Assembly (NCBI GenBank): GCA_965237415.1
Contig: CBDEFM010000002.1
Span: 1,152,001-1,216,000, forward strand
Origin: Alphaproteobacteria bacterium
GTDB taxonomy: Bacteria; Pseudomonadota; Alphaproteobacteria; UBA828
Direction: 5' to 3'
DNA: 64,000 nucleotides
Position 1 is the first letter of the stretch. Every line of letters starts with the position of its first letter. Made by a program: the position numbers and the translations under genes. The notes under the pieces were generated by a model. The model worked only from the letters and a program-made list of their open reading frames with translations. It searched no databases and was not told the DNA's origin. This document shows, in pieces, positions 1-64,000 of the stretch.

Positions 1-637
1 CGATCAGCGCGAGGTAGCGCTCGGCGCCGATGCGGCTGGCCGCGACCTGCGCCTCCATATCGCCGACTACCATGTCCGGCGCGCGGATGTTGTCGCGCAT
101 CATGTGCCAGAGCGCCTCGTTCGCAACGCCCCTGTCGTAGGCCTTGAGCGCCTTGAACTGGAGGCCCTCGGCATAGGCGTCCATCGCGTCGACGATGCCG
201 CAGCTACCGGGGCTGAGCGCGCCGATATCGAGATGATGCGCGGTGGTGACGGCATAGCCGACCAGGGCGCTGTGGCGGAAGACCGGCACGATGAAGGCCA
301 CGTCCGGCCCGTGGCTTGCGCCGTGATAGGCGGAGTTGTGAATGATGACGTCGCCCTCGTGCAGGGTCTGGCCGCGCTCCTCGAGAATCTGGTTCATCCC
401 CTTCACGTAGCCGGGGATCGGCCCCGATTGGAGCGGCGTCGAGTGCACCGATTCGCAGAGCTGACGGCCGTGGCGGTCGATGATCGCCGCGCCGAAATCC
501 TCGGATTCGCGGATGATCGAGGAATACGACATGCGCATGAGCTTCCAGCCCATCTCGACCGCGATGCTCTCCAGCGCGCCCTGGATCACGCTGGCGGTGA
601 CGGCGTCGATGGGGCGGCGGTTCGGCGTCTCTGCCAT
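1..637 (-). CDS. Hydantoinase B/oxoprolinase family protein (runs off window start)
   Basis: Manual translation from ATG at 637: MAETPNRRPIDAVTASVIQGALESIAVEMGWKLMRMSYSSIIRESEDF...HNSAYHGASHGPD...HHLDIGA; lies directly after a hydantoinase A gene. Confidence 0.9.
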   Translation of the reverse strand, partial: MAETPNRRPIDAVTASVIQGALESIAVEMGWKLMRMSYSSIIRESEDFGAAIIDRHGRQLCESVHSTPLQSGPIPGYVKGMNQILEERGQTLHEGDVIIHNSAYHGASHGPDVAFIVPVFRHSALVGYAVTTAHHLDIGALSPGSCGIVDAMDAYAEGLQFKALKAYDRGVANEALWHMMRDNIRAPDMVVGDMEAQVAASRIGAERYLALI

Positions 638-640
638 GGC

Positions 641-2719
641 TCAATCCTCCTCGCCCAGGCGCAGGATGAGGTTCGCGCTCTTGTCCACGCGCACTGACCA
701 GCCGGGCGGCACCACGGTGGTGGCGTCCGTTTGCACGATAATCGCGGGGCCGGGGATCGGCGCATCCACCGGCAGCGCGTCCCGCCGGTAGAAAGCCGTG
801 TCATAGCCTTCGAGCGCGCCGTCCACGCGGAAGACCGAGCGCGCGGTCTTGACCCGTGCCTCCTCCAGCGACCCGCCGGTGGGCTCCGGCGGTGCCGCGA
901 TCTTCGGCATGCGGCCAACCCCGGTGATGCGGATGTTGACGATCTCGATGGGGCTCTCCGTGAAGCAGTGGCCGTACTCCTGCTCGTGCAACGCATGGAA
1001 AGCCTGCCAGACCTCCTCCAGCCCGGCCTCGTCCAACCCGTCCGTCGGGAACGACACGCGCAGCTCGTAGCCTTGGCCGACATAGCGCAGATCGCCGGCG
1101 CGCCTCTCCTCCACCCGGTCGGCGCCGAGCCCGGCGGCCTCGTACTGAGCCAGGAGGTCACGGCTCAGCCGCGCAAAATCACGGTTGATCCGCTCGATAT
1201 CCACCGCACCCTTGACCTGGAAGGCCGTCATGATCTGGTCGTACTTGAGGTCGGTGGTGAGCAGGCCCGCCGCCGACGTGATGCCGGGATGAGGCGGCAC
1301 CAGAACCTCGGGCACGTCGAGCATCGCCGCGACCTCGGCGCCATGCAGCGGGCCGGCGCCGCCGAAGGCGACGAGCGAGAATTCGCGTGGGTCCAGTCCC
1401 TTCTGCACCGTCTTGGAGCGGATGGCGTTCGCCATGTTGGCGTTGACGATGGTGAGCACACCCTCGGCGGCCTCGTGCTTGTCGATGCCGAGTGTCTCCG
1501 CGAGGTCCGTGAGCGCCTCGTCGGCGCGCTCCGGCGCAAGCGTCATCTCGCCACCGAGAAAGTTGTCCGCGTCCAGCCGGCCGAGTACGATGTTGGCGTC
1601 GGTCACCGTCGGCGCGCTGCCGCCACGCCCGTAGCAGGCGGGGCCGGGCTCGGAGCCCGCGCTCTCCGGCCCTACCTTGAAGGCGCCGCCCGCGTCGATA
1701 CGCGCGATGCTGCCGCCGCCGGCACCGATGGTCGTGATGTCGATCATGGGCACCAGCACCGGGTAGCCGCCGATCCAGGTGTCGCGCGCGGTAGCCTCGT
1801 TGTAGTGGCCGTCGATCACGATGCCGATGTCGGCGCTGGTGCCGCCCACGTCGAAAGTAATGAGGCGCCGGCGCCCGGAGTGCTCCGCCGCCCAGGCGCC
1901 GCCGAGCACACCGGCGGCCGGCCCCGACATGAGGGTGATGACCGGCACGTCCGCCACCATCGCCGCGGTCGCGACGCCGCCGTTCGACCCCATGATGTGG
2001 AGATCGCCCGCGACTCCCGCCTGCTTCAACCGGTCCTCGAAGCGGCGCACGTAGTTGCGGACCTTGGGGCCGATGAAGGCGTTCATCGCCGCCGTCGTAA
2101 AGCGCTCGAACTCGCGAAACTGCGGCGCGACCCGGGCCGATGTGGTGACGAAGGCTTCCGGCCATTCCTCCAGTACAATGGCACGCGCGCGCTCCTCATG
2201 CGTGGGGTCGATGTAGGCGAAGAGGAAGCAGATGGCGACCGCCTCCACGCCCTTCTCGCGGAGCGTGCGGGCGGCCTGGCGCACGCCCTCTTCGTCCAGC
2301 GGCTCCAGCACGGCGCCCTGCGGCGGCACCCGCCTCTCCCGCACGGTGAGGCGGTGGCGGCGACGCACGAGCGGACGCGCCTGCCACGGGATGTCCTGCA
2401 TGATCGAGTAATTCTGCGGCCGCTGGTGGCGGCCGATGTGGATAATGTCGCGGTAGCCGGCCGAGGTGATCATGCCGGTCTCGGCGCCGTCGTACTGAAG
2501 CACCGCGTTGGTCGAGATCGTGGTGCCGTGGAAAACGTGGGCGATCGCGTCCGGTGCCGTGCCGCTCCGCTCGCAGAGCACGGCGATGCCCGCCGCGGCG
2601 CCCTCCGACGGATCGTCCGGCGTGGTGGGCACCTTGTGAATCGCGCTCTCGCGCGTCTCGCTATCGCTGATGATGAGATCGGTAAAAGTGCCGCCGACAT
2701 CGACGCCGATTAACTTCAT
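641..2719 (-). CDS. Hydantoinase A/oxoprolinase family protein
   Basis: Motifs GVDVGGTFTD, HGTT, SGPAAG, DVGGTSAD, GAGGGS, GPESAGSEPGPACY; start taken at MKLIG. Confidence 0.95.
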   Translation of the reverse strand: MKLIGVDVGGTFTDLIISDSETRESAIHKVPTTPDDPSEGAAAGIAVLCERSGTAPDAIAHVFHGTTISTNAVLQYDGAETGMITSAGYRDIIHIGRHQRPQNYSIMQDIPWQARPLVRRRHRLTVRERRVPPQGAVLEPLDEEGVRQAARTLREKGVEAVAICFLFAYIDPTHEERARAIVLEEWPEAFVTTSARVAPQFREFERFTTAAMNAFIGPKVRNYVRRFEDRLKQAGVAGDLHIMGSNGGVATAAMVADVPVITLMSGPAAGVLGGAWAAEHSGRRRLITFDVGGTSADIGIVIDGHYNEATARDTWIGGYPVLVPMIDITTIGAGGGSIARIDAGGAFKVGPESAGSEPGPACYGRGGSAPTVTDANIVLGRLDADNFLGGEMTLAPERADEALTDLAETLGIDKHEAAEGVLTIVNANMANAIRSKTVQKGLDPREFSLVAFGGAGPLHGAEVAAMLDVPEVLVPPHPGITSAAGLLTTDLKYDQIMTAFQVKGAVDIERINRDFARLSRDLLAQYEAAGLGADRVEERRAGDLRYVGQGYELRVSFPTDGLDEAGLEEVWQAFHALHEQEYGHCFTESPIEIVNIRITGVGRMPKIAAPPEPTGGSLEEARVKTARSVFRVDGALEGYDTAFYRRDALPVDAPIPGPAIIVQTDATTVVPPGWSVRVDKSANLILRLGEED

Positions 2720-2864
2720 GGGCAGTCCGCTCGCTCTGGCGGCCCGGCGGCCGCGCCTGGTCGTTGCGTCTCTGCCGCCTCGCACCGGCGGCGGCGGGGC
2801 AGTGTCTTACCCGGATCGAAGCGGGTCAAGCGAACCGGCCTAACCGTCCGGCGTCGGGTCGGCC

Positions 2865-4100
2865 TGTCGAGAACAATCTGAGTTGGCCGGTTTATGTACC
2901 ATATGAGTTGACCGCTTCTGTTGCGGTTGCTGGCTCTGTGGGGAAGTGGTCGGGCGCGGCGCGGCTGTCCACTTGTCCACAGGGCGCCGGTCGGTCGCGT
3001 CGAAGCGGATCACGCGGCCTCTCGGGTTTGGCTGTCGATCGGTTGGCCATCGGCGTGGTATCGCGCCAGACATCGCGGTCCATGGAAGACGGCCATTGTG
3101 CCGTCGGGGTATTCGTGGACGCGGACCCTGGCCTTGACGTAATGGCGGCGGTGGCGGCCGGCGGGGAGCTGCAGGAGCCTGCGCTTGTAGCGCACCGTGT
3201 TGTCGTTTGAGACGGTGCGTTCCTCGTGGATGCAGAGGATGTCGTCGAGCGCGCCGGTGAAGGGGACGAAGGCGGTGCCCTGGTCCTCGGCCGGGGTCGC
3301 GAAGCGGGCGTTGTGTTGTGGCAGGAAGAGCTCCTTGAGGAAGCGGTTGGCCTCTGCGATCTCGGTGATGCCGGCGAGCCTGAGTTCCTGGGGCAGGCGC
3401 TTCTGCAGGGTGGCGAACATGCGCTCCGAGCGCCCCCTTGCCTCGGGCGAATAGGCCGGGATCGACTCGATGCCGAGCTGCGCCAGGGCGCGGCCGACCT
3501 GGGTCGGGGTGTCCTTGTCCACCTTGCCGCCGGCCTCGGGCGTGTTCCAGTAGTGGCTGGCGCGGTCGGCGTAGAGCGAGCAGAACAGGCCCTTGGCCCG
3601 GATCGCCTCGGACACCCCCTGGAAGCTCGACATGGTGCCCTCTTCGGCGACGAAGAAGGCCGAGTAGATCTCGCTGGTCGCATCGTCCATGGTGACGATC
3701 AGGTCCCACCATCGAGCGGGGACCCACGCGTGGCTCGAGCCGTCCTGATGCAGCATCATGCCGGGGAGCGCGCGGCGCGGCCGCTTGCGCCGGTGCGCCC
3801 CACGCCTGGGCGCCGCGCGCCTGCGCCCATGGGCTTGCAAGCTCAGCCGCAGCCAGTTGTAGCTGCGCTTGAAGCCGTGATCGGCCACCAGCTTCTCGTG
3901 GAAGTGCTTGGCCGTGAAGTCCCAGTAGCGGGTGTCGAACAACTCCAGCACCCGCGCCACCTCGTCCGCCGGCGCGCGCCGCGCCGAGAGGCGGCCCAGG
4001 CGGCGGTCGTAGAGACCGTCGGCTCCCTCCGCCTCGTAGCGGTCGCGCCAGCGTCGCAAGGTGTGCTCCGAGACACCCAGAACCTGCGCCGCCTCGCTGC
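2865..4100 (-). mobile_element. ISNCY/IS1202-like insertion sequence, left end apparently missing
   Basis: Right end starts TGT at 2865 and contains repeated TGAGTTG(G/A)CCG submotifs; transposase lies upstream; no matching left end seen. Confidence 0.7.
3010..4100 (-). pseudogene. DDE transposase (ISNCY/IS481-like), N-terminally truncated
   Basis: HTH remnant EAAQVLGVSEHTLRRWRDRY, MLHQDGS, MDDAT, YADR, GRSERMF; no convincing start codon at the expected N-terminus. Confidence 0.75.
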
Positions 4101-4234
4101 GCCCGTGCTCGTACAGGGCCGGTGCGCAGGCGTTGCGCCGCTTCTGAAATCCCAGTCTATAGCGAAGTGCGGCCCCGTCGTGGCCGCCGGCGATCGCGCA
4201 CCACTTGCCGCCGGGATCGTCCTGCCGCAGTTCC

Positions 4235-4891
4235 CTATGCCCCGATGCCGTCGGCGCGGCGTTCCAGTGCCGCGATGGCGTCGGCGGCGGTAACGGGCCG
4301 GCCGGCGTTGGTGAGCGCCCGGATGAGCGTCAGCGCCGCCTCGTGGCCCTGCGCGCTGGTACCGGCCACACAGTCCTCCAGAACGCACACCTTGTAATCG
4401 CGCTGATAGGCGTCGCCCGTGGTCCAGAGCACGCAGACGTCGCTGCAGACGCCTGCGATCAGGAGCGTGTCGACCCCCAAGCGACGCAGGTTCATGTCGA
4501 GCTCGGTGCCGACGAAGATGCTGAAGCGCCGCTTGAGGATGCGCATGTCGCCGCGCTCGGGCGCCAGCTCGTCGACGATCTCGAAGCCCTCCGTACCTTC
4601 GATACAGGGCGGTGCCGGCGGCGCGCCGGGCGCGGCGCGGGGATGCTTGCCGGTGACCCAGCCGCTCCGCCCGTCCCAGAGGAGGCGCCCGCCGTCGAGC
4701 CCGTCGGCGCGGTGTACCTCCTGGCTGAACACGATCGGCACCTGCGCGCGCCGGGCCGCGGCGATCACCCGGCCAATCCGTGTCACCATCCGCTCTGCTC
4801 CGATCGCGTAGGAGCCGACATCATGGTCGACGAAATCGTTCTGCATATCGACCACAGCCAGCGCAGGCTGTCCGATCTCCAGTGCGTCCAT
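4235..4891 (-). CDS. Isochorismatase-family cysteine hydrolase
   Basis: VVDMQNDF, KRRFSIF, GVCSDVCV motifs. Confidence 0.9.
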   Translation of the reverse strand: MDALEIGQPALAVVDMQNDFVDHDVGSYAIGAERMVTRIGRVIAAARRAQVPIVFSQEVHRADGLDGGRLLWDGRSGWVTGKHPRAAPGAPPAPPCIEGTEGFEIVDELAPERGDMRILKRRFSIFVGTELDMNLRRLGVDTLLIAGVCSDVCVLWTTGDAYQRDYKVCVLEDCVAGTSAQGHEAALTLIRALTNAGRPVTAADAIAALERRADGIGA

Positions 4892-5012
4892 CCGTGCGTC
4901 CTCCGATCGCTTCGGCCCGTGCACAACATCGTCGCCGGAAGCCGGCGCAGGCAAGACCGTGGGCTCTCAGCCGATGCGATGCGATCTATCCAGGAGAATC
5001 GAGCACGGCCGG

Positions 5013-5477
5013 CTACTGCGTGTCCTTCATGTTCATCCCGTCGTGTTCCATGTCGCCGCCGTGGTCCTTCATCTCTCCGTGCGTGTGCTCGGCTTGGCCA
5101 GAGTCGGCGCCGAACTGTAATTTCGTGACGACGCGGTCCCGCGTCGGGCCGCTGACATCCAGTGTCAAGGCCCACTCGCCGTGCATGTCGAGCTCCAACC
5201 GGGCGGTGTAGTGGCCGGGCATCGAACCGGGCGCCGCCATTACGGGTCGAACATTATGGGCCAACGGCATCGACGACATGTCGGCCTTGATGACGACCTC
5301 GGCCCCTTCCACGGGTTCGCCGCTCTTCTTGCCCTTCAGCATGATCATGCAGTCGTAGGCCAGCCTCTCCGCCGCCGCCTCGCAGCTTATGTCGGCGGCC
5401 ACGCGCTCGCCCGCCGTCGCCGTAACGCCCGCCATCAGCATCGCCGATAGCACCAAACCTGCGATCGAGGTACGCAT
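5013..5477 (-). CDS. Exported YtkA/FixH-like protein with His/Met-rich tail
   Basis: Signal peptide, DMSSMPLAH, GHYTARLELDMHGEW, C-terminal HTHGEMKDHGGDMEH. Confidence 0.6.
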   Translation of the reverse strand: MRTSIAGLVLSAMLMAGVTATAGERVAADISCEAAAERLAYDCMIMLKGKKSGEPVEGAEVVIKADMSSMPLAHNVRPVMAAPGSMPGHYTARLELDMHGEWALTLDVSGPTRDRVVTKLQFGADSGQAEHTHGEMKDHGGDMEHDGMNMKDTQ

Positions 5478-5480
5478 CGC

Positions 5481-6197
5481 TCACCCTCCTCGCTTCAGAC
5501 CCAGATAGGCACTGACCAACAGCTCGTGTTCGGCAAGCTCCACAGCCTTGCCGTCCAATATGATCCGTCCGCCTTCCAGGACATAGCCCCTGTCCGCGAT
5601 CGCCAGGGCTTGCCGGACGTTCTGCTCGACCAGCAGGATCGTCACGCCGGAGTCCCTCAACCTGGCGATCAGGGCAAAGACCTCCTGCGCGGCGATCGGG
5701 GCAAGGCCGAGCGAGGGCTCGTCGAGCATCAACAGCTTTGGCCGGGCCATCAGCCCGCGGGCCAGCGCCAGCATCTGGGCCTGGCCGCCGCTCAACGCCG
5801 CGCCCCGTTCGTCGAGCCGGTCACGCAGCATGGGGAATAATTCGAGCACGCGATCGATATCCGCATCGGCCCTGGCGCGGCCGGGCACATTGTAGGCTCC
5901 CAGCCGCAGGTTCTGCGCGATGGTGAGCCCGCCGAAGATCAAGCGACCCTCCGGCACCTGCGCAATACCGCGTCGCATGATCCGGTGCGGCGGCAAGCGG
6001 GTAATCGGCTGTCCGAGAAAGCGAATGTGCCCGCCGGCCGACCGCTCGATACCGCACACCGCGTGCATGGTCGAGCTCTTGCCGGCGCCGTTGGCGCCGA
6101 TCAGTGCGACGATCTCTCCCTCCTCGACCGCCAGCGACACACCCTGGACGGCGCGCACCTTGCCGTAGCTGACTTGCAGGTCGCGGATCTCAAGCAT
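5481..6197 (-). CDS. livF: Branched-chain amino acid ABC ATPase (LivF-like)
   Basis: GANGAGKS, LSGGQAQM, LDEPSLGLAP. Confidence 0.9.
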   Translation of the reverse strand: MLEIRDLQVSYGKVRAVQGVSLAVEEGEIVALIGANGAGKSSTMHAVCGIERSAGGHIRFLGQPITRLPPHRIMRRGIAQVPEGRLIFGGLTIAQNLRLGAYNVPGRARADADIDRVLELFPMLRDRLDERGAALSGGQAQMLALARGLMARPKLLMLDEPSLGLAPIAAQEVFALIARLRDSGVTILLVEQNVRQALAIADRGYVLEGGRIILDGKAVELAEHELLVSAYLGLKRGG

Positions 6198-6945
6198 CGA
6201 TCGAATCCCGGCCTAGATAGGCCTCGAGGACGTCGGTTTGCTTCAGGACCTCTTGCGGTACGCCGTCTGCAATCTTGCGGCCGAAATTGAGGACGCAGAG
6301 GCGCTGGCATATCTCCGATATCAGGTCGAGCTTGTGCTCGATGACGATGCAGGTGCGCCCCGGCACCGCGAAGTCGCGGATGAGAGCGGCCATCTCCGCC
6401 GTCTCGGTCGGGGTCATGCCCCCGGCTGGCTCGTCCAGCAGCAACAACAACGGCGAGCGGGCGAGCGCCCGTGCCAGTTCGAGCCGCCGCTGATCGGGGA
6501 GCGGCAGGCTGCCCGCCAGAACGTCCCGCCGATCCGCGAGGCCAACGGCGTCGAGCAGGTGGTCGACCTGCGTCCTGCGCGCCCGTTCAGCCGCGGAACC
6601 GTTCGACAGAAGTTCCATGGGCCCAACACCGGGCAGGCTGTGCTGCGCCACCCAGACGTTGTCGCACACGCTCATGCGCTGGAAGATGCGCAGGTTCTGG
6701 AAGGTTCGCGCGATGCCGCGGCGGACGATGCGGGCCGGCGTGTTGTGGGTGATGTCCTCGCCGCCCAGGAGGACGCGGCCCGAATCGGCGGCATGAACGC
6801 CGGTGATCACGTTGAACAGCGTCGTCTTGCCGGAGCCGTTGGGGCCGATGAGGCCGACCACCTCGCCGTCTGCAACCGTGAGATCGAGCACGTCCAGGGC
6901 GGCAACGCCCCCGAAGGACCGGCTGACGCGGTCAATTGTCAGCAC
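6190..6945 (-). CDS. livG: Branched-chain amino acid ABC ATPase (LivG-like)
   Basis: GPNGSGKT, ARTFQN, LDEPAGG. Confidence 0.9.
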   Translation of the reverse strand: MLTIDRVSRSFGGVAALDVLDLTVADGEVVGLIGPNGSGKTTLFNVITGVHAADSGRVLLGGEDITHNTPARIVRRGIARTFQNLRIFQRMSVCDNVWVAQHSLPGVGPMELLSNGSAAERARRTQVDHLLDAVGLADRRDVLAGSLPLPDQRRLELARALARSPLLLLLDEPAGGMTPTETAEMAALIRDFAVPGRTCIVIEHKLDLISEICQRLCVLNFGRKIADGVPQEVLKQTDVLEAYLGRDSIDA

Positions 6946-7843
6946 GCCGCAGTCCTCGCCAACGCGCGCGCAACCAGTGCACGGCGGCTTCGTCCAGCAA
7001 ACCGCGGGGGCGCACGATGAGCAGCAGGGCGACCAGACCGCCGAAGACGATCATGCGATAGCCGGAGATCGCCCGGATCGATTCCAGCAAGCCGATATCG
7101 AGGGCAACGCCGATCAACGGTCCGAACGCCGTGCCCAATCCGCCGATCAATCCGTAGGCCAGGCCGTGCACACCCAGCATGACGTTGAAGATCTTGGGCT
7201 CGACGTAGGTCGTAAGGTGAGCGTAGAGCGCGCCTCCGATGCCGGCGACGACACCGGCCATGACGACGGCCAGAATCTTGTATGCGGTGACGTTCAGCCC
7301 CTGCATCTCGGTGAGCAACGGGTCCTCGCCGATCATCCGGAAGATGGCGCCGAGGCGGGAGCGCTCGAGAATCAGAAAGGCGATGAGGACCACCGCCAGC
7401 AGCCCATAGATGATCAGCATGTACTCGAACGCCGAGACGTTGCTGTCATAGATCGCGCGAATGTCGCGAAATCCGTCGGATCCGTTGGGGCCGACCAGCT
7501 CACCGTCGATCTCGACCTGATAGGTGAATATCTCGAAGATCAGCCGCACCATCTCGGCGAAGGCGAGGGTCGCCACGGAGAAGTAGAGCCCGCGCAGCCG
7601 GACCGTCGGGATGGCCACCGCCAGTGCCGCCCCCCCGGCGAGCAGCGCGCCCCACACCAGGCCGAGCCAGAACGGCCAGCCCCACATCGCGGTCGCGATG
7701 CCTGAGCCATAGGCGCCGATGGCGAAGAACGCCTGTTGACCGAATGAGATCTCGCCGACGACGAGCAGCAGATAGGCCGAGAGCGCGATGAACGAGATCA
7801 TGCCGATGTTGGAGAGGATCGCGATGAGATAGGCGCTTTCCAT
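6932..7843 (-). CDS. livM: Branched-chain amino acid ABC permease (LivM-like)
   Basis: Hydrophobic; SFGQQAFFAIGAY, RLRGLYFSVATLAF, RPRGL. Confidence 0.88.
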   Translation of the reverse strand: MESAYLIAILSNIGMISFIALSAYLLLVVGEISFGQQAFFAIGAYGSGIATAMWGWPFWLGLVWGALLAGGAALAVAIPTVRLRGLYFSVATLAFAEMVRLIFEIFTYQVEIDGELVGPNGSDGFRDIRAIYDSNVSAFEYMLIIYGLLAVVLIAFLILERSRLGAIFRMIGEDPLLTEMQGLNVTAYKILAVVMAGVVAGIGGALYAHLTTYVEPKIFNVMLGVHGLAYGLIGGLGTAFGPLIGVALDIGLLESIRAISGYRMIVFGGLVALLLIVRPRGLLDEAAVHWLRARWRGLRRADN

Positions 7844-7846
7844 CGC

Positions 7847-8746
7847 TCAGACCCGCCGCGTCGCCGTCTGTTCGCGCTCCACGGCGAGCTGGCCCATGAG
7901 GCCGCCCGGCCGGAAGACCAGGAACAGGAACAAGAGGAAGTAGGCGGAGAGGTCCCTGTACTCGGCGCCCAGATACCAGAGGCTCTGGGCTTCGACGACG
8001 CCCAGCAGCAACCCACCGAGGATGGCGCCGGGGATCGAGCCCATGCCGCCCAGCATCATGGCGATCAGCCCCTTGAACGTGGCCCAGAGGCCGAATAGCG
8101 GGGTGATCTGGCCGTCCGCGGCGACGATCAGATAGGCAGCAACGCCGCCGAAGGCAGAGGCGATGGCGAAGGCCAGAAACATGACCGCGCTGACATTGAT
8201 GCCCATGAAGCGCGCCGCGCGCGGGTCTTCGGAAACGGCGCGCACAGCCAAGCCGAAACGCGTGCGCTGCAACAGCCAGTGGAGCCAGACGGTCATGACG
8301 ACCGCGCACGCGAACATCACGACGTTCTCCAGCTTGAAGAAGAACGGGCCCAACTCGACCGGACCGGCTGTGACCAGAGGCGGAAAGGGGTAGGTCCGAT
8401 CCGGAAACACCACGGTGACGGACTCTTCCAGCTGCATCCATATGACGAAGCTCGAGACCATCGACGCCGCGGCCGCACCTTGGCGAATGGCCCGGAAGCA
8501 CAGACGCTCGACATAGATTCCGGCAATCACGGCGCCGACCACGGTGGCAGCGGCGATCGCGACGGCATTGGCCTTGAACTCGACATAGACCAGCGTGCCG
8601 ACGAACGCGCCGACCATGATCGACGGCCCGTAGGAGAGGTTGAGCCGACGCATGACGCCGAAGATCAGGGTGAACCCTATGGCGAGCAGCGCATAGGACG
8701 AGCCCAGCATGATGCCGTCGAGGCAGTTCTGGATGAAATCAACCAC
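7847..8746 (-). CDS. livH: Branched-chain amino acid ABC permease (LivH-like)
   Basis: YALLAIGFTLIFG, GGMGSIPGA, RPGGL. Confidence 0.9.
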   Translation of the reverse strand: MVDFIQNCLDGIMLGSSYALLAIGFTLIFGVMRRLNLSYGPSIMVGAFVGTLVYVEFKANAVAIAAATVVGAVIAGIYVERLCFRAIRQGAAAASMVSSFVIWMQLEESVTVVFPDRTYPFPPLVTAGPVELGPFFFKLENVVMFACAVVMTVWLHWLLQRTRFGLAVRAVSEDPRAARFMGINVSAVMFLAFAIASAFGGVAAYLIVAADGQITPLFGLWATFKGLIAMMLGGMGSIPGAILGGLLLGVVEAQSLWYLGAEYRDLSAYFLLFLFLVFRPGGLMGQLAVEREQTATRRV

Positions 8747-8797
8747 CGACCTCTTCCCGCGCCCCTGTCGGAGGTCCGGTCATGAACGTCTGCCGAC

Positions 8798-9565
8798 CTA
8801 GAGCGTGGTCCCGTCGGGGCGGCCCCGATCCCCGGCAGGCGGATCGCGTTGCACGTTCTTTCCCAGATAGGCGCGCTGGATCACTTCGTGCTCGGAGAGC
8901 TGCCCCGGCTTGCCGCTGAACGTCACCTGCCCCTGTTCCAGGAGGAAGAAGTGATCGGCCACCTGCAGCGCCATATGCGCGTTCTGCTCGACCAGAAATA
9001 TCGTGGTGCCGTCCGCGTTCAGGTCGCTGATGATCCGGAAGATCTCCTCGACGATCAGAGGTGCGAGGCCGAGGGACGGCTCATCCATCATCAATAGTCT
9101 GGGCCGCGCCATCAAGGCGCGGGCGACGGCCAGCATCTGCTGCTCGCCGCCGGAAAGCGTGCCGGCCAACTGCTTCGACCGTTCCTGCAATCTGGGAAAC
9201 CGCGTGAAGGCGTGATCGATGTCCTGTTGCACAAGTGCCTTGCTCTTGCCGAGCCGGAGATAGGCACCGGCGATGAGATTCTCGCGCACGTTCATGTCGG
9301 CAAAGACGAGCCGGTTCTCCGGAACCAAGGCGATTCCCCGCTTCACGACCCCGCTCGGCCTCATGCCGGTGATGTCGCGATCGAGGAAGCTGATGGTGCC
9401 GCGTCTCGGCCTCAGAATGCCGGCAATCGTCATCATCAGCGTGGTCTTGCCGGCGCCGTTCGGGCCCAGCAGGCAGGTGATCCCGCCTTCGTCGACCGCG
9501 AGGTCGACGCCGCGCAACGCTTCGATATTGCCGTAGGAAACGGCGACGTCGCTCACGTCAAGCAT
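8798..9565 (-). CDS. livF: Second LivF-like ABC ATPase
   Basis: GPNGAGKT, LSGGEQQM, DEPSLGLAP. Confidence 0.9.
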   Translation of the reverse strand: MLDVSDVAVSYGNIEALRGVDLAVDEGGITCLLGPNGAGKTTLMMTIAGILRPRRGTISFLDRDITGMRPSGVVKRGIALVPENRLVFADMNVRENLIAGAYLRLGKSKALVQQDIDHAFTRFPRLQERSKQLAGTLSGGEQQMLAVARALMARPRLLMMDEPSLGLAPLIVEEIFRIISDLNADGTTIFLVEQNAHMALQVADHFFLLEQGQVTFSGKPGQLSEHEVIQRAYLGKNVQRDPPAGDRGRPDGTTL

Positions 9566-10325
9566 TCGCCGCCCCCACGTTGCCGCCGAGGTACGCCTGC
9601 TGGACCGCTTCGTCCTCCTGAATCGCGGCCGGCAGGCCTTCGGCGATCTTGCGCCCGAAGTTGAGCACTGCGATGCGGTCGGTCACGCCCATGACGAGTT
9701 CCATGACGTGCTCGACCAGGACGATCGTTATGCCTGCCTGCTGAAGGTCGCGCAGGCGGCCGTCCAGCGCATGCACCTCCTCCAGGTTCATGCCGGCGGC
9801 GGGTTCGTCGAGCAGCAGGAGCCTGGGCTTCGTGGCAAGGGCCCGGGCCAGCTCCAGGCGGCGCTGCTCCCCGAAGGAGAGGTTGGCCGCGAGCTCGTCC
9901 CGCTTGCCGCTCAGCCCGGCGAAGTCGAGCTGTTCATCCACCGCATCGCGCGCGCCGCCCGAACCGAGGAACCATCGCTTCACAAAATTCTCGCGGCGGC
10001 GGTCCTCAACCGAGTTTTGCGCCACCCACAGGTTCTGCCAGACCGTGAGGTGGCCGAACAGACGGATGTTCTGAAACGTTCGCGCCACGCCCGCCGCCAG
10101 CACCCGGTGGGGCTGCGCGCCGGTGATGTCGCGGTCCTCGAAGACGACTCGCCCGCCAGTGACCGGCAGGACGCCGCAGATCAAATTGACCGTGGTGCTC
10201 TTGCCCGAGCCGTTAGGGCCGATCAGACCGAAGATCTCGCCCTCTTCGACCGTGAGATCGAGCTCGTCGACGGCATGAACGCCGCCGAAATGCTTGCTGA
10301 GGGATGTGAGTTGCAATAACGGCAT
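9558..10325 (-). CDS. livG: Second LivG-like ABC ATPase
   Basis: GPNGSGKS, ARTFQN, LSFGEQRR; start at MPLLQL. Confidence 0.9.
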   Translation of the reverse strand: MPLLQLTSLSKHFGGVHAVDELDLTVEEGEIFGLIGPNGSGKSTTVNLICGVLPVTGGRVVFEDRDITGAQPHRVLAAGVARTFQNIRLFGHLTVWQNLWVAQNSVEDRRRENFVKRWFLGSGGARDAVDEQLDFAGLSGKRDELAANLSFGEQRRLELARALATKPRLLLLDEPAAGMNLEEVHALDGRLRDLQQAGITIVLVEHVMELVMGVTDRIAVLNFGRKIAEGLPAAIQEDEAVQQAYLGGNVGAANA

Positions 10326-10329
10326 CGCT

Positions 10330-11223
10330 CTATCTGCGCGTGAACAGCCCACGGATGAGTCGCACGGAGCGCTCGTCGATGAACCCGCGCGGCTGGATGT
10401 TCATGGCGAGCACGATCAGCGCCCCGAACAGCAGGTTTCGCCAGTCGCCCATGAAGCGCAGCCCCTCGACGAGAATCCCCTGGATGAAGATCACCGCCAC
10501 GAGCGTGCCGAAGACATTGCGGAGTCCGCCCAGGATCGGATAGGCGATGGCGAAGGTCGCCAGCATGACACCGAAGTTCAGGTGCTCGATGTGCGTCGTG
10601 TAGTGGGCGTAGATGGCGCCGCCGATGCCGGCGATGAAGCCACCGGCGGCGAACGCGCCGACCTTCACCGCCGTCAGGTTGATGCCGACGCTCTGAGCGG
10701 CCAGCTCGTCCTCGCCGACGGCCCGCAGAACGGCGCCCGCGCGTGAGCGATCCGTCCACCAGAGCGCCAGCATGACGAGGGCGACGATCACCCAGACGAA
10801 GATCGCGACGTCCAGAGTGGTCCAGCCGTTCTCGGGAAAGAAGCGGATCTGCTTGAACCCTTCGCCGCCCTGCGGTCCGACGGCGATGCCCTCCTTTGCG
10901 ATCTGGTAATCGAAATTGAACCAGAACAGGCGGATGAACTCGCCTAAGGCAATCGTCGCGACCACCAGCATCAGGCCCTTTATCCTGAGTACCGGGAAGC
11001 CGACGATGCCGGCCACGATGCCGGCGACCGTGGCCGCCACCAGAAGCGCCGGGACGATGTGCCAGCCCTCCAGCACCGTGAGCATGGCGGATACATAGGC
11101 GCCGATGGCGAAGAAGCCCGCCTGCGCCAGCGTGACTTGGCCGGTCTGCAGGACGACATAGGCGGACAGCCCGAGGATCGTGTGGACGCCGATGATCTGA
11201 GCGAGCCCGAAGAAGAAGTCCAT
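10330..11223 (-). CDS. livM: Second LivM-like permease
   Basis: Hydrophobic; LAQAGFFAIGAY, QPRGF. Confidence 0.88.
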   Translation of the reverse strand: MDFFFGLAQIIGVHTILGLSAYVVLQTGQVTLAQAGFFAIGAYVSAMLTVLEGWHIVPALLVAATVAGIVAGIVGFPVLRIKGLMLVVATIALGEFIRLFWFNFDYQIAKEGIAVGPQGGEGFKQIRFFPENGWTTLDVAIFVWVIVALVMLALWWTDRSRAGAVLRAVGEDELAAQSVGINLTAVKVGAFAAGGFIAGIGGAIYAHYTTHIEHLNFGVMLATFAIAYPILGGLRNVFGTLVAVIFIQGILVEGLRFMGDWRNLLFGALIVLAMNIQPRGFIDERSVRLIRGLFTRR

Positions 11224-11238
11224 CGCCCCCTCCCCCGC

Positions 11239-12120
11239 TCAGTCGCGCGCCACCGAGCGCGAGAAGATGCCGCCGGGCCGAAACACCAGGAACACGAACA
11301 GCAGCAGCATCACGTACATGTCCCGTTCGGTGACTCCTCTGAACGCCAGGAAGAAGTTCTCGAAGGCGCCGACCGCGAGGCCGGCGACGATCGCACCCGG
11401 GATGCTGCCGAGACCGCCGATGACGCAGACGATGAGCCCCTTGACCGTGATCGGCACGACCAGCAGGGGCGAGAGCACGCCGACCGAGGCGCCGATCATG
11501 GCGCCCGCCAGCCCGCCCAACAGGCCGGTGATGACGAAGGTGACCGCGTTCGTGCGTTCCAGGCTGATGCCGGCGAGCTGCGCCGCAACCGGCTGCATCG
11601 CCACGGCCCGCGTGGCGATGCCGAGCCGCGTGCGATAGAGCATGAACATGAGCACGACCGTGGCCACCAGCGAGAGGAAGAAGATGAACAGCAGATCGCC
11701 ACGCAGGCCGAATTCGCCGAATTCCATATAGACATCTGCGAACAGGGCCGGGTAGGGCTGGGGCATGCCGTCGGTCGCATGGACAATAATCTCGTCGATC
11801 AAGATCAACATGCCGACCGTCGCCATCAATGTCGCGAGCGGGCTGGAGAGCGGTATGAAGCGAAAATTGGCGAGATAAATCAGATAGGCGATGGCGCCAG
11901 AGCCGATTGCGGCGACGAGGAACGTGACCAGGGCGGGCAACGGCACATAGGCGGCAACGGCGATGCTGACATAGGCGCCGGCGATCGAGGCGGCGCCATA
12001 GGCCAGGTTCAGCTTGTGCATGACCCCGAAAATCAGGGTGAAACCGATGCCGATCAGCGCATAGATCGAACCGAACAGCAGGCCGTCCGTGATCGACTGA
12101 AAGAAGTCGAGCAGGTCCAC
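11239..12120 (-). CDS. livH: Second LivH-like permease
   Basis: YALIGIGFTLIFG, GGLGSIPGA. Confidence 0.9.
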   Translation of the reverse strand: MDLLDFFQSITDGLLFGSIYALIGIGFTLIFGVMHKLNLAYGAASIAGAYVSIAVAAYVPLPALVTFLVAAIGSGAIAYLIYLANFRFIPLSSPLATLMATVGMLILIDEIIVHATDGMPQPYPALFADVYMEFGEFGLRGDLLFIFFLSLVATVVLMFMLYRTRLGIATRAVAMQPVAAQLAGISLERTNAVTFVITGLLGGLAGAMIGASVGVLSPLLVVPITVKGLIVCVIGGLGSIPGAIVAGLAVGAFENFFLAFRGVTERDMYVMLLLFVFLVFRPGGIFSRSVARD

Positions 12121-12203
12121 CGGGTCATCCCCCGCGTGACACTCGTCGACGAAATGCGAGCGGGCGTGCGCCTGTCAGCCGGCGCACACCCGCCCGGTGA
12201 AGA

Positions 12204-13415
12204 CTACTGCGACGGGTCGTGGAGGATGGCCCACTCCCCAGCCTGGGCGTGCACATAGAGGTAAGGCTTGATCGCCTCGCCCTCGTCCGTGCGCTGGATT
12301 TTGCCGAGGAGCCCGTCGGTTTCCTTCAGATTCGCCAGCCCGTCACGGATCTTGCGCCGGTCCGCGTCCACCGAATCGCCGTCGGCCGTGACTCCCTGGG
12401 CTTCCATGACCTCCTTGAGGATCATCACGATTTCCCAGGCGGCGGCGCTGTGCAGATCCGCGCTACCGTCGAACTTCGCCGCCGCGGCGGCGGCGGCCTT
12501 GGCGGCCGGCGTGACCGGCGCGAAGCTGGTTGGGATGATGATGCCCTCTGCCTGTTCGGAGCAGCCCTGCAGGGTCTCCATACTTGACGAGCTCGTGAGC
12601 CCGACCAGCAGCTGCGGCTTGACGCGCTGGCGCTTCATCTCCTTCAGCACACCGCAGGTCGTGAAGGGATGCGCCGAGATGGCGACGATATCGGCCTTCG
12701 CCTTCTTCATCTGGCGTACTTGGGTGGTGAAGTTGGTGTCGTTCAGGAGCCACTTGGATTCGCCGAGCACCTCATAGCCTGCCTCGGGCGAACGCTGCTT
12801 CATCACCTTGTGCCAGGTGAAGCGGGAATGGGCGAAATCCTCCTCGACACCGCCATAGACGGTCTTGAGGTCCGGGTGCTCCGCGCTGATCCATTCGAAC
12901 AGCGCCTTGTACATCTGGTTCTCGTTGGGGACGTTGCGGAACGCCCACTGGGAGATCTTCGCCAACCCGCCCTTGATGGCGGTATCGGTGAAGATCGGAA
13001 TTTGAAGCCCGGAATCCCCGTCATCGTCGACGTTCTTCTGCAACACACCGAACAGCGGTTCGGCGACATTCGAACAGGTCGGTCCGATGGCGACGAGCGC
13101 ATCGCTGCCGGCGATGCGGCGCAGCACCGAAATGCCCTCTTCCGCATTGCAGCGATCATCGTAGAACGTCAGCTCCATCATCGCCATGGAACCATCGGCC
13201 AGCTTGACGCCGCCCGCCGCATTCACGGCTTCGATCGCGCCGCTCAACACCGCTTCCGTGTTGATGCCGAACGAGCGCACGACGCCGGACTTCGCTCCGA
13301 AGCCGGCGAGCTGCACCGTATTGTCCGCGGAGGACACCTCGCTATGCGTCCCAAGGCTCGCAGCCACGGCGAGCGCGGCCACGGCACCAAGCCTGACTAG
13401 CTTGCAATTCAGCAT
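12204..13415 (-). CDS. ABC substrate-binding protein, LivJ/K (HAAT) type
   Basis: Signal peptide, INAAGG-like VNAAGG, YDD, GPTCS; first gene of the liv operon. Confidence 0.88.
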   Translation of the reverse strand: MLNCKLVRLGAVAALAVAASLGTHSEVSSADNTVQLAGFGAKSGVVRSFGINTEAVLSGAIEAVNAAGGVKLADGSMAMMELTFYDDRCNAEEGISVLRRIAGSDALVAIGPTCSNVAEPLFGVLQKNVDDDGDSGLQIPIFTDTAIKGGLAKISQWAFRNVPNENQMYKALFEWISAEHPDLKTVYGGVEEDFAHSRFTWHKVMKQRSPEAGYEVLGESKWLLNDTNFTTQVRQMKKAKADIVAISAHPFTTCGVLKEMKRQRVKPQLLVGLTSSSSMETLQGCSEQAEGIIIPTSFAPVTPAAKAAAAAAAKFDGSADLHSAAAWEIVMILKEVMEAQGVTADGDSVDADRRKIRDGLANLKETDGLLGKIQRTDEGEAIKPYLYVHAQAGEWAILHDPSQ

Positions 13416-13616
13416 CTGCCTCTCCCATGCGTTGACGTCGGATTCCGATCCGACCGACCCCGTGTCTTTCGGGGTTCTTGTCGTTGACCGCCACGGTGAT
13501 CAGTCCACCGAGGTCGGCACGTCATTGGCTCGATCTTATACCCGCCCCGCTATCGGAGTCAGTGAATAATTGCCGACAATAGAACAGAATTCCGCCCTCA
13601 ACGGCGAATGGGGCGC

Positions 13617-14033
13617 CTATCGCCCCGGCATACCCTCGTCCTGGGGGAGGTCCGGGTGCAGGAGATCCCAGGGCTGCGCGCTCGCCACGTAGATTTCTCG
13701 GCTCGGCCAGTACGAGCTCGGGTCGTCCAGGCTGCCCGCATAGAGCACCCGCACCGCCGTGTTCGCGCCGTTGAGCAGGAACAGCGGCGAGCCGCATGCG
13801 GGGCAGAATCCCCGCTGCATGGGGTGTCCCCTGTCCGAGGGTCTCTCGAACCAGATCGGCTCGCCGCTGAGCAGGGAGAAATCGCTCTCCTTCACCATCA
13901 CCGCCGGCAGATAGGCGCCGCCGGTCGCCTGCTGGCAGTCGGTGCAATGGCAGTTGCCCATGTAGCGCGGCGCCCCCGCGCACTCGTAGCGAATGGCGCC
14001 GCACGCGCAGCCGCCGCCGAAGGGGAGATCCAT
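13617..14033 (-). CDS. GFA (glutathione-dependent formaldehyde-activating) family Zn protein
   Basis: GGCACG, CHCTDCQ, FCPACGSPL. Confidence 0.9.
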   Translation of the reverse strand: MDLPFGGGCACGAIRYECAGAPRYMGNCHCTDCQQATGGAYLPAVMVKESDFSLLSGEPIWFERPSDRGHPMQRGFCPACGSPLFLLNGANTAVRVLYAGSLDDPSSYWPSREIYVASAQPWDLLHPDLPQDEGMPGR

Positions 14034-14272
14034 GACCGCTTCTCCTCGTGCGTCGTCGGCGGAGTATACCCGCGTTAGAACCGGCCGGGCATTCACCGGC
14101 GCAGCAGCACACGGAGCCCGACGCGGTGTGACCGGCCCCCGCTCGACGGTCCAGTTCGAATGTCGGTAGAGCGGATTCCGTTCGGCACCGCACCTTTATC
14201 CTGTCGCTTGCAAAAAATGGTAAAGAAGACCGGGACTACGGCTTCAGGAAGCAGGTCAAATCGGGAGAGGCC

Positions 14273-15268
14273 ATGAGCAACAAAGCTGCCGTCATCTACG
14301 AAAAGGGCACGCCCGACGTCTTCCGCTGGCAGGACTGGCCGGTCGGCGAGCCGGGACCGGGCGACGTTCTGATCCGGCACGGCGCCATCGGGGTGAACTA
14401 TATCGACACCTACAACCGGCGTGGCATGCCGCATCCGTGGCCGGTGCCGCCGCTGCCCTTCGTCGTGGGCATCGAGGGCGCAGGGACGGTCGAAGCGGTC
14501 GGCGACGGCGTGACGGAATGTGCGGTCGGCGACCGGGTCACCTATGCCAGTCCACCGCACGGCGCCTATGCGCAGCGCCGGGTGATGCCGGCCAAGCGGA
14601 TGGTCAGGCTGCCCGACGGCATCTCCGAGGAAGACGCGGCCGGCATCACGCTCAAGGGCCTCACCGCCCAGTATCTCTTACGCCGAACTTACCGGGTGCA
14701 GCCGGGCGATCCGGTGCTGGTCCATGCGGCGGCAGGCGGCATGGGGCTGATCCTGTGCCAGTGGGCCAAGCACCTGGGTGCGACCGTGATCGGCACGGTC
14801 TCGACCGACGAGAAGGCGGAACTCGCCAAGGCCCACGGTGCCGACCATGTCGCCGTCTATTCGCGCGAGGATTTCGTACCGCTGGTCATGGAGGTCACCG
14901 AAGGCAAGGGCTGCCCGGTGGTATACGAGAGCATCGGCAAGGACACGTTCACCCGCTCGCTGGACTGTTTACGCCCGCTCGGCATCCTGGCGAGCTACGG
15001 CCATGCCTCGGGCGCGCCGGACCCCGTCGATATCGTGGATCTGGGCGCACGCGGCTCGCTGTTCGTCACCCGTCCGGCGCTCATGCACTATGTCGAGGAA
15101 CGCGAGGACCTGGTTGCTTCGGCGCAGGAATTGTTCGACGTCGTCTCAACGGGCGCGGTGACGATCACCGTCCGCAGCCGCTATCCGCTGCGCGAGGCCG
15201 CTGAAGTGCACCGCGCCATCGAGGAACGGCGCACCACCGGCTCGACGGTGCTTCTGCCGTTCGCGTAG
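14273..15268 (+). CDS. qor: NADPH:quinone oxidoreductase (zeta-crystallin family)
   Basis: GVNYID, GIEGAG, HAAAGGMG, TTGSTVL. Confidence 0.9.
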   Translation: MSNKAAVIYEKGTPDVFRWQDWPVGEPGPGDVLIRHGAIGVNYIDTYNRRGMPHPWPVPPLPFVVGIEGAGTVEAVGDGVTECAVGDRVTYASPPHGAYAQRRVMPAKRMVRLPDGISEEDAAGITLKGLTAQYLLRRTYRVQPGDPVLVHAAAGGMGLILCQWAKHLGATVIGTVSTDEKAELAKAHGADHVAVYSREDFVPLVMEVTEGKGCPVVYESIGKDTFTRSLDCLRPLGILASYGHASGAPDPVDIVDLGARGSLFVTRPALMHYVEEREDLVASAQELFDVVSTGAVTITVRSRYPLREAAEVHRAIEERRTTGSTVLLPFA

Positions 15269-15319
15269 CGCATTTCCCGCCCCGCCGGCGCGCCAGTCGT
15301 TTCGACGGACGCGTAAGCT

Positions 15320-16207
15320 CTATACGGGTTGCGCGATCCGGGCCGGATCGCCGGTGTCGAGGGTGGTGACGCGGCGCATCTCCCGCCTGTGCGCGGTGTC
15401 GTCGAAGGGACGGGCGCGGTGCATCGTGGCGCGGTTGTCCCAGATCGCGAAGTCCCCGCTTCGCCACGAATGCCGGTACACGAGCTCAGGTCCTGTCGCG
15501 TGCTCCATGAGGTCGCGGAGCAGGAGCCGGCCATCCGGCACGGGCCGGTCGAGTATCCGAGAGGCGTGCGAGGCGAGGTAGAGGGAGCGCCGCCCGGTGC
15601 GCGGATTGCTCAATACCAGAGGCTGGATGGCCCCCTTGAGCCGGTCGCTCTCCTCCTCCGAGAACTCGAAGCCGAGCGTCACGCGCGAATAGGCGATCGA
15701 ATGGTGCACACGGAGGCCCTCCAGTCCGGCCTTCGTCTCGTCTGCCAGCGTGTCGTAGCCGGCCCGCATGTCCGCGAACTCTGTGTCGGCTGCGACCGGC
15801 GGCAGCACGAGGGCAGCGAGCATCGAGTAGCGGCCGCGCGGGTCCTGAAACGACGCGTCGGTGTGCCAGAGGCGGTTCGCGATACCGTACTGGCGCTTCC
15901 GGCTGTTCGCTTCCAGCACCTCTCCGCCCGCATCGACGTTCGAGACATCGGTGAGTGCTTCGTCGCCGAAGCGGCTCTTCTGCAGAACGCCGATGCCGGT
16001 CTTGCGGTGGAGTTCCCCGTCGAGCCGGACGGCGAAGTCGCGCTGCTCCTCGCTCGAGAACGCCTGGTCCCGGAATACGAGCACCGCGTGCTCGTCCATG
16101 CCCGCCCGGATCTGCTCGAGGGTCTCGTCGTCGTGCACGCCGCGCAGATCGACCGCGCTCGCCTCGGCGGCGAAAACGGGGTGGAGCTTGCGGAACCGCA
16201 GTGTCAT
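15320..16207 (-). CDS. TauD/TfdA 2OG-dependent dioxygenase
   Basis: WHTDASF, TEFADMRA, WDNRATMHR; start at MTLRFRKLH. Confidence 0.92.
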   Translation of the reverse strand: MTLRFRKLHPVFAAEASAVDLRGVHDDETLEQIRAGMDEHAVLVFRDQAFSSEEQRDFAVRLDGELHRKTGIGVLQKSRFGDEALTDVSNVDAGGEVLEANSRKRQYGIANRLWHTDASFQDPRGRYSMLAALVLPPVAADTEFADMRAGYDTLADETKAGLEGLRVHHSIAYSRVTLGFEFSEEESDRLKGAIQPLVLSNPRTGRRSLYLASHASRILDRPVPDGRLLLRDLMEHATGPELVYRHSWRSGDFAIWDNRATMHRARPFDDTAHRREMRRVTTLDTGDPARIAQPV

Positions 16208-17127
16208 CGGCTCGCGCTCGTTGGCGCACCCGTCTCGATCGGGAGGTCGGGGTCGTACGCCCACTCGCCCATCGACCCGTCGTAGAGGGTGAGGTCGCGG
16301 TAGCCGAGTTGGTGAAGGAGAAAGAGGCCGACGGTGGCGGAGATGCCGCCGCCGCAATAGGCGACGACGTGGCGATCCGGGGTGATGCCGGCGTCCTCGT
16401 GAAGCCGCCGTGCCTCGTCCAACGACACGAAGGCGCCGTTCGACGGATCGAGGAGGCTGGCCGCAGGTACGTTGACGCTCCCCGGGATTCGTCCAGGGCG
16501 TCCGTAGCGGCTCGGTCCCGCACCGAGATGAAACTCGGGTGCGAGCGCATTCACCATGGCGGTGCCGGCATCGCCGAGCCGGGAACGCACATAGCCGCGG
16601 TCCACGAAGCGGCCCGGCAGGGGCTGCGCGGTGAAGCGCGCCGGCGGGTACCCGCCCGGTGCGGAGGATACGGGCCGCCCCTCCGCCTTCCACTTCTCCC
16701 AGCCGCCATCGAGCACCGCGGCACGGTCGAACCCGAAGGCACGCAGCATCCACCAGACCCGGGTCGCCCACATGATGCTGCCGGCCGAGTAGAGCACGAC
16801 GCGGGAGTCGTCGCCGATGCCGAGCCCGCCCATGGTGTCCGCGAACCGCTCGGCGGTGGGTGCCATGAAGCGCAGGCGCGTGTCCGGATCGGAAATCGCC
16901 CCCTGGATGTCGAGGAAGACGGCGCCGGGGATATGCGCCGCGTCGTACTCGGCCCGGCCCGGGACGACGCGGTAGGGGGCGTCGTCGCCCGGCTCGGCCG
17001 GCTTGAGCCACGTCGTGCAGTCCACGATGCGAAGCCCGCGCATACCGAGGCTCGCCTCGAGCGCGCCGGTCTCGATGAGCGCCTGCGGCTCGCGCCAGTT
17101 CGAGAGGTCGGCTCGGCCTTCGGTCAT
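16204..17127 (-). CDS. Tandem-rhodanese sulfurtransferase (SseA-like)
   Basis: HIPGAVF, LDGG, YCGGGISA, LYDGSMGEW. Confidence 0.9.
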   Translation of the reverse strand: MTEGRADLSNWREPQALIETGALEASLGMRGLRIVDCTTWLKPAEPGDDAPYRVVPGRAEYDAAHIPGAVFLDIQGAISDPDTRLRFMAPTAERFADTMGGLGIGDDSRVVLYSAGSIMWATRVWWMLRAFGFDRAAVLDGGWEKWKAEGRPVSSAPGGYPPARFTAQPLPGRFVDRGYVRSRLGDAGTAMVNALAPEFHLGAGPSRYGRPGRIPGSVNVPAASLLDPSNGAFVSLDEARRLHEDAGITPDRHVVAYCGGGISATVGLFLLHQLGYRDLTLYDGSMGEWAYDPDLPIETGAPTSASR

Positions 17128-17516
17128 CGACGGTATCCCTCCTGTTTCGGCCGCAATGGTATCAGTACGCCCTATAGCGGTCGCCGAAAAGACCGGCCGC
17201 AAGCCCCGGTGCCCGCTCAGCGGTCGCTGAGGAGCGACCCGCAGCCCAGGACGCGGTCGTCGACCCCGTTTGCCCGGTAGCCGTGCCAGGGCGCGTGCCA
17301 GCGAGACCCGCTGGCGAACGCCGCCGCTCAGAGCGGCAGTGTCCCGCTCGACATGCCTCGCTTGTACGGCCCCAACCGGACCCAATTCTCGCAGGGACTG
17401 GGAGCAGTTCGCGGAGAGAAAACCATTGCCCGTGCGCGGAGCGTCCCTGTACCCTCCCCTCGCCGATCCGCGCCATCTCGACGCAGTCGGACAACAAACA
17501 AGATAGCGGGAGGGAT

Positions 17517-18485
17517 ATGAGCATGAAGTTTTCGCCCATCGTGGCCGCACTGGGTGCTGCGGCGTTGATTGTCGGTGTCGCAGTCGGGCCAGACGAGGCA
17601 CGAAGCGAGGACCAGTTCACCGTCGGTGTCTCGGTCTGGGATGTTTCGACGACGCCGTTCTCGGTGCCGCTCGTCAAGGGCATGCGCGACGCCGCCGAGG
17701 CAGCCAACGTCAACCTCATCGTCAGCGATCCCAAGTGGGACGCGTCGGTTCAGGTCGAGAACGTTCGCGAATTCATCGTGCAGGGCGTGGACGCGATCGC
17801 CATCGCGCCGATCGATATTGCGGGCGTCCTCCCTGCCGTTCAGGAAGCACTCGACGCCGGCATCCCGGTGGTGGGCGCGTTGGGCGAGATCGAGGGCGTT
17901 CCCTACGTCGGTGTCGACGATATCGAGTACGGGCGCTTGTCGGCCCGCCTCATGCTGGAGGCGCTCGCCACTGTCGAGGGCGAGAAACGCATCGTGATGT
18001 TCCGCGGAACCGCTGGCGGCAGCCCCGACCGGCGCCGCATGCAGGGCATGACCGAGGTGCTCCAAGAGTCGGGCGTGGAGCATGACTGGGTCGACGTCAC
18101 AGCCGACTGGCTGCCGGACAAGGCGCTGACCGGATTCCAGGATATGCTCCAGCGCTTCCCGGTTGCGGGCAGCGTCACCCTCGTCAACAGCATGGGGAAC
18201 TGCATGGTTCCGCCGTCGCTGGACTGGGCCCAGAGGCTGGGGCGCACGGAGATCATGTTCGTCGCCATCGACCTCTGTAAGGGCGAAGAGGAAGCCATCG
18301 GAGCCGGCAAGATGTACGGCGCCGTCTACCAGGATCCGCTGATCATGGGCGCGCTCGTGATCGACAGCCTGGTCGCCATGCGCGCCGCCGGGGACTACAG
18401 CACGCTGCCGGACTTCGCCGCCGTCCCGCCAATCTTCAACTGCACGCAGGCCAACTACGCCGAATGCGAGGGGCGCGGCTTCTAG
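17517..18485 (+). CDS. Sugar-type ABC substrate-binding protein (RbsB-like)
   Basis: GGGAGG RBS, signal peptide, GVDAIAIAP. Confidence 0.85.
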   Translation: MSMKFSPIVAALGAAALIVGVAVGPDEARSEDQFTVGVSVWDVSTTPFSVPLVKGMRDAAEAANVNLIVSDPKWDASVQVENVREFIVQGVDAIAIAPIDIAGVLPAVQEALDAGIPVVGALGEIEGVPYVGVDDIEYGRLSARLMLEALATVEGEKRIVMFRGTAGGSPDRRRMQGMTEVLQESGVEHDWVDVTADWLPDKALTGFQDMLQRFPVAGSVTLVNSMGNCMVPPSLDWAQRLGRTEIMFVAIDLCKGEEEAIGAGKMYGAVYQDPLIMGALVIDSLVAMRAAGDYSTLPDFAAVPPIFNCTQANYAECEGRGF

Positions 18486-18629
18486 CGCCTGATCCCAGGT
18501 ATTGGTGACGAGTTTGTGGGCAGTCGCCGGCCAGGTGGCTGCCCACACGCTTTCGCCGCCCCGTCGCGCCCAGCGTTCTCGCGGGCAATTCGCTAGCAGC
18601 GGTCTTCACACGATGTCCTGGAGCCGGCG

Positions 18630-19661
18630 GTGACCGACCCGCAGGACAGTCATCCCGCGGAGTCCGGCCCTCGGGGATTCGTGAACTGGAAGCCCCTGGT
18701 CGCGTTTCTCGGGCGCTACGGCTTCATGATCGCCCTGCTCCTGCCGGCGATCATCCTGCTGGCCACCAACGAGACCTTCCGCAATCCGCTGAACCTCTCG
18801 AACATCCTGGCCCAGTCCTCGATGGTAGGTGTGGCGGCCGTCGGCATGACGGTGGTCATGATCCTGGGCGGCTTCGACCTTTCCATAGGTGCGATTGCTG
18901 CCGTGACCGGCCTCGTCGCGGTTTTCATTTTCGGCACCGGAGACCCCTTGTTGCTGGCGTTGGGCTGTCTTGCCTGTATTGGAGCCGGCGCTCTCATCGG
19001 TGCCTTCAACGGCACCTTGATCAGCCGCATCGGCATCAACCCCCTGATTGCGACGCTCGCCATGGCGAGCCTCGTGCGCGGCCTCGTGCTGATCTCCAGC
19101 GAAGGCACCATCCATCGCGCCGAAGGCGATGCGATGTGGATCACCACGCTCGCGCTCGGCCGCGTGGGCGGCGGCTTCCCCATCGCCGGATTCTTCTTCA
19201 TCGGCGCGGTCGTGATGGGATCGGTCATCCTGCGCTACTCCAAATTTGGGCGATGGGTCTACGCCATCGGCGGGAATGAGGAGGCGGCGCGGCTCTCGGG
19301 CGTGCCGGTCAGCCGTGTCGTTATCACCTGCTATGCCCTCATGGGCGGCCTTGCCGGCCTCGCGGGCCTCCTGTTCACCTCGCGCACCGGCACCGCGCTG
19401 ACCACAACGGGGATCGGGCTCGAGATCGACGCCATCACGGCCACCGTCATCGGCGGCACCAGGCTCGGCGGCGGCCATGGCGCCATCCTCGGCACGGTCG
19501 TCGGTGTCATCCTGCTCGGCGTCATCCGCAACGGCCTCAATCTGAACGGTGTCTCGCCCTTCTGGCAGCCTTTCATCATCGGCTGCATCCTGCTGATTAC
19601 GGTTTCGATCAGCGTGTGGATGAACCGCACCGAGAATCGCTCCCGCGCCGGCGGGTTTTAG
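18630..19661 (+). CDS. Sugar ABC permease (RbsC-like)
   Basis: GGFDLS, GGNEEAARLSG, VIGGT. Confidence 0.9.
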   Translation: MTDPQDSHPAESGPRGFVNWKPLVAFLGRYGFMIALLLPAIILLATNETFRNPLNLSNILAQSSMVGVAAVGMTVVMILGGFDLSIGAIAAVTGLVAVFIFGTGDPLLLALGCLACIGAGALIGAFNGTLISRIGINPLIATLAMASLVRGLVLISSEGTIHRAEGDAMWITTLALGRVGGGFPIAGFFFIGAVVMGSVILRYSKFGRWVYAIGGNEEAARLSGVPVSRVVITCYALMGGLAGLAGLLFTSRTGTALTTTGIGLEIDAITATVIGGTRLGGGHGAILGTVVGVILLGVIRNGLNLNGVSPFWQPFIIGCILLITVSISVWMNRTENRSRAGGF

Positions 19662-19696
19662 GAGACGGACGCGATGCTCTCTTCCGACGATAAGCC

Positions 19697-21775
19697 ATGA
19701 CCTACAGGGTCGGCATCGACATCGGTGGCACGTTCACCGACATCACCGTCGCCGACGAAGAGGGCGGCCAGATCGAGGTCTTCAAGGCGCTGAGCGACCG
19801 GGAGGACCCGCTTCAGGGCATCCTCAACGGGATCGCGCTGGCGTGCGAGGAATTGGGCTGTTCCGAGGAGGCCTTCATTTCCCAATGCAGCCGGATCGTT
19901 CACGGCACGACGATCGGCACCAACGCCATCATCCAGCGCAACGGTCCCGTCGCAGGCCTGCTTTCGACCCGGGGGTTTCGCGACGTGCTGGAGTTCATGG
20001 ACGGGACCAAGCCGGAACCGTTCAACATCCGCATGGCGCGGCCGAAACCGCTGATTCCCCGGCACCGCCGCCTCGGCATCGGCGGGCGGATTGACTATCG
20101 CGGCGAGGAGGTCGCGCCGCTCGACGAGGGGGACGTGCGCGCTGCGGCAGCACGCTTCCGCGAGCAGGGGGTGAACGCGGTGGCGGTCGCCTTCCTCTGG
20201 TCGCAGGTCAATCCCGCGCACGAACAGCGGACCCGCGCCATCCTGGCAGACGAGATGCCGGGCGTTCCCGTGGTGATCAGCTCCGACATCCTGCCGCAAC
20301 TCCGCGAATGGGACCGCACGTCGGCGACCGTGCTCAGCGCCTACACGCTTCCCCCCATCGCCGGCTATCTCGAACGCCTGCGCGCCTGGCTCGCCGACCA
20401 CGGCTTTGCCGCCGAGCCCCTGATCATCCAGTGCAACGGCGGCTGCGCGCCGATTGCCAGGATCCTGCACTACCCGGCGCGGAGCATCGGCTCGGGTCCC
20501 GCCGCTGCGCCCGCCGCAGCCGTTCAGGTAGCGAGCGAGTTCTTCCCGCGCAGCGAGATCAACGTCATCAGCGCCGACATGGGCGGCACGAGTTTCGACG
20601 TCGGTCTCATCCGCGGCGGACTGCCGACGCTGACGCGCAACCTGAGGATTGCCGGCATGCCACTCGGCTCGCTGGCCACGGACATCATCTCGATCGGCGC
20701 GGGCGGCGGCAGCATCGCCTCGATCGATGCGGGCGGGGCACTTGCCGTGGGCCCGCAGAGCGCCGGCGCCAATCCGGGGCCGGCCTGCTACGGGCTGGGC
20801 GGGACCCAGCCGACCGTGACCGACGCCTTCGTCGCGCTCGGCTATGTCAACCCGGACGCCTTTCTCGGCGGACGCCTGAAGCTCGACCGGGACAAGGCGC
20901 TCGCAGCCATCGACACGGAGGTCGCCCAGCCGCTTGGTCTGGGGATCGTCGATGCCGCCGCGGGCATTTTCCGCCTCGCCAACTTCAAGATGGTCAAGGC
21001 CATGGCGGCGGTCTCCATAGAGCGCGGCGTCGACCCCCGCAGCACCATTCTCATCGCAGGCGGAGGCGCCGGCGGGGTGGTTGTGGGGAGCCTCACGGAC
21101 GAGTTCGGGATCGACCGTGCCATCATTCCGCGCGTCGCGGGTGGCTACAGCGCCTTCGGCATGACCGTCGTCGACGTGACCTTCGACTACACCAGGACAT
21201 TCACCACCGATAGCGACACGGCGGATGTAGACGCGATCAACCGCCTGTTCGCTGAGATGGAAGAGGACGCGCTGCGCGATCTTTCGGCAAGCGCGATCCC
21301 CACGGACGACGTCCAGTTCCAGTGGTTCTACGACGCCGCATATTGGGGGCAGGCACACGAGCTGATTGTGCCACTCGCGAGGGGCCGGTTCGAAGACGTG
21401 AGTGATCTCCGCCGTGCCTTCGATGACGAGCACGAACGCATCTACACCTTCAAGATGGAAGGCGACCGGGTCAATTTCCTGCACTGGCGCGTGAACGCCG
21501 CGGTCGGCAGCAGCATGCCGATGCCGCGCCGAAGCGCCAGCGCGCCGGAGGACCCCAGCGCCACGCTCACCGGGCATCGCACCGCGTATTTCGGCGGCGA
21601 GGACGGCGCGACGGAGGTTCCGGTTTACGACGGCATGCGGCTCGAGCCAGGCCACGTCGTGCGCGGCGCGGCCGTGATCGAGGAACCGACGACGAGCGTG
21701 ACCGTCTTACCCGGTCACGCCGTGCGGGTCAGTCTCTCAGGATACGACTATCGGGTGAACGGCGATGCCCTATGA
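19697..21775 (+). CDS. Hydantoinase A/oxoprolinase family protein
   Basis: GIDIGGTFTD, HGTT, DMGGTSFD, GPQSAGANPGPACY. Confidence 0.95.
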   Translation: MTYRVGIDIGGTFTDITVADEEGGQIEVFKALSDREDPLQGILNGIALACEELGCSEEAFISQCSRIVHGTTIGTNAIIQRNGPVAGLLSTRGFRDVLEFMDGTKPEPFNIRMARPKPLIPRHRRLGIGGRIDYRGEEVAPLDEGDVRAAAARFREQGVNAVAVAFLWSQVNPAHEQRTRAILADEMPGVPVVISSDILPQLREWDRTSATVLSAYTLPPIAGYLERLRAWLADHGFAAEPLIIQCNGGCAPIARILHYPARSIGSGPAAAPAAAVQVASEFFPRSEINVISADMGGTSFDVGLIRGGLPTLTRNLRIAGMPLGSLATDIISIGAGGGSIASIDAGGALAVGPQSAGANPGPACYGLGGTQPTVTDAFVALGYVNPDAFLGGRLKLDRDKALAAIDTEVAQPLGLGIVDAAAGIFRLANFKMVKAMAAVSIERGVDPRSTILIAGGGAGGVVVGSLTDEFGIDRAIIPRVAGGYSAFGMTVVDVTFDYTRTFTTDSDTADVDAINRLFAEMEEDALRDLSASAIPTDDVQFQWFYDAAYWGQAHELIVPLARGRFEDVSDLRRAFDDEHERIYTFKMEGDRVNFLHWRVNAAVGSSMPMPRRSASAPEDPSATLTGHRTAYFGGEDGATEVPVYDGMRLEPGHVVRGAAVIEEPTTSVTVLPGHAVRVSLSGYDYRVNGDAL

Positions 21776-23720
21776 CGAGCTGACAGAAGGCGAGGCGATG
21801 CAGGAGCCGAACTCCGAAGGGCCGCGCCGGCGGGTGGACGGTCTTTCGGAGGGCATCGACCCGACGATGTTCTCCGTGCTGCTGCACGCGATCGGGCAGG
21901 CCTCCGACGAAATGACCCGGGTCCTGCAGCGGGGCGCGCGCAGCACCATCATCTCGATCGCGCGCGACCACTCGGCCTCGATCTACACCGCCGAAGCCCA
22001 GATGCTCTATCAGAACGACGCCCTTCCGATTCACACCATTGGCGGGGGGCTCAACGTCGAGGCGGTCGTCGACGAGTTCGGTGACGACATCCACGACGGC
22101 GATGTCTTCATGATCAACGACCCCTATATGGGAACGACGCATAACTCCGATCTCACCGTGATCATGCCGGTGTTCCACGAGGATCGGCACTTGTTCTGGA
22201 CGTCGATAAGGGCGCACCAGAACAACACGGGCGAGGCGTCATTCGGACACGCGTCGACCAGTGTCTGGCAGGACGGCATCCAGATCCCACCTGTGCGCAT
22301 TTTCGAGCGTGGCAAGGAGGTGCGCAGCATTGTTCGCTTCTACCTGCGCAATGTCCGGCTCCCCGAATGGCTCGAAGCGGACTTGCGCGCCATGGTGGGC
22401 TCGGTGCGCACCGGCGCAGCGAGGCTTCAGGAGATGACGCGGACCCATGGCGTCGACACGGTGCTGGCGACGATCGACGAGATGATCGAGTACTCGGACC
22501 GGCGCACGGCGGCCGAGATCCGGGCGCTGCCGGACGGCGTCTACAAGGGCGAATCCTGGATCGACAGCGACGGGCAGGGAACCCACGACATCCGCATCGC
22601 CTGCACCGTCACCATCGAGGACGACATGGTTTCTGTCGATTACTCGGAGAGCGATCCTCAGGTCGGCGGCCACTGCAACTCGTCCCTCGCCTCGCTGCGG
22701 GCCAACGGCAGCATCCCAGTGCTGACCACGATCGACCCGACCATTCCTCGCAACGAGGGGTGCATGCGCCACATCCGGGTGATCGCACGCGAGGGGACGG
22801 TCGCGCTCGGCAAGTGGCCGTCGAGCACATGGTGGTCGACCACCAATCCCGGCGACGAGCTGATCGAAGCCGCCTGGAAGGCGCTGGCCCAGGCCGCGCC
22901 GGACCGCGTGCCGGCGGGCTGGGGGCGAATTCAGCAACGGCTCTCCATGGGCGACGACTACCGGACCGACCCGCCCACTCCCTTCGCGGCCTCGATCTTC
23001 GTCGCAGGCTCCGGCGGCGGCGGTTCCAGGGGCTATGACGGCTGGCCGCTGACGCAGTGCGTCTGCGCCTTGGGGGGCCTGCAGAACGAGTCGGTGGAGA
23101 TGGTCGAGCTGCTGCAGCCGCTCTTCATCGAGAGTAACCAGTTCCTCATCGATTCCGCCGGTGCCGGCAAGTGGATCGGCGGCCACGGGTGCGAAACCGT
23201 CGTGATGCCCTACCACGGGCTGCTCTACATGAAGTTCGAGTACGAGGGGACGCTCAACCCGCCCTTCGGCCTCTTCGGCGGGCTGCCCGGCAACGGCGGC
23301 TGCAAGTATAAGGAGACGCCGGACGGCAAGCGCTACTTCTACCAGGCGCATCCCGATCCTGACGCCTTTCGCGAGGGCGAGCGCTATGTCTGCATCAGCT
23401 CCGGCGGCGGCGGTTACGGCAGCGCGCTGGACCGCCCGGCGGACTCGGTGCGGAAGCTGGTGCGTGACGAGCTCGTCTCGCCCGAGATGGCGCGCGAGCG
23501 CTTCGGCGTGGTGCTCGACCCGGAAACACTGACCGTCGACGAGGAGGCCACCGAGGCTCTGCGGCACCGCATGCGGAAGACGGCAGATCGGTCCCTGTCG
23601 TTGCCGACCGGCCCCGGCGCCGGGGAATTCTGGAAAACCCGTTTTCGCGACGGCGACGAGCTGGTCGTCGAGGAGACGCCCGTTGCGTTGAAGCTAGGCC
23701 TTTCTCCGGAGGCGCGCTGA
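21765..23720 (+). CDS. Hydantoinase B/oxoprolinase family protein (B1)
   Basis: NDPY..H..D, GIQIPP, SAGAGKW.GG, GGGGYG. Confidence 0.92.
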   Translation: MPYDELTEGEAMQEPNSEGPRRRVDGLSEGIDPTMFSVLLHAIGQASDEMTRVLQRGARSTIISIARDHSASIYTAEAQMLYQNDALPIHTIGGGLNVEAVVDEFGDDIHDGDVFMINDPYMGTTHNSDLTVIMPVFHEDRHLFWTSIRAHQNNTGEASFGHASTSVWQDGIQIPPVRIFERGKEVRSIVRFYLRNVRLPEWLEADLRAMVGSVRTGAARLQEMTRTHGVDTVLATIDEMIEYSDRRTAAEIRALPDGVYKGESWIDSDGQGTHDIRIACTVTIEDDMVSVDYSESDPQVGGHCNSSLASLRANGSIPVLTTIDPTIPRNEGCMRHIRVIAREGTVALGKWPSSTWWSTTNPGDELIEAAWKALAQAAPDRVPAGWGRIQQRLSMGDDYRTDPPTPFAASIFVAGSGGGGSRGYDGWPLTQCVCALGGLQNESVEMVELLQPLFIESNQFLIDSAGAGKWIGGHGCETVVMPYHGLLYMKFEYEGTLNPPFGLFGGLPGNGGCKYKETPDGKRYFYQAHPDPDAFREGERYVCISSGGGGYGSALDRPADSVRKLVRDELVSPEMARERFGVVLDPETLTVDEEATEALRHRMRKTADRSLSLPTGPGAGEFWKTRFRDGDELVVEETPVALKLGLSPEAR

Positions 23721-23772
23721 CGGCGAACCGCAGCCTCTGGCGCTGCGGCCGGCTACACAAAAGGAGTGACCC

Positions 23773-24915
23773 ATGACGGGGCTCGGGCCCAACGAACACC
23801 TGATCGGCCAGGCGGGCTCCCGTGCGCGCCTGGCGACCCCGGCGCTGGTGCTGGACCTCGATCGGTTCGAGCACAATCTCGGCACGATGGCGGCGCATTT
23901 CGCGGATCGCCCCGAGAATATCCGCCCCCATGCCAAGACCCACAAGTGCGCCGAAATCGCCCGGCGGCAGATCGCGGCCGGTGCCGTGGGCGTGTGTGTC
24001 GCCAAGCTCGGCGAGGCGGTCGCGCTCATGCGGGGCGGCATCTCCCGCATCCTCATCACGTCGCCGATCGTCACGGCCGACAAGCTCCAGCGCGTGCTGG
24101 CGCTGAACGACGAGGCGGAGGAGCTTCTTCTCGTGGTCGACAATGCCGAGACGATCGACCTCCTGGCCTCTCTCGCCGCAGGCCGCGCCAAGCCCATGCA
24201 CGTGCTCATCGACCTCGGCGTCGGGCGCAACCGCACGGGGATCCCGACCGTTCCCGGTGCCGTGGCACTCGCGGAACAGATCAAGGCTCGGCCCTCGCTC
24301 ACCCTGCGCGGGCTGCAGTGCTATGCGGGCCATGTCCAGCACATCGAAGATTGCGCCGCGCGCGAGGAAGAAGCGTTGGGGGTCATGAAACGCATCGGCG
24401 AAGCCCGCGATGCGATCGAGGCCGCGACCGGGACGCTCGACATCGTCACCGGCGGCGGCACGGGGACCTACGATATCGACCCCGAGGCCGGTGTCTTTAC
24501 CGATCTCCAGGTGGGCTCCTTCATCTTCATGGATGTCCAATACAGCGCGGTGATGCGGCGCGACGGCACGCCGGGTCCTTTCGGCACGGCGCTCTTCGTT
24601 CAGTCGACCGTGATCTGCGCCAATATCGCCGAGGCGGTGACCACCGATGTCGGCTTCAAGGCATTCGCAACGGACGGTCCCCCGCCCGAGATCGCAGACG
24701 GTGCGCCGGAAGGATCGACCTATGACTTCATGGGGGACGAGCATGGCAGGATCGTCCTCCCCAAAGGTGCGAACGGTCCCCCCATCGGGTCGGTGATCTC
24801 CTGCGTGACGCCGCATTGCGACCCCAACGTCAATCTCCATGACGTCTACCACTGCGTTCGCGGTGACAGGCTCGTGGATATCTGGCCTATCGATACGCGG
24901 GGCCAGACCTGGTGA
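23773..24915 (+). CDS. DSD1/D-threonine aldolase-like PLP-dependent enzyme
   Basis: TPALVLD, RPHAKTHK, GGGTGT, DEHG, HCDPNVNLHD. Confidence 0.9.
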   Translation: MTGLGPNEHLIGQAGSRARLATPALVLDLDRFEHNLGTMAAHFADRPENIRPHAKTHKCAEIARRQIAAGAVGVCVAKLGEAVALMRGGISRILITSPIVTADKLQRVLALNDEAEELLLVVDNAETIDLLASLAAGRAKPMHVLIDLGVGRNRTGIPTVPGAVALAEQIKARPSLTLRGLQCYAGHVQHIEDCAAREEEALGVMKRIGEARDAIEAATGTLDIVTGGGTGTYDIDPEAGVFTDLQVGSFIFMDVQYSAVMRRDGTPGPFGTALFVQSTVICANIAEAVTTDVGFKAFATDGPPPEIADGAPEGSTYDFMGDEHGRIVLPKGANGPPIGSVISCVTPHCDPNVNLHDVYHCVRGDRLVDIWPIDTRGQTW

Positions 24916-24951
24916 GGCCGGCCGTTCACCGCGAACCTGAAGGGTGAGTTC

Positions 24952-25659
24952 ATGACCGAAGTCCCAACTGCTGCGGAGATCGAGGCGCTCCGCGACATCG
25001 ATACCCCGACCATATGCAACCTGCTGGAGATGGTGGTGCCGGAGCGTCGCGGCTACGGCTACACGGTTGAGCATCTCCACTGCCTCTACCCCGCCATGAA
25101 GCCCATCGTCGGGTTCGCCAAGACGGCCACCATGCGGGCCAAGAATCCGGCGCGCTGGAGCCCGGCGGAATACATGGACATCCGCGCGGGCTATTTCGAC
25201 TATCTGGCCGAGGGCGAGGCACCGAAGATCAGCGTGGTGCAGGACACCGACGAGCGGCCGGGCTACGGTGCGTTCTATGGCGAGGTCTTCAGCGCCGTGC
25301 ACAAGGCGCTCGGCTGCCGCGGCGTGGTGACCAACGGCAGCGTCCGCGACATCGATATGCTGGCGCCCGATTTTCAGGTTCTGGCCGGCCTGATCGCGCC
25401 CTCGCATGCGTTCGTCCACGTCGCGCAGTGGGGCTGCGAGGTCAACGTGCACGGAATGGTCGTCCAGGACGGCGATCTGATCCATGCCGACCGGCACGGC
25501 GCCGTCGTGGTCCCGCTCGAGGCGGTGCGCGGCGTGCTCGGCAAGCTCGATCTCATGGTGCGCCGCGAAGCGGTCATCCTGGAGGCGGCGCGCCGCCCCG
25601 ATGCCACGGTGGAGGCGATCAAGGACGCCTGGCAACGCTCGACGAAGATCAAGGAATAG
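24952..25659 (+). CDS. RraA/HMG aldolase family protein
   Basis: DTPTICN, GVVTNGSVRD, GDLIHADRHGAV. Confidence 0.88.
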   Translation: MTEVPTAAEIEALRDIDTPTICNLLEMVVPERRGYGYTVEHLHCLYPAMKPIVGFAKTATMRAKNPARWSPAEYMDIRAGYFDYLAEGEAPKISVVQDTDERPGYGAFYGEVFSAVHKALGCRGVVTNGSVRDIDMLAPDFQVLAGLIAPSHAFVHVAQWGCEVNVHGMVVQDGDLIHADRHGAVVVPLEAVRGVLGKLDLMVRREAVILEAARRPDATVEAIKDAWQRSTKIKE

Positions 25660-25722
25660 TTGCCGCCGGCCGCAGGGCCCGTCGCGTGACGGCAGGGTGA
25701 GCGGGCGCTAAGGGAGACAGTC

Positions 25723-26499
25723 ATGACAGACACACCGCTGGTCGAAATGAAGAACGTCTTCAAGGCGTTCGGCGGCGTGCACGCGGTAGAGGACGTGACG
25801 GTCCACGTGGGCGCCGGCGAGGTGCTTGGCATCGTCGGCCACAACGGCGCCGGCAAGTCGACCCTGATCAAGATCCTCTCGGGCGCCCACACGATGGACA
25901 GCGGCCAGGTCCTGATGAGCGGCGAGCCCGTCTCCATCGACAATCCGCGCACTGCGCGCTCGCTCGGGATCGAGGCGCTCTACCAGAACCTCGCGCTCGC
26001 CGACAATCTCGACGCCGCTGCCAACCTGTTTCTCGGGCGGGAACTCACGACGCCCTACGGCAAGCTCGACAACAAGACAATGGCCGAAGCGACGCGCGAG
26101 GTGATCGCGCGCATCAACCCGGAGTTCGCCAACCTCGGCACGCCCGTTCTCCATCTCTCAGGCGGGCAGCGCCAGACCATCGCGATTGCACGGGCGGTCT
26201 ACTTCAACGCCAGGGTCCTCGTCATGGACGAGCCCACGGCCGCGCTCGGCTTGCGCGAATCCGCAGCGTTCAAGGAACTGGTGCTGCGGCTCAAGCAGGA
26301 AGGCATCGGCATGTTCATGATCAGCCACGACCTGCACGATGTCTTCGACATCTCGGACCGCATCTTCGTCATGTCCGGCGGCCGCGAAGTGGGAACGCGG
26401 CGCACCGACGAGGTCACCAAGGACCAGGTGCTCTCCATGATCATCCTCGGCAAGAAGCCGGGGGAAGAGTCAGCCGAGGACCTGGCCAAGCTTCACTGA
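25723..26499 (+). CDS. Sugar ABC ATPase (single domain)
   Basis: [23 protein letters not shown]. Confidence 0.92.
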
Positions 26500-26517
26500 A
26501 GGGGATCACGCACGCCG

Positions 26518-28437
26518 ATGCCCTCACGCGACACCACACTCGCGCTCGAAAGCCGCGCCATGAGTCCAGGTGTGGACCCGGTCACCTTCTCCGTGCTGCT
26601 CCACGCCATCGGCGAGGCATCGAGCGAGATGACGACGGTGCTCCAGCATGGCGCGCGCAGCACCATCATCTCGATCGCGCGCGACCACTCGGCCTCGATC
26701 TACACCGCCGAAGCCCAGATGCTCTATCAGAACGACGCTCTTCCGATTCACACCATTGGCGGCGGGCTCAACATCGAGGCGATCAAGGAGGAATTCGGCG
26801 ACGACATCAACCACGGCGACATCTTCATGATCAACGACCCCTATTTGGGGACGACCCACAACTCCGACCTCACCGTCATCATGCCGGTGTTCGTAGACGG
26901 CGAGCACCTGTTCTGGACGGCGGTGCGGGCGCATCAGAACAATACCGGCGAGGCCTCCTTCGGCTATGCCTCGACCAGCGTGTGGCAGGACGGCATTCAG
27001 ATTCCGCCCGTGCGCATCTTCGAGCGCGGTCGCGAGATACGCAGCACGATCCGCTTCTATCTGCGCAACGTCCGTCTTCCCGATTGGCTCGAAGCCGACC
27101 TCAGGGCCATGGTCGGCGCGGTTCGCGCCGGCGCCGCTCGGCTTCAGGAAATGACGGAGACCCACGGCATCGATGTCGTCGTGCCGACCCTGGCCGAGAT
27201 GATCAACTATGCCGAGCGCCGCACGGCCGCCGAGATCCGCGCGCTGCCCGATGGCGTCTATCACGGGGAGGGATGGATCGACAGCGACGGCCAGGGCACG
27301 CACAACATCCGAATCGCCTGCACCGTGACGATCGACGACGACACGATCCACGTCGACTTTTCGGGCAGCGACCCCCAGGCCGGCGGCCACTGCAACGCGA
27401 CCGTGGCCACGATGGAGGCCTGCGGCAGCATTCCGGTGCTCACCATCATCGACCCCACCATCCCGCGCAACGAGGGATGCACGCGCCGCATCCGGGTCAC
27501 GGCGCCTGTGGGTTCGGTGGCGAACGCGCGTTGGCCCGCGAGCACGTGGTGGGGCACCGTCAATCCCGGCGATATTCTGATCGAGGCCGCCTGGAAGGCG
27601 CTGGCCCAAGCGGCGCCGGATAGCGTACCCGCGGGCTGGGGGCGCTGTCAGCAACGTCTCTCCATGGGCGACGACAATCGGGTGAGCCCGTCGGTGCCCT
27701 TTGCCGCATCGATTTTCGTCGCGGCGTCCGGCGGCGGGGCCTGCTGCGGTGCCGACGGCTGGCCGCTCACCCAGTGCGTCTGCTGCTTGGGCGGCATGCA
27801 GACGGAATCGGTGGAGATGGTGGAGCTGCTCCAGCCGCTCTTCGTGGAATACAATGAGTTCCTGGCCGACAGTGCCGGCGCCGGCACCTGGATCGGCGGC
27901 CACGGTATCGAGACCAGCGTCAGGCCGATCGACGGCATCCTCTACATGAAATTCGAGTACGAGGGCACCTTCAACCCGCCCTTCGGCCTGTTCGGCGGCC
28001 TGCCCGGCAACGGCGGCTGCAAGTACAAGGAACGCGCGGACGGTACCCGCCGCTTCTACATGGCGCATCCGGACCCGGACGTCATCGACGAGGGCGAGCG
28101 CTATGTGACAGTCACCACTGGCGGCGGGGGATACGGCAATCCTTTCGCCCGGCCCGCGTCGTCGGTGCGGGAGCTTGTAGTGGACGAGCTCCTGACCGTT
28201 GCGGCGGCGCGCGAGAGGTTCGGCGTCGCGATCGACCCGGTCACACTTGAGATCGATGAAGGCGAGACCGACACCCTCCGGCGCAGGCGGGGCAGCGCTG
28301 TGGAACAGCCGTTGTGGCTGCCGCAGAAGGCCGGAGAGGGGGAGTATTGGAAGGAGCGGTTTCGCGAGGGGGACGAGCTGGTGTGGGAAACCATGCCGAC
28401 CGCGCTGCGGCTCGGCCTCTCACCGGAGGCGCGGTAG
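26518..28437 (+). CDS. Hydantoinase B/oxoprolinase family protein (B2, paralog of B1)
   Basis: Collinear with 21765..23720 and has the same C-terminus LGLSPEAR. Confidence 0.92.
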   Translation: MPSRDTTLALESRAMSPGVDPVTFSVLLHAIGEASSEMTTVLQHGARSTIISIARDHSASIYTAEAQMLYQNDALPIHTIGGGLNIEAIKEEFGDDINHGDIFMINDPYLGTTHNSDLTVIMPVFVDGEHLFWTAVRAHQNNTGEASFGYASTSVWQDGIQIPPVRIFERGREIRSTIRFYLRNVRLPDWLEADLRAMVGAVRAGAARLQEMTETHGIDVVVPTLAEMINYAERRTAAEIRALPDGVYHGEGWIDSDGQGTHNIRIACTVTIDDDTIHVDFSGSDPQAGGHCNATVATMEACGSIPVLTIIDPTIPRNEGCTRRIRVTAPVGSVANARWPASTWWGTVNPGDILIEAAWKALAQAAPDSVPAGWGRCQQRLSMGDDNRVSPSVPFAASIFVAASGGGACCGADGWPLTQCVCCLGGMQTESVEMVELLQPLFVEYNEFLADSAGAGTWIGGHGIETSVRPIDGILYMKFEYEGTFNPPFGLFGGLPGNGGCKYKERADGTRRFYMAHPDPDVIDEGERYVTVTTGGGGYGNPFARPASSVRELVVDELLTVAAARERFGVAIDPVTLEIDEGETDTLRRRRGSAVEQPLWLPQKAGEGEYWKERFREGDELVWETMPTALRLGLSPEAR

Positions 28438-29682
28438 ACGGCGGAACCGCTTCACGTCGAAGGGGGCAAGGTCGAGGCGCGGCGGCCTTTCGGCGACGAG
28501 ATCGGCAATCACCTCCGCGGTCTTCGCGGCGCCGATGAGCCCCTGGTGCCCATGCCCGAAGGCGAACAGCACCGCCGGATGGCGCGGCGCCCGGCAGAGC
28601 ACGGGGAGGCTATCCGGCGTGCACGGCCTCTCGCCCATCCACGTCGTATGTTCCCCAACATTGAGCGCGGGAATCGTGGCCTTGGCATGACGAGAGAGCG
28701 CCTCGGCGCGCTTGCTGTTTGGCGGTGCACCATCGCGCGCGAACTCGACGGTGCCGCCGATCCTGATCCCCATCGCCATGGGCACGATGGTCGCAGCGTG
28801 GGCGAGCGGCAGGACGACCCTGCCCAGCGCGACGCCAGGATTGGTGAAGGTCACGTGATAGCCGCGCTGCGCCACGAGAGGAACAGGGTAGCCCAGCCCG
28901 GCAACCAGCGGCTTGGACCACACACCGGCCGCAACGACGACGACATCGTGGTCGTGCCTTTCGCCGCCGGCCTCGATGGCGGCGTGTTCGCTCTCCACGG
29001 CCAGTATTCGGTCGACGCACGCGCGCCTCAACGAACCGCCTTGGCGCTCGAAATGCTCTGCCAGCCCGGTGACGAGGCGGTGCGGGTCGAGGGTATGCGC
29101 AGCCGCCGGCACGAACACGCCTTTGGTGAACCCCGGCGCGAGCTCAGGCTCCAGGTCGCGAAGGCCGCCGGCATCGAGCACCTCGACCCGGTGGCCCGCC
29201 GCCCGCTGCAGCGAGACGGTGAGGCCGTCGCCGGCGCTCTCCTGCCCAATAGGGTCGACATAGAGCATGCCCCGCCTCTGGACCAGCGCGTCGAGGCCGG
29301 CCTCGTGCAAGAGCGGCATGAGCAGATCGAGAGTAGGCCCATTGAGCGCGGCCAGCGCCGCCGAGATCGCGCGCACCCTGTCTTCGCGGCCCGCACGCAG
29401 GAAGGCGATGAGCCAGGGCACAAGGCGCGGGAGCTCGCGCCAGTCGAGATAGAGCGGGCCGGTTTCATCGAGCAGCCAGCGGGGCACCTTCCTGACGAGA
29501 CCCGGCATCGCCACGGGCATCACGGCAGCAGGCGACAGCACACCGGAGTTGCCGAAGGAGGCACCGGAGCCAGGCGCATCGCGGTCGTAGAGCGTGACCT
29601 CGTGGCCCTCGCGTCTCAGGAAACACGCGGCGACGGTTCCGATGATGCCGGCACCGATGACCGCGACGGATCGTGCAGTCAT
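28420..29682 (-). CDS. FAD-dependent D-amino acid dehydrogenase-like oxidoreductase
   Basis: GAGIIG, GASFGNSG, RPCTPDSLP, FGHGHQG. Confidence 0.9.
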   Translation of the reverse strand: MTARSVAVIGAGIIGTVAACFLRREGHEVTLYDRDAPGSGASFGNSGVLSPAAVMPVAMPGLVRKVPRWLLDETGPLYLDWRELPRLVPWLIAFLRAGREDRVRAISAALAALNGPTLDLLMPLLHEAGLDALVQRRGMLYVDPIGQESAGDGLTVSLQRAAGHRVEVLDAGGLRDLEPELAPGFTKGVFVPAAAHTLDPHRLVTGLAEHFERQGGSLRRACVDRILAVESEHAAIEAGGERHDHDVVVVAAGVWSKPLVAGLGYPVPLVAQRGYHVTFTNPGVALGRVVLPLAHAATIVPMAMGIRIGGTVEFARDGAPPNSKRAEALSRHAKATIPALNVGEHTTWMGERPCTPDSLPVLCRAPRHPAVLFAFGHGHQGLIGAAKTAEVIADLVAERPPRLDLAPFDVKRFRRLPRLR

Positions 29683-29800
29683 GAAACTCCCTGCCAGGAA
29701 CGACCTTGACGGCGCACGCCGAACGTTACACTAGCCGGGGAGCGCGGTCCGTCACGGCGTGATGCCGGGTGGTCCCTCGATTGTGTCCGGAGTTCTGCAG

Positions 29801-31495
29801 GTGGCGGAAGCGTTCGACTACGTGATCGTTGGCGGTGGATCGGCGGGCGCCGTGCTGGCCCATCGCCTTTCGACCGACCCGGCGAAGCGGGTGGCCCTTC
29901 TCGAAGCGGGCCCGGACACGCCGCCGGAGACGGTGCCCGACATCATCCTCGACAGCTACCCGGGCCGTGCCTACTTCGATCGGCGCTTTCATTGGCACGA
30001 CCTGCGCGTCTACAACCGCTCGCCCGAAATCGACCCGTCCCAGAAGCCGAGCCGCTTCGAGCAGGCCCGCGTCATGGGCGGCGGCTCTTCCATCAACGGC
30101 CAGTTCGCCGTGCGCGGGATGAGGGGCGACTACGACGAGTGGGAGGAGATGGGGCTCGCCGGCTGGTCCCATAAGGGTCTCCTGCCCTACTTCAACAAGC
30201 TGGAGCGGGATGTCGATTTCGCCGGGGAGGGCCACGGCAGCGCCGGACGCATTCCCGTGCGCCGCCTGTTTCCGGACGAATGGGGTGGGTTCAGCCGTGC
30301 GGCCTTGGCGGCGATGCAGGAGGACGGCCTTCCCCTTGGCGGGGATGTCAACGGCAACGACGCCGACGGCTGCTATCCGGTGCCGCTCTCCAACCAGTAC
30401 GACCGCCGCGTCTCCACGGCGATCGGCTATCTCGACGCCGCGACCCGCCGCCGGCGCAATCTCGCCATTCATGCCGAGACCACGGTCACCCGCATCCTCG
30501 TGGAGGATGGGCGGGCACAAGGCGTTGAGGCGGTGAGCCGAGGGAAGACCGTCCGCTTCGATGCGCGGGAGACGATCGTCTCCGCCGGCGCGCTTCATTC
30601 CCCTGCCCTGCTCCTTCGCGCCGGGATCGGCCCGGCAGAGCACCTGCGCTCGCTCGGCATCGAGGTCGTGGCCGACCTGCCGGGCGTCGGCGGCAATCTT
30701 CTGGAGCACGCGAGCGTCAGCGTCGCGGCCCATCTCAAGCCGGAGGCGCGCGTGCCGGTCGGCCAGCGCCGCCACATCTATTTCGGGGCGCGGTTCTCCT
30801 CCGGGCTGCAGGGATGCCCGCCGGGCGACATGCTCTTCATGCCGACCAACTCCGCAGGCTGGCATCCGCTGGGCCAGGCGATGGGCACGATGCTCCTGGC
30901 GGTCAACAAGTCCTACTCGCGGGGCACGGTGCGCCTCCATACTCCGTCGCCGCATGACGAGCCGCGCGTCGATCTCAACATGCTCTCGGACGAGCGCGAT
31001 CTCGTGCGCCTGGTCGACGGGTTCCGCCGCCTCTACGCGATCATGGAATCCGACGCGATCAAGGATCAGGTGACCGTGTGGTTCCTCGCGGGCTACTCCG
31101 ACACCGTCCGCCGTCTGATGGTGCCCTCGGCGGGAACCTGGCTGAAGACCGCCGCGGCGCGTGCGCTTCTCGACCTCGGCGCGCCCGGCCGCATGCTGCT
31201 CAGGCGCAAGCTGACCGGCGGCCGCGATGTCCACCGCACGGTCAAGGACGAGAGCGCGCTCGCGGACTGGGTCAAGGCATCGGTCTGGCCTGGCTGGCAT
31301 GTGTGCGGGACCTGCCGCATGGGCCCCGACGGCGACCTGCTGGCGGTCCTGGACGGCGAATGCCGCGTGCGCGGCGTGGCGGGGCTCAGGGTCGTGGACG
31401 CGTCGGTGATGCCGACGATCCCGCGCGCCAACACCAATCTCACGACGATCGCGATCGCCGAGAAGATCGCCGACGGGTTGCGAATGTCGTCATGA
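29801..31495 (+). CDS. GMC family oxidoreductase
   Basis: GGGSAG, GGGSSING, HVCGTCRMG, LRVVDASVMP, NTN. Confidence 0.93.
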   Translation: MAEAFDYVIVGGGSAGAVLAHRLSTDPAKRVALLEAGPDTPPETVPDIILDSYPGRAYFDRRFHWHDLRVYNRSPEIDPSQKPSRFEQARVMGGGSSINGQFAVRGMRGDYDEWEEMGLAGWSHKGLLPYFNKLERDVDFAGEGHGSAGRIPVRRLFPDEWGGFSRAALAAMQEDGLPLGGDVNGNDADGCYPVPLSNQYDRRVSTAIGYLDAATRRRRNLAIHAETTVTRILVEDGRAQGVEAVSRGKTVRFDARETIVSAGALHSPALLLRAGIGPAEHLRSLGIEVVADLPGVGGNLLEHASVSVAAHLKPEARVPVGQRRHIYFGARFSSGLQGCPPGDMLFMPTNSAGWHPLGQAMGTMLLAVNKSYSRGTVRLHTPSPHDEPRVDLNMLSDERDLVRLVDGFRRLYAIMESDAIKDQVTVWFLAGYSDTVRRLMVPSAGTWLKTAAARALLDLGAPGRMLLRRKLTGGRDVHRTVKDESALADWVKASVWPGWHVCGTCRMGPDGDLLAVLDGECRVRGVAGLRVVDASVMPTIPRANTNLTTIAIAEKIADGLRMSS

Positions 31496-31884
31496 TCTGG
31501 CCGCAGGCAAATGGGATGACATCGGGGAACAATAAGCCGACCGCATGATCGACATCCTGTGCCGCTCCGCGCCGGACATGCAGGATCACATTGTCGACCG
31601 CGACGCGATCACACCGCTCGATTAGGACCGGCGGCCGCCTCGACACCCTCGCCAAGGACTTGATGTCGACGGCCGCAAGAGTCCGCAATCGAGCCTGCGC
31701 CACCGCCGGTTCCCAAGTGCCGCTCCAGCGATGCGTAGGCGTTGCGCCGCTCCTGAATTCCCGAGCGGTTGTCGCACAAAGGGTCACTGCCTATGATGGC
31801 TGCGCTGGATATCCAGGCGCGTCTGCCAATGGGCAACAACAACAATATGCGCGCGATCGGCAAAACAAACGGGAGGCTACGGAA

Positions 31885-33006
31885 ATGAGAAATTACCTGC
31901 GCAATGCGGCGCTCGGGGCCGCGGCTCTGGCCCTTCTCGCGGGCGGCATGACGCCGGCCGGGACCGCCATCGCGGACGAGAAGATAAAGGTCTATGTGAG
32001 CTTGGGTTTCGAGGGCAACACCTGGATGGATGCGGCCACCAACCTGCTGAGCTCAATAGCAGGGACCAAGGACTACAAGGACCGGGTGGATATCCAGATC
32101 CAGTCGGCCCGAGGCAACGCCCAGACCCAGATCCAGCAGATCAACGCGATGGTGCAGGCGGGCGCGCAAGTCATCGTCTCCTGGGCGCTCTCTCCGACGG
32201 CGCTCAACCGCGCCATCCGCAACGCCTGCCGCCGGGGCGTGGTCTTCGTCACCTTCGACGCCCAGGTCACCGAGCCTTGCGCCTATCACGTCGGCATCAA
32301 TCAGGACTGGGCCGGTGCGGGGCCGGCCGAATGGCTGGCCGAGGAGCTTGGCGGCAAGGGCAACATCGTCTTCATGGGCGGGATCCCCGGCAACATGGTC
32401 GACCTGCGGCGGAACGCCGCGGCCAAGGCGGTGTTCGCCGATTTCCCGGACATCACGATCATCGCCGACACGCCCAGCATGTGGAACAACGCCACGGCGA
32501 AGCAGAAGCTGACCGAGATCGTGGCCACCCACGGCTGGGACAAGATCGACGGGCTGTGGACCCAGACCGGCTGCTACGTCTTCACCCAGATGCAGGTGGA
32601 CGAGGGCCGCGGCGACCAGCTCAAGCCCTGCGCCGGCAACGGCACCAACGGTCACCGCGTGGCGCAGCTCCCGCCGGGAACGACCGAGGGCGCCTACGGG
32701 CTGCGCAGCGCCTCCATGGGCTCGCCGCCCTGGGCCGCGCCGTTTGCCTTCAAGCTCGCGATGACAAAGTTCGACGGCACCGACATTCCGCGCTTCTACG
32801 AGATCCCGATGCCGCTGGTGACACCGGGGCAGACGGAACTTTGCGACACCGCGGACAAGGGTGAGCTCACGGCCAAGAGCTGGTCGTGCAATGCGGTGCC
32901 GCTCTCCGTTGCGCCGTCCAACTACTTCATCGACGTTTGGCATTCGGAGGTGCCGGAACTCGACGTCTATTCCGCCCTCAACGGCACGGTGCCCGACGGT
33001 AGCTGA
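31885..33006 (+). CDS. Sugar-type ABC substrate-binding protein
   Basis: GGGAGG RBS, signal peptide; paralog of 42810..43934. Confidence 0.85.
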   Translation: MRNYLRNAALGAAALALLAGGMTPAGTAIADEKIKVYVSLGFEGNTWMDAATNLLSSIAGTKDYKDRVDIQIQSARGNAQTQIQQINAMVQAGAQVIVSWALSPTALNRAIRNACRRGVVFVTFDAQVTEPCAYHVGINQDWAGAGPAEWLAEELGGKGNIVFMGGIPGNMVDLRRNAAAKAVFADFPDITIIADTPSMWNNATAKQKLTEIVATHGWDKIDGLWTQTGCYVFTQMQVDEGRGDQLKPCAGNGTNGHRVAQLPPGTTEGAYGLRSASMGSPPWAAPFAFKLAMTKFDGTDIPRFYEIPMPLVTPGQTELCDTADKGELTAKSWSCNAVPLSVAPSNYFIDVWHSEVPELDVYSALNGTVPDGS

Positions 33007-33146
33007 TCGCGGCCGGCAGGCAGCGGCAGCAAACCGGGCCGGATCCGGCCGGGACGAAGGCGCTGGGGGCGCGGCGGTCATCGCCGCGCCCCGCAGCATC
33101 GTTATGGCCGGCATGACCGGCCGGTACCGGCGCCCGGGGGCCGGCT

Positions 33147-34670
33147 ATGGATGAGCAGGCGCCGGCGGTCGAGATCCGCGGCCTGAGCAAGGCGTTCGGC
33201 GCGACCGTCGCGCTCGACGACGTCTCACTCACCATTCCGCGCGGCGAGGTTCATGCGCTTCTCGGCGAGAACGGGGCCGGCAAGTCGACCCTGGTCAAGA
33301 TACTGAGCGGGCTAAGCCGGCAGGACACCGGCGAGGTCGCGCTGTTCGGCGACGCCGCCCGCATCGACACGCCGCGCGACTCACACCGGCTCGGAATCCA
33401 GACTGCCCATCAGGAGATTTCGCTGATCGGCGATCTCACCGTCGTGCAGAGCATGTTGCTGCCCTATGAGCCGACCGGCCCCACCGGACACATCAGGCGG
33501 CGCGACTCGGAGCGGCAGGTACGGCGCGCCCTCGCCGAACTCGGCCTCGACGATATCGACCCCCACGCCGAGGTGAGAACGCTGGCGCTGCCGACCCGGC
33601 AGAAGATCGAGATCGCCCGTGCCGTCTCGCGCAAGCCGCGCCTGCTCCTGCTGGACGAGCCGACCTCGTCGCTCTCCGGCAACGACGTGCAGTGGCTCGG
33701 CGCGCTCTTCGACCGGCTGCGCGCCGAGGGCACGACGATCGTCTTCATCTCGCACCGGATGCAGGAGGTGCGGGATTTCTGCGACAGCCTGACGATCCTG
33801 CGCAACGGCCGCATGGTGGGGGGCTTCAGGGCCGGCGAAATCTCCGACGACCGAGTGATCGAGCTGGTGATCGGGCGCTCGCTGGCCGCGACCTTCCCGC
33901 CCAAGCCGGCCGAGCCGGCCCGGCGCGGGGAGGCGCCGATCCTGGCCGCCGAAGGACTCGCCATCGAGGGAGGCATGGAGGATTTTTCCTTCTCCCTCTG
34001 GCCCGGCGAGATTCTGGGCGTCGGCGGGCTCGACGGCATGGGCCAGCGCGACCTCTTCCTCGCGCTCTTCGGCATGGTGGGGCTCAGCGCCGGCGACATC
34101 CTGATCGGCGGGAACCGGGTGACCCTGCGGACGCCCAAGGACGCCGTGAACAGCCGCATCGGCATCAGCTTCGTGCCGGAAGACCGCAAGACGGAGGCGC
34201 TCTTCCTCGCGCTGACGGGCCGGGAGAATATCTCGCTTCCGATCATCGATAGCTGCGTGCGCTTCGGCCTGGTGGACCTGCAGCGGGAATCGCAGGCCGT
34301 GGGCCGGGCGCTCGACATGGTGCAGGTCGACAGGCGCGCGCTCCACAGCCCCTGCAACGTCTTCAGCGGCGGCAACCAACAGAAGATCGCCATCGCCAAG
34401 TGGCTGCTCGCCGAGAGCCGCGTGCTGCTCATGTACGACCCGACGCGGGGCGTCGACGTCGGTACCAAGGCCGAGATCTACGCCCTCATGCGGGCGTACG
34501 CGGAGGCCGGCGGGGCGGTGCTCTACTACTCGACCGACGTGCCGGAGCTCGTCAACCTCTGTGACTCGGTGATGGTGATCTACCGCGGCCGCAAGGCGGC
34601 CTCGCTCGCCGGCGACGAGATCACCGAGGCCAGCATCATGCGCGCCGCTCTCGGCGAGGGCACTCCATGA
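33147..34670 (+). CDS. Sugar ABC ATPase (two-domain, RbsA-like)
   Basis: GENGAGKS, PEDRK, SGGNQQK, DPTRGVDVG. Confidence 0.93.
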   Translation: MDEQAPAVEIRGLSKAFGATVALDDVSLTIPRGEVHALLGENGAGKSTLVKILSGLSRQDTGEVALFGDAARIDTPRDSHRLGIQTAHQEISLIGDLTVVQSMLLPYEPTGPTGHIRRRDSERQVRRALAELGLDDIDPHAEVRTLALPTRQKIEIARAVSRKPRLLLLDEPTSSLSGNDVQWLGALFDRLRAEGTTIVFISHRMQEVRDFCDSLTILRNGRMVGGFRAGEISDDRVIELVIGRSLAATFPPKPAEPARRGEAPILAAEGLAIEGGMEDFSFSLWPGEILGVGGLDGMGQRDLFLALFGMVGLSAGDILIGGNRVTLRTPKDAVNSRIGISFVPEDRKTEALFLALTGRENISLPIIDSCVRFGLVDLQRESQAVGRALDMVQVDRRALHSPCNVFSGGNQQKIAIAKWLLAESRVLLMYDPTRGVDVGTKAEIYALMRAYAEAGGAVLYYSTDVPELVNLCDSVMVIYRGRKAASLAGDEITEASIMRAALGEGTP

Positions 34671-36751
34671 CATCGCTCGGTGCCCTGCGGGCGCCCTACC
34701 TGCCGCCGTTCAGCTGGTCACGTCAGCGCGGCACGATCGTCGCCATCGCCGTGTTTGCCGCCACCATGATCGCGCTGCAGCTCATCACCGGCCAGGGCAT
34801 CGCCTATTTCGACATCAGCAGCATCAGCGCGAGCGCCGCGACGCTGGCACTCGCCGCGCTCGGCGAGACCATCGTCATCCTTGCGGGCGGGCTCGACCTC
34901 TCGGCGGGCGCGGTGATCTCGCTCGTCAACGTGGTCCTGGTCACCCAGCTCGCTCCCGCCGTCGATATGGGGACCGGCCTCTTCACCCTCGTCGCGCTGG
35001 TCATCGCGCTCGGCCTGGGCGCGGCCATCGGCGCCGTCAACGGCTTCCTCGTCGCCTATGTCCGCCTGCAGTCGATCGTGGTGACGCTCGCCACCATGTT
35101 CATCGCCCAGGGCGCGGCGCTGCTCGTGCTCAAGTTCCCCGGCGGCGAGATGCCGTGGGACTTCAGCCTGGTCTTCACCGGCGACCTGGTACCCGAGGGC
35201 CTGCCCGCCCCCGTCGTCGTCCTGGCAATCGCCATTCTGTTCTGGCTGCTGCTGAAGAACACGCGGATCGGCACGGGAATCTACGCCATCGGCAGCGACG
35301 AAGGATCGGCACAGGCCAACGGCGTGGATGTGCGGCGTACGCGCTTCCTCACCTTCACCTTCGCCGGCATGTGCTACGGCGCGGCCGGCCTCTTCATTAC
35401 CGCCAACATGGGCGGCGGAGACCCGCTGATCGGCGCGAAGATGCTGCTCCAGATTTTCGCCGCCGTCGTGCTGGGGGGCACGCTCATCGGCGGCGGCCGG
35501 GGCGGCGCCGTCGGCACGATCTTCGGTGCTCTCACCCTCACCGTCGTGGTCAACATCTTCCTCGTGCTGGGCGTGCGCACCTACTACACGCCGATCGTCG
35601 AGGGCTTGATCCTGCTCATCGCCGTTCTCGGCTTCTCGCTCGGCCGCGACTCGCCGGTGGTGGAGATCACCCGCTTCTGGCGGGCGACGCTGCGGGCGCT
35701 CCGGGAGTCCTCCCTTCCCTCCAAGCTGCGGGTCGTGGGCGAGCCGATTCGCCTCGGGGGACTGGACCCACCGGCAGGCGGCGGCTTCACTGCTGCCGCC
35801 GTCCCGTGGCTCGACCGGCACCGCGCGGTGCTGCGCTTCGCCGTGCCGGCCTACCTCTTCTACATCGTCATCCTGGGTACCACGCTCGGCATCTTCGGGG
35901 GCGGCTTCTCGCCGCTCGCCTACCTCAACGCCATGCTGATCCTGACCGCCTTTTTGGCGATTCTCGGCCTCGGCCAGGGCACGGTCATCATCACCGGCGG
36001 GCTCGATCTCTCGGTGCCGTGGACCATGACCTTCCCGGCGATCGTCGTCACCACCCTCTGCAACGGCGTCGACGCGCCGGCGGCGTGGGTTATCCCGGCG
36101 GCGCTCGGGATCGGGATCGCCATCGGCTTCCTCAACGGCATGACCATCGTGCTTTTCGGGCTCTCGCCGATCATCGTGACGCTTGCCATGAACGGCATCC
36201 TGGAGGGCGTGTCGCTGCTGTTCAGCTCGGGCGCGCCCATCGGCAAGGCGCCGCCCGCGCTGGCCTGGTTCGTCACCGGGCGCATCGGCGGCATCGCCCC
36301 GATAGGCTGGTTCCTCATCGTCTTCGTCGTTGCCGCGACCCTCTACCTGAACAGGAGCGCGCAGGGCCGGCGCATTTTCGCTGTCGGCAACAGCCAGCGC
36401 GTCAGCCGCCTCTCGGGCGTGCGGATCGGCTTCCCGATCGTCGGCGCCTACATGCTGAGCGGATTCTGCTCGGCGTTAGTCGGGGTCTTCCTCGCGGGCT
36501 TCAGCGGGCAGGCGTTCTTCGGCATGGGCGACCCTTACCTGCTCTCCTCGATCGCCGTCGTGGTGCTGGGCGGCACCCTCATTACCGGGGGGCGCGGCCA
36601 CTACTTGGGAATCCTGGGTGGCGCGCTCCTGTTCACCGGGCTTGGCATCATGCTCTCGGGCACGGTGCTGCCCGAGGCCGTGCGCAACATCATCTATGGC
36701 CTCGTCCTGCTCGGCGCGATCGTCGCGCTCCGAGAGCGCGCGGACACATAG
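34667..36751 (+). CDS. Fused double sugar-ABC permease
   Basis: Two RbsC-like halves (GGLDLS twice, VLGGT twice), 694 aa. Confidence 0.88.
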   Translation: MTSLGALRAPYLPPFSWSRQRGTIVAIAVFAATMIALQLITGQGIAYFDISSISASAATLALAALGETIVILAGGLDLSAGAVISLVNVVLVTQLAPAVDMGTGLFTLVALVIALGLGAAIGAVNGFLVAYVRLQSIVVTLATMFIAQGAALLVLKFPGGEMPWDFSLVFTGDLVPEGLPAPVVVLAIAILFWLLLKNTRIGTGIYAIGSDEGSAQANGVDVRRTRFLTFTFAGMCYGAAGLFITANMGGGDPLIGAKMLLQIFAAVVLGGTLIGGGRGGAVGTIFGALTLTVVVNIFLVLGVRTYYTPIVEGLILLIAVLGFSLGRDSPVVEITRFWRATLRALRESSLPSKLRVVGEPIRLGGLDPPAGGGFTAAAVPWLDRHRAVLRFAVPAYLFYIVILGTTLGIFGGGFSPLAYLNAMLILTAFLAILGLGQGTVIITGGLDLSVPWTMTFPAIVVTTLCNGVDAPAAWVIPAALGIGIAIGFLNGMTIVLFGLSPIIVTLAMNGILEGVSLLFSSGAPIGKAPPALAWFVTGRIGGIAPIGWFLIVFVVAATLYLNRSAQGRRIFAVGNSQRVSRLSGVRIGFPIVGAYMLSGFCSALVGVFLAGFSGQAFFGMGDPYLLSSIAVVVLGGTLITGGRGHYLGILGGALLFTGLGIMLSGTVLPEAVRNIIYGLVLLGAIVALRERADT

Positions 36752-36835
36752 CTCGCTCCGGGAGCGCGCGGACACATAGCTCGCTCCGGGGGCACGCGGA
36801 CGCATAGTTCGCTCCGAGAGCGCGCGGACGCATGA
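36722..36835 (+). repeat. 4 x 28-bp tandem repeat of the permease 3' end, including the stop codon
   Basis: GC(G/A)CGCGG at 36736, 36764, 36792 and 36820. Confidence 0.92.
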
Positions 36836-36854
36836 CCTTGGTGAGAAATCCGGC

Positions 36855-37913
36855 CTATTGGGTGAAGCGCGATTCGGTGTCTGCAGTGCCGAACTTGCGG
36901 CTGTCCTCGTCGCTCCACTCCTCGCCGCTCGCCTGGCTGGCAAATTTCTCGACCATGTAGTCGCCGGCGGTGATCGGCGGATATTTCGCCGGCCGCTCCG
37001 CACTTTGACAGGTCGGCAGACACTCGATCACCGCGTCGTGACGGGGTTCGACGAAATAGCAGAGCGAGAGGCGCCGCCCGGCGGTGCGCGGCGGGTTGAC
37101 CACGCGGTGCCGCGTAGAGCGCCAGCGGTCGTTCGTCCAGCGCATCATCTGGTCGCCGATATTGACCACGAACGATCCGGCGACGGCCGGCACGTCCACC
37201 CAGGTGCCGTCGGGGCTGCGCGCCTGCAGGCCACCCGGCTTGTCCTCGATCAGGCAGATGGTGAGGTTGTCGTAGTCCGAATGCTCGCCGGCGCGGAGCT
37301 GCCCCTCCTCCGCCGCCGTCCGCTGCTGCGGATAGTTCAACACGCGCAGGATGCTGAATCCGTTCTCGAGCCTTGGGTCGAAATGGTCCTCGGGAAGATC
37401 GAAGGCCAGCGCCGCAATCCTGTGCAGGTGCCGCCCCAGCCGGTCCAGCGCTTCGATATAGGCCTCGATCGCCGATTTGAACGCCGCCGGACGCTCCGGC
37501 CAGATATTGGGGGCGTAGTGGGGAGCCGCCGCCTCGGTGTGGAAGGAGGGGTCGTCCGGCACGTCGAGCGGGCCGAAGGAGAGCGATTCCTTCAGGTCGG
37601 GCGGCGTCTCCACGCCAATCGTCGCCGAGAGGTGCTCGGTGCCGAGCGGCTCGTAGCCCCGGTTTGCCTTGTCGTCCTGCCGCTGCCTGATGGCGAGCTT
37701 CTCCTCCAGCGGCAGGTCGAAGAACGCTCTCGCCTCGCGCTGTGCCCGCTCGCAGATCGCCGGGTCGACCCCGTGGCCGGAAATCAGGAAGAAGCCGATG
37801 CGCTCGCAGGCGCGGTTGACCTCGCCTGCGACCCGCCGCCTGTCGGCGTGGCCCCCGGCAAAATAGGGGCCGAGGTCGATGAGCGGGATCTCCGAGAAGG
37901 GTCCGGTGGACAT
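36855..37913 (-). CDS. IPNS-like 2OG-Fe(II) oxygenase
   Basis: IPLIDL, GFF, HSD, NIGD, STRHRV, R.S. Confidence 0.92.
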   Translation of the reverse strand: MSTGPFSEIPLIDLGPYFAGGHADRRRVAGEVNRACERIGFFLISGHGVDPAICERAQREARAFFDLPLEEKLAIRQRQDDKANRGYEPLGTEHLSATIGVETPPDLKESLSFGPLDVPDDPSFHTEAAAPHYAPNIWPERPAAFKSAIEAYIEALDRLGRHLHRIAALAFDLPEDHFDPRLENGFSILRVLNYPQQRTAAEEGQLRAGEHSDYDNLTICLIEDKPGGLQARSPDGTWVDVPAVAGSFVVNIGDQMMRWTNDRWRSTRHRVVNPPRTAGRRLSLCYFVEPRHDAVIECLPTCQSAERPAKYPPITAGDYMVEKFASQASGEEWSDEDSRKFGTADTESRFTQ

Positions 37914-37998
37914 GGATACTGCTCGCGTGCCGGGCTACAGGCCCTCAGCCGCCGGCCGCCACAACGCGTAGAGGGCCGGCGGCGCGGTTCGCGCCCTC

Positions 37999-38913
37999 CT
38001 AATCCGCGGCGGGCGCGCCCTCGGTCGTGCGGTTGAAGGGATGGCGGCGTTTGAAGTCCTCGGCCATCTCCCGCATCGTGACCATGCGCACGCCGGTATG
38101 CGCGAGCATGTGGTCGAAGATCCGCTCCAGCATCATCAGCACTTGCGGTTTGCCGGCGCAATCGGGATGGATCACGCAGGTGTAGATCGCGTAGTCGTAG
38201 TGGCGGTAGATCCAGTCGAACTGGTCGCGCCAGATGTCCTCGACGTCCCGGGGATTCACCCAGCCGTGGCTGTTGGGGAAGGTCTTCACGAACATCATGG
38301 GCGGCGCGTCGTCGAGGTACCAGCTCGCGGGCAGCTCGACGAGATCGACCGCGTCACCCGCCACCCAGGGCTTCATCCACGATGCGGCTTCCTGGGTGTA
38401 GTCGATCTTGGTCCAGCTATCGCCCCTGCGCAGATAGTGCGGCGTGTAGTCATCCTCCATGACGCTGCGGTCGTAGAGGAAATTGCGCTCCATAAGGAGG
38501 TCGATGGTATTGGGACTCAGTTCCCACCACGGCGCGACATAGCCCACGGGGTGCACGCCGCAGAGGTCGGTCACCAGCTCGATGCACTTGTCGAGGACAT
38601 CGGCCTCCTGCTGGCGGGACATGGCGAGCGGGTTCTCATGGGTGTAGCCGTGCACCCCCAGCTCGTGGCCGTGCTTCACGATCAATTCCGATTCTTTCGG
38701 GAAGCTCTCGATCGAATGGCCGGTGATGTCCCACGTCGTCTTGATGCCGTAGCGCTCCATCATCTCCAGGATTCGCGGCACCCCTTGGCGCGCCGCGAAG
38801 ACGCCGCGCGAGATGTCGCAAGGTGAGTCGGCACCGCCGAACGATCCGATCCAGAGCGAAACCGAATCGAAATGGGGATTGAAGCAAACCTGGATGTCTT
38901 TCTTCGTGGCCAT
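37999..38913 (-). CDS. Polysaccharide deacetylase family (PuuE/HP0310-like) amidohydrolase
   Basis: GHELGVHGYTHE, GYVAPWWE, WYLDD, IHP. Confidence 0.88.
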   Translation of the reverse strand: MATKKDIQVCFNPHFDSVSLWIGSFGGADSPCDISRGVFAARQGVPRILEMMERYGIKTTWDITGHSIESFPKESELIVKHGHELGVHGYTHENPLAMSRQQEADVLDKCIELVTDLCGVHPVGYVAPWWELSPNTIDLLMERNFLYDRSVMEDDYTPHYLRRGDSWTKIDYTQEAASWMKPWVAGDAVDLVELPASWYLDDAPPMMFVKTFPNSHGWVNPRDVEDIWRDQFDWIYRHYDYAIYTCVIHPDCAGKPQVLMMLERIFDHMLAHTGVRMVTMREMAEDFKRRHPFNRTTEGAPAAD

Positions 38914-38995
38914 GATCCTGCCTCCCTTTGTCGCCGCATCGCGGCGGGTATCGTCAGCCGATGCCTCCTGTCTCAGGCGTCTGTGTACTCCCGAC

Positions 38996-39086
38996 GCATG
39001 TCATGCATCCGCGCGCTCTCGCAGCATGTCATGCATCCACGCGCTCCCGGAGCGTGTCATGCATCCGCGCGCTCCCGGAGCGCGAC
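38996..39086 (-). repeat. 3 x 28-bp tandem repeat of the permease 3' end, including the stop codon
   Basis: CC(G/A)CGCGC at 39009, 39037 and 39065. Confidence 0.92.
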
Positions 39087-41192
39087 GATAGCGCCGAGAA
39101 GGACTAGCCCATAGATGATACTGCGCACCGCCTCGGGCAGCATCGTCCCCGTCAGCAGCGAGCCGAGCGCCGTGAACAGCAAGGCGCCGCCGAGGATGCC
39201 GACGAAGTGGCCGCGCCCGCCTGTGATCAGCGTGCCGCCCAGCACCACCACGGCGATCGACTGCAGCAGGTATGGATCCCCCATGCCGAAGAACGCCTGC
39301 CCGCTGAAGCCCGAGAGAAACACGCCCACCAGCGCGGAGCAGAAGCCGCTCAGCATGTAGGCGCCCACGATGACGGAGCCGGTCCAGACGCCGGAAAGGT
39401 GCGCGACCGTGACGCTGTTGCCGACCGCGTAGAGCCGCCGCCCGAAGGCCGTCCGGTTGAGGAAGATCGTGGCTGCGATCGCGAAGGCGATCAGGAACCA
39501 GCCGATGGGTGCGATGCCGAGCAGTCGGCCCGATACGAACCAGCGCAACACGGGCGGCGAGCCGCCGATCGGTGCGCCGTCGCTGAAGATGAGCGAAATG
39601 CCCTCGAGCAGGCCTGCCATCGCCAGTGTGACGATGATCGGCGACAACCTGAAGAGCACGATCATGAACCCGTTCAGGAAGCCGATCGCAAGGCCGATCA
39701 CCAGCGCAAGCGGCACCGCCCAATAGGCCGGACCGTCCTTGCCGAAGCAGAAGGTGGTGACGACGATGGCCGGGAAGGTGATGGCCCAGGCGACCGAGAG
39801 GTCGAGCCCGCCGGAGATGATGACCGCGCCCTGACCCAGCCCGAGGATCGCGAGAAAGGCGGTGAACAGCAGGAGGACGTTGAGATATTCGAGCGCCGAC
39901 AGGTCCCCGCCGAAAATCACCACCGTGGCGATCACGATCACGGCGAACATGACGTAGGTGGGAGAGATGTAGCGCAGCGTGGCCTGGTTGCGGGCGAGCC
40001 AGCCTGCCGCCGGGCGGGCAGAGCCGGGCCCGCCGCGCGCGTCCGCCCGCCCCAGCAGGTCCTGCAACAACCCCTGGCCCGCCGCCGTCACACTTGCCGC
40101 GGGGCTCGATGCAAGGGCCCGGGTGCTGAGCGCGCGCCTCCAGCCGCGCACGGTCTCGACCACGGGCATGTCCCGACTCAGCGAGAGGCCGAGCACGGCA
40201 AGGATCAGGATGGCGCCTTCGGCAAGCGGCACGTACCAGGTGCGCATGCCGAGAAGGAGGAAGATCGTCAGGATGATCGTGAGTGTCAGCGCACCGAAGA
40301 TGGTGCCGACGCAGCCACCGCGCCCACCGCCGATCAGCGTCCCGCCGATGACCACCGCGGCGAATATCTTAAGCAGAAACTTGGCGCCGATCAGCGGGTC
40401 GGCGGAGCCGATCTGGGCCGTCATGAACATGCCGGCGGCGCCGTAGCAGACGCCGGCGATGGTGTAGGTCCAGAACTTCGTCATCCGCACGTCGGTGCCG
40501 CTCGCCAGCGCCGACTTTTCGTCGCTGCCGATGGCGTAGATTCCGGTCCCGAGCCGCGAATTGCGCAGTGCCAGCCACAGCACGATGACGACCGCGAGCA
40601 CGATGATGGGCGCAGGCAACACCCCGGCGATGGCCTCGCCGGTGAAGAACATGCTGAACTCCCACGGCGCCTCGCCGCCTGCATGAGTCATCACCAGCAA
40701 GGCCGCACCTTGCGCGATGAACATCGTGGCGAGCGTGACGACGATTGCCGACAGGCCGAGAAAGGCGATCAGGAAGCCGTTGATCGCACCGATCGCGGCG
40801 CCCACCGCAAGCGCCAGCGCGAGCGCGGCCCCGATGAACTCGGCGCCCGAAAGCACGGCAACATCGGAAGAGAACTCGGAACCGCCGCCGAGGAACTGGA
40901 TGATCATGACGTTGACGAGCGAGATCACCGCACCTGCGGACAGGTCGAAGCCTCCGGCCAGGATGACGATGGTCTCGCCCACGGCGGCAAGCGCCAGGGT
41001 GGCGGCTCCGGTGGTGATGGAGCTCACGTCGAAATAGGTGATCCCTTCGCCCTTGATGAGCTGCAGGATGATCAGCATCACCAGGAACACACCGACCGAC
41101 ATCAGGAGGCCGCGCTGACGATTCCAGTTCACGGCAGGCAAGCCGACCCGCGGCCACCGCGACGGCGGCGGCACCAACGATCGATCGCTCAA
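39057..41192 (-). CDS. Fused double sugar-ABC permease (paralog of 34667..36751)
   Basis: Two permease halves; ends IVALRERADA. Confidence 0.88.
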   Translation of the reverse strand: MSDRSLVPPPSRWPRVGLPAVNWNRQRGLLMSVGVFLVMLIILQLIKGEGITYFDVSSITTGAATLALAAVGETIVILAGGFDLSAGAVISLVNVMIIQFLGGGSEFSSDVAVLSGAEFIGAALALALAVGAAIGAINGFLIAFLGLSAIVVTLATMFIAQGAALLVMTHAGGEAPWEFSMFFTGEAIAGVLPAPIIVLAVVIVLWLALRNSRLGTGIYAIGSDEKSALASGTDVRMTKFWTYTIAGVCYGAAGMFMTAQIGSADPLIGAKFLLKIFAAVVIGGTLIGGGRGGCVGTIFGALTLTIILTIFLLLGMRTWYVPLAEGAILILAVLGLSLSRDMPVVETVRGWRRALSTRALASSPAASVTAAGQGLLQDLLGRADARGGPGSARPAAGWLARNQATLRYISPTYVMFAVIVIATVVIFGGDLSALEYLNVLLLFTAFLAILGLGQGAVIISGGLDLSVAWAITFPAIVVTTFCFGKDGPAYWAVPLALVIGLAIGFLNGFMIVLFRLSPIIVTLAMAGLLEGISLIFSDGAPIGGSPPVLRWFVSGRLLGIAPIGWFLIAFAIAATIFLNRTAFGRRLYAVGNSVTVAHLSGVWTGSVIVGAYMLSGFCSALVGVFLSGFSGQAFFGMGDPYLLQSIAVVVLGGTLITGGRGHFVGILGGALLFTALGSLLTGTMLPEAVRSIIYGLVLLGAIVALRERADA

Positions 41193-42724
41193 GACGACTC
41201 GCCCTCGCCGAGCGCCGCGCGCATGACGGCGGCCTCCGACAGCGCCTCGCCGCTCAGCGTCGCTGCCTCGCGGCCCCGGTAAACGACCTTGACCTCATCG
41301 CAGAGGTTGACCAGCTCCGGCACGTCCGTCGAATAAAACAGCACCGCGCCGCCCGCGCTCGCGTACGCGCGAATCATCACGTAGATCTCTGCCTTGGTGC
41401 CGACATCGACGCCACGCGTCGGGTCGTACATGAGCAGGATGCGGTTCTCGGTCAGAAGCCACTTGGCGATTACGATCTTCTGCTGATTGCCGCCGCTGAA
41501 GACCCGGCACGCGGTATGGAGCGCGCGACGGTCGACCTGCACCAGATCGAGAACCCGGGAAACGGCAGCGGATTCCGCAGCCGTATCGATCATGCCGAAA
41601 CGCCTGAAGCGGTCGATGACCGGCAGCGAAACGTTCTCCCGCCCGGTCATCTCCAGCGCCAGCGCCTCCGTCTTTCGCTCCTCGGGCACGAGGCTGATGC
41701 CGATATCGGCGCGCAGCGCATCGCGTGGCGACTTGAGCGCGACCGGCTTGCCGTAGACCGAGATCGTGCCGGCCGTGGGGGTGATCATGCCGAACAGCGT
41801 GAGAAAGAGCTCGCGTTGGCCCATTCCCTCGAGCCCGGCGATGCCGAGCACGTCGCCGGGCCGGAGCTCCAGCGAGATGTCCTTGAGCCGGCCGGCCGCC
41901 GCGAGTCCCTCTGCCGAAAGGACAGGAATTGTCGCCTCGTCTTCGGTACGTGCGGGCTTCTCGGGGAAGGTCGCGGCCAGCGAGCGGCCGATCACGAGCG
42001 CGATGACCTCCTCTTCCGAAATATCGGCGACCGCGAAGCTGCCGACGTTCGCGCCGTTTCGCAGCACGGTCAGGTTGTCGCAGAGGCGCCGAACCTCCTG
42101 CATCCGGTGGGAGATGAAGACCGTGGTGACGCCCCCTTGCCTCAACCCCTCGATCAACCCCTGCAGCCATTCCACATCCTTGGCGGAAAGCGCCGAGGTC
42201 GGCTCGTCCAGCAGCAGGATCCTGGGCTCGCGCGAGACCGCACGGGCAATCTCGATCCGCTGTTGTGTGGAAAGGTCGAGTGTCGAGGTCTCCACGCGGG
42301 GGTCGATATCGTCGAGGCCCATGTCCCGAAACATCTCGCGCACGAGCTCTTCCGAGCGCCGCCGGCGCACCTGCCAGAGCAGCCGCGAGGGCTCGTAGGG
42401 CAGCAACATGTTCTGCGTGACCGTGAGGTCCTTGATCAGCGAGATTTCCTGATAGGCGGTCTGGATGCCGACGCGGTGCGCGGCCCGGGGACCACCCAGC
42501 CTCGTACTCTCGCCGAAGAGGGAGATCTCGCCGGCGTCCGGCCGGATCAGGCCGCTGAGAATCTTGACCAGCGTGGACTTGCCGGCGCCGTTCTCGCCCA
42601 ACAGTGCGTGCACGTCGCCGGGCCGGACGGCCAGCGACACATCATCCAGGGCAACCGTGGCGCCGAAATGCTTTCTTAGTCCGACGACCTCGAATGCAGG
42701 CGCCCCGCTCCCGCTCTCTTCCAC
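41189..42724 (-). CDS. Sugar ABC ATPase (two-domain)
   Basis: GENGAGKS, SGGNQQK, DPTRGVDVG. Confidence 0.93.
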   Translation of the reverse strand: MEESGSGAPAFEVVGLRKHFGATVALDDVSLAVRPGDVHALLGENGAGKSTLVKILSGLIRPDAGEISLFGESTRLGGPRAAHRVGIQTAYQEISLIKDLTVTQNMLLPYEPSRLLWQVRRRRSEELVREMFRDMGLDDIDPRVETSTLDLSTQQRIEIARAVSREPRILLLDEPTSALSAKDVEWLQGLIEGLRQGGVTTVFISHRMQEVRRLCDNLTVLRNGANVGSFAVADISEEEVIALVIGRSLAATFPEKPARTEDEATIPVLSAEGLAAAGRLKDISLELRPGDVLGIAGLEGMGQRELFLTLFGMITPTAGTISVYGKPVALKSPRDALRADIGISLVPEERKTEALALEMTGRENVSLPVIDRFRRFGMIDTAAESAAVSRVLDLVQVDRRALHTACRVFSGGNQQKIVIAKWLLTENRILLMYDPTRGVDVGTKAEIYVMIRAYASAGGAVLFYSTDVPELVNLCDEVKVVYRGREAATLSGEALSEAAVMRAALGEGESS

Positions 42725-42809
42725 GGCAGCGCGTCAGGCCCGGCGGAGGCCTCCGTACGGAACCCGCTTGCGCGGGCCCCGAACGGAAGATGCCTCGCAG
42801 GCAGCCCGT

Positions 42810-43934
42810 CTACTGACCTTCCGGTACCGTGCCCTCGAGCGCTGAGAACAGGTCGAGCTCGCTGACCCAGGGATGCCAGACATCGACGAAATAGTTCGGC
42901 GGCACCCCGAGATCGGGATGGTAGGTGTTGCAGTTGCGCTCCAGCAACTCCTCGCGCGTCCCCTCGGTGCAGACCACGACCTGGCCCGGCTCGACCAGCG
43001 GCATCGGCACCTGGGTGAAGCGCGGCGGCTCCGCACCGCCGTCGGCATAGGCCACGGCGATCTTGAGAGCGTAGGCGCCCAGCCAGGTGGGCGAGCCCAT
43101 GGAGCTGCTCTTCATGCCCAACGCGCCCGGCACCGAGCCGGGCTCGGCGATGGCAATGCGGTGGCCGTTGGTGCCGTTACCGGCGCAGGGCACGAGCTGG
43201 TCCGCCCGGCCGGCCTCGACCTGGATCTGCGACAACATGTAGCAGCCCACCTGGGTCCACAGCCCATCGATGTTGTCCCAGCCGTGGGTGGCGACGATCT
43301 TGGTCAGCTCCTGCCTGGCGTGGGCGTTGTTCCAGTTGCTGTACGCATGAACCAGGATGCTGATATCGGGGTATTGGGAGAAGACCTCCATGGCGCCGTC
43401 GGTGCGGGCGTGATCGATGTAGTGCCCGGGGTAACCGCCCATGACGATGATGCTGCCCTTGCCGCCGAGTTCCTCGGCCAGATATTCCGCGGGTCCCGCG
43501 CCGGCCCAGGTCTGATCGAGGCCGATATGGTAGGCGCAGGGCTCGGTCACCGACGCGTCGAAGGTCATCACGATGATGCCCCTCTCGCACGCCTGACGGA
43601 TCGAGCGATTGAGCGCGGTGCGCGAGTTCGGCCACAGGATGATGATGTCGGCATCGCCCTGCATCATGGCGTTGACCTGCTGGATCTGAGTCTGGATGTC
43701 GCCCCGGGCCGATTGCATGTTGAGCTCCGCCCGGTCCTTGTAGGCCTTGGTCTTGGCCATGGCGCTGATCAGGTTCTGCGCCGCATCCATCCAGGTGTTG
43801 CCCTCGAATCCCACGCTGACGAAGACCTTGTACTTGTCCTCCTGGGCCGCCGCCGGCGACGGGCCGAAGATGCCGCCCACCGCCAGTGCCAGGGCAGCGA
43901 TCGCCAACACTGCGAGTTTCGCCCGTTTGATCAT
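42810..43934 (-). CDS. Sugar-type ABC substrate-binding protein
   Basis: Signal peptide; GFEGNTWMDAA shared with 31885..33006. Confidence 0.88.
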   Translation of the reverse strand: MIKRAKLAVLAIAALALAVGGIFGPSPAAAQEDKYKVFVSVGFEGNTWMDAAQNLISAMAKTKAYKDRAELNMQSARGDIQTQIQQVNAMMQGDADIIILWPNSRTALNRSIRQACERGIIVMTFDASVTEPCAYHIGLDQTWAGAGPAEYLAEELGGKGSIIVMGGYPGHYIDHARTDGAMEVFSQYPDISILVHAYSNWNNAHARQELTKIVATHGWDNIDGLWTQVGCYMLSQIQVEAGRADQLVPCAGNGTNGHRIAIAEPGSVPGALGMKSSSMGSPTWLGAYALKIAVAYADGGAEPPRFTQVPMPLVEPGQVVVCTEGTREELLERNCNTYHPDLGVPPNYFVDVWHPWVSELDLFSALEGTVPEGQ

Positions 43935-43946
43935 GTTTTCCTCCCT

Positions 43947-44014
43947 TGGTTATGAGCCTTTGAGCAGCTCTCTTGTCGTTTGGTTATGAGCCTTCAAGAG
44001 GCTCTGTTGTTGTT
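43947..44014 (-). repeat. 2 x 34-bp imperfect tandem repeat in the binding-protein leader
   Basis: TGGTTATGAGCCTT at 43947 and 43981. Confidence 0.75.
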
Positions 44015-44036
44015 GCCTGGGGTCCCGCCCTACGTC

Positions 44037-45059
44037 TCAAGGCTGATCGGACGCCCGCTCTCCCGAGGCGCCGATGGCGGTCATCATCAGGAACTTGTCC
44101 AGCAGGTTCTTGCCCGTGGTGACCGGCGGGTACTTGGCCGGATTGTCCGCGCTCTGGCAGGCCGGGAAACATTCGATGATGGTGTCGTAGTTCGTATAGA
44201 AGAAGAAGATCATCGACTGCCGGCGGCTGTCGCTCGCCTTATCCCGCGGCGGGTTGACAACCCGGTGCAAGGTGGAGACCCAGCGGTCGTTGGTCCACAT
44301 CTGCATCTGGTCGCCGAGATTGATGCTGAAGGCATTGGGCACCACCGGCACGTCCACCCATTCGCCGTCGCGGTTCATGGCCTGGAGGCCGCCGGGCCTG
44401 TCCTCGATCCAGCAGATCGTGCAGGCGCCGAAATCGGAGTGCGCGCTGGCGCGGAACTGGTTATCCAGAGGCGGGGCGGGCTGATCCGGGTAGTTGAGGA
44501 CGCGAAACTGGCTGACGTGCCTGTCGACCCGCGTATCGAAATAGTTTTCGTCGAGGTCGAGGGCGCAGGCGAAGATTCGCATGAGCGTGAAGGCGAGGCG
44601 CTCCATCGCATCCCAGTATGCGAGCCAGATTTCCTCGAGCTCGGCAGGACGCGCGGGCCAGCGGTTCTCGACAAAGTGCTGGCCGGCTTCGCCGCAGTGA
44701 AAGTAGGGCTCGTCCGGCACATCGGGCGGGCCGACGGTCAGCGATTCCTTGAGGTCTCCGGGGCCGCGCGCGCCGCGGCTCTCGGCCAGGCACTCCTTGA
44801 GGGCAGGGCTGTAACCCCTGATGACGTCGTCCGCCCAGCGCTCGATCGTCATCTTCTCCGCCAGCGGCAGATCGAAGAAGTGCCGGCTGACGTCGTAGGT
44901 TGCCCCGGTCAGCGCCGGGTCGACCCCGTGGCCGGTGATGACGAAGAATCCGATATCCTCACACGCCTGCTTGACCTCGGCCGCCACGCGCGCCTTGCCG
45001 TCGCGGTCGCCGCCGAGAAACGGCGCAATGTCGATAACGGGAACCTGACGAAGGGTCAT
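44037..45059 (-). CDS. IPNS-like 2OG-Fe(II) oxygenase (paralog of 36855..37913)
   Basis: VPVIDI, HSD, NLGD, STLHRV, RQS. Confidence 0.92.
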   Translation of the reverse strand: MTLRQVPVIDIAPFLGGDRDGKARVAAEVKQACEDIGFFVITGHGVDPALTGATYDVSRHFFDLPLAEKMTIERWADDVIRGYSPALKECLAESRGARGPGDLKESLTVGPPDVPDEPYFHCGEAGQHFVENRWPARPAELEEIWLAYWDAMERLAFTLMRIFACALDLDENYFDTRVDRHVSQFRVLNYPDQPAPPLDNQFRASAHSDFGACTICWIEDRPGGLQAMNRDGEWVDVPVVPNAFSINLGDQMQMWTNDRWVSTLHRVVNPPRDKASDSRRQSMIFFFYTNYDTIIECFPACQSADNPAKYPPVTTGKNLLDKFLMMTAIGASGERASDQP

Positions 45060-45207
45060 TTTCCTGCCCTCGTGTCCCGGTAGGCCGGGAACCTTGCCCG
45101 CTCGCGCATTAACTCGTCAAGGCGCAAGCGCGCCGTCGGCGTTGACTGCGCTCCTGCCCGCCGTGCGAGCGGTGGGCCGGCCTGCGGTTGCCGGAGGCCG
45201 GTGGCGC

Positions 45208-46068
45208 TCAGTCGGTGTCGTTCTCGATTTGGGGCAGCGAGCGGACGTAGGCGAGAATCGCGCTGAGATCCTGGCGATCCATCGTGGCGTAGCGTTCGTA
45301 GGGCATCGGCGGGCCGAGCTCGTCACCGTCGGGCCTCAGCCCCTTGGTGATAGCCGTGCGCATCTTGCGGCTGTTCCAGCGGCCGAGGCCGGTATCCCAG
45401 TCCGGCGTGATGTTGCGCGCCACTGTCTCACCCCAGGGGCCCTCCATCTCGTGGCCGCCGGCGCCCAGCATGTTCTCGTGGTCCCGCCAGCCGTCGACGA
45501 ACGGGGTGTGGCAGTCGATGCAGTTGGCGATCGGGCCTGCCAGATATTCGCCATAGGCGCCGAGATCGTAGTAGGCGACCTCCGGCACCTCGCCGAGCGG
45601 CGGGCCGTAATCGGCGGGCAAGGGAATATCGTACTCGGACGCCGGCACCTCGTTCCTGATCGGCGGGATCGAACGCAGATAGGCGACGATGGCCTGCGCG
45701 TCGCGGTCCGAAATCCCGCGGTAGAGGGCAATCGGCATGGCGGGGCCGATGATTGAGCCGTCCGGCCGCTTGCCTTCCCTGATCGCGGCGATGATCTCCT
45801 CATCGCTCCAGCCGCCGATTCCGGTTTCGACATCGGGCGTGATGTTCGACGCGTAAGCCGTGTACTCGTCCTCCTCGAACACCAGGCCGCCGGCGAAATG
45901 CTTGTCGGCGATCTGGCCGTCCTCGTCCCATGGCGTGTGACAGACCGGGCAGGCGGCGACGCTCTTCATCAGATACGTGCCCCGCTCGAGAGGGGTCTCG
46001 GCGGCGCTCGTCCCGGCGAGCATCAACGCTGCCAGGATGATCGTCGCGGTCGCAGCAATCGTTCTCAT
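45208..46068 (-). CDS. Diheme c-type cytochrome
   Basis: Signal peptide; CPVCH and CIDCH; two internally repeated NITPD..TG.G.W domains. Confidence 0.9.
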   Translation of the reverse strand: MRTIAATATIILAALMLAGTSAAETPLERGTYLMKSVAACPVCHTPWDEDGQIADKHFAGGLVFEEDEYTAYASNITPDVETGIGGWSDEEIIAAIREGKRPDGSIIGPAMPIALYRGISDRDAQAIVAYLRSIPPIRNEVPASEYDIPLPADYGPPLGEVPEVAYYDLGAYGEYLAGPIANCIDCHTPFVDGWRDHENMLGAGGHEMEGPWGETVARNITPDWDTGLGRWNSRKMRTAITKGLRPDGDELGPPMPYERYATMDRQDLSAILAYVRSLPQIENDTD

Positions 46069-46347
46069 GGCGGCCTCCCACCGGTGGAGCTGCCTCCCCG
46101 CTTCTCACGGGGAAGCGAGGCATCCGAATGCCGCAACGGTAGCACGAGAGCCCCGCTCGCGGCGCCTTCACTTCTGTGCCGGCATGCACGATTTGCAAAT
46201 GAGGACCGGCGCCGGCGCCGTGCTCTTTCCGCCTTCTCTTGCGCCAGTGCGGGCGCTATGCTCCCGCCATTCGGAACGATACGGCCCGATCGTGCGGAAA
46301 ACAAAAATAGAAAAGTCGGCGCAGCGAGGCCACGCAGGAGGCGAGCA

Positions 46348-47439
46348 ATGACCAAGCCAGTGCTGAACTTGACCGGCGATCCCAGGGATCGGGGCCGCGC
46401 CCACGGCGAGATCATGTCGAAGGAGATCGGCCAGAACCTCGAGCGTTATCTCAAGCGTTTCCAGATCCTCGGCTTCGAGAAGGATGCACTGATGGCCGAA
46501 TCCGCAAATTGGGCCGAGGCGCTCCGTCCGAAAGACCCAATTTTCTGGGAGGAGATCGACGGCGTGGTCGATGGCTCGGGGCGCAGCCTGGAGGAGATCA
46601 CTCTCCTCAACGTGCGCTACGAGATGCTCGTCAACATGATGAAGAGCAATGCACAGGCGCAGTTTCAGCCCACCGCCATGGACGCCTGCACGTCATTCGC
46701 GGTGCTGCCCGAGCGCTCGAAGAATGGCGAAACCATGATCGGCCAGAACTGGGACTGGGTGAGGGACATCAACACCGTGGTCTCGCGGGTGAAGAGGGAC
46801 GACGGGCCGGACTTCATCCACATCGGCGAGGTCGGCACAATCGGCGGCCTGCAAGGCGTCAACGAGAATGGCATCGGCGTGGTCATCAACGCGCTGCTGA
46901 CGCCGGAGGACGGCAAGTACGAATACGAGAAGCCCTACCGGATGCGGGTGCGCGACATCCTCAACGCGCGCAACATGCAGGAGGCGATTCTCGGTGTCTG
47001 CGGCACCAACCGCTCGGTCAGCATGAACTTCCTCATCGCCCATGAGGACGGCATCGCCATCGACATCGAGACCAGCCCGGACAAGGAGGCGTTCATTTAT
47101 CCCGCGGACGGGTTGCTCACGCACTCCAACCATTTCTGCGAGCTCGACGTGGAGTCCGAGGTGGTGAAGCTCTGGCCGAACACCATGTACCGCCACGTAC
47201 GCCTGGAACGGTTGCTCAGGCAATCGCAGGAGCTCGACTCCGACACCATCAAGACGGCAATGGCGGACCACTTCGCCTATCCGCATTCGATCTGTGCGCA
47301 CTATGACGAGGACGAGGCGGAGACGCTGCGGCTGCAGAGCAATCATTCCATCATGATCTCGCTGAAGCAGCGGACGCTTCACATCACCGATAAGCATCCC
47401 TGCGAGTCCGGCTACGAGGAGTATCCCCTCGCCGCGTAA
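46348..47439 (+). CDS. C45 family autoproteolytic acyltransferase/peptidase (Ntn hydrolase)
   Basis: RGRAHG, LNVRYE, A|CTS cleavage site, GQNWDW, HSNHF. Confidence 0.85.
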   Translation: MTKPVLNLTGDPRDRGRAHGEIMSKEIGQNLERYLKRFQILGFEKDALMAESANWAEALRPKDPIFWEEIDGVVDGSGRSLEEITLLNVRYEMLVNMMKSNAQAQFQPTAMDACTSFAVLPERSKNGETMIGQNWDWVRDINTVVSRVKRDDGPDFIHIGEVGTIGGLQGVNENGIGVVINALLTPEDGKYEYEKPYRMRVRDILNARNMQEAILGVCGTNRSVSMNFLIAHEDGIAIDIETSPDKEAFIYPADGLLTHSNHFCELDVESEVVKLWPNTMYRHVRLERLLRQSQELDSDTIKTAMADHFAYPHSICAHYDEDEAETLRLQSNHSIMISLKQRTLHITDKHPCESGYEEYPLAA

Positions 47440-47530
47440 GCGCGTCGGCCTTGTGGCCCTGATGCCGGCCCGGCACCGGGAGTTTCTGCCGGTGCCGGCT
47501 TCGCCCGCAGGTGTCTGAGGGGAGGGAGCC

Positions 47531-47875
47531 GTGTGCGCGTTCTGCGCGATGATGGCCGACGGCAGCGTTCACTGGACCGAGGCCGGAACCGACGCCGGCC
47601 AGTCAGGCGCGCCGGAGAGCGGGCGCGAGCGCTACCTCGGCCGGCTGCGCCGTGTCTCGCTGGTCAACCGGATCCTCGACCACTATGGCTGCCAGGCGTC
47701 GGACTGGGCCAACAACCAGTACGTCGTCCGCAGCCTCGCCGGCCGCACAACCATGGTGGCGCACCTGCCCCAGGTGTGGGCGGCAGCGGAGGAAATCGCC
47801 GGGCGCCCGCTCGACCCCCTGGACCCGGCCCTGCTCGATGCGCTGCGCCGCGCCGACGTGGCGCTTAGCGAATAG
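47531..47875 (+). CDS. Small hypothetical protein with N-terminal CxxC
   Basis: GGAGGGAG RBS, GTG start, MCAFC...HWTE...DPLDP. Confidence 0.65.
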   Translation: MCAFCAMMADGSVHWTEAGTDAGQSGAPESGRERYLGRLRRVSLVNRILDHYGCQASDWANNQYVVRSLAGRTTMVAHLPQVWAAAEEIAGRPLDPLDPALLDALRRADVALSE

Positions 47876-47917
47876 CCCGGAATTCTCGCCAAGGTCACGG
47901 CCTTCGCGGCGGCGTCT

Positions 47918-48754
47918 TCACGCTCTTTCCTTGCGCGCGAAGAGCATCCAGAAGGCACCGCAGATCAGGATCAGGCTGGCCACCAGGGCAAGCGTGTTGA
48001 GCGCATAGATCAACGGCACGTTCGACGAGTGGGAGGACGCCTGCGCCCAGGCGTAGAGCGGAAGCGTGGTCTTGCGGCCACCGACATAAATGCTGCGCGA
48101 GAGCTCGTTGAACGACAGCAGGAACCCGAAGAGCCCGGCGGCGACGATACCCGGTCGCAAAGCCGGATATTCGATATGCCAGAAACGCTCCCAGGCGCCG
48201 GCGCCCAGGTCTGCCGCGGCATCGAGCAAGCGCGTATCGAAGCGTGACGCCATCACCACCACGGCGAGCAGGGAGAAGGGAAAGGCCCACACGAAATGGC
48301 CGATCCCGAGCGACCAGTACCCGAGCTTGAATCCCATGAACGAACGGAAATACATGAAGAGCGCGGTCCCCATGATCACGCCCGGCACGAAGAGCGGCAG
48401 AATGACGGCGAAGAGCACCGGTCCGCGACCTCTCATGTGGGGCAGCGCCCGGCCGACCAGGGTCGCGCTCACCATCGACGCCAGTCCGACCACCGCGGCG
48501 ATGACCAGGCTCAACCACAAGGGATCGACCCACTTCCTGCTGCGGAAGAGCCGCTCGTACCACTCTCCGGTAAAGTCGCCAGGAATGCCGCCCAAGGGCT
48601 CCGACGTGGCGGACATCAGCGCCAGCCAGACGATCGGCGCATAGATCAAACCGATGATCACATAGCCGGGGCAGGCGGCGAGCCAGCTTCGCCAACCTTC
48701 GTCGAGGTTGCGCTGGCGCTTGACGCGCGGGCCGGGCCGGGACGCTCCGCTCAT
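47918..48754 (-). CDS. Polyamine-type ABC permease (PotC-like)
   Basis: DAAADLGA EAA loop, SFNE, TLP. Confidence 0.88.
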   Translation of the reverse strand: MSGASRPGPRVKRQRNLDEGWRSWLAACPGYVIIGLIYAPIVWLALMSATSEPLGGIPGDFTGEWYERLFRSRKWVDPLWLSLVIAAVVGLASMVSATLVGRALPHMRGRGPVLFAVILPLFVPGVIMGTALFMYFRSFMGFKLGYWSLGIGHFVWAFPFSLLAVVVMASRFDTRLLDAAADLGAGAWERFWHIEYPALRPGIVAAGLFGFLLSFNELSRSIYVGGRKTTLPLYAWAQASSHSSNVPLIYALNTLALVASLILICGAFWMLFARKERA

Positions 48755-49671
48755 CGCTTGAGCCCCTCGAAGACCTCTCCGAACCCGCCGAGCCTGAGCA
48801 TCAGAAGACGAAGCACGAAGAGCAGCGCGACCATGGCGACGAGGATGACCGTCGCCATTGCGGCGGCCACCGCATAGTTGAGCGCCGTCAAGAGACTGTG
48901 CACGGAGTTGCCCAGCAGGTGGGCGTGCCCGCCGCCGAGCAGCGAAGGAATAACGTCGGCGCCCAGCATGGGGACGAAGGTGAAAACGATCCCGGCGATG
49001 ATGCCCGGCATCACCAGGGGAAGAATGACGTGCAACAAGGTGTGAACCGTACCGCCGCCGAGATCCCGGCTCGCCTGCAGCAGCTCGTCGTCGATCATCA
49101 CGGCGGCCAGGAATATCGGGAACACCATGGTGGGGAAGTAGGGCCCGATGAGTCCCAGATGCACCGCGAACTCGGAAAAGAGCAGCCAGTCGAGCGGTTC
49201 GTCGATCAGTCCGAGGCCCATGAGCGCGCTATTGACGAAACCCTGGGTGCCGAGCACCGCCCGCCAGACGATGGTGCGCGCCGCCACGCTCAGGAAGAAC
49301 GGAACCGTCAGAAGCGCCAGCGTCATCGCGCGGATCGGGGCGGATTGGGTCCCTTTGGCCAACCAGAGAGCGAAGGGGAGCGCAACCAGCAGCTCGATCG
49401 CCGTCACCGTCGCGGCAATGCGGAACGTCCGGAGCGTTACCGACCAGCGGCCCGACTCGAAAAGATTGAGATAGGCGTCAACGTTCGGGTCGAAGTAGAC
49501 GCGAAAACCCTTAATCGAGAGAAACGACCAGACCACGAGGCCAATCAAGGGCACCAGCATCACCAACGCCCAAACCACCATGAAGGCCCAGACCGGGCCG
49601 TGGCGTTCGCCCACCAGCCCGCGGAGAAAATGCAAGGCGGGCGGCGGACTGCCGAAGCTCCTAGCCCGCAA
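48751..49671 (-). CDS. Polyamine-type ABC permease (PotB-like); native start separated by a MITE
   Basis: ASRDLG EAA loop; the current TTG start lies inside the MITE terminal repeat, and the original ATG is at 50015-50017. Confidence 0.8.
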   Translation of the reverse strand: MRARSFGSPPPALHFLRGLVGERHGPVWAFMVVWALVMLVPLIGLVVWSFLSIKGFRVYFDPNVDAYLNLFESGRWSVTLRTFRIAATVTAIELLVALPFALWLAKGTQSAPIRAMTLALLTVPFFLSVAARTIVWRAVLGTQGFVNSALMGLGLIDEPLDWLLFSEFAVHLGLIGPYFPTMVFPIFLAAVMIDDELLQASRDLGGGTVHTLLHVILPLVMPGIIAGIVFTFVPMLGADVIPSLLGGGHAHLLGNSVHSLLTALNYAVAAAMATVILVAMVALLFVLRLLMLRLGGFGEVFEGLKR

Positions 49672-50013
49672 TTCTCACGACGGTCATGGTCTGCGCGGCG
49701 CTCTCCGGCCGACAGGGTAGGAACGGCGCGCAGCGCATCGTGCGCTCCCGCGCGCGTCCCGCGCGACGCAGGACATCGGGCAAGCGCCGTGACGCACACT
49801 GTCGGCCGGAGAGCGCCGCCCTTCGGGTCGCGCCCAGGCGCCCGCCCGCATCGTGCGCTCCGCGCGCGTCCCGCGCGACGTCGCGGGCCTCAACCGTAGA
49901 CACCGATACGCTTTTCGGCCCGCTCCTGGCGGATCGAACGTCTGGGTGCATCGTGCGCTCCGCGCGCGTCCCGCGCGACGCAGGCCGTGACCCTGGAGAG
50001 AAATGCGGGCTAG
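49661..50013. mobile_element. MITE-like non-autonomous element with CTAG flanks
   Basis: CTAG at 49661 and 50010; imperfect terminal inverted repeats CCCGCA(A/T)TTCTC...GGTCA(T/C)GG; removing the element restores the permease N-terminus MSRSFGSPPP. Confidence 0.8.
49735..49980. repeat. 3 x ~33-bp direct repeats separated by unique ~79 and 67 bp spacers
   Basis: GCATCGTGCGCTC(C)CGCGCGCGTCCCGCGCGACG at 49735, 49848 and 49948. Confidence 0.9.
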
Positions 50014-50085
50014 ACATGACCTACGGCTTCAGCAGCCCGCCATCCTTCGTCATTGCGCAGAGATATCGCCGCAAGCAGCCTGACG

Positions 50086-51276
50086 TTACGCCTGAACGAA
50101 ACGATCCCACTCGGATTCGATGGCCTGCGCATTATCCGGCGCGGCATTCTGCCAGAACTGCTCGGCGGTAAACTTCTTCTCGATCTTGGCGAGGTTCTCC
50201 TCGATGGACTGGATCTTCTCGGGTTCCCAGTTCTCCGACTTGGCGTACTCGAGTCCCAGTTGCGGGTTCCCCGTCACATAGCCGCGCAGCACGGCGATCT
50301 GGGCGCTGTACGCGCCGCCGAGGAAACCGTCGATCGCACGGTAGATCGTCTCGAGGTTGCCGCGCTCCGCCGCCTGCGCGGGGATGTAGGCCCCCAGCAT
50401 CCACTTGTTGTATCCCTCGACGGTGTAGGCATAGCGGACGTTGTGGCCCTGGCGCTGAAGCGCCTTTACCGCCGGCTCCCAACAGTTCTGGACGATGACT
50501 TCGCCGTTGGCCATGAGGTCGATAGACTCCTCCCAGGTACCCCAGAGGGACCGGAACTGGCCGGCGTTCTTGCGCTCGATGAGGAAGTCCGCCGTCGTCT
50601 TCGCTTCTTCGGGGGTCATGTTGGACGGCTGGTCGATGGTCGCCAGGCCGTGGTGCTTCAGGTACATGCCCGCCATGGCGAACGTGGTGAGCCAGGTATC
50701 CTCCAGCGAGACCTTGCCCATGGTCTCTTCGCTGTCGAAGAGGAGGTCGTAGGTCAGCGGCTCCTCGCGATTGAGCTGGTCGGGGAAATAGGCGAAGGAA
50801 TCGGCGTTGAAGACGATGGGGACTCCGTACTGGGTGCCGTCCTTGCCGCGAAGCAGGGGACTGCGCTTGACCGTATCGGGCACGCCGTCCCAGCGCTTCA
50901 TGGCGGATTCGTCGATCGGCATGATGAGGCCTTCCGGAGCCAGACGATCCTCCACGCCGCCGTCGAAGCAGAACATGTCGAAATCGTCGCCGGCGGCATC
51001 GGCGATGGCCTCTTTCAGGAACACACCGGGATCGCTGGCGATCGCCTTCCACTCGACGGTGATCCCGGTCTCCGCAGTAAAGGCAGACCAGTCGTCCAGC
51101 GCAACCACGTTCGGGCCGATGATCCTGATGGTCGTTTCCTCGGCCCTCGCCTGCCTCGGCGAGGTCTTGAGGATTGCCGGCGCGGCAATGGCCGCACCAA
51201 GTGCCGCCGAGCCCTTGAGGAAGTTGCGACGGCTGCGCCCTTTCGCCGTCCGGGCACCATTCTCGCGTTTAGACAC
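50086..51276 (-). CDS. Tat-exported PotD-like substrate-binding protein
   Basis: SRRNFLKG Tat motif, FTAETGI, YGVP; GTG start after AGGGAGGG. Confidence 0.85.
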   Translation of the reverse strand: MSKRENGARTAKGRSRRNFLKGSAALGAAIAAPAILKTSPRQARAEETTIRIIGPNVVALDDWSAFTAETGITVEWKAIASDPGVFLKEAIADAAGDDFDMFCFDGGVEDRLAPEGLIMPIDESAMKRWDGVPDTVKRSPLLRGKDGTQYGVPIVFNADSFAYFPDQLNREEPLTYDLLFDSEETMGKVSLEDTWLTTFAMAGMYLKHHGLATIDQPSNMTPEEAKTTADFLIERKNAGQFRSLWGTWEESIDLMANGEVIVQNCWEPAVKALQRQGHNVRYAYTVEGYNKWMLGAYIPAQAAERGNLETIYRAIDGFLGGAYSAQIAVLRGYVTGNPQLGLEYAKSENWEPEKIQSIEENLAKIEKKFTAEQFWQNAAPDNAQAIESEWDRFVQA

Positions 51277-51485
51277 TGCATTCCCTCCCTGTGTCGTTGT
51301 TGGAGACAAGAGTAGCTGCATGACCGGCGCCGCTCAACAGACCGGCACGGCGACACAGCCGCCGGGCTCTTCATCGATCTGGATGCCGTCCTCTTCCGAC
51401 GGCATCACCCATTAAGCTGCGTCAACGCGTTGGAGGCGGGCTTGCCTCCTGCTGACTCGGGTTGCCGAACGACGCGCCCGGAGGG

Positions 51486-53543
51486 CTAGAAATCCACCCG
51501 ATAATTGCCCTGCGCGTCGGTCGTCGCGGTCATCCCCGGCAGCAGGAGCACCGTGGTCGTTTCCTCTTCGATGACGGCGGGTCCATCGATCACGGCCGCG
51601 GATCCGAGCGACCCGCCATCGTAGACGGGAAGCTCCGCCAGCCCACCCAGCTCCCGGACATAAATCCGCCTCGGCGATTTCTCCGGAAGCGGGCCGTCCT
51701 GAGCGGGCACCGCGCCCTTGCCTACCGCGTCGCTCTCCCACCGTGCACCGATCGCGCGAACCTTCCAGGTCGTGAATTCCACCAGATCTTCGTCGATGCG
51801 GATCGTGTAGACCCGCTCGTGCGTCTGATGAAAGCCCTCGACTAGAACCTCGATATCGCTCTCCTCGATCCCGGCGTCGGTCACGGTGAAGGGCACTTCG
51901 ATTTCCCAGGATTGATACTGATAGCGGCCCATGAAGGCATACTCGAAGCGGCGCCGTTCGGCGGGAACCCCGGCACGCGCCAGAAAGCTGTTGCCGACTT
52001 CGCGCAGCCGTTCGAGCAGTTCGTTGACGGCCCGGCCGACGAAGCGCTCCGCATCGGTGTGCAGTGTCGCGGTCTCCTCCCACTTGATGTCGGAGATGAG
52101 GCCGCCGAGCGCGCTCAATCCGGCCGTCAGTTTCGGGATCATGAAATTCCTGATCCCCAGTTCGCGGACCAACTCGCCGACATGGCACGCCGTCGCCCCG
52201 CCGCCCGCCACAAGATAGCTTTCCCGCGGGTTTATGCCCTCGTTGACCGTAATGTCCTCGATCGCCGCGATCATGTGGTGGTTGCTCGTGGTGTGAATCG
52301 CATAGGCCGCTTCGACGAGATCGATGCCGAGGGCCTCGGCGACGGTGCCCACCGCCCGCTCCGCGGCCTCGCGGTCGAGCCTGATCCTGCCGCCGAGATA
52401 ATAGTCGGGGTCGATGATGCCTAAGATGACGTTCGCATCGGTGACCGTTGGCTCGGTGCCGCCCTTGCCGTAACAGGCCGGCCCCGGCATCGCGCCTGCG
52501 CTTTGCGGACCGACATGCAGCAGCCCGCCCACGTCGACCCAGGCGATGCTGCCGCCGCCGGCCCCGATGGATCGCACGTCCACCTTGGGTATTCCGAGGC
52601 GGTCGTTGCCGAACATCGCCTCGGGCGATACGACGAGCCGGCCGGCGCGGATGGCCGAGACATCGAAGGTCGTGCCACCCATGTCGATGACGATGACGTC
52701 CTCTTCCGCGGTCAGGTGCGATGCCGCGATTGGCGCGAGCGTGGGGCCCGACATGACGCTGTAGATCGGCTTACGGAGCATTTCGTCGGGCGGCATCATG
52801 CCGCCGATGCAATTGGCCAGCAGAAGCTCCTTCCGGAAACCGGCTTCCGTCAGGCTGTCGCGCAGCTCGCCCACATAGGCGCCGACGATCGGGTGCAGCG
52901 ACGCGTCGATCGCGGCCGAAATCATGCGCCGGTACTCGCGCGGTATCGGGTTGAGTCGGTGGCTGAGGGTGACCGGCTGCTCCGGCCAGTCTTGCCGGAA
53001 GATCTCGCCGACCCGCTCTTCATGCGCACCGTTGACGATCGACCAGAGCAGGCAGACCGCGACAGCCTCGACATCCATGTTTCGAAAGTGCGCAATCGCA
53101 GCGCGGACATCGGCGTCGCTGAGCGGCTCGTACTCCTGGCCGTCCGCGTCGATGCGGCCCGCGACCTCGAAGGTCAGGTGACGCGGCACGAAGGGATCGG
53201 GATAGTCCAGGCGCCATTCGAAGGTTCGCTTGGGCTGTGCCTCCCGCAGGGTCAGGACGTCCGGGTGGCCCTTGTTGCAGATCAGTCCAACCCGCGCGGT
53301 CCTCCCTTCCACCAGGGCATTGGTCGAGACCGTGGTGCCGTGGACGATGGAATCCACCTTCGCCAGGAATGTCTTCGAATCGAGCGCGTAATGCGCCGCC
53401 GCCAGATCGAGCACGTCCATGACGCCGTGCGCGAACTGGCCCGGGGTCGTCGGCGACTTGAAGATCTTCATCTCGCCGCGGTTCTCGGTGATCACGCAGT
53501 CGGTGAAGGTGCCGCCGATATCGATGCAGACGTCGAATGCCAT
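51486..53543 (-). CDS. Hydantoinase A/oxoprolinase family protein
   Basis: IDIGGTFTD, HGTT, DMGGTTFD, GPQSAGAMPGPACY. Confidence 0.95.
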   Translation of the reverse strand: MAFDVCIDIGGTFTDCVITENRGEMKIFKSPTTPGQFAHGVMDVLDLAAAHYALDSKTFLAKVDSIVHGTTVSTNALVEGRTARVGLICNKGHPDVLTLREAQPKRTFEWRLDYPDPFVPRHLTFEVAGRIDADGQEYEPLSDADVRAAIAHFRNMDVEAVAVCLLWSIVNGAHEERVGEIFRQDWPEQPVTLSHRLNPIPREYRRMISAAIDASLHPIVGAYVGELRDSLTEAGFRKELLLANCIGGMMPPDEMLRKPIYSVMSGPTLAPIAASHLTAEEDVIVIDMGGTTFDVSAIRAGRLVVSPEAMFGNDRLGIPKVDVRSIGAGGGSIAWVDVGGLLHVGPQSAGAMPGPACYGKGGTEPTVTDANVILGIIDPDYYLGGRIRLDREAAERAVGTVAEALGIDLVEAAYAIHTTSNHHMIAAIEDITVNEGINPRESYLVAGGGATACHVGELVRELGIRNFMIPKLTAGLSALGGLISDIKWEETATLHTDAERFVGRAVNELLERLREVGNSFLARAGVPAERRRFEYAFMGRYQYQSWEIEVPFTVTDAGIEESDIEVLVEGFHQTHERVYTIRIDEDLVEFTTWKVRAIGARWESDAVGKGAVPAQDGPLPEKSPRRIYVRELGGLAELPVYDGGSLGSAAVIDGPAVIEEETTTVLLLPGMTATTDAQGNYRVDF

Positions 53544-53545
53544 GC

Positions 53546-55363
53546 CTACCCCGACGATTCGTCCGCGGCGCGCAGGGCCGCCGTCGCGTCTTCATCGACG
53601 CTGTAGTCGACCCCGTTCTCGGCCAACTTGAGCACCACCTTGTAGGCGCTTTCGGCGCGTTCCGCGCTGATCCACTCGCGATTGGTTGCGGCCGCGACCT
53701 TCGCCGGATCGCGGGATGACGGATCGCCGTATCCGCCACCGCCGCAGGTCACGAAGCGCAGCATTTCGCCGGGCAGGAAGATATCCGAGGCGAAGGGCTC
53801 GAGCTTCTCGAGCTGGCCGTTGCGGTGGCGCTTCAGGTTGGCGGAGCAGGCCGAATCCATCCCGCCGATCACCCCGCGCGGCGGCGACACGTCGCCGTCG
53901 CTGCCCCAGTAAGCGGTCATCTCGCCCGCGAGCGGGCCGAACTCGCCCTCCAGCGCAGGCGCGCCGTCCCATTCGCCCGGACCCAGCGAATCCTTGGCGA
54001 TCTGGCGGGAGGTTATGATGATCGGGTACATGCTCTCGTCGATCTCGATCGAGTCGAGGCGCATCTGCCCGCCGTCGCAGGCCGCGCCGCTCAGCAGCCA
54101 TCCGTCGTAGCCATAGAGGCCCGGCCCGCTGCCGTAGCCGATGAAGACCTGGTTCACGTAGGGGTGGTCGCCCTTGCGCGGGTCGCTGCCGGAAATGACG
54201 GCTTCGCCGCTGCTCTGGGAATAGGCGAACTCGCCCATTCCGTAAGGTTGGCCGATCTGCGAGAAGCAACAGGTGACGGCGGTGATCAGCCGTGAGTTCA
54301 CGTTCGTCGTCGCGACCGATGTGCCGGCGGGATATTTCGGCCGCCCGACCACGCAACCGTCGCGCAGCAGCACATTGATGCGGGACGCGCTGCCCTGGTT
54401 GTGCGGAATGCTGGCGTCGAGGTTGTAGAATACCCCGATGCGGCAGGATGCGGCGGCACAGGCCTCGGACAGGTTGATCCCGCCGGGCACGCAATCGATG
54501 TTGTCGCGGGCATCGACGGTCACCTCTCCCGCATCGGGATCGATGGTGACGAAGACCTTGACCGGCACCCCGTCATCGGCGACGCCGGGCACCGGATCGT
54601 GGCAGGTCTCGTAGGTCCAGGTGCCCTTCGGCAGCTTCTCGATCTCGGCGATGGCCCGGCGCTCACCGTAGTCCATCCAGTCCTCGATGAAGTCCCTGAT
54701 CGTCTCTTTGCCGTAACGCTCGACCAGCTCCTTGAGCCGCCGCTCGGCGGTCCGACAGGCGCCGATCTGGGCGAGATAGTCGCCATACCAGATTTCGCCG
54801 ACCCGGATTTTGATGCGGCACATGCGAATGATGTCGTTCTTGTCCTTGAAGTTTTCCTGAACCCGGACGCAGGGGAGATGCACGCCCTCCTCGTATATCG
54901 TGGCCGCTTCGGGCAGGTAGGTGCTGGGGATCGGCGCGCCGATATCCGCGTGATGAGAACGTGACAGCGCCCAGAAGAGAGGCTCGCCATCGCAGAAAAC
55001 CGGGACGCAGACGGTGATATCCGCATGATGGGTCGCACCGGTGTAGGGGCAGTTGTTGATGTAGGCGTCGCCTTCCTTAATGTCGTCGAAGAATCCGGTG
55101 ATCGGCATCGTGGTGAGCTCGAGCGCAATGACATGCACCGGAACGACATCCTCGACGCAGAGCAGCCGGTGGTCGTAGGTCAGCAAGCCGCACGACATGT
55201 CGCGCGAGTTCTTGATCACCGCAGACCGGCTCGCCTTCATGACGGTGTTCACCATCTCGCGGCTGATCGCCTCGAGCCGGTGCGACAGGACCGAGAGCAG
55301 GAAGGGCTCGATGCGTTGTTCCGAGCGCCGTGACGGGGCCTCTTGCCCCTCGGCCTTCACCAT
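53546..55363 (-). CDS. Hydantoinase B/oxoprolinase family protein
   Basis: NCPYTGATHHAD, SHHADIG, IYEEG, GGGGYGDP. Confidence 0.93.
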   Translation of the reverse strand: MVKAEGQEAPSRRSEQRIEPFLLSVLSHRLEAISREMVNTVMKASRSAVIKNSRDMSCGLLTYDHRLLCVEDVVPVHVIALELTTMPITGFFDDIKEGDAYINNCPYTGATHHADITVCVPVFCDGEPLFWALSRSHHADIGAPIPSTYLPEAATIYEEGVHLPCVRVQENFKDKNDIIRMCRIKIRVGEIWYGDYLAQIGACRTAERRLKELVERYGKETIRDFIEDWMDYGERRAIAEIEKLPKGTWTYETCHDPVPGVADDGVPVKVFVTIDPDAGEVTVDARDNIDCVPGGINLSEACAAASCRIGVFYNLDASIPHNQGSASRINVLLRDGCVVGRPKYPAGTSVATTNVNSRLITAVTCCFSQIGQPYGMGEFAYSQSSGEAVISGSDPRKGDHPYVNQVFIGYGSGPGLYGYDGWLLSGAACDGGQMRLDSIEIDESMYPIIITSRQIAKDSLGPGEWDGAPALEGEFGPLAGEMTAYWGSDGDVSPPRGVIGGMDSACSANLKRHRNGQLEKLEPFASDIFLPGEMLRFVTCGGGGYGDPSSRDPAKVAAATNREWISAERAESAYKVVLKLAENGVDYSVDEDATAALRAADESSG

Positions 55364-55732
55364 TGCCGTCTCCCCGTCGTTCGAGGCCGGCCGCGTTGAT
55401 GGTTGCTTGTGGCGGCCGCGCGCCGGAATTATTTCACGGCGTCTCGTCCGGGCGCCGTTCGATCCACTATCCGTGCCCCATTTTTCCTGTCAAGAATGGC
55501 ACGGCCAGGCGTGTCGAAGCGGCTCACGCGGCCTTCCGGGTTTGGGTGTCGATGACCGCCGCGTCAGTCCCCGGGCCGTTTACCGACGTCGGGCCAGTCC
55601 CTCAAGCTCACGCCGCTCCGATGCCGACAAGCCCGCATTTTTCACCACGGTCATGGTCTGCGCTGCTCTGTCCGCCGGTCACCCCTCCGACACAATCGAC
55701 GAACATTTTCTCATAGGCCGTTCGGTGAAGAC

Positions 55733-55754
55733 GCCATGTCAGATACGACATGGC
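55733..55754. promoter_or_regulatory. Perfect 8-6-8 palindrome, possible operator
   Basis: GCCATGTC-agatac-GACATGGC in an AT-richer stretch upstream of the hydB-hydA-pot operon. Confidence 0.4.
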
Positions 55755-56011
55755 AATTTACCTGTTCTACATGGCTGAGTTGCGGGATAATGTGTCGTTC
55801 CGCCGCCGGTATCCCTGTCCTCGCTGGGCCGGCCGTAGCGTAGTCGCGGCGTTGCGTCCGATCCCAGGCCGGCGGCGGACAAAGCCCCGGCGCCGCTGGC
55901 GGCCACCGTTTGCCTCCTGGGCTCTCGACCGTCGCGCGGCGCCGGGGCCGTCTCTTTGTACACCGGAGATCTGGCCTGCGCTCTCTGCGCGTGTGCCGCG
56001 CATCTTCGTTT

Positions 56012-56134
56012 CGCGCGCGTTCTGCGTGACCTCTGTCCGCGCGCGTTCTGCGTGACCTCTGTCCGCGCGCGTTCCGCGTGACCTCTGTCCGCGCGCGTTC
56101 CGCGCGACCTCTGTCCGCGCGCGTTCCGCGCGAC
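56012..56134. repeat. 26-bp tandem repeat (4 full copies plus 1 partial)
   Basis: CTCTGTCCGCGCGCGTTC(C/T)GCG(C/T)GAC starting at 56031, 56057, 56083 and 56109. Confidence 0.95.
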
Positions 56135-56140
56135 CCCCGC

Positions 56141-56527
56141 TCATGCGTTGCCTGCCAGCAGGTGGGCGTTGATCTGGTCGAGCTGCTTGTCGAGGCCGGC
56201 GATCATCTTGTCCGTGCCGTCGAGCGTCGCGCGGAGCGCCGCGATCTCCCCCTGCACCGCCGTGACCGAGCGGCCGAGGGCGGCGAACTCGCGGGCATCG
56301 GGGAGGGCTTCGAGCGCGGTGGAGAGCTTGACCAGGCCGCGCTCGACGGTCTCCATGCGCGCGCCCAAGGCGCCGACGCCGGTGTCGCGCTTCTCCAGGT
56401 CGCCCAGGCTCTTGCTGGCGACGGCGCCGGCGGATTCGAGCCGGCGCACCCGCACGAAGAGGCCGACGCAGGCGCCGACGACGGCACCCACCGCACCGCG
56501 CGCGACCCAGGTTTCGAGGTCGCTCAT
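56141..56527 (-). CDS. Mu-like phage membrane-anchored coiled-coil protein (DUF2730-like)
   Basis: N-terminal TM segment, coiled coil, LEALP and V.GEI motifs; follows the holin. Confidence 0.6.
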   Translation of the reverse strand: MSDLETWVARGAVGAVVGACVGLFVRVRRLESAGAVASKSLGDLEKRDTGVGALGARMETVERGLVKLSTALEALPDAREFAALGRSVTAVQGEIAALRATLDGTDKMIAGLDKQLDQINAHLLAGNA

Positions 56528-57051
56528 CGGGCCGCTCCGCCCTCGCGCGGACGCCGCTTCTCGATCTGGCGGGAACCGAACCACCAGAGCATCGCGGCGG
56601 TGAAGAGATAGAGCACGGTCTCGACGATGCGGGGCCGGAGGCCCATGGCTGCGAGATCGGACGCGCCCAGCAGGAAGTAGATCGCGCCCACGAGGGCGAA
56701 GAGGCTCCAGGTGAGCAACGGCCGCGTGAGGCCCCGCACGGCGTCGACGAATTGCATGAGCCGGCCTTCGCCGGGGCGGGACCAGCGCCGGCTGGCCTCC
56801 CGGTACGAGGCTTCAAGCGCTTCCCACTCGGCCCGCTCCCGCGTGGCCTGGGCCTCGATGGCGGCGTGGGCCGCGGCGCCCTCGGCCTCGGCCTTCGCGA
56901 GCTCGATGTCGAGGCGGCGCAGGTCCAGCTCCTGGCTGTGCTGCTGGCGGGACTGGAAGAAGTCGACGACGGCCGAAAGCGCCGTGCCCAGCAGCCCGGT
57001 TGCGCCGCCGGTGAGCACCGAGGCGCCGAGATTGAAGAGGGTCTCAAGCAT
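56524..57051 (-). CDS. Putative phage holin
   Basis: TM segments, VRGLTRP and WWFGSR motifs typical of 3TM-type holins. Confidence 0.65.
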   Translation of the reverse strand: MLETLFNLGASVLTGGATGLLGTALSAVVDFFQSRQQHSQELDLRRLDIELAKAEAEGAAAHAAIEAQATRERAEWEALEASYREASRRWSRPGEGRLMQFVDAVRGLTRPLLTWSLFALVGAIYFLLGASDLAAMGLRPRIVETVLYLFTAAMLWWFGSRQIEKRRPREGGAAR

Positions 57052-57526
57052 TGTTCATCTCCCGCGCGCCTGCCGGCGCGACTATCTCCCGCGCGCCTGC
57101 CGGCGCGACCTCCAACACGAAGGGCCGGTCTGCGGCCCAGTCCATGAGATGGCGAAAGGCCGTGCGGGAGGCGAACACCGCCGCCTGGCGGCGCCCGCTC
57201 ACGGTCATCCGCCCCCGGCGGAGGCCCGGCAGCAGGCAGCCCGATGTGTGGGTATGCCAGCCGCGCTCCACGTCGCCGCCGAGGTTGCCGGCATGGAAGA
57301 GGATGTGGCTGCGGCCTTGCACCTGCGTCACCAGCAGGCAACGCCGGTGGCGCGGCGACAGGTGCGGCACCACCTCGTAGAGCCCGGCCGGGATGCAGGA
57401 GCGGTTGCGCCGGTTGCCGCGCCAGGGCGGCTCCATGATGCAGAGAGGCGGAAGGCCGGGGCCGCTCAGGACCCCCAGCGTGCCCTGCTCGCTCTCCTGC
57501 TCCCGCCTGAGGATCGCCCGCTGCAT
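57044..57526 (-). CDS. DUF5675 family protein (putative phage lysin)
   Basis: GTLG, E.PW..N...SCIPAG.Y, ILFHAGN, T.GCLLPG. Confidence 0.75.
   Translation of the reverse strand: MQRAILRREQESEQGTLGVLSGPGLPPLCIMEPPWRGNRRNRSCIPAGLYEVVPHLSPRHRRCLLVTQVQGRSHILFHAGNLGGDVERGWHTHTSGCLLPGLRRGRMTVSGRRQAAVFASRTAFRHLMDWAADRPFVLEVAPAGAREIVAPAGAREMNNA
57056..57109 (-). repeat. 2 x 27-bp in-frame tandem duplication (VAPAGARE twice)
   Basis: ATCTCCCGCGCGCCTGCCGGCGCGAC occurs twice with period 27. Confidence 0.95.
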
Positions 57527-57709
57527 GGGACGATCATGGGCACGCGCGCCCGACCTGTGCACCGCACCATGGTCCGGTGCTTTGCCGCTCACGGCAGCCG
57601 GCCTGCGGCCGGCGCCTCCGCGAGGGCGCCGCAGGAGCGGCGGGCCGCGGTCGCGGCCTATCGCGAGCCCGTCAAAGACGGACTCGCTCTAGCTAGGGTA
57701 GCACCGGCG

Positions 57710-58258
57710 TCAGTCGACGAGCCATTTGGTGCGCCAGAACGCGCGCATGTCGAGCGCCATACTGGGGCCGACGACATCGGGTGTGGCGCCGACCGCTGCT
57801 CGATGCTCCGGGCCTGCGGGGCGCGTATCGGCGCCTTCCCAGGGCAGCGGACCCTGCCAGACGATCTTGTCCCCGATCGCGTAGATGGCGCAGTCGGGCC
57901 GGGCGGCGGGATGAGCCTGCGCGATCCTCTCGCGGCAGCGCTCGAGCGCCGGATACCTGTAGTGGACATCCCTGATCGGACGGGCCGAGACATGGTCGAG
58001 GATATGGCAGCCGAGGGTGCCGCAGTAGACGTACCAGCCGCCCCGCCCGTTGCGGTCGAGAGCGAGCACGGCATAGCCGCTTCTCGCATGGCGCAGATAG
58101 TCGCCCCACCACGCCGTGAACCAGGCCGGCGCCTCCGCGTGCAGATCGTCGGCGGAGGCGGCGGTGGCCCGTATCCGCTGGCCTTCGATGTGGGTGGGCG
58201 CTGTGCACGCCGCGAGCAGGGCCGCCGCCAGGACGAGGATCAGCGCCGCGCGGGGCAT
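57710..58258 (-). CDS. Hypothetical lipoprotein
   Basis: Lipobox LAAC; ATG overlaps the repressor stop (TGATG); four additional Cys. Confidence 0.65.
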   Translation of the reverse strand: MPRAALILVLAAALLAACTAPTHIEGQRIRATAASADDLHAEAPAWFTAWWGDYLRHARSGYAVLALDRNGRGGWYVYCGTLGCHILDHVSARPIRDVHYRYPALERCRERIAQAHPAARPDCAIYAIGDKIVWQGPLPWEGADTRPAGPEHRAAVGATPDVVGPSMALDMRAFWRTKWLVD

Positions 58259-59172
58259 CACTCGAAGGTCCGCGAGGCCCAGCGCACCTCGCCCACCACC
58301 TCCGCCTCTGGGGGCCAGGGCACCGGCTCCCAGGACGGGTGATCGCTGACGAGGAACCACTGCCGCCCGCGCCGCTCCAGGCGCTTCACAACCAAGCCCT
58401 CGTCCGTGGTGACCACGAAGATGCGGCCGGTGCGGCGGCGGGTGCGGGTACGGTCCACCAGAATCTTGGCGCCGGCAGGGAGCGTCGGCTCCATGGACTC
58501 GCCCCGCACCGAAATGACCACGCAGAGCGTCGGGTCGATGCCATGGCCGTCGAGCCAGTCGCGGCGGAACCAGACCGGCCCCTTGACCGGCGCCTCGTCG
58601 AGATTGACCGCGCCGCCGCCCGCCGCGGCTTCGATCTCGCGCGTCCCCACCGAGCGCGCGCCGGGGGTCACGCCATCCTCGTTGGCCGCCGCGACGGGCC
58701 TTGCGTCGGCGTTGGCAAAGCCCACCGCCGGCGCCGGCCGCAGCTCCCCCGGAATTGGATCGCCGCCGGCGTCCGCGACCAGCCGCACCAGCGTCTGCAC
58801 CGCGCCCTCGAGGCCCAACAGAGGCACCGCCTCGTAGGGCGCGGCCTGCGATGCGTCGTTCCAACCGGGCGCCGGCGGTTCCGACAAAGCCCCGCCTGCC
58901 GCAGCACGGGCCGCGCCATCCCCGTCGTCCTCACCGTCGGCACGCACGCCGGCGGACGGGCCGATCGAAAGCGTCAACCCGAGGGCGGCGCAGATCTCGG
59001 CCGCGCGGTCCACCGAGGGCGCCTGCTCTCGCGTGGGATCGAGAATCCCGCGCAGCGTCCAGGGCCTGAGCCCGTGGGCGGCTTCGAAGCGCCGCGCGCC
59101 CACGCCGGCCGCCGTCAGGGCCTCGCGCACGGCGCGGCGGATTTGCTCGCTGGGTCGAGTCGGACTCGGCAT
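58258..59172 (-). CDS. Phage CI-like repressor (HTH plus S24 autopeptidase)
   Basis: PSVDRAAEICAALG, AAAGGG cleavage region, GESMEPTL, VKRL. Confidence 0.88.
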   Translation of the reverse strand: MPSPTRPSEQIRRAVREALTAAGVGARRFEAAHGLRPWTLRGILDPTREQAPSVDRAAEICAALGLTLSIGPSAGVRADGEDDGDGAARAAAGGALSEPPAPGWNDASQAAPYEAVPLLGLEGAVQTLVRLVADAGGDPIPGELRPAPAVGFANADARPVAAANEDGVTPGARSVGTREIEAAAGGGAVNLDEAPVKGPVWFRRDWLDGHGIDPTLCVVISVRGESMEPTLPAGAKILVDRTRTRRRTGRIFVVTTDEGLVVKRLERRGRQWFLVSDHPSWEPVPWPPEAEVVGEVRWASRTFE

Positions 59173-59246
59173 GTGCACAATATAGCACATCCTTCTATGC
59201 ATGAAAGTGCTTGATTCTATCATGCTCGATCATGCATATATGTGTG
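59173..59246. promoter_or_regulatory. Divergent cI/cro promoter-operator region
   Basis: AT-rich; TATGCATGA (59196) and TCATGCATA (59230) form an inverted pair; CTTGAT..GCATAT promoter-like boxes. Confidence 0.6.
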
Positions 59247-59552
59247 ATGGTGCACAGTGACCGGCTGCTCATCGCCCTGATCCGCTCATACGCGGCGGCG
59301 CGCGGCATCTCCGTCTCCTACGCCTCGCGCCTGCTCACCGGCAGCGGCGACACGGTGGATCGCGTCACCGCCGGCGCCAGCATCACCGCGCGCCGGGCCG
59401 AGACCATCCTGCGCCGCGCCTCGCAGCGCTGGCCCGACGGCCGCGCCTGGCCCACCGACATTCCGCGCCCGGCGCCTCAAGGGGAGTACGACCAAGGGGC
59501 AACGACGACGCCGAGCGTTCCCGAACCCGGCGACAAGAAACAAGAGACATGA
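59247..59552 (+). CDS. Cro-like phage DNA-binding protein
   Basis: Divergent from cI; HTH-like region and WP....WPTDIPRP tail of alphaproteobacterial phage Cro-like proteins. Confidence 0.7.
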   Translation: MVHSDRLLIALIRSYAAARGISVSYASRLLTGSGDTVDRVTAGASITARRAETILRRASQRWPDGRAWPTDIPRPAPQGEYDQGATTTPSVPEPGDKKQET

Positions 59553-59565
59553 AAGGGAGAAGCAG

Positions 59566-60108
59566 ATGACCGCACCTGCGGCGGCGCCAATTTCGATGGA
59601 GGACATCGTCGCCCTCGCGAGGGCCTTCGCGGCGGCGCGCGCGGCGACGGAGGCGCTGGCCGAGGACATCAAGGCGCTGCAGCGCAAGGCCTTGCGAAGC
59701 CGCCTTCGCGCGCTCCGCACCCGGATCGGCGAACAGGCGGCGTCGGAGGAGGCATTGCGTGCCGCGATCCTGGCCCGGCCCGACCTCTTCGTCAGACCGC
59801 GCACCGTCGCGGTGGACGGCATCAGGTTCGGGCTTCGCAAGCAGCCGGGCAGCGTTTCGGTGGGCGACGAGGCGCAGGCGATCAGTCGGCTGCGCGAGCT
59901 CTTCCCGAACCGGGCCGTGGGGCTGATCCGCGTCAAGGAATCCCTCGACCGTGCGGCGCTCCGCAAGTTTCCGGCGGCCGAGCTCGCGCAGATCGGCGTC
60001 ACCATGGAGAAGGCGACGGATGAGGTCGCCATCGCCGCTGCATCCGGCGATCTCGACCGGGTTGTCGCCGCCCTGCTCGACGACGCCGCACACATGGAAG
60101 CGGCATGA
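59566..60108 (+). CDS. Mu Gam-like host-nuclease inhibitor family protein
   Basis: Coiled coil followed by LF.RPRT...GIRFGLRK and LIRVKESLDR. Confidence 0.65.
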   Translation: MTAPAAAPISMEDIVALARAFAAARAATEALAEDIKALQRKALRSRLRALRTRIGEQAASEEALRAAILARPDLFVRPRTVAVDGIRFGLRKQPGSVSVGDEAQAISRLRELFPNRAVGLIRVKESLDRAALRKFPAAELAQIGVTMEKATDEVAIAAASGDLDRVVAALLDDAAHMEAA

Positions 60109-60941
60109 GGGGCGGAAGAGTCGGCGGCGCGGAACACGTGGCGAGCCGGGCCGCGCGCGCCCGCGCCGAACGCCTGTGGCACGAAACTGTCGCGCGCCCA
60201 GGCGCGCCCGAGAGCAATGTTGCGCGGCCCTGCACGCCTGCGAACGATTTGAGCGCAGCGAGAAACCCCCACCTCACCCTGGCCCTCTCCTCCCCGCCGG
60301 GAGGAGAGGGAGAAAAAGCTGTCACCGCCCACGTTCCCTCTCCGCCCCCCAGCGCCGCAAGGCGCGAGAGCCAAGTGAGCGGAGCGAACGCCCGGCGCCT
60401 GAGGGAGATGGAAAGAGTGGCGGAAAGGGACAGGGAGAGGCGGGGGACGACAAACGACCCTCCCCTCCCCAACGACCCCGCGACGCGCAAGCTGCGGGCG
60501 CTCTGGATCAGCGCGTTTCACCTGGGCCTGACCCAGGACCGCTCGGACGGCGCGCTCGTAGCCTGGCTCCGCCGCCAGACGAACCTCGACTCCGACACCT
60601 GCCTGACCGCCGACGGTCTCGACCGCGCCGTTCAGCCGTTGGAGGCCTGGCTCGCGCGCGCCGCAGGCGTGGACTGGCGGCCGCACCTCTCCCTCGACCG
60701 GAGCGGGCGGGTGCGGGAGACCCGCCGCCCCCGAGCGCGGGTGTTGGAGGCCCAATGGCGCCTGCTCCACCGCCAGGGGCGGGTGCGGATTGGGAGCCAC
60801 GCGGCGCTTGGCGCCTACGCCGCCCGCTTCGCCGGCCTCGGCCGCGCCGACTGCCACCTCGCGCTCAGCGACGCCCAGTCCGACGCCCTGATCCGCCACC
60901 TCGGCAAATGCATCCGCGCGGCAGGCAAGGGCCATGGCTGA
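60105..60941 (+). CDS. GemA/DUF1018-like phage regulatory protein with repeat-derived N-terminal insert
   Basis: KLRALW..LG...DRSD.AL.AW..RQT; LS..Q.DALI..LG. Confidence 0.65.
   Translation: MRGGRVGGAEHVASRAARARAERLWHETVARPGAPESNVARPCTPANDLSAARNPHLTLALSSPPGGEGEKAVTAHVPSPPPSAARRESQVSGANARRLREMERVAERDRERRGTTNDPPLPNDPATRKLRALWISAFHLGLTQDRSDGALVAWLRRQTNLDSDTCLTADGLDRAVQPLEAWLARAAGVDWRPHLSLDRSGRVRETRRPRARVLEAQWRLLHRQGRVRIGSHAALGAYAARFAGLGRADCHLALSDAQSDALIRHLGKCIRAAGKGHG
60265..60311. repeat. Palindromic element inside a CDS
   Basis: CCCACCTCACCCTGGCCCTCTCCTCCC-cgcc-GGGAGGAGAGGG. Confidence 0.7.
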
Positions 60942-61281
60942 TGTCGCGCCCCTCCCCGGCGTGCTGGAGGAGATCGCGGACATCGCGGGCCGGCCGACCG
61001 CGATCGCGATCGCGCTCGCCTGGGGCGGTCGCGAGGTCCACATCCCGAAGCCGCTTCATCTGGCGCGCCACCCCGACCACCCCCTCGCCCGCCTGCTGGA
61101 GGCCGAGGGAACGGCGCTCAAGGTCTCGGACTACCTCGGCGGAAGCTGCATCTACCTGCCGCGGGCCCGACGCGCCTGCGCCCTTCACCTCGCCGCCGCC
61201 GGCGCGACGCCCGCCGAGGTCGCCGCGCGCCTCGGGCTCTCCCCCAGCGCCGCCAGGCGATACATCAGGGGAGCGCCTTAG
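60934..61281 (+). CDS. Mor/C-like phage transcriptional activator
   Basis: LPGVLEEIA..AG...A..WGG....IP, GG..IYLP, C-terminal HTH; follows gemA as in Mu-like phages. Confidence 0.7.
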   Translation: MADVAPLPGVLEEIADIAGRPTAIAIALAWGGREVHIPKPLHLARHPDHPLARLLEAEGTALKVSDYLGGSCIYLPRARRACALHLAAAGATPAEVAARLGLSPSAARRYIRGAP

Positions 61282-61538
61282 GGACGCCCGGTGCGACGGG
61301 AACACAAGCAAGCGGCGGGACAAGCGCCGGGCGCATGAGTGATATGCTTTGGGGGCGGACTGTCCGGCGTTGCACGGCCGCCGTGCCATGACCACATCAC
61401 GGGTGGCGGCGCCCGGCCCGCATCCCCGCGAGGGAGGGGCCGCGCCGCCGCAGATTCAACAGAGGGCCACGCGCGGACGATCGGTCCATCGAGCGGCAGC
61501 CACCGGAGCCCGGTTAGAATAGGAAAGGGTACGTCGTC

Positions 61539-62033
61539 ATGCCCCAGTCATTGCACCCCACGAAGATCGACATTGCCGACAACACACGCGCCGCGATGGT
61601 CGAGCTGCTCAACGCGCGCCTCGCCGACGCGGTGGACCTCGCGACCCAGATGAAGCAGGCCCACTGGAACGTGAAGGGCCCCTCCTTCATCGCCCTGCAC
61701 GAGCTCTTCGACGCCATCCACGTGGCCGTTCAGGGCCACGTCGACAACCTGGCGGAGCGCATCACGGTGCTGGGCGGCACCGCGCGCGGCACGGCTCAGG
61801 TCGCAGCGGCGGACTCGGGCCTCCCCGCCTATCCGCTGGAAATCACAGCGGGCGCCGATCATGTGGAGGCGGTGAGCATCGCGCTCGCCGCCTTCGGCAA
61901 GGGCATCCGCGCCGCCATTGCCGAGGCCGGCGAAGCCGGCGATGCCGACACCGAAGACCTCTTCGTCGAGGTCTCGCGCGACATCGACAAGAACCTCTGG
62001 CTGGTCGAGGCCCACGCGCAGTCGCAGCGCTAG
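61539..62033 (+). CDS. dps: DNA starvation/stationary phase protection protein Dps
   Basis: KQAHWNVKGP.FIALHELFD, D.LAER, DK.LW.VEAH. Confidence 0.96.
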   Translation: MPQSLHPTKIDIADNTRAAMVELLNARLADAVDLATQMKQAHWNVKGPSFIALHELFDAIHVAVQGHVDNLAERITVLGGTARGTAQVAAADSGLPAYPLEITAGADHVEAVSIALAAFGKGIRAAIAEAGEAGDADTEDLFVEVSRDIDKNLWLVEAHAQSQR

Positions 62034-62287
62034 ACAGAGTTGCTCCAGGGCGCTCGTGGCGAAGAGCGCCCTGGGCGGCGCGGTAAAAGTTACAAAAAGG
62101 GTGGCGGGTGCCTACAAAACGAAGCCAATTTCGCGTAGCACCATGATTAACGAACATAAAATATAGATTTTCGCTCGAAGCCCTCCCCCATCGGGACGCC
62201 GTGCCGGCGGCAAAGACCGGTTGACTCGTCGGCGCCCGATGCGTCAGGGTTTTACCCATAGTGAAATGCGGGGGCGCCTCTCGGGGG

Positions 62288-62953
62288 ATGGCCAAGAGCT
62301 CGGCGAAGGCACGGCCGGCGGAGACGGACGCCCCCTTGGGGAAGCGGCTGCGCGACCGCCGCCAGCAGCTCGGACTGACGCTCAAGGAGGTGGCCAACGG
62401 CGCCGGCCTCTCGGTGGGTTTCATCTCTCAGATCGAACGGGGGCTCAACGCGCCCTCTCTGTCATCGCTCGCCGCCATCTCCGGCGTGCTGCGCACCCAC
62501 GTCACCGAGTTCCTGACACAGCCCCGGCCGGATGCGCCCTTCACGCTGATGGGCGAGCGGCGCAGCTTCGCCATCGAGCAGCACGCGCTCCGCTACGAGC
62601 GCATTTCGGCATCCTTCCCCGGCAGCGTTCTCAACGGCGTCATCATCCACAAGCCGCCGGGGCATCGCTCCGAGTGGATCCGGCACGAGGGCGAAGAGCT
62701 TTTCTACATCCTGGAGGGGGCAATCACGGTAGAGACCGAGGACGAGAGCACCGTGCTCGAGGCCGGCTCCTCCATCCATTTCAAGTCGACGCGACGGCAT
62801 TCGAGCTGGAACCACGGCACGTCGCCGGCCGTGATCCTGCATGTGTGCACATCGGATCTGTTCGGCGACCAGAGCAAGCGGCCGCAAGCGGCGGACGATG
62901 CCAGACCGTCGCAGGCGGCCGAAACCGAGGATTGCGACAAGGGAGAACCATGA
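62288..62953 (+). CDS. XRE-family regulator with cupin domain
   Basis: LTLKEVA..AGLSVGFISQIERG, HEGEE, H.S...H. Confidence 0.9.
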   Translation: MAKSSAKARPAETDAPLGKRLRDRRQQLGLTLKEVANGAGLSVGFISQIERGLNAPSLSSLAAISGVLRTHVTEFLTQPRPDAPFTLMGERRSFAIEQHALRYERISASFPGSVLNGVIIHKPPGHRSEWIRHEGEELFYILEGAITVETEDESTVLEAGSSIHFKSTRRHSSWNHGTSPAVILHVCTSDLFGDQSKRPQAADDARPSQAAETEDCDKGEP

Positions 62954-62954
62954 C

Positions 62955-64000
62955 ATGAGAGCACTACTGAAATTGCTGTCGGCAGCCTCGCTGGTGGCGG
63001 CCTTGGGCGCGGTGCCCCAGATCGTTCAGGCCGGCGGCGTGCTGCGCCTCGACGAGGTCGCGGTCGGCGAGCTCGACCCGGCCAAGGCGTCGGACTACGC
63101 CGATTCCATCCTGATGTTCAACGTCTACGACACCCTCGTCATCCCGCAGCAGGGCGCGCCCGGTCACGATCCGCATCTGGCCGCGAGCTGGTCTGGCGAA
63201 GGGACGAGCTTCACCTTCACCCTGCGCGATGACGTGAAGTTCCAGAGCGGCAATCCGCTCACCGCCGACGATGTAGTCTTCTCGCTCGACCGCATGAAGA
63301 CCATCGGCCACGGGCTCTCCTACCTGTTCGTGAGCGTGCAGGGCGCCGAGGCGCTGGACGCCCACACCGTACGCTTCGATCTTTCCGAGCCCTATGCGCC
63401 CTTCGTCTCGTCGCTGGTGCGGCTCCCCATCGTCGACAAGCAGCTCGTCATGGCCAATCTCGGCGAAGGCGAGGGCGAGATGGGGGACTGGGGCCAGGCC
63501 TTCCTCTCGCAGAACGGGGGCGGGTCGGGCGCCTATCGGGTGGTCTCCCACAACCCGCAGGACGAGACGGTGATGGAGAAGAGCGCCGACTACTTCCTGC
63601 CCATCGCCGAAGCGGCGCCGGATACGGTGCGGCTTCGCTACGGGCTCGAGGCGGCGACGGTGCGCACGCTCATCGCCCAGGGCGAGCATGACATCTCCTC
63701 GCAGTGGGTGCCACCGGAGGTGCTCCGCGCGCTTTCCGAGGGCGGCGCGCAGCTCCTCACCGAGGGCGGCGTGACCGGCTTCTATATGAAGTTGAACACG
63801 ACCAAGCCGCCGCTCGACGACGTGCACTGCCGCCTTGCGCTGGCCAAGGCCTTCGACTACGAGGGGGGCATCAAGATCATCGCGGTCACCGACGAAGTCT
63901 CGCAGGGGACGCTGTCGACGGGCGCGATCCCCGCCGCGATGCTGGGCGCCAACCCGCGGGAGAAGGCGCAGACGCGCGACCTCGACGCGGCACGGCAACA
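62955..64000 (+). CDS. Peptide/nickel ABC substrate-binding protein, family 5 (partial)
   Basis: Manual translation MRALLKLL...LDPAKASDYADSILMFNVYDTL...FTLRDDVKFQSGNPLTADDVVFS...GSGAY. Confidence 0.92.
   Translation, partial: MRALLKLLSAASLVAALGAVPQIVQAGGVLRLDEVAVGELDPAKASDYADSILMFNVYDTLVIPQQGAPGHDPHLAASWSGEGTSFTFTLRDDVKFQSGNPLTADDVVFSLDRMKTIGHGLSYLFVSVQGAEALDAHTVRFDLSEPYAPFVSSLVRLPIVDKQLVMANLGEGEGEMGDWGQAFLSQNGGGSGAYRVVSHNPQDETVMEKSADYFLPIAEAAPDTVRLRYGLEAATVRTLIAQGEHDISSQWVPPEVLRALSEGGAQLLTEGGVTGFYMKLNTTKPPLDDVHCRLALAKAFDYEGGIKIIAVTDEVSQGTLSTGAIPAAMLGANPREKAQTRDLDAARQ

Follow-up and report, generated by a model that had tools for sequence, protein, structure and literature searches.

We find that the five hairpin loci in the 64-kb window analysed here (the window being this whole stretch of DNA) are copies of one genus-specific, dispersed REP-type family of GC-rich palindromic DNA repeats. 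An earlier note on the same DNA had overlooked this family, which counts 76 copies in the genome. The hairpin family is real and largely of a familiar REP type, and its nearest relatives, the CGTC-tagged REPs and the Ssn-related motifs, have already been described. We consider it probable, at roughly 60%, that a REP-type hairpin repeat is amplifying in place here at the DNA level, directed neither by transcription nor by gene strand.

The motif GTCGCGC-N4-8-GCGCGCGG occurs nine times in the window, at 36722, 39065, 49748, 49860, 49960, 56089, 56115, 57062 and 57089, as compared to a mean of 0.11 in dinucleotide shuffles, and none of 100 shuffles reached nine. All five loci of the earlier note were recovered with their coordinates unchanged, while its hairpin needs correction: the stem is CGCGCN/N'GCGCG, the outer five pairs all being G/C and the innermost pair complementary in 72 of the 76 genomic copies and, with each distinct loop type counted once, in 25 of 29 (G:C, C:G, T:A or A:T). 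From 5' to 3' the layout is an unpaired (C)GT, a stem of 6-7 bp, a loop of 3-4 nt and an unpaired CGG tail; the GTC of the tag is fixed by the search pattern itself, and a C precedes it at position -1 in 49/76 genomic copies. Folded as single-stranded DNA, a unit yields -8.7 to -9.3 kcal/mol.

Genome-wide, the 76 exact copies compare with four for a reversed control, and the motif is the commonest class among the genome's 15,680 perfect hairpins. It lies between genes in 53 of the 76 cases, coding sequence making up 83% of the genome. These intergenic assignments and all the strand counts given below rest on a crude codon-usage gene caller. All 20 congeners are enriched for the motif, other genera are at background, and the present genome has the highest count of its genus. 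The family takes two forms, a discrete module of ~31-32 nt (the hairpin and a tail of 10-12 nt) and the short array, built head to tail by duplicating in place the hairpin together with 5-8 nt of its 3' flank. The modules are secondary inserts with a net gain of 25 to 29 nt, mostly 27, found in unique DNA and in other dispersed repeats. An inverted partner within 150 nt was seen at only 2 of 62 motif loci, both of them copies of one MITE on C1.

Four of the window loci are tandem arrays, which TRF found where the earlier note had placed them, delimiting them as 36726-36833, 38988-39081, 56012-56135 and 57057-57109. Their position at or just past the 3' ends of both ABC permease and phage genes was borne out by sequence reading, Pfam and PHROGs, as was the claim that the motif is coding at three of them (unit 1 at the two permease arrays and both units, within the open frame, at 57.1 kb). 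The first array (36722..36833, plus strand; 28-nt period, 3.9 copies) starts inside a fused double-permease ABC transporter gene (34667..36751, plus strand; two Pfam BPD_transp_2 domains), unit 1 being the final 10 codons and TAG stop of that gene, whose C-terminal V-A-L-R-E-R-A codons make the hairpin. The second array (38988..39086, minus strand; 28-nt period, 3.4 copies) has as its unit 1 the final 10 codons and stop codon of a paralogous fused permease gene (39057..41132, minus strand; Pfam BPD_transp_2) with the same C-terminal hairpin. Orthologues of this second permease share ~63% protein identity with the first, and distant permease orthologs keep the I/V-A-L-R-E-R peptide encoded by other codons. 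At 22 orthologous loci, drawn from both groups of paralogs, the permease arrays hold 1-4 units, with 1-3 copies among the orthologs of the first array and likewise 1-3 among those of the second. It had been cautioned that the two paralogous loci might not be independent, but since single-copy species occur in both ortholog groups, the two arrays expanded independently.

The other two arrays belong to prophage genes. One (56012..56134, minus strand; 26-nt period, 4.8 copies by TRF) begins 6 nt past the stop of gene 56141-56527 (DUF2730/phrog_736 by Pfam and PHROGs), its degeneracy growing unit by unit in the 3' direction, and in a sister genome this site is occupied by unrelated sequence. The other, a two-unit array (57056..57109, minus strand; 27-nt period, 2.0 copies by TRF), lies in frame within the 3' end of gene 57044-57526 (DUF5675/phrog_1501 by Pfam and PHROGs) and encodes VAPAGAREI-VAPAGAREM. 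Across five genomes the DUF5675 site carries 0, 1, 2 or several degenerate units, and the spacer of the 57.1-kb array, GAGATA, matches the native flank of the empty sister site. The copy-number variation that the earlier note had proposed to look for in sister genomes is seen both here and at the permease array sites. At the unit boundaries of the 57.1-kb array microhomology amounts to 1 nt at most, less than classical slippage needs, which counts against a replication error at this locus.

The tie between motif and duplication extends well beyond the window. When the genome's tandem arrays of 22-32 nt are ranked by strength, 16 of the top 30 contain the motif, as compared to 154 of 6000 random segments, and 18 of the 76 genomic copies take part in head-to-tail adjacency; across the genus there are 41 such adjacencies in 13 of 21 genomes, with none for the control, which upholds the proposed link to head-to-tail duplication of 24-30 nt, genome-wide and genus-wide. 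The spacers between units in these 41 adjacencies measure 5 nt (eight cases), 6 nt (17), 7 nt (14) or 8 nt (two), with none of 2-4 or 9-12 nt in the 21 genomes, and the array periods of the genus run from 24 to 30 with a mode of 27. The suggested rule that the period equals loop length plus 21 holds for the four window arrays but not for the genus. We note that a spacer confined to 5-8 nt, and a quantum of ~27 nt common to arrays and nested inserts, look more enzyme-measured than like random replication error. Units of one array share locus-specific spacers, and those of the permease arrays reproduce the native end of the gene with its stop codon, which points to in-place duplication. At C2:28065 three exact units stand against at least six in genome G004; tandem copy number differing at orthologous loci is what marks a VNTR or minisatellite. 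Mycobacterial MIRU-VNTR are similar in that short units stand in tandem at gene ends, overlap stop codons and vary in copy number between strains, but their units measure 40-100 bp, are oriented with the operon and are not known to be built on a single dispersed hairpin motif.

That the arrays arose through misassembly, or form a structure that is CRISPR-like or built by Cas1, is an explanation already close to refuted. The unit of 26-28 nt does fall within the size range of CRISPR repeats, and the source genome appears to be metagenome-assembled, since its close relatives are all MAG records, but the arrays recur at orthologous sites in independent assemblies with differing copy numbers and point differences. 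A CRISPR array was also considered and rejected: the units stand 5-8 nt apart without unique spacers, Cas1 was not found in this genome (it is present in 9/21 of the genus), and the CRISPR repeats of the genus are sequences unrelated to the hairpin motif.

The earlier note held the hairpins to be always on the transcribed strand, which is true of the window, where all five loci are sense-oriented and four lie at or directly past a gene 3' end, but not of the genome, where arrays are sense in seven cases, antisense in six and ambiguous in three. Outside the window three arrays are sense and six antisense, two of the antisense ones within long genes. Intergenic loci flanked by genes of the same direction divide into 9 sense and 12 antisense, and those between convergent genes into 8 and 8. 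These counts weigh against the hairpins acting in RNA as 3'-end stabilisers or terminators, selected in the sense direction at gene ends and strengthened by repetition into arrays. Such a function would account for the orientation of the five window loci, for the motif copies that overlap a CDS 3' end (7/7 sense genome-wide), and for the modest enrichment of intergenic loci between convergent genes (16 as compared to ~10 expected) with depletion between divergent ones (6 as compared to ~11). No T-run follows the hairpins at the window loci, though, and an Rfam search gave no match to the hairpin at gathering thresholds, and we regard this RNA-level explanation as very unlikely. The 7/7 sense copies at CDS 3' ends do constitute a small residual bias against strict independence of strand.

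Returning to amplification in place at the DNA level, we infer a replication-error mechanism, in which the stable hairpin would extrude from single-stranded DNA during replication and might provoke the gain or loss of whole units. Arrays would then arise and shrink at the DNA level, giving minisatellite-like variation in copy number. For the discrete modules a further route to new sites would be needed, and three of them lie in the fifth window locus.

This locus (49662..50012, minus strand), previously read as motif repeats with spacers, is instead, by BLAST and alignment, a dispersed MITE copy with three nested hairpin modules of 27-28 nt, and it combines the small size, terminal inverted repeats and many dispersed copies expected of a MITE. 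The MITE measures ~270 nt without inserts, has terminal inverted repeats of ~34 nt (TAGCCCGCATTTCTCACC...) and is found by BLAST in at least 30 copies in the genome. An alignment of 17 copies displays the terminal repeats and the empty and filled module sites, and most paralogous copies are without the hairpin modules. At site 3 (49736..49767, minus strand) the hairpin and its tail GAGCGCACGATG together represent a net 28 nt over empty copies, and at site 2 (49848..49879, minus strand) and site 1 (49948..49979, minus strand) the net gain is 27 nt each. The site 2 module is missing in the orthologous MITE copy of sister genome G041, and genomes that are ~96% identical differ in whether they carry one of the MITE modules. 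Overall, at least nine classes of insert can be told apart by site and orientation, and they are distributed among three dispersed repeat families. Modules at new sites are out of the reach of slippage, and some copying process is needed for them.

One candidate for such a process is a very small mobile element of the non-autonomous kind. A module of ~27-32 nt would be excised or copied in single-stranded form by a trans-acting enzyme and inserted with no target duplication; a resident unit would recreate the preferred target, and self-targeting would then generate the arrays. The net sizes of nested inserts (25, 27 five times, 28, 29 and 29) match the array periods, both insert orientations occur at the same MITE site, and the module ends are fixed, with GTCGCGC at one end and about CGAT[G/C] at the other. 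Furthermore, insertion is accompanied by the loss of 4-6 nt of target, differing from site to site, several targets (GTCGC, GCCGC, ATCGC) look like the 5' end of the module itself, and the conserved unpaired tag and tail are as expected for recognition by a protein. Against this, array units are local copies rather than imports, because they carry locus-specific native flank, and gene conversion among the at least 30 MITE copies could shift modules without transposition. Empty sister sites may be deletions, because three more distant genomes hold units at the DUF5675 site. Nor was a candidate enzyme found, be it Y1 transposase in the genus or Ssn-like GIY-YIG or Cas1 in this genome, and we hold a mobile element of this kind to be possible but doubtful. 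It is similarly tentative to speculate on a "nano-transposon" of 27-32 nt built around the hairpin. An enzyme other than a RAYT or an Ssn nuclease would copy it to new sites and beside itself, and the measured reach of that enzyme, the hairpin and a further 5-8 nt, would determine insert size and array period alike.

Three candidates had been put forward for the duplication process. Long target-site duplication by a mobile element is unlikely because nothing stands between the units, and an RNA-templated step is not supported. A REP/HUH-like nickase fares no better, with RAYT (Y1_Tnp, PF01797) in 0/21 genus genomes, this one included, and a control positive in 6/14 reference genomes. GTAG REPs and REPINs, which occur with RAYT, are GC-rich extragenic palindromes that are clustered, strain-variable and thought to be mobile as single-stranded DNA. 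The hairpin described here is likewise GC-rich, palindromic, clustering and variable between genomes, but it has GT rather than an unpaired GTAG as its tag, no RAYT gene, and direct repeats instead of inverted doublets.

A closer likeness is to the CGTC-tagged REPs (Di Nocera, De Gregorio and Rocco 2013, BMC Genomics 14:522, PMC3733652). These too are short palindromes, bearing an unpaired tag on one side and an unpaired 3-nt tail on the other. They are mainly alphaproteobacterial, mostly intergenic but sometimes within genes or forming gene ends, uneven in number between species and with no dedicated transposase. The tag and the 3-nt tail of our hairpin agree with this family; the stem and loop and the dimer arrangement do not. 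The paper describes a stem of 8-9 bp with A/T at the first two pairs, a loop of 4-5 nt, a tail that is mostly CCA, and a predominance of head-head dimers, head-tail ones being negligible and clusters rare, as compared to a G/C stem of 6-7 bp, a loop of 3-4 nt, a CGG tail and head-to-tail arrays here. Canonical CGTC-AT hairpins form a separate, coexisting family in this genome, with 27 copies of CGTCATGCCCGGA.

The second relative is the group of NTS or Ssn-related motifs, associated with SsnA GIY-YIG single-strand DNA nucleases (Chenal et al. 2025, Nat Commun 16:2388, PMC11893778), which are hairpins of ~28 nt, oriented by conserved unpaired 5' bases and a C directly 3' of the palindrome, in tens to hundreds of copies, part of them clustered. 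Given this common layout, and small GIY-YIG ORFs beyond UvrC in 13/21 genomes of the genus, our hairpin might be a true Ssn-related motif, the target of a small GIY-YIG nuclease with the partner gene lost or unassembled here. We judge this improbable. The stem sequence is unrelated, and its 6-7 G/C pairs again differ from the 8-9 bp starting in A/T of the families described in PMC3733652. In this genome, 96% complete and with the top motif count, no Ssn homolog was found: PF01541 gives only one 892-aa open frame, presumably UvrC, and tblastn with a congener Ssn-like protein reached a best E of 4.7. The GTCGCGC hairpin stands beside the Ssn-like gene at none of the six congener loci examined, and five of these (L069, L071-L074) hold downstream a different, canonical CGTCAT-type hairpin (CGTCATGCCCGGAC... 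or CGTCATTCCCGCG...), which in four of the five is also present upstream; none could be made out at L070. Across the genus, motif counts compared by eye show no correspondence with whether a genome has the small GIY-YIG gene.

How REP-type hairpins multiply without a RAYT has been a question since the CGTC-tagged REPs were described, and this family provides sharp material for it. The module is fixed and its ends are defined, empty and filled pairs differing by ~27 nt are numerous among both paralogs and orthologs, and the head-to-tail units are of equal size, all in a genome without the known partner enzymes. If the nano-transposon were to prove true it would rank as the smallest kind of mobile DNA, and an uncultivated, apparently sponge-associated genus would offer clean empty and filled pairs for working out the spread of transposase-less CGTC-type REPs. 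In other respects the hairpin represents an ordinary class of bacterial repeat. The arrays add or alter C-terminal residues and stop codons, for instance in the permeases, in an SspB linker and in the DUF5675 protein of the prophage; they corrupt ORF calls, and they would be usable as strain-typing markers for this lineage.

Nine matches to the motif, a hairpin of the form GTCGCGC-N4-8-GCGCGCGG, lie in the window, at every position where the earlier note had placed them, as compared to a mean of 0.11 in dinucleotide-preserving shuffles, 0 of 100 of which reach nine. Tandem Repeats Finder (TRF), used for array detection, reported four arrays in the window, at 36726-36833 (period 28 nt, 3.9 copies), 38988-39081 (28 nt, 3.4 copies), 56012-56135 (26 nt, 4.8 copies) and 57057-57109 (27 nt, 2.0 copies). 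On inspection, unit 1 of both 28-nt arrays is formed by a gene's final ten codons and stop codon, the 26-nt array begins 6 nt past a stop codon, and both units of the 27-nt array are in frame within an ORF. Pfam and PHROGs identify two paralogous fused double BPD_transp_2 ABC permeases (34667-36751 and 39057-41132) and the prophage genes DUF2730/phrog_736, holin-like phrog_6637 and DUF5675/phrog_1501 (56141-57526). The latter belong to a Mu-like prophage segment (56141-64000) that also includes an S24 CI-type repressor (58258-59130), a Gam-like (Mu Gam-like) end-protection protein (59596-60108) and a large phrog_18374 protein (from 62973), and that is shared with the sister genome G041 at 93-97% identity. 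Rfam at gathering thresholds gave no matches within the window. Separately, at 43946-44014, a 34-nt unit of unusually high AT content (TTGGTTATGAGCCTTCAAGAAGCTCTCTTGTCGT) stands twice in tandem in the gap upstream of the divergent genes 42810-43934 and 44037-45059, and may be a regulatory region.

The enrichment is genome-wide: the window's genome (G000, in which the window is C2:1152001-1216000; 4.75 Mb, 66.7% G+C) holds 76 exact copies at 62 loci versus 4 for the control, the motif pattern read backwards. Dispersed copies were counted with the exact pattern, the relaxed motif (one mismatch per arm) being swamped by background (1239 versus 1245 for the control). Intergenic sequence holds 53 of the 76 copies, though about 83% of the genome is coding according to our own codon-usage gene caller. 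The class GT/CGCGC.../CGG outnumbers every other class of perfect hairpin, accounting for 69 of the 15,680 found on both strands with stems of 6-8 bp and loops of 3-5 nt. When 40 relatives were scanned, the motif was enriched in 20 of 20 same-genus genomes (10-67 copies versus 2-15 for the control; the two congeners with 12 and 18 copies are 62-67% complete genomes), and outside the genus its count equalled the control, with G021 (15 versus 5) as the sole mild exception. Those relatives that carry titles are uncultivated MAGs labelled Alphaproteobacteria or Rhodospirillales bacterium. The loop variants GGATAC, GTCCAC, CGGCAG, CGGAAG, GGGAC and GGAAC are common to several species.

The association with tandem arrays likewise holds beyond the window: allowing at most one mismatch per arm, the motif is present in 16 of the 30 strongest genomic arrays (period 22-32 nt, TRF score at least 100) versus 154 of 6000 random segments of the same lengths. 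Eighteen of the 76 exact copies stand head-to-tail with another exact copy, and start-to-start distances between adjacent exact copies are 24 (1), 26 (1), 27 (5), 28 (2) and 30 nt (1). Across the genus, the pattern motif-N2-12-GTCGCGC has 41 matches in 13 of 21 genomes and 0 in the reversed control; spacers measure 5 nt (8), 6 nt (17), 7 nt (14) or 8 nt (2), lengths of 2-4 and 9-12 nt being absent. A period of loop length plus 21, proposed for the arrays of the window, thus describes the family only approximately, given the 5-8 nt range of genus spacers; 20-nt hairpins mostly have 7-nt spacers and 21-nt hairpins mostly 6-nt spacers, and periods therefore cluster at 27. Units within one array share a spacer, which differs from array to array, and the arrays are local copies of the hairpin together with 5-8 nt of flank. 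Hairpin arrays of both orientations are densely clustered at G000 contig C2:27346-28475, apparently inside a prophage, with a minus-strand array at 27346-27420, a plus-strand middle array at 28064-28153 (locus L075; at least 6 units in the related genome G004) and a 24-nt variant array at 28394-28475. In-frame 27-nt arrays within ORFs at C2:28064-28153 and C2:3247886-3248004 (L076) encode nonapeptide repeats, one, in an unknown ORF that follows a phage capsid-like gene, being three copies of (Q/H)VAPEGARE and the other a variant close to an SspB gene's 3' end; the VAPxGARE peptide is also encoded at the end of the window's DUF5675 gene.

The comparison with related genomes that the earlier note had proposed revealed 1-3 units in permease orthologs versus 3.9 and 3.4 in the window, the ortholog copy numbers being read by eye from loci of other assemblies. 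Orthologs of the first paralog have one unit (L001, L002, L005), two (L003, L004, L007, L009, L013, L014, L015) or three (L008, L010), with L006 stopping at a contig edge; those of the second have one (L018, L022, L023, L025), two (L019, L020, L021, L024) or three (L027). The permease arrays have thus expanded repeatedly, in each paralog, which answers the concern that the two loci, being paralogous, might not be independent. The repeated unit is the native gene end including the stop codon, and the palindrome arises from the Ala-Leu-x-Glu-Arg codons GCG CTC ... GAG CGC. In L011, L012, L016 and L017, orthologs at a greater distance, the peptide I/V-A-L-R-E-R is encoded by other codons and there is no array, and the permease hairpin is therefore coding sequence.

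The prophage sites were compared with G041, which is about 96% identical and collinear. At 57.1 kb, G041 has no unit (...TTCGTGTTGGAGATACACAATGCTTGA) and the window has an additional 51 nt, in frame; the spacer GAGATA is native flank, which again shows local duplication, and microhomology at the unit boundaries is at most 1 nt. Among three prophage relatives at a greater distance, G042 has one unit at this site (net +27 nt, loop GGAA) and G043 and G044 have longer degenerate arrays, so the DUF5675 site is old; its loop drifts (GGCA, GGAA, GGTA) and its stem is constant. Deletion between GGAG(AT) repeats may account for the empty G041 state, and in view of this five-genome alignment we claim no recent gain. 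At the 56-kb site, about 110 nt of unrelated sequence replaces the array in G041. Over 266 kb of aligned G000 and G041 sequence there are 51 gaps of at least 12 nt; those linked to hairpins fall at C2:1201847 (27 nt), 1209059 (51 nt) and the 1208092 array region, and a further two, 27 nt in total, fall at C2:1445385 and 1445403, at a CDS 3' end. Arrays gain and lose whole units between close relatives, in the manner of minisatellites. Beyond the window, at C2:1251392, the 9-nt microsatellite (ATCCCACTT)n of G000 exceeds its G041 counterpart by 46 nt.

In the unit, as folding and inspection show, a CGCGCN(N) stem of 6-7 bp encloses a 3-4 nt loop and is preceded by an unpaired GT and followed by an unpaired CGG. 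Each hairpin folds as single-stranded DNA at -8.7 to -9.3 kcal/mol; folding z-scores are modest because shuffled (CG)-rich sequence folds too. Complementarity at the variable innermost pair is kept by 72 of the 76 genomic copies and by 25 of the 29 distinct loop types (G:C 15, C:G 6, T:A 3, A:T 1), and it is thus the hairpin that is conserved, beyond the mere letters. The base preceding GTC is C in 49 of the 76 copies. A 28-nt array at C2:2822929-2822992 carries a compensatory stem change, GTCGCCC...GGGCGCGG replacing GTCGCGC...GCGCGCGG, and exact-pattern counts are therefore too low for the family.

Orientation is independent of transcription. The placement of the motif "always" on the transcribed strand, as first described, is a property of the window and not of the family: by our own rough gene calls, on which every strand count rests, the 16 motif arrays comprise 7 sense (4 of them the window's own), 6 antisense and 3 ambiguous cases, and two of the antisense arrays sit within long, high-scoring genes. 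Among the 62 loci, the intergenic ones are mixed, with 9 sense and 12 antisense between same-direction genes, 8 and 8 between convergent genes (relative to the nearer gene end) and 6 loci between divergent genes; inside CDSs there are 14 sense and 5 antisense, and at most 60 nt from a stop codon 7 and 0. The intergenic loci number 21 same-direction, 16 convergent and 6 divergent versus about 22, 10 and 11 expected by intergenic length, a weak preference for gene 3' sides, of the sort reported for REPs in general. A count of motif strands by eye (about 9:16 on one putative replichore and 14:15 on the other) shows no clear replichore bias, and GC skew is weak in G000.

The "repeats with spacers" noted at 49.7-50.0 kb are instead a copy of a dispersed MITE (49662-50012; inverted repeats of about 34 nt at its termini; 30 or more copies in the genome) with nested hairpin modules. 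The majority of MITE copies lack the hairpin. Three sites of the window copy are filled, by inserts of 27, 27 and 28 nt that each consist of GTCGCGCGGGACGCGCGCGG and a tail (G)AGCGCACGATGC; elsewhere, copies carry a single module at site 1 or at site 2, or a composite insert, and some have an opposite-orientation module at site 2 or 3 with the loop GTCCAC or GGCCAC. In the orthologous G041 copy, sites 1 and 3 are filled, and site 2 reads as the consensus of empty copies. When all 76 copies were screened by flank pairing, two more dispersed repeat families showed the same filled/empty pattern, empty paralogs being in the majority (per site, 3-20 empty versus 1-9 filled copies); filled minus empty amounts to 25, 27 (five sites), 28, 29 and 29 nt. 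The module is 31-34 nt long, with fixed ends, GTCGCGC and, at the other end, about CGAT[G/C], and each replaces 4-6 nt of family consensus (GTCGC, GCCGC, ATCGC, GGAGC, GAGG, CAAG or GACGCC). Simple target-site duplication does not fit the nested modules and was rejected, the left and right 5-mers differing from the target, and fold-back synthesis was rejected since the 3' arm runs into the constant tail and not into a complement of the local flank. Once present, a module could have spread by gene conversion between paralogous repeats; at least 9 distinct site-and-orientation classes nevertheless imply that some process must write modules into new DNA. Another dispersed repeat at 57626-57707 (C2:1209626-1209707), ...GCCGGCGCCTCCGC GAGG GCGCCGCAGGAGCGGCGGGCCGCGG..., is a hairpin-free form that is missing from the orthologous G041 site, and other genomic copies of its family have a hairpin module at the GAGG position.

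We favour, with a probability of roughly 0.6 for the statement as a whole, a reading in which the hairpin would extrude in single-stranded DNA at the replication fork, the extruded hairpin would give rise to duplications and deletions of unit size, and the family would persist because the hairpin is tolerated in linkers and at gene ends. Alternatively, the hairpin might belong to a self-targeting mini-element whose unit is measured by an enzyme. We consider this unlikely, and it stays alive through four points that the replication reading leaves unexplained, namely the narrow spacer range, the near-absence of microhomology at the one reconstructable junction, the size of about 27 nt that arrays and nested inserts have in common, and the arrival of modules at new sites.

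As for such an enzyme, none of the known partners was found in G000, a genome 96% complete. The RAYT co-occurrence suggested earlier is not seen, since the Y1 transposase domain (PF01797) is missing from 21 of 21 genomes, and RAYT/HUH was accordingly rejected as a partner. A Cas1/CRISPR origin was likewise rejected: Cas1 has no match in G000, the 9 of 21 genus genomes that have it being all congeners, and the CRISPR repeats of the genus are of unrelated sequence. In a search for a REPtron-like arrangement, the ORFs flanked by or adjoining inverted arrays proved to be SspB, a phage capsid-like protein and an unknown ORF, with no nuclease or transposase among them. The small GIY-YIG single-strand nuclease Ssn was rejected as a partner as well, being not found in G000 and adjoining another hairpin in congeners. 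The single GIY-YIG (PF01541) match in G000 is a long frame, presumably UvrC, and tblastn of G000 with a congener's Ssn-like protein gave a best E of 4.7. Small GIY-YIG ORFs besides UvrC occur in 13 of 21 genus genomes, those next to canonical hairpins being about 95 aa long, and motif counts do not follow their presence, genomes without the gene holding 76, 57, 49 and 49 copies (by eye). A canonical CGTC hairpin (CGTCATGCCCGGAC... or CGTCATTCCCGCG...) lies in the downstream flank of 5 of 6 congener Ssn-like genes (L069, L071-L074), 4 of which have one upstream too; none could be made out in the flanks of L070, and the GTCGCGC motif is in the flanks of 0 of the 6 loci examined (L069-L074).

According to Di Nocera et al. 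2013 (PMC3733652), CGTC-tagged REPs are mainly alphaproteobacterial, have stems of 8-9 bp starting A/T, loops of 4-5 nt and a 3-nt tail, lack a dedicated transposase, and form mostly head-head dimers, head-tail dimers being negligible. The 28-nt CGTC-tagged NTS hairpin of Neisseria and the related SRMs (Ssn-related motifs) are, as Chenal et al. 2025 (PMC11893778) show, bound in single-stranded form by Ssn, small GIY-YIG nucleases that cut a few nucleotides upstream of the motif and whose genes are often motif-flanked. The GTCGCGC family resembles both in its tag, its palindrome and the C directly after the palindrome within the unpaired tail, and differs in stem composition and length, tail sequence and head-to-tail arrangement and, as compared to SRMs, in lacking an ssn association. 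We therefore assign the family to the REP kind but to neither of the described families; a literal 20-mer of the motif had no match in the papers searched, and broader literature searching concerned REP classes rather than this lineage. In G000, where no Ssn-like GIY-YIG gene was found, the canonical CGTC-type hairpin (CGTCATGCCCGGAC-loop-...GGGCATCC) is itself present in 27 copies.
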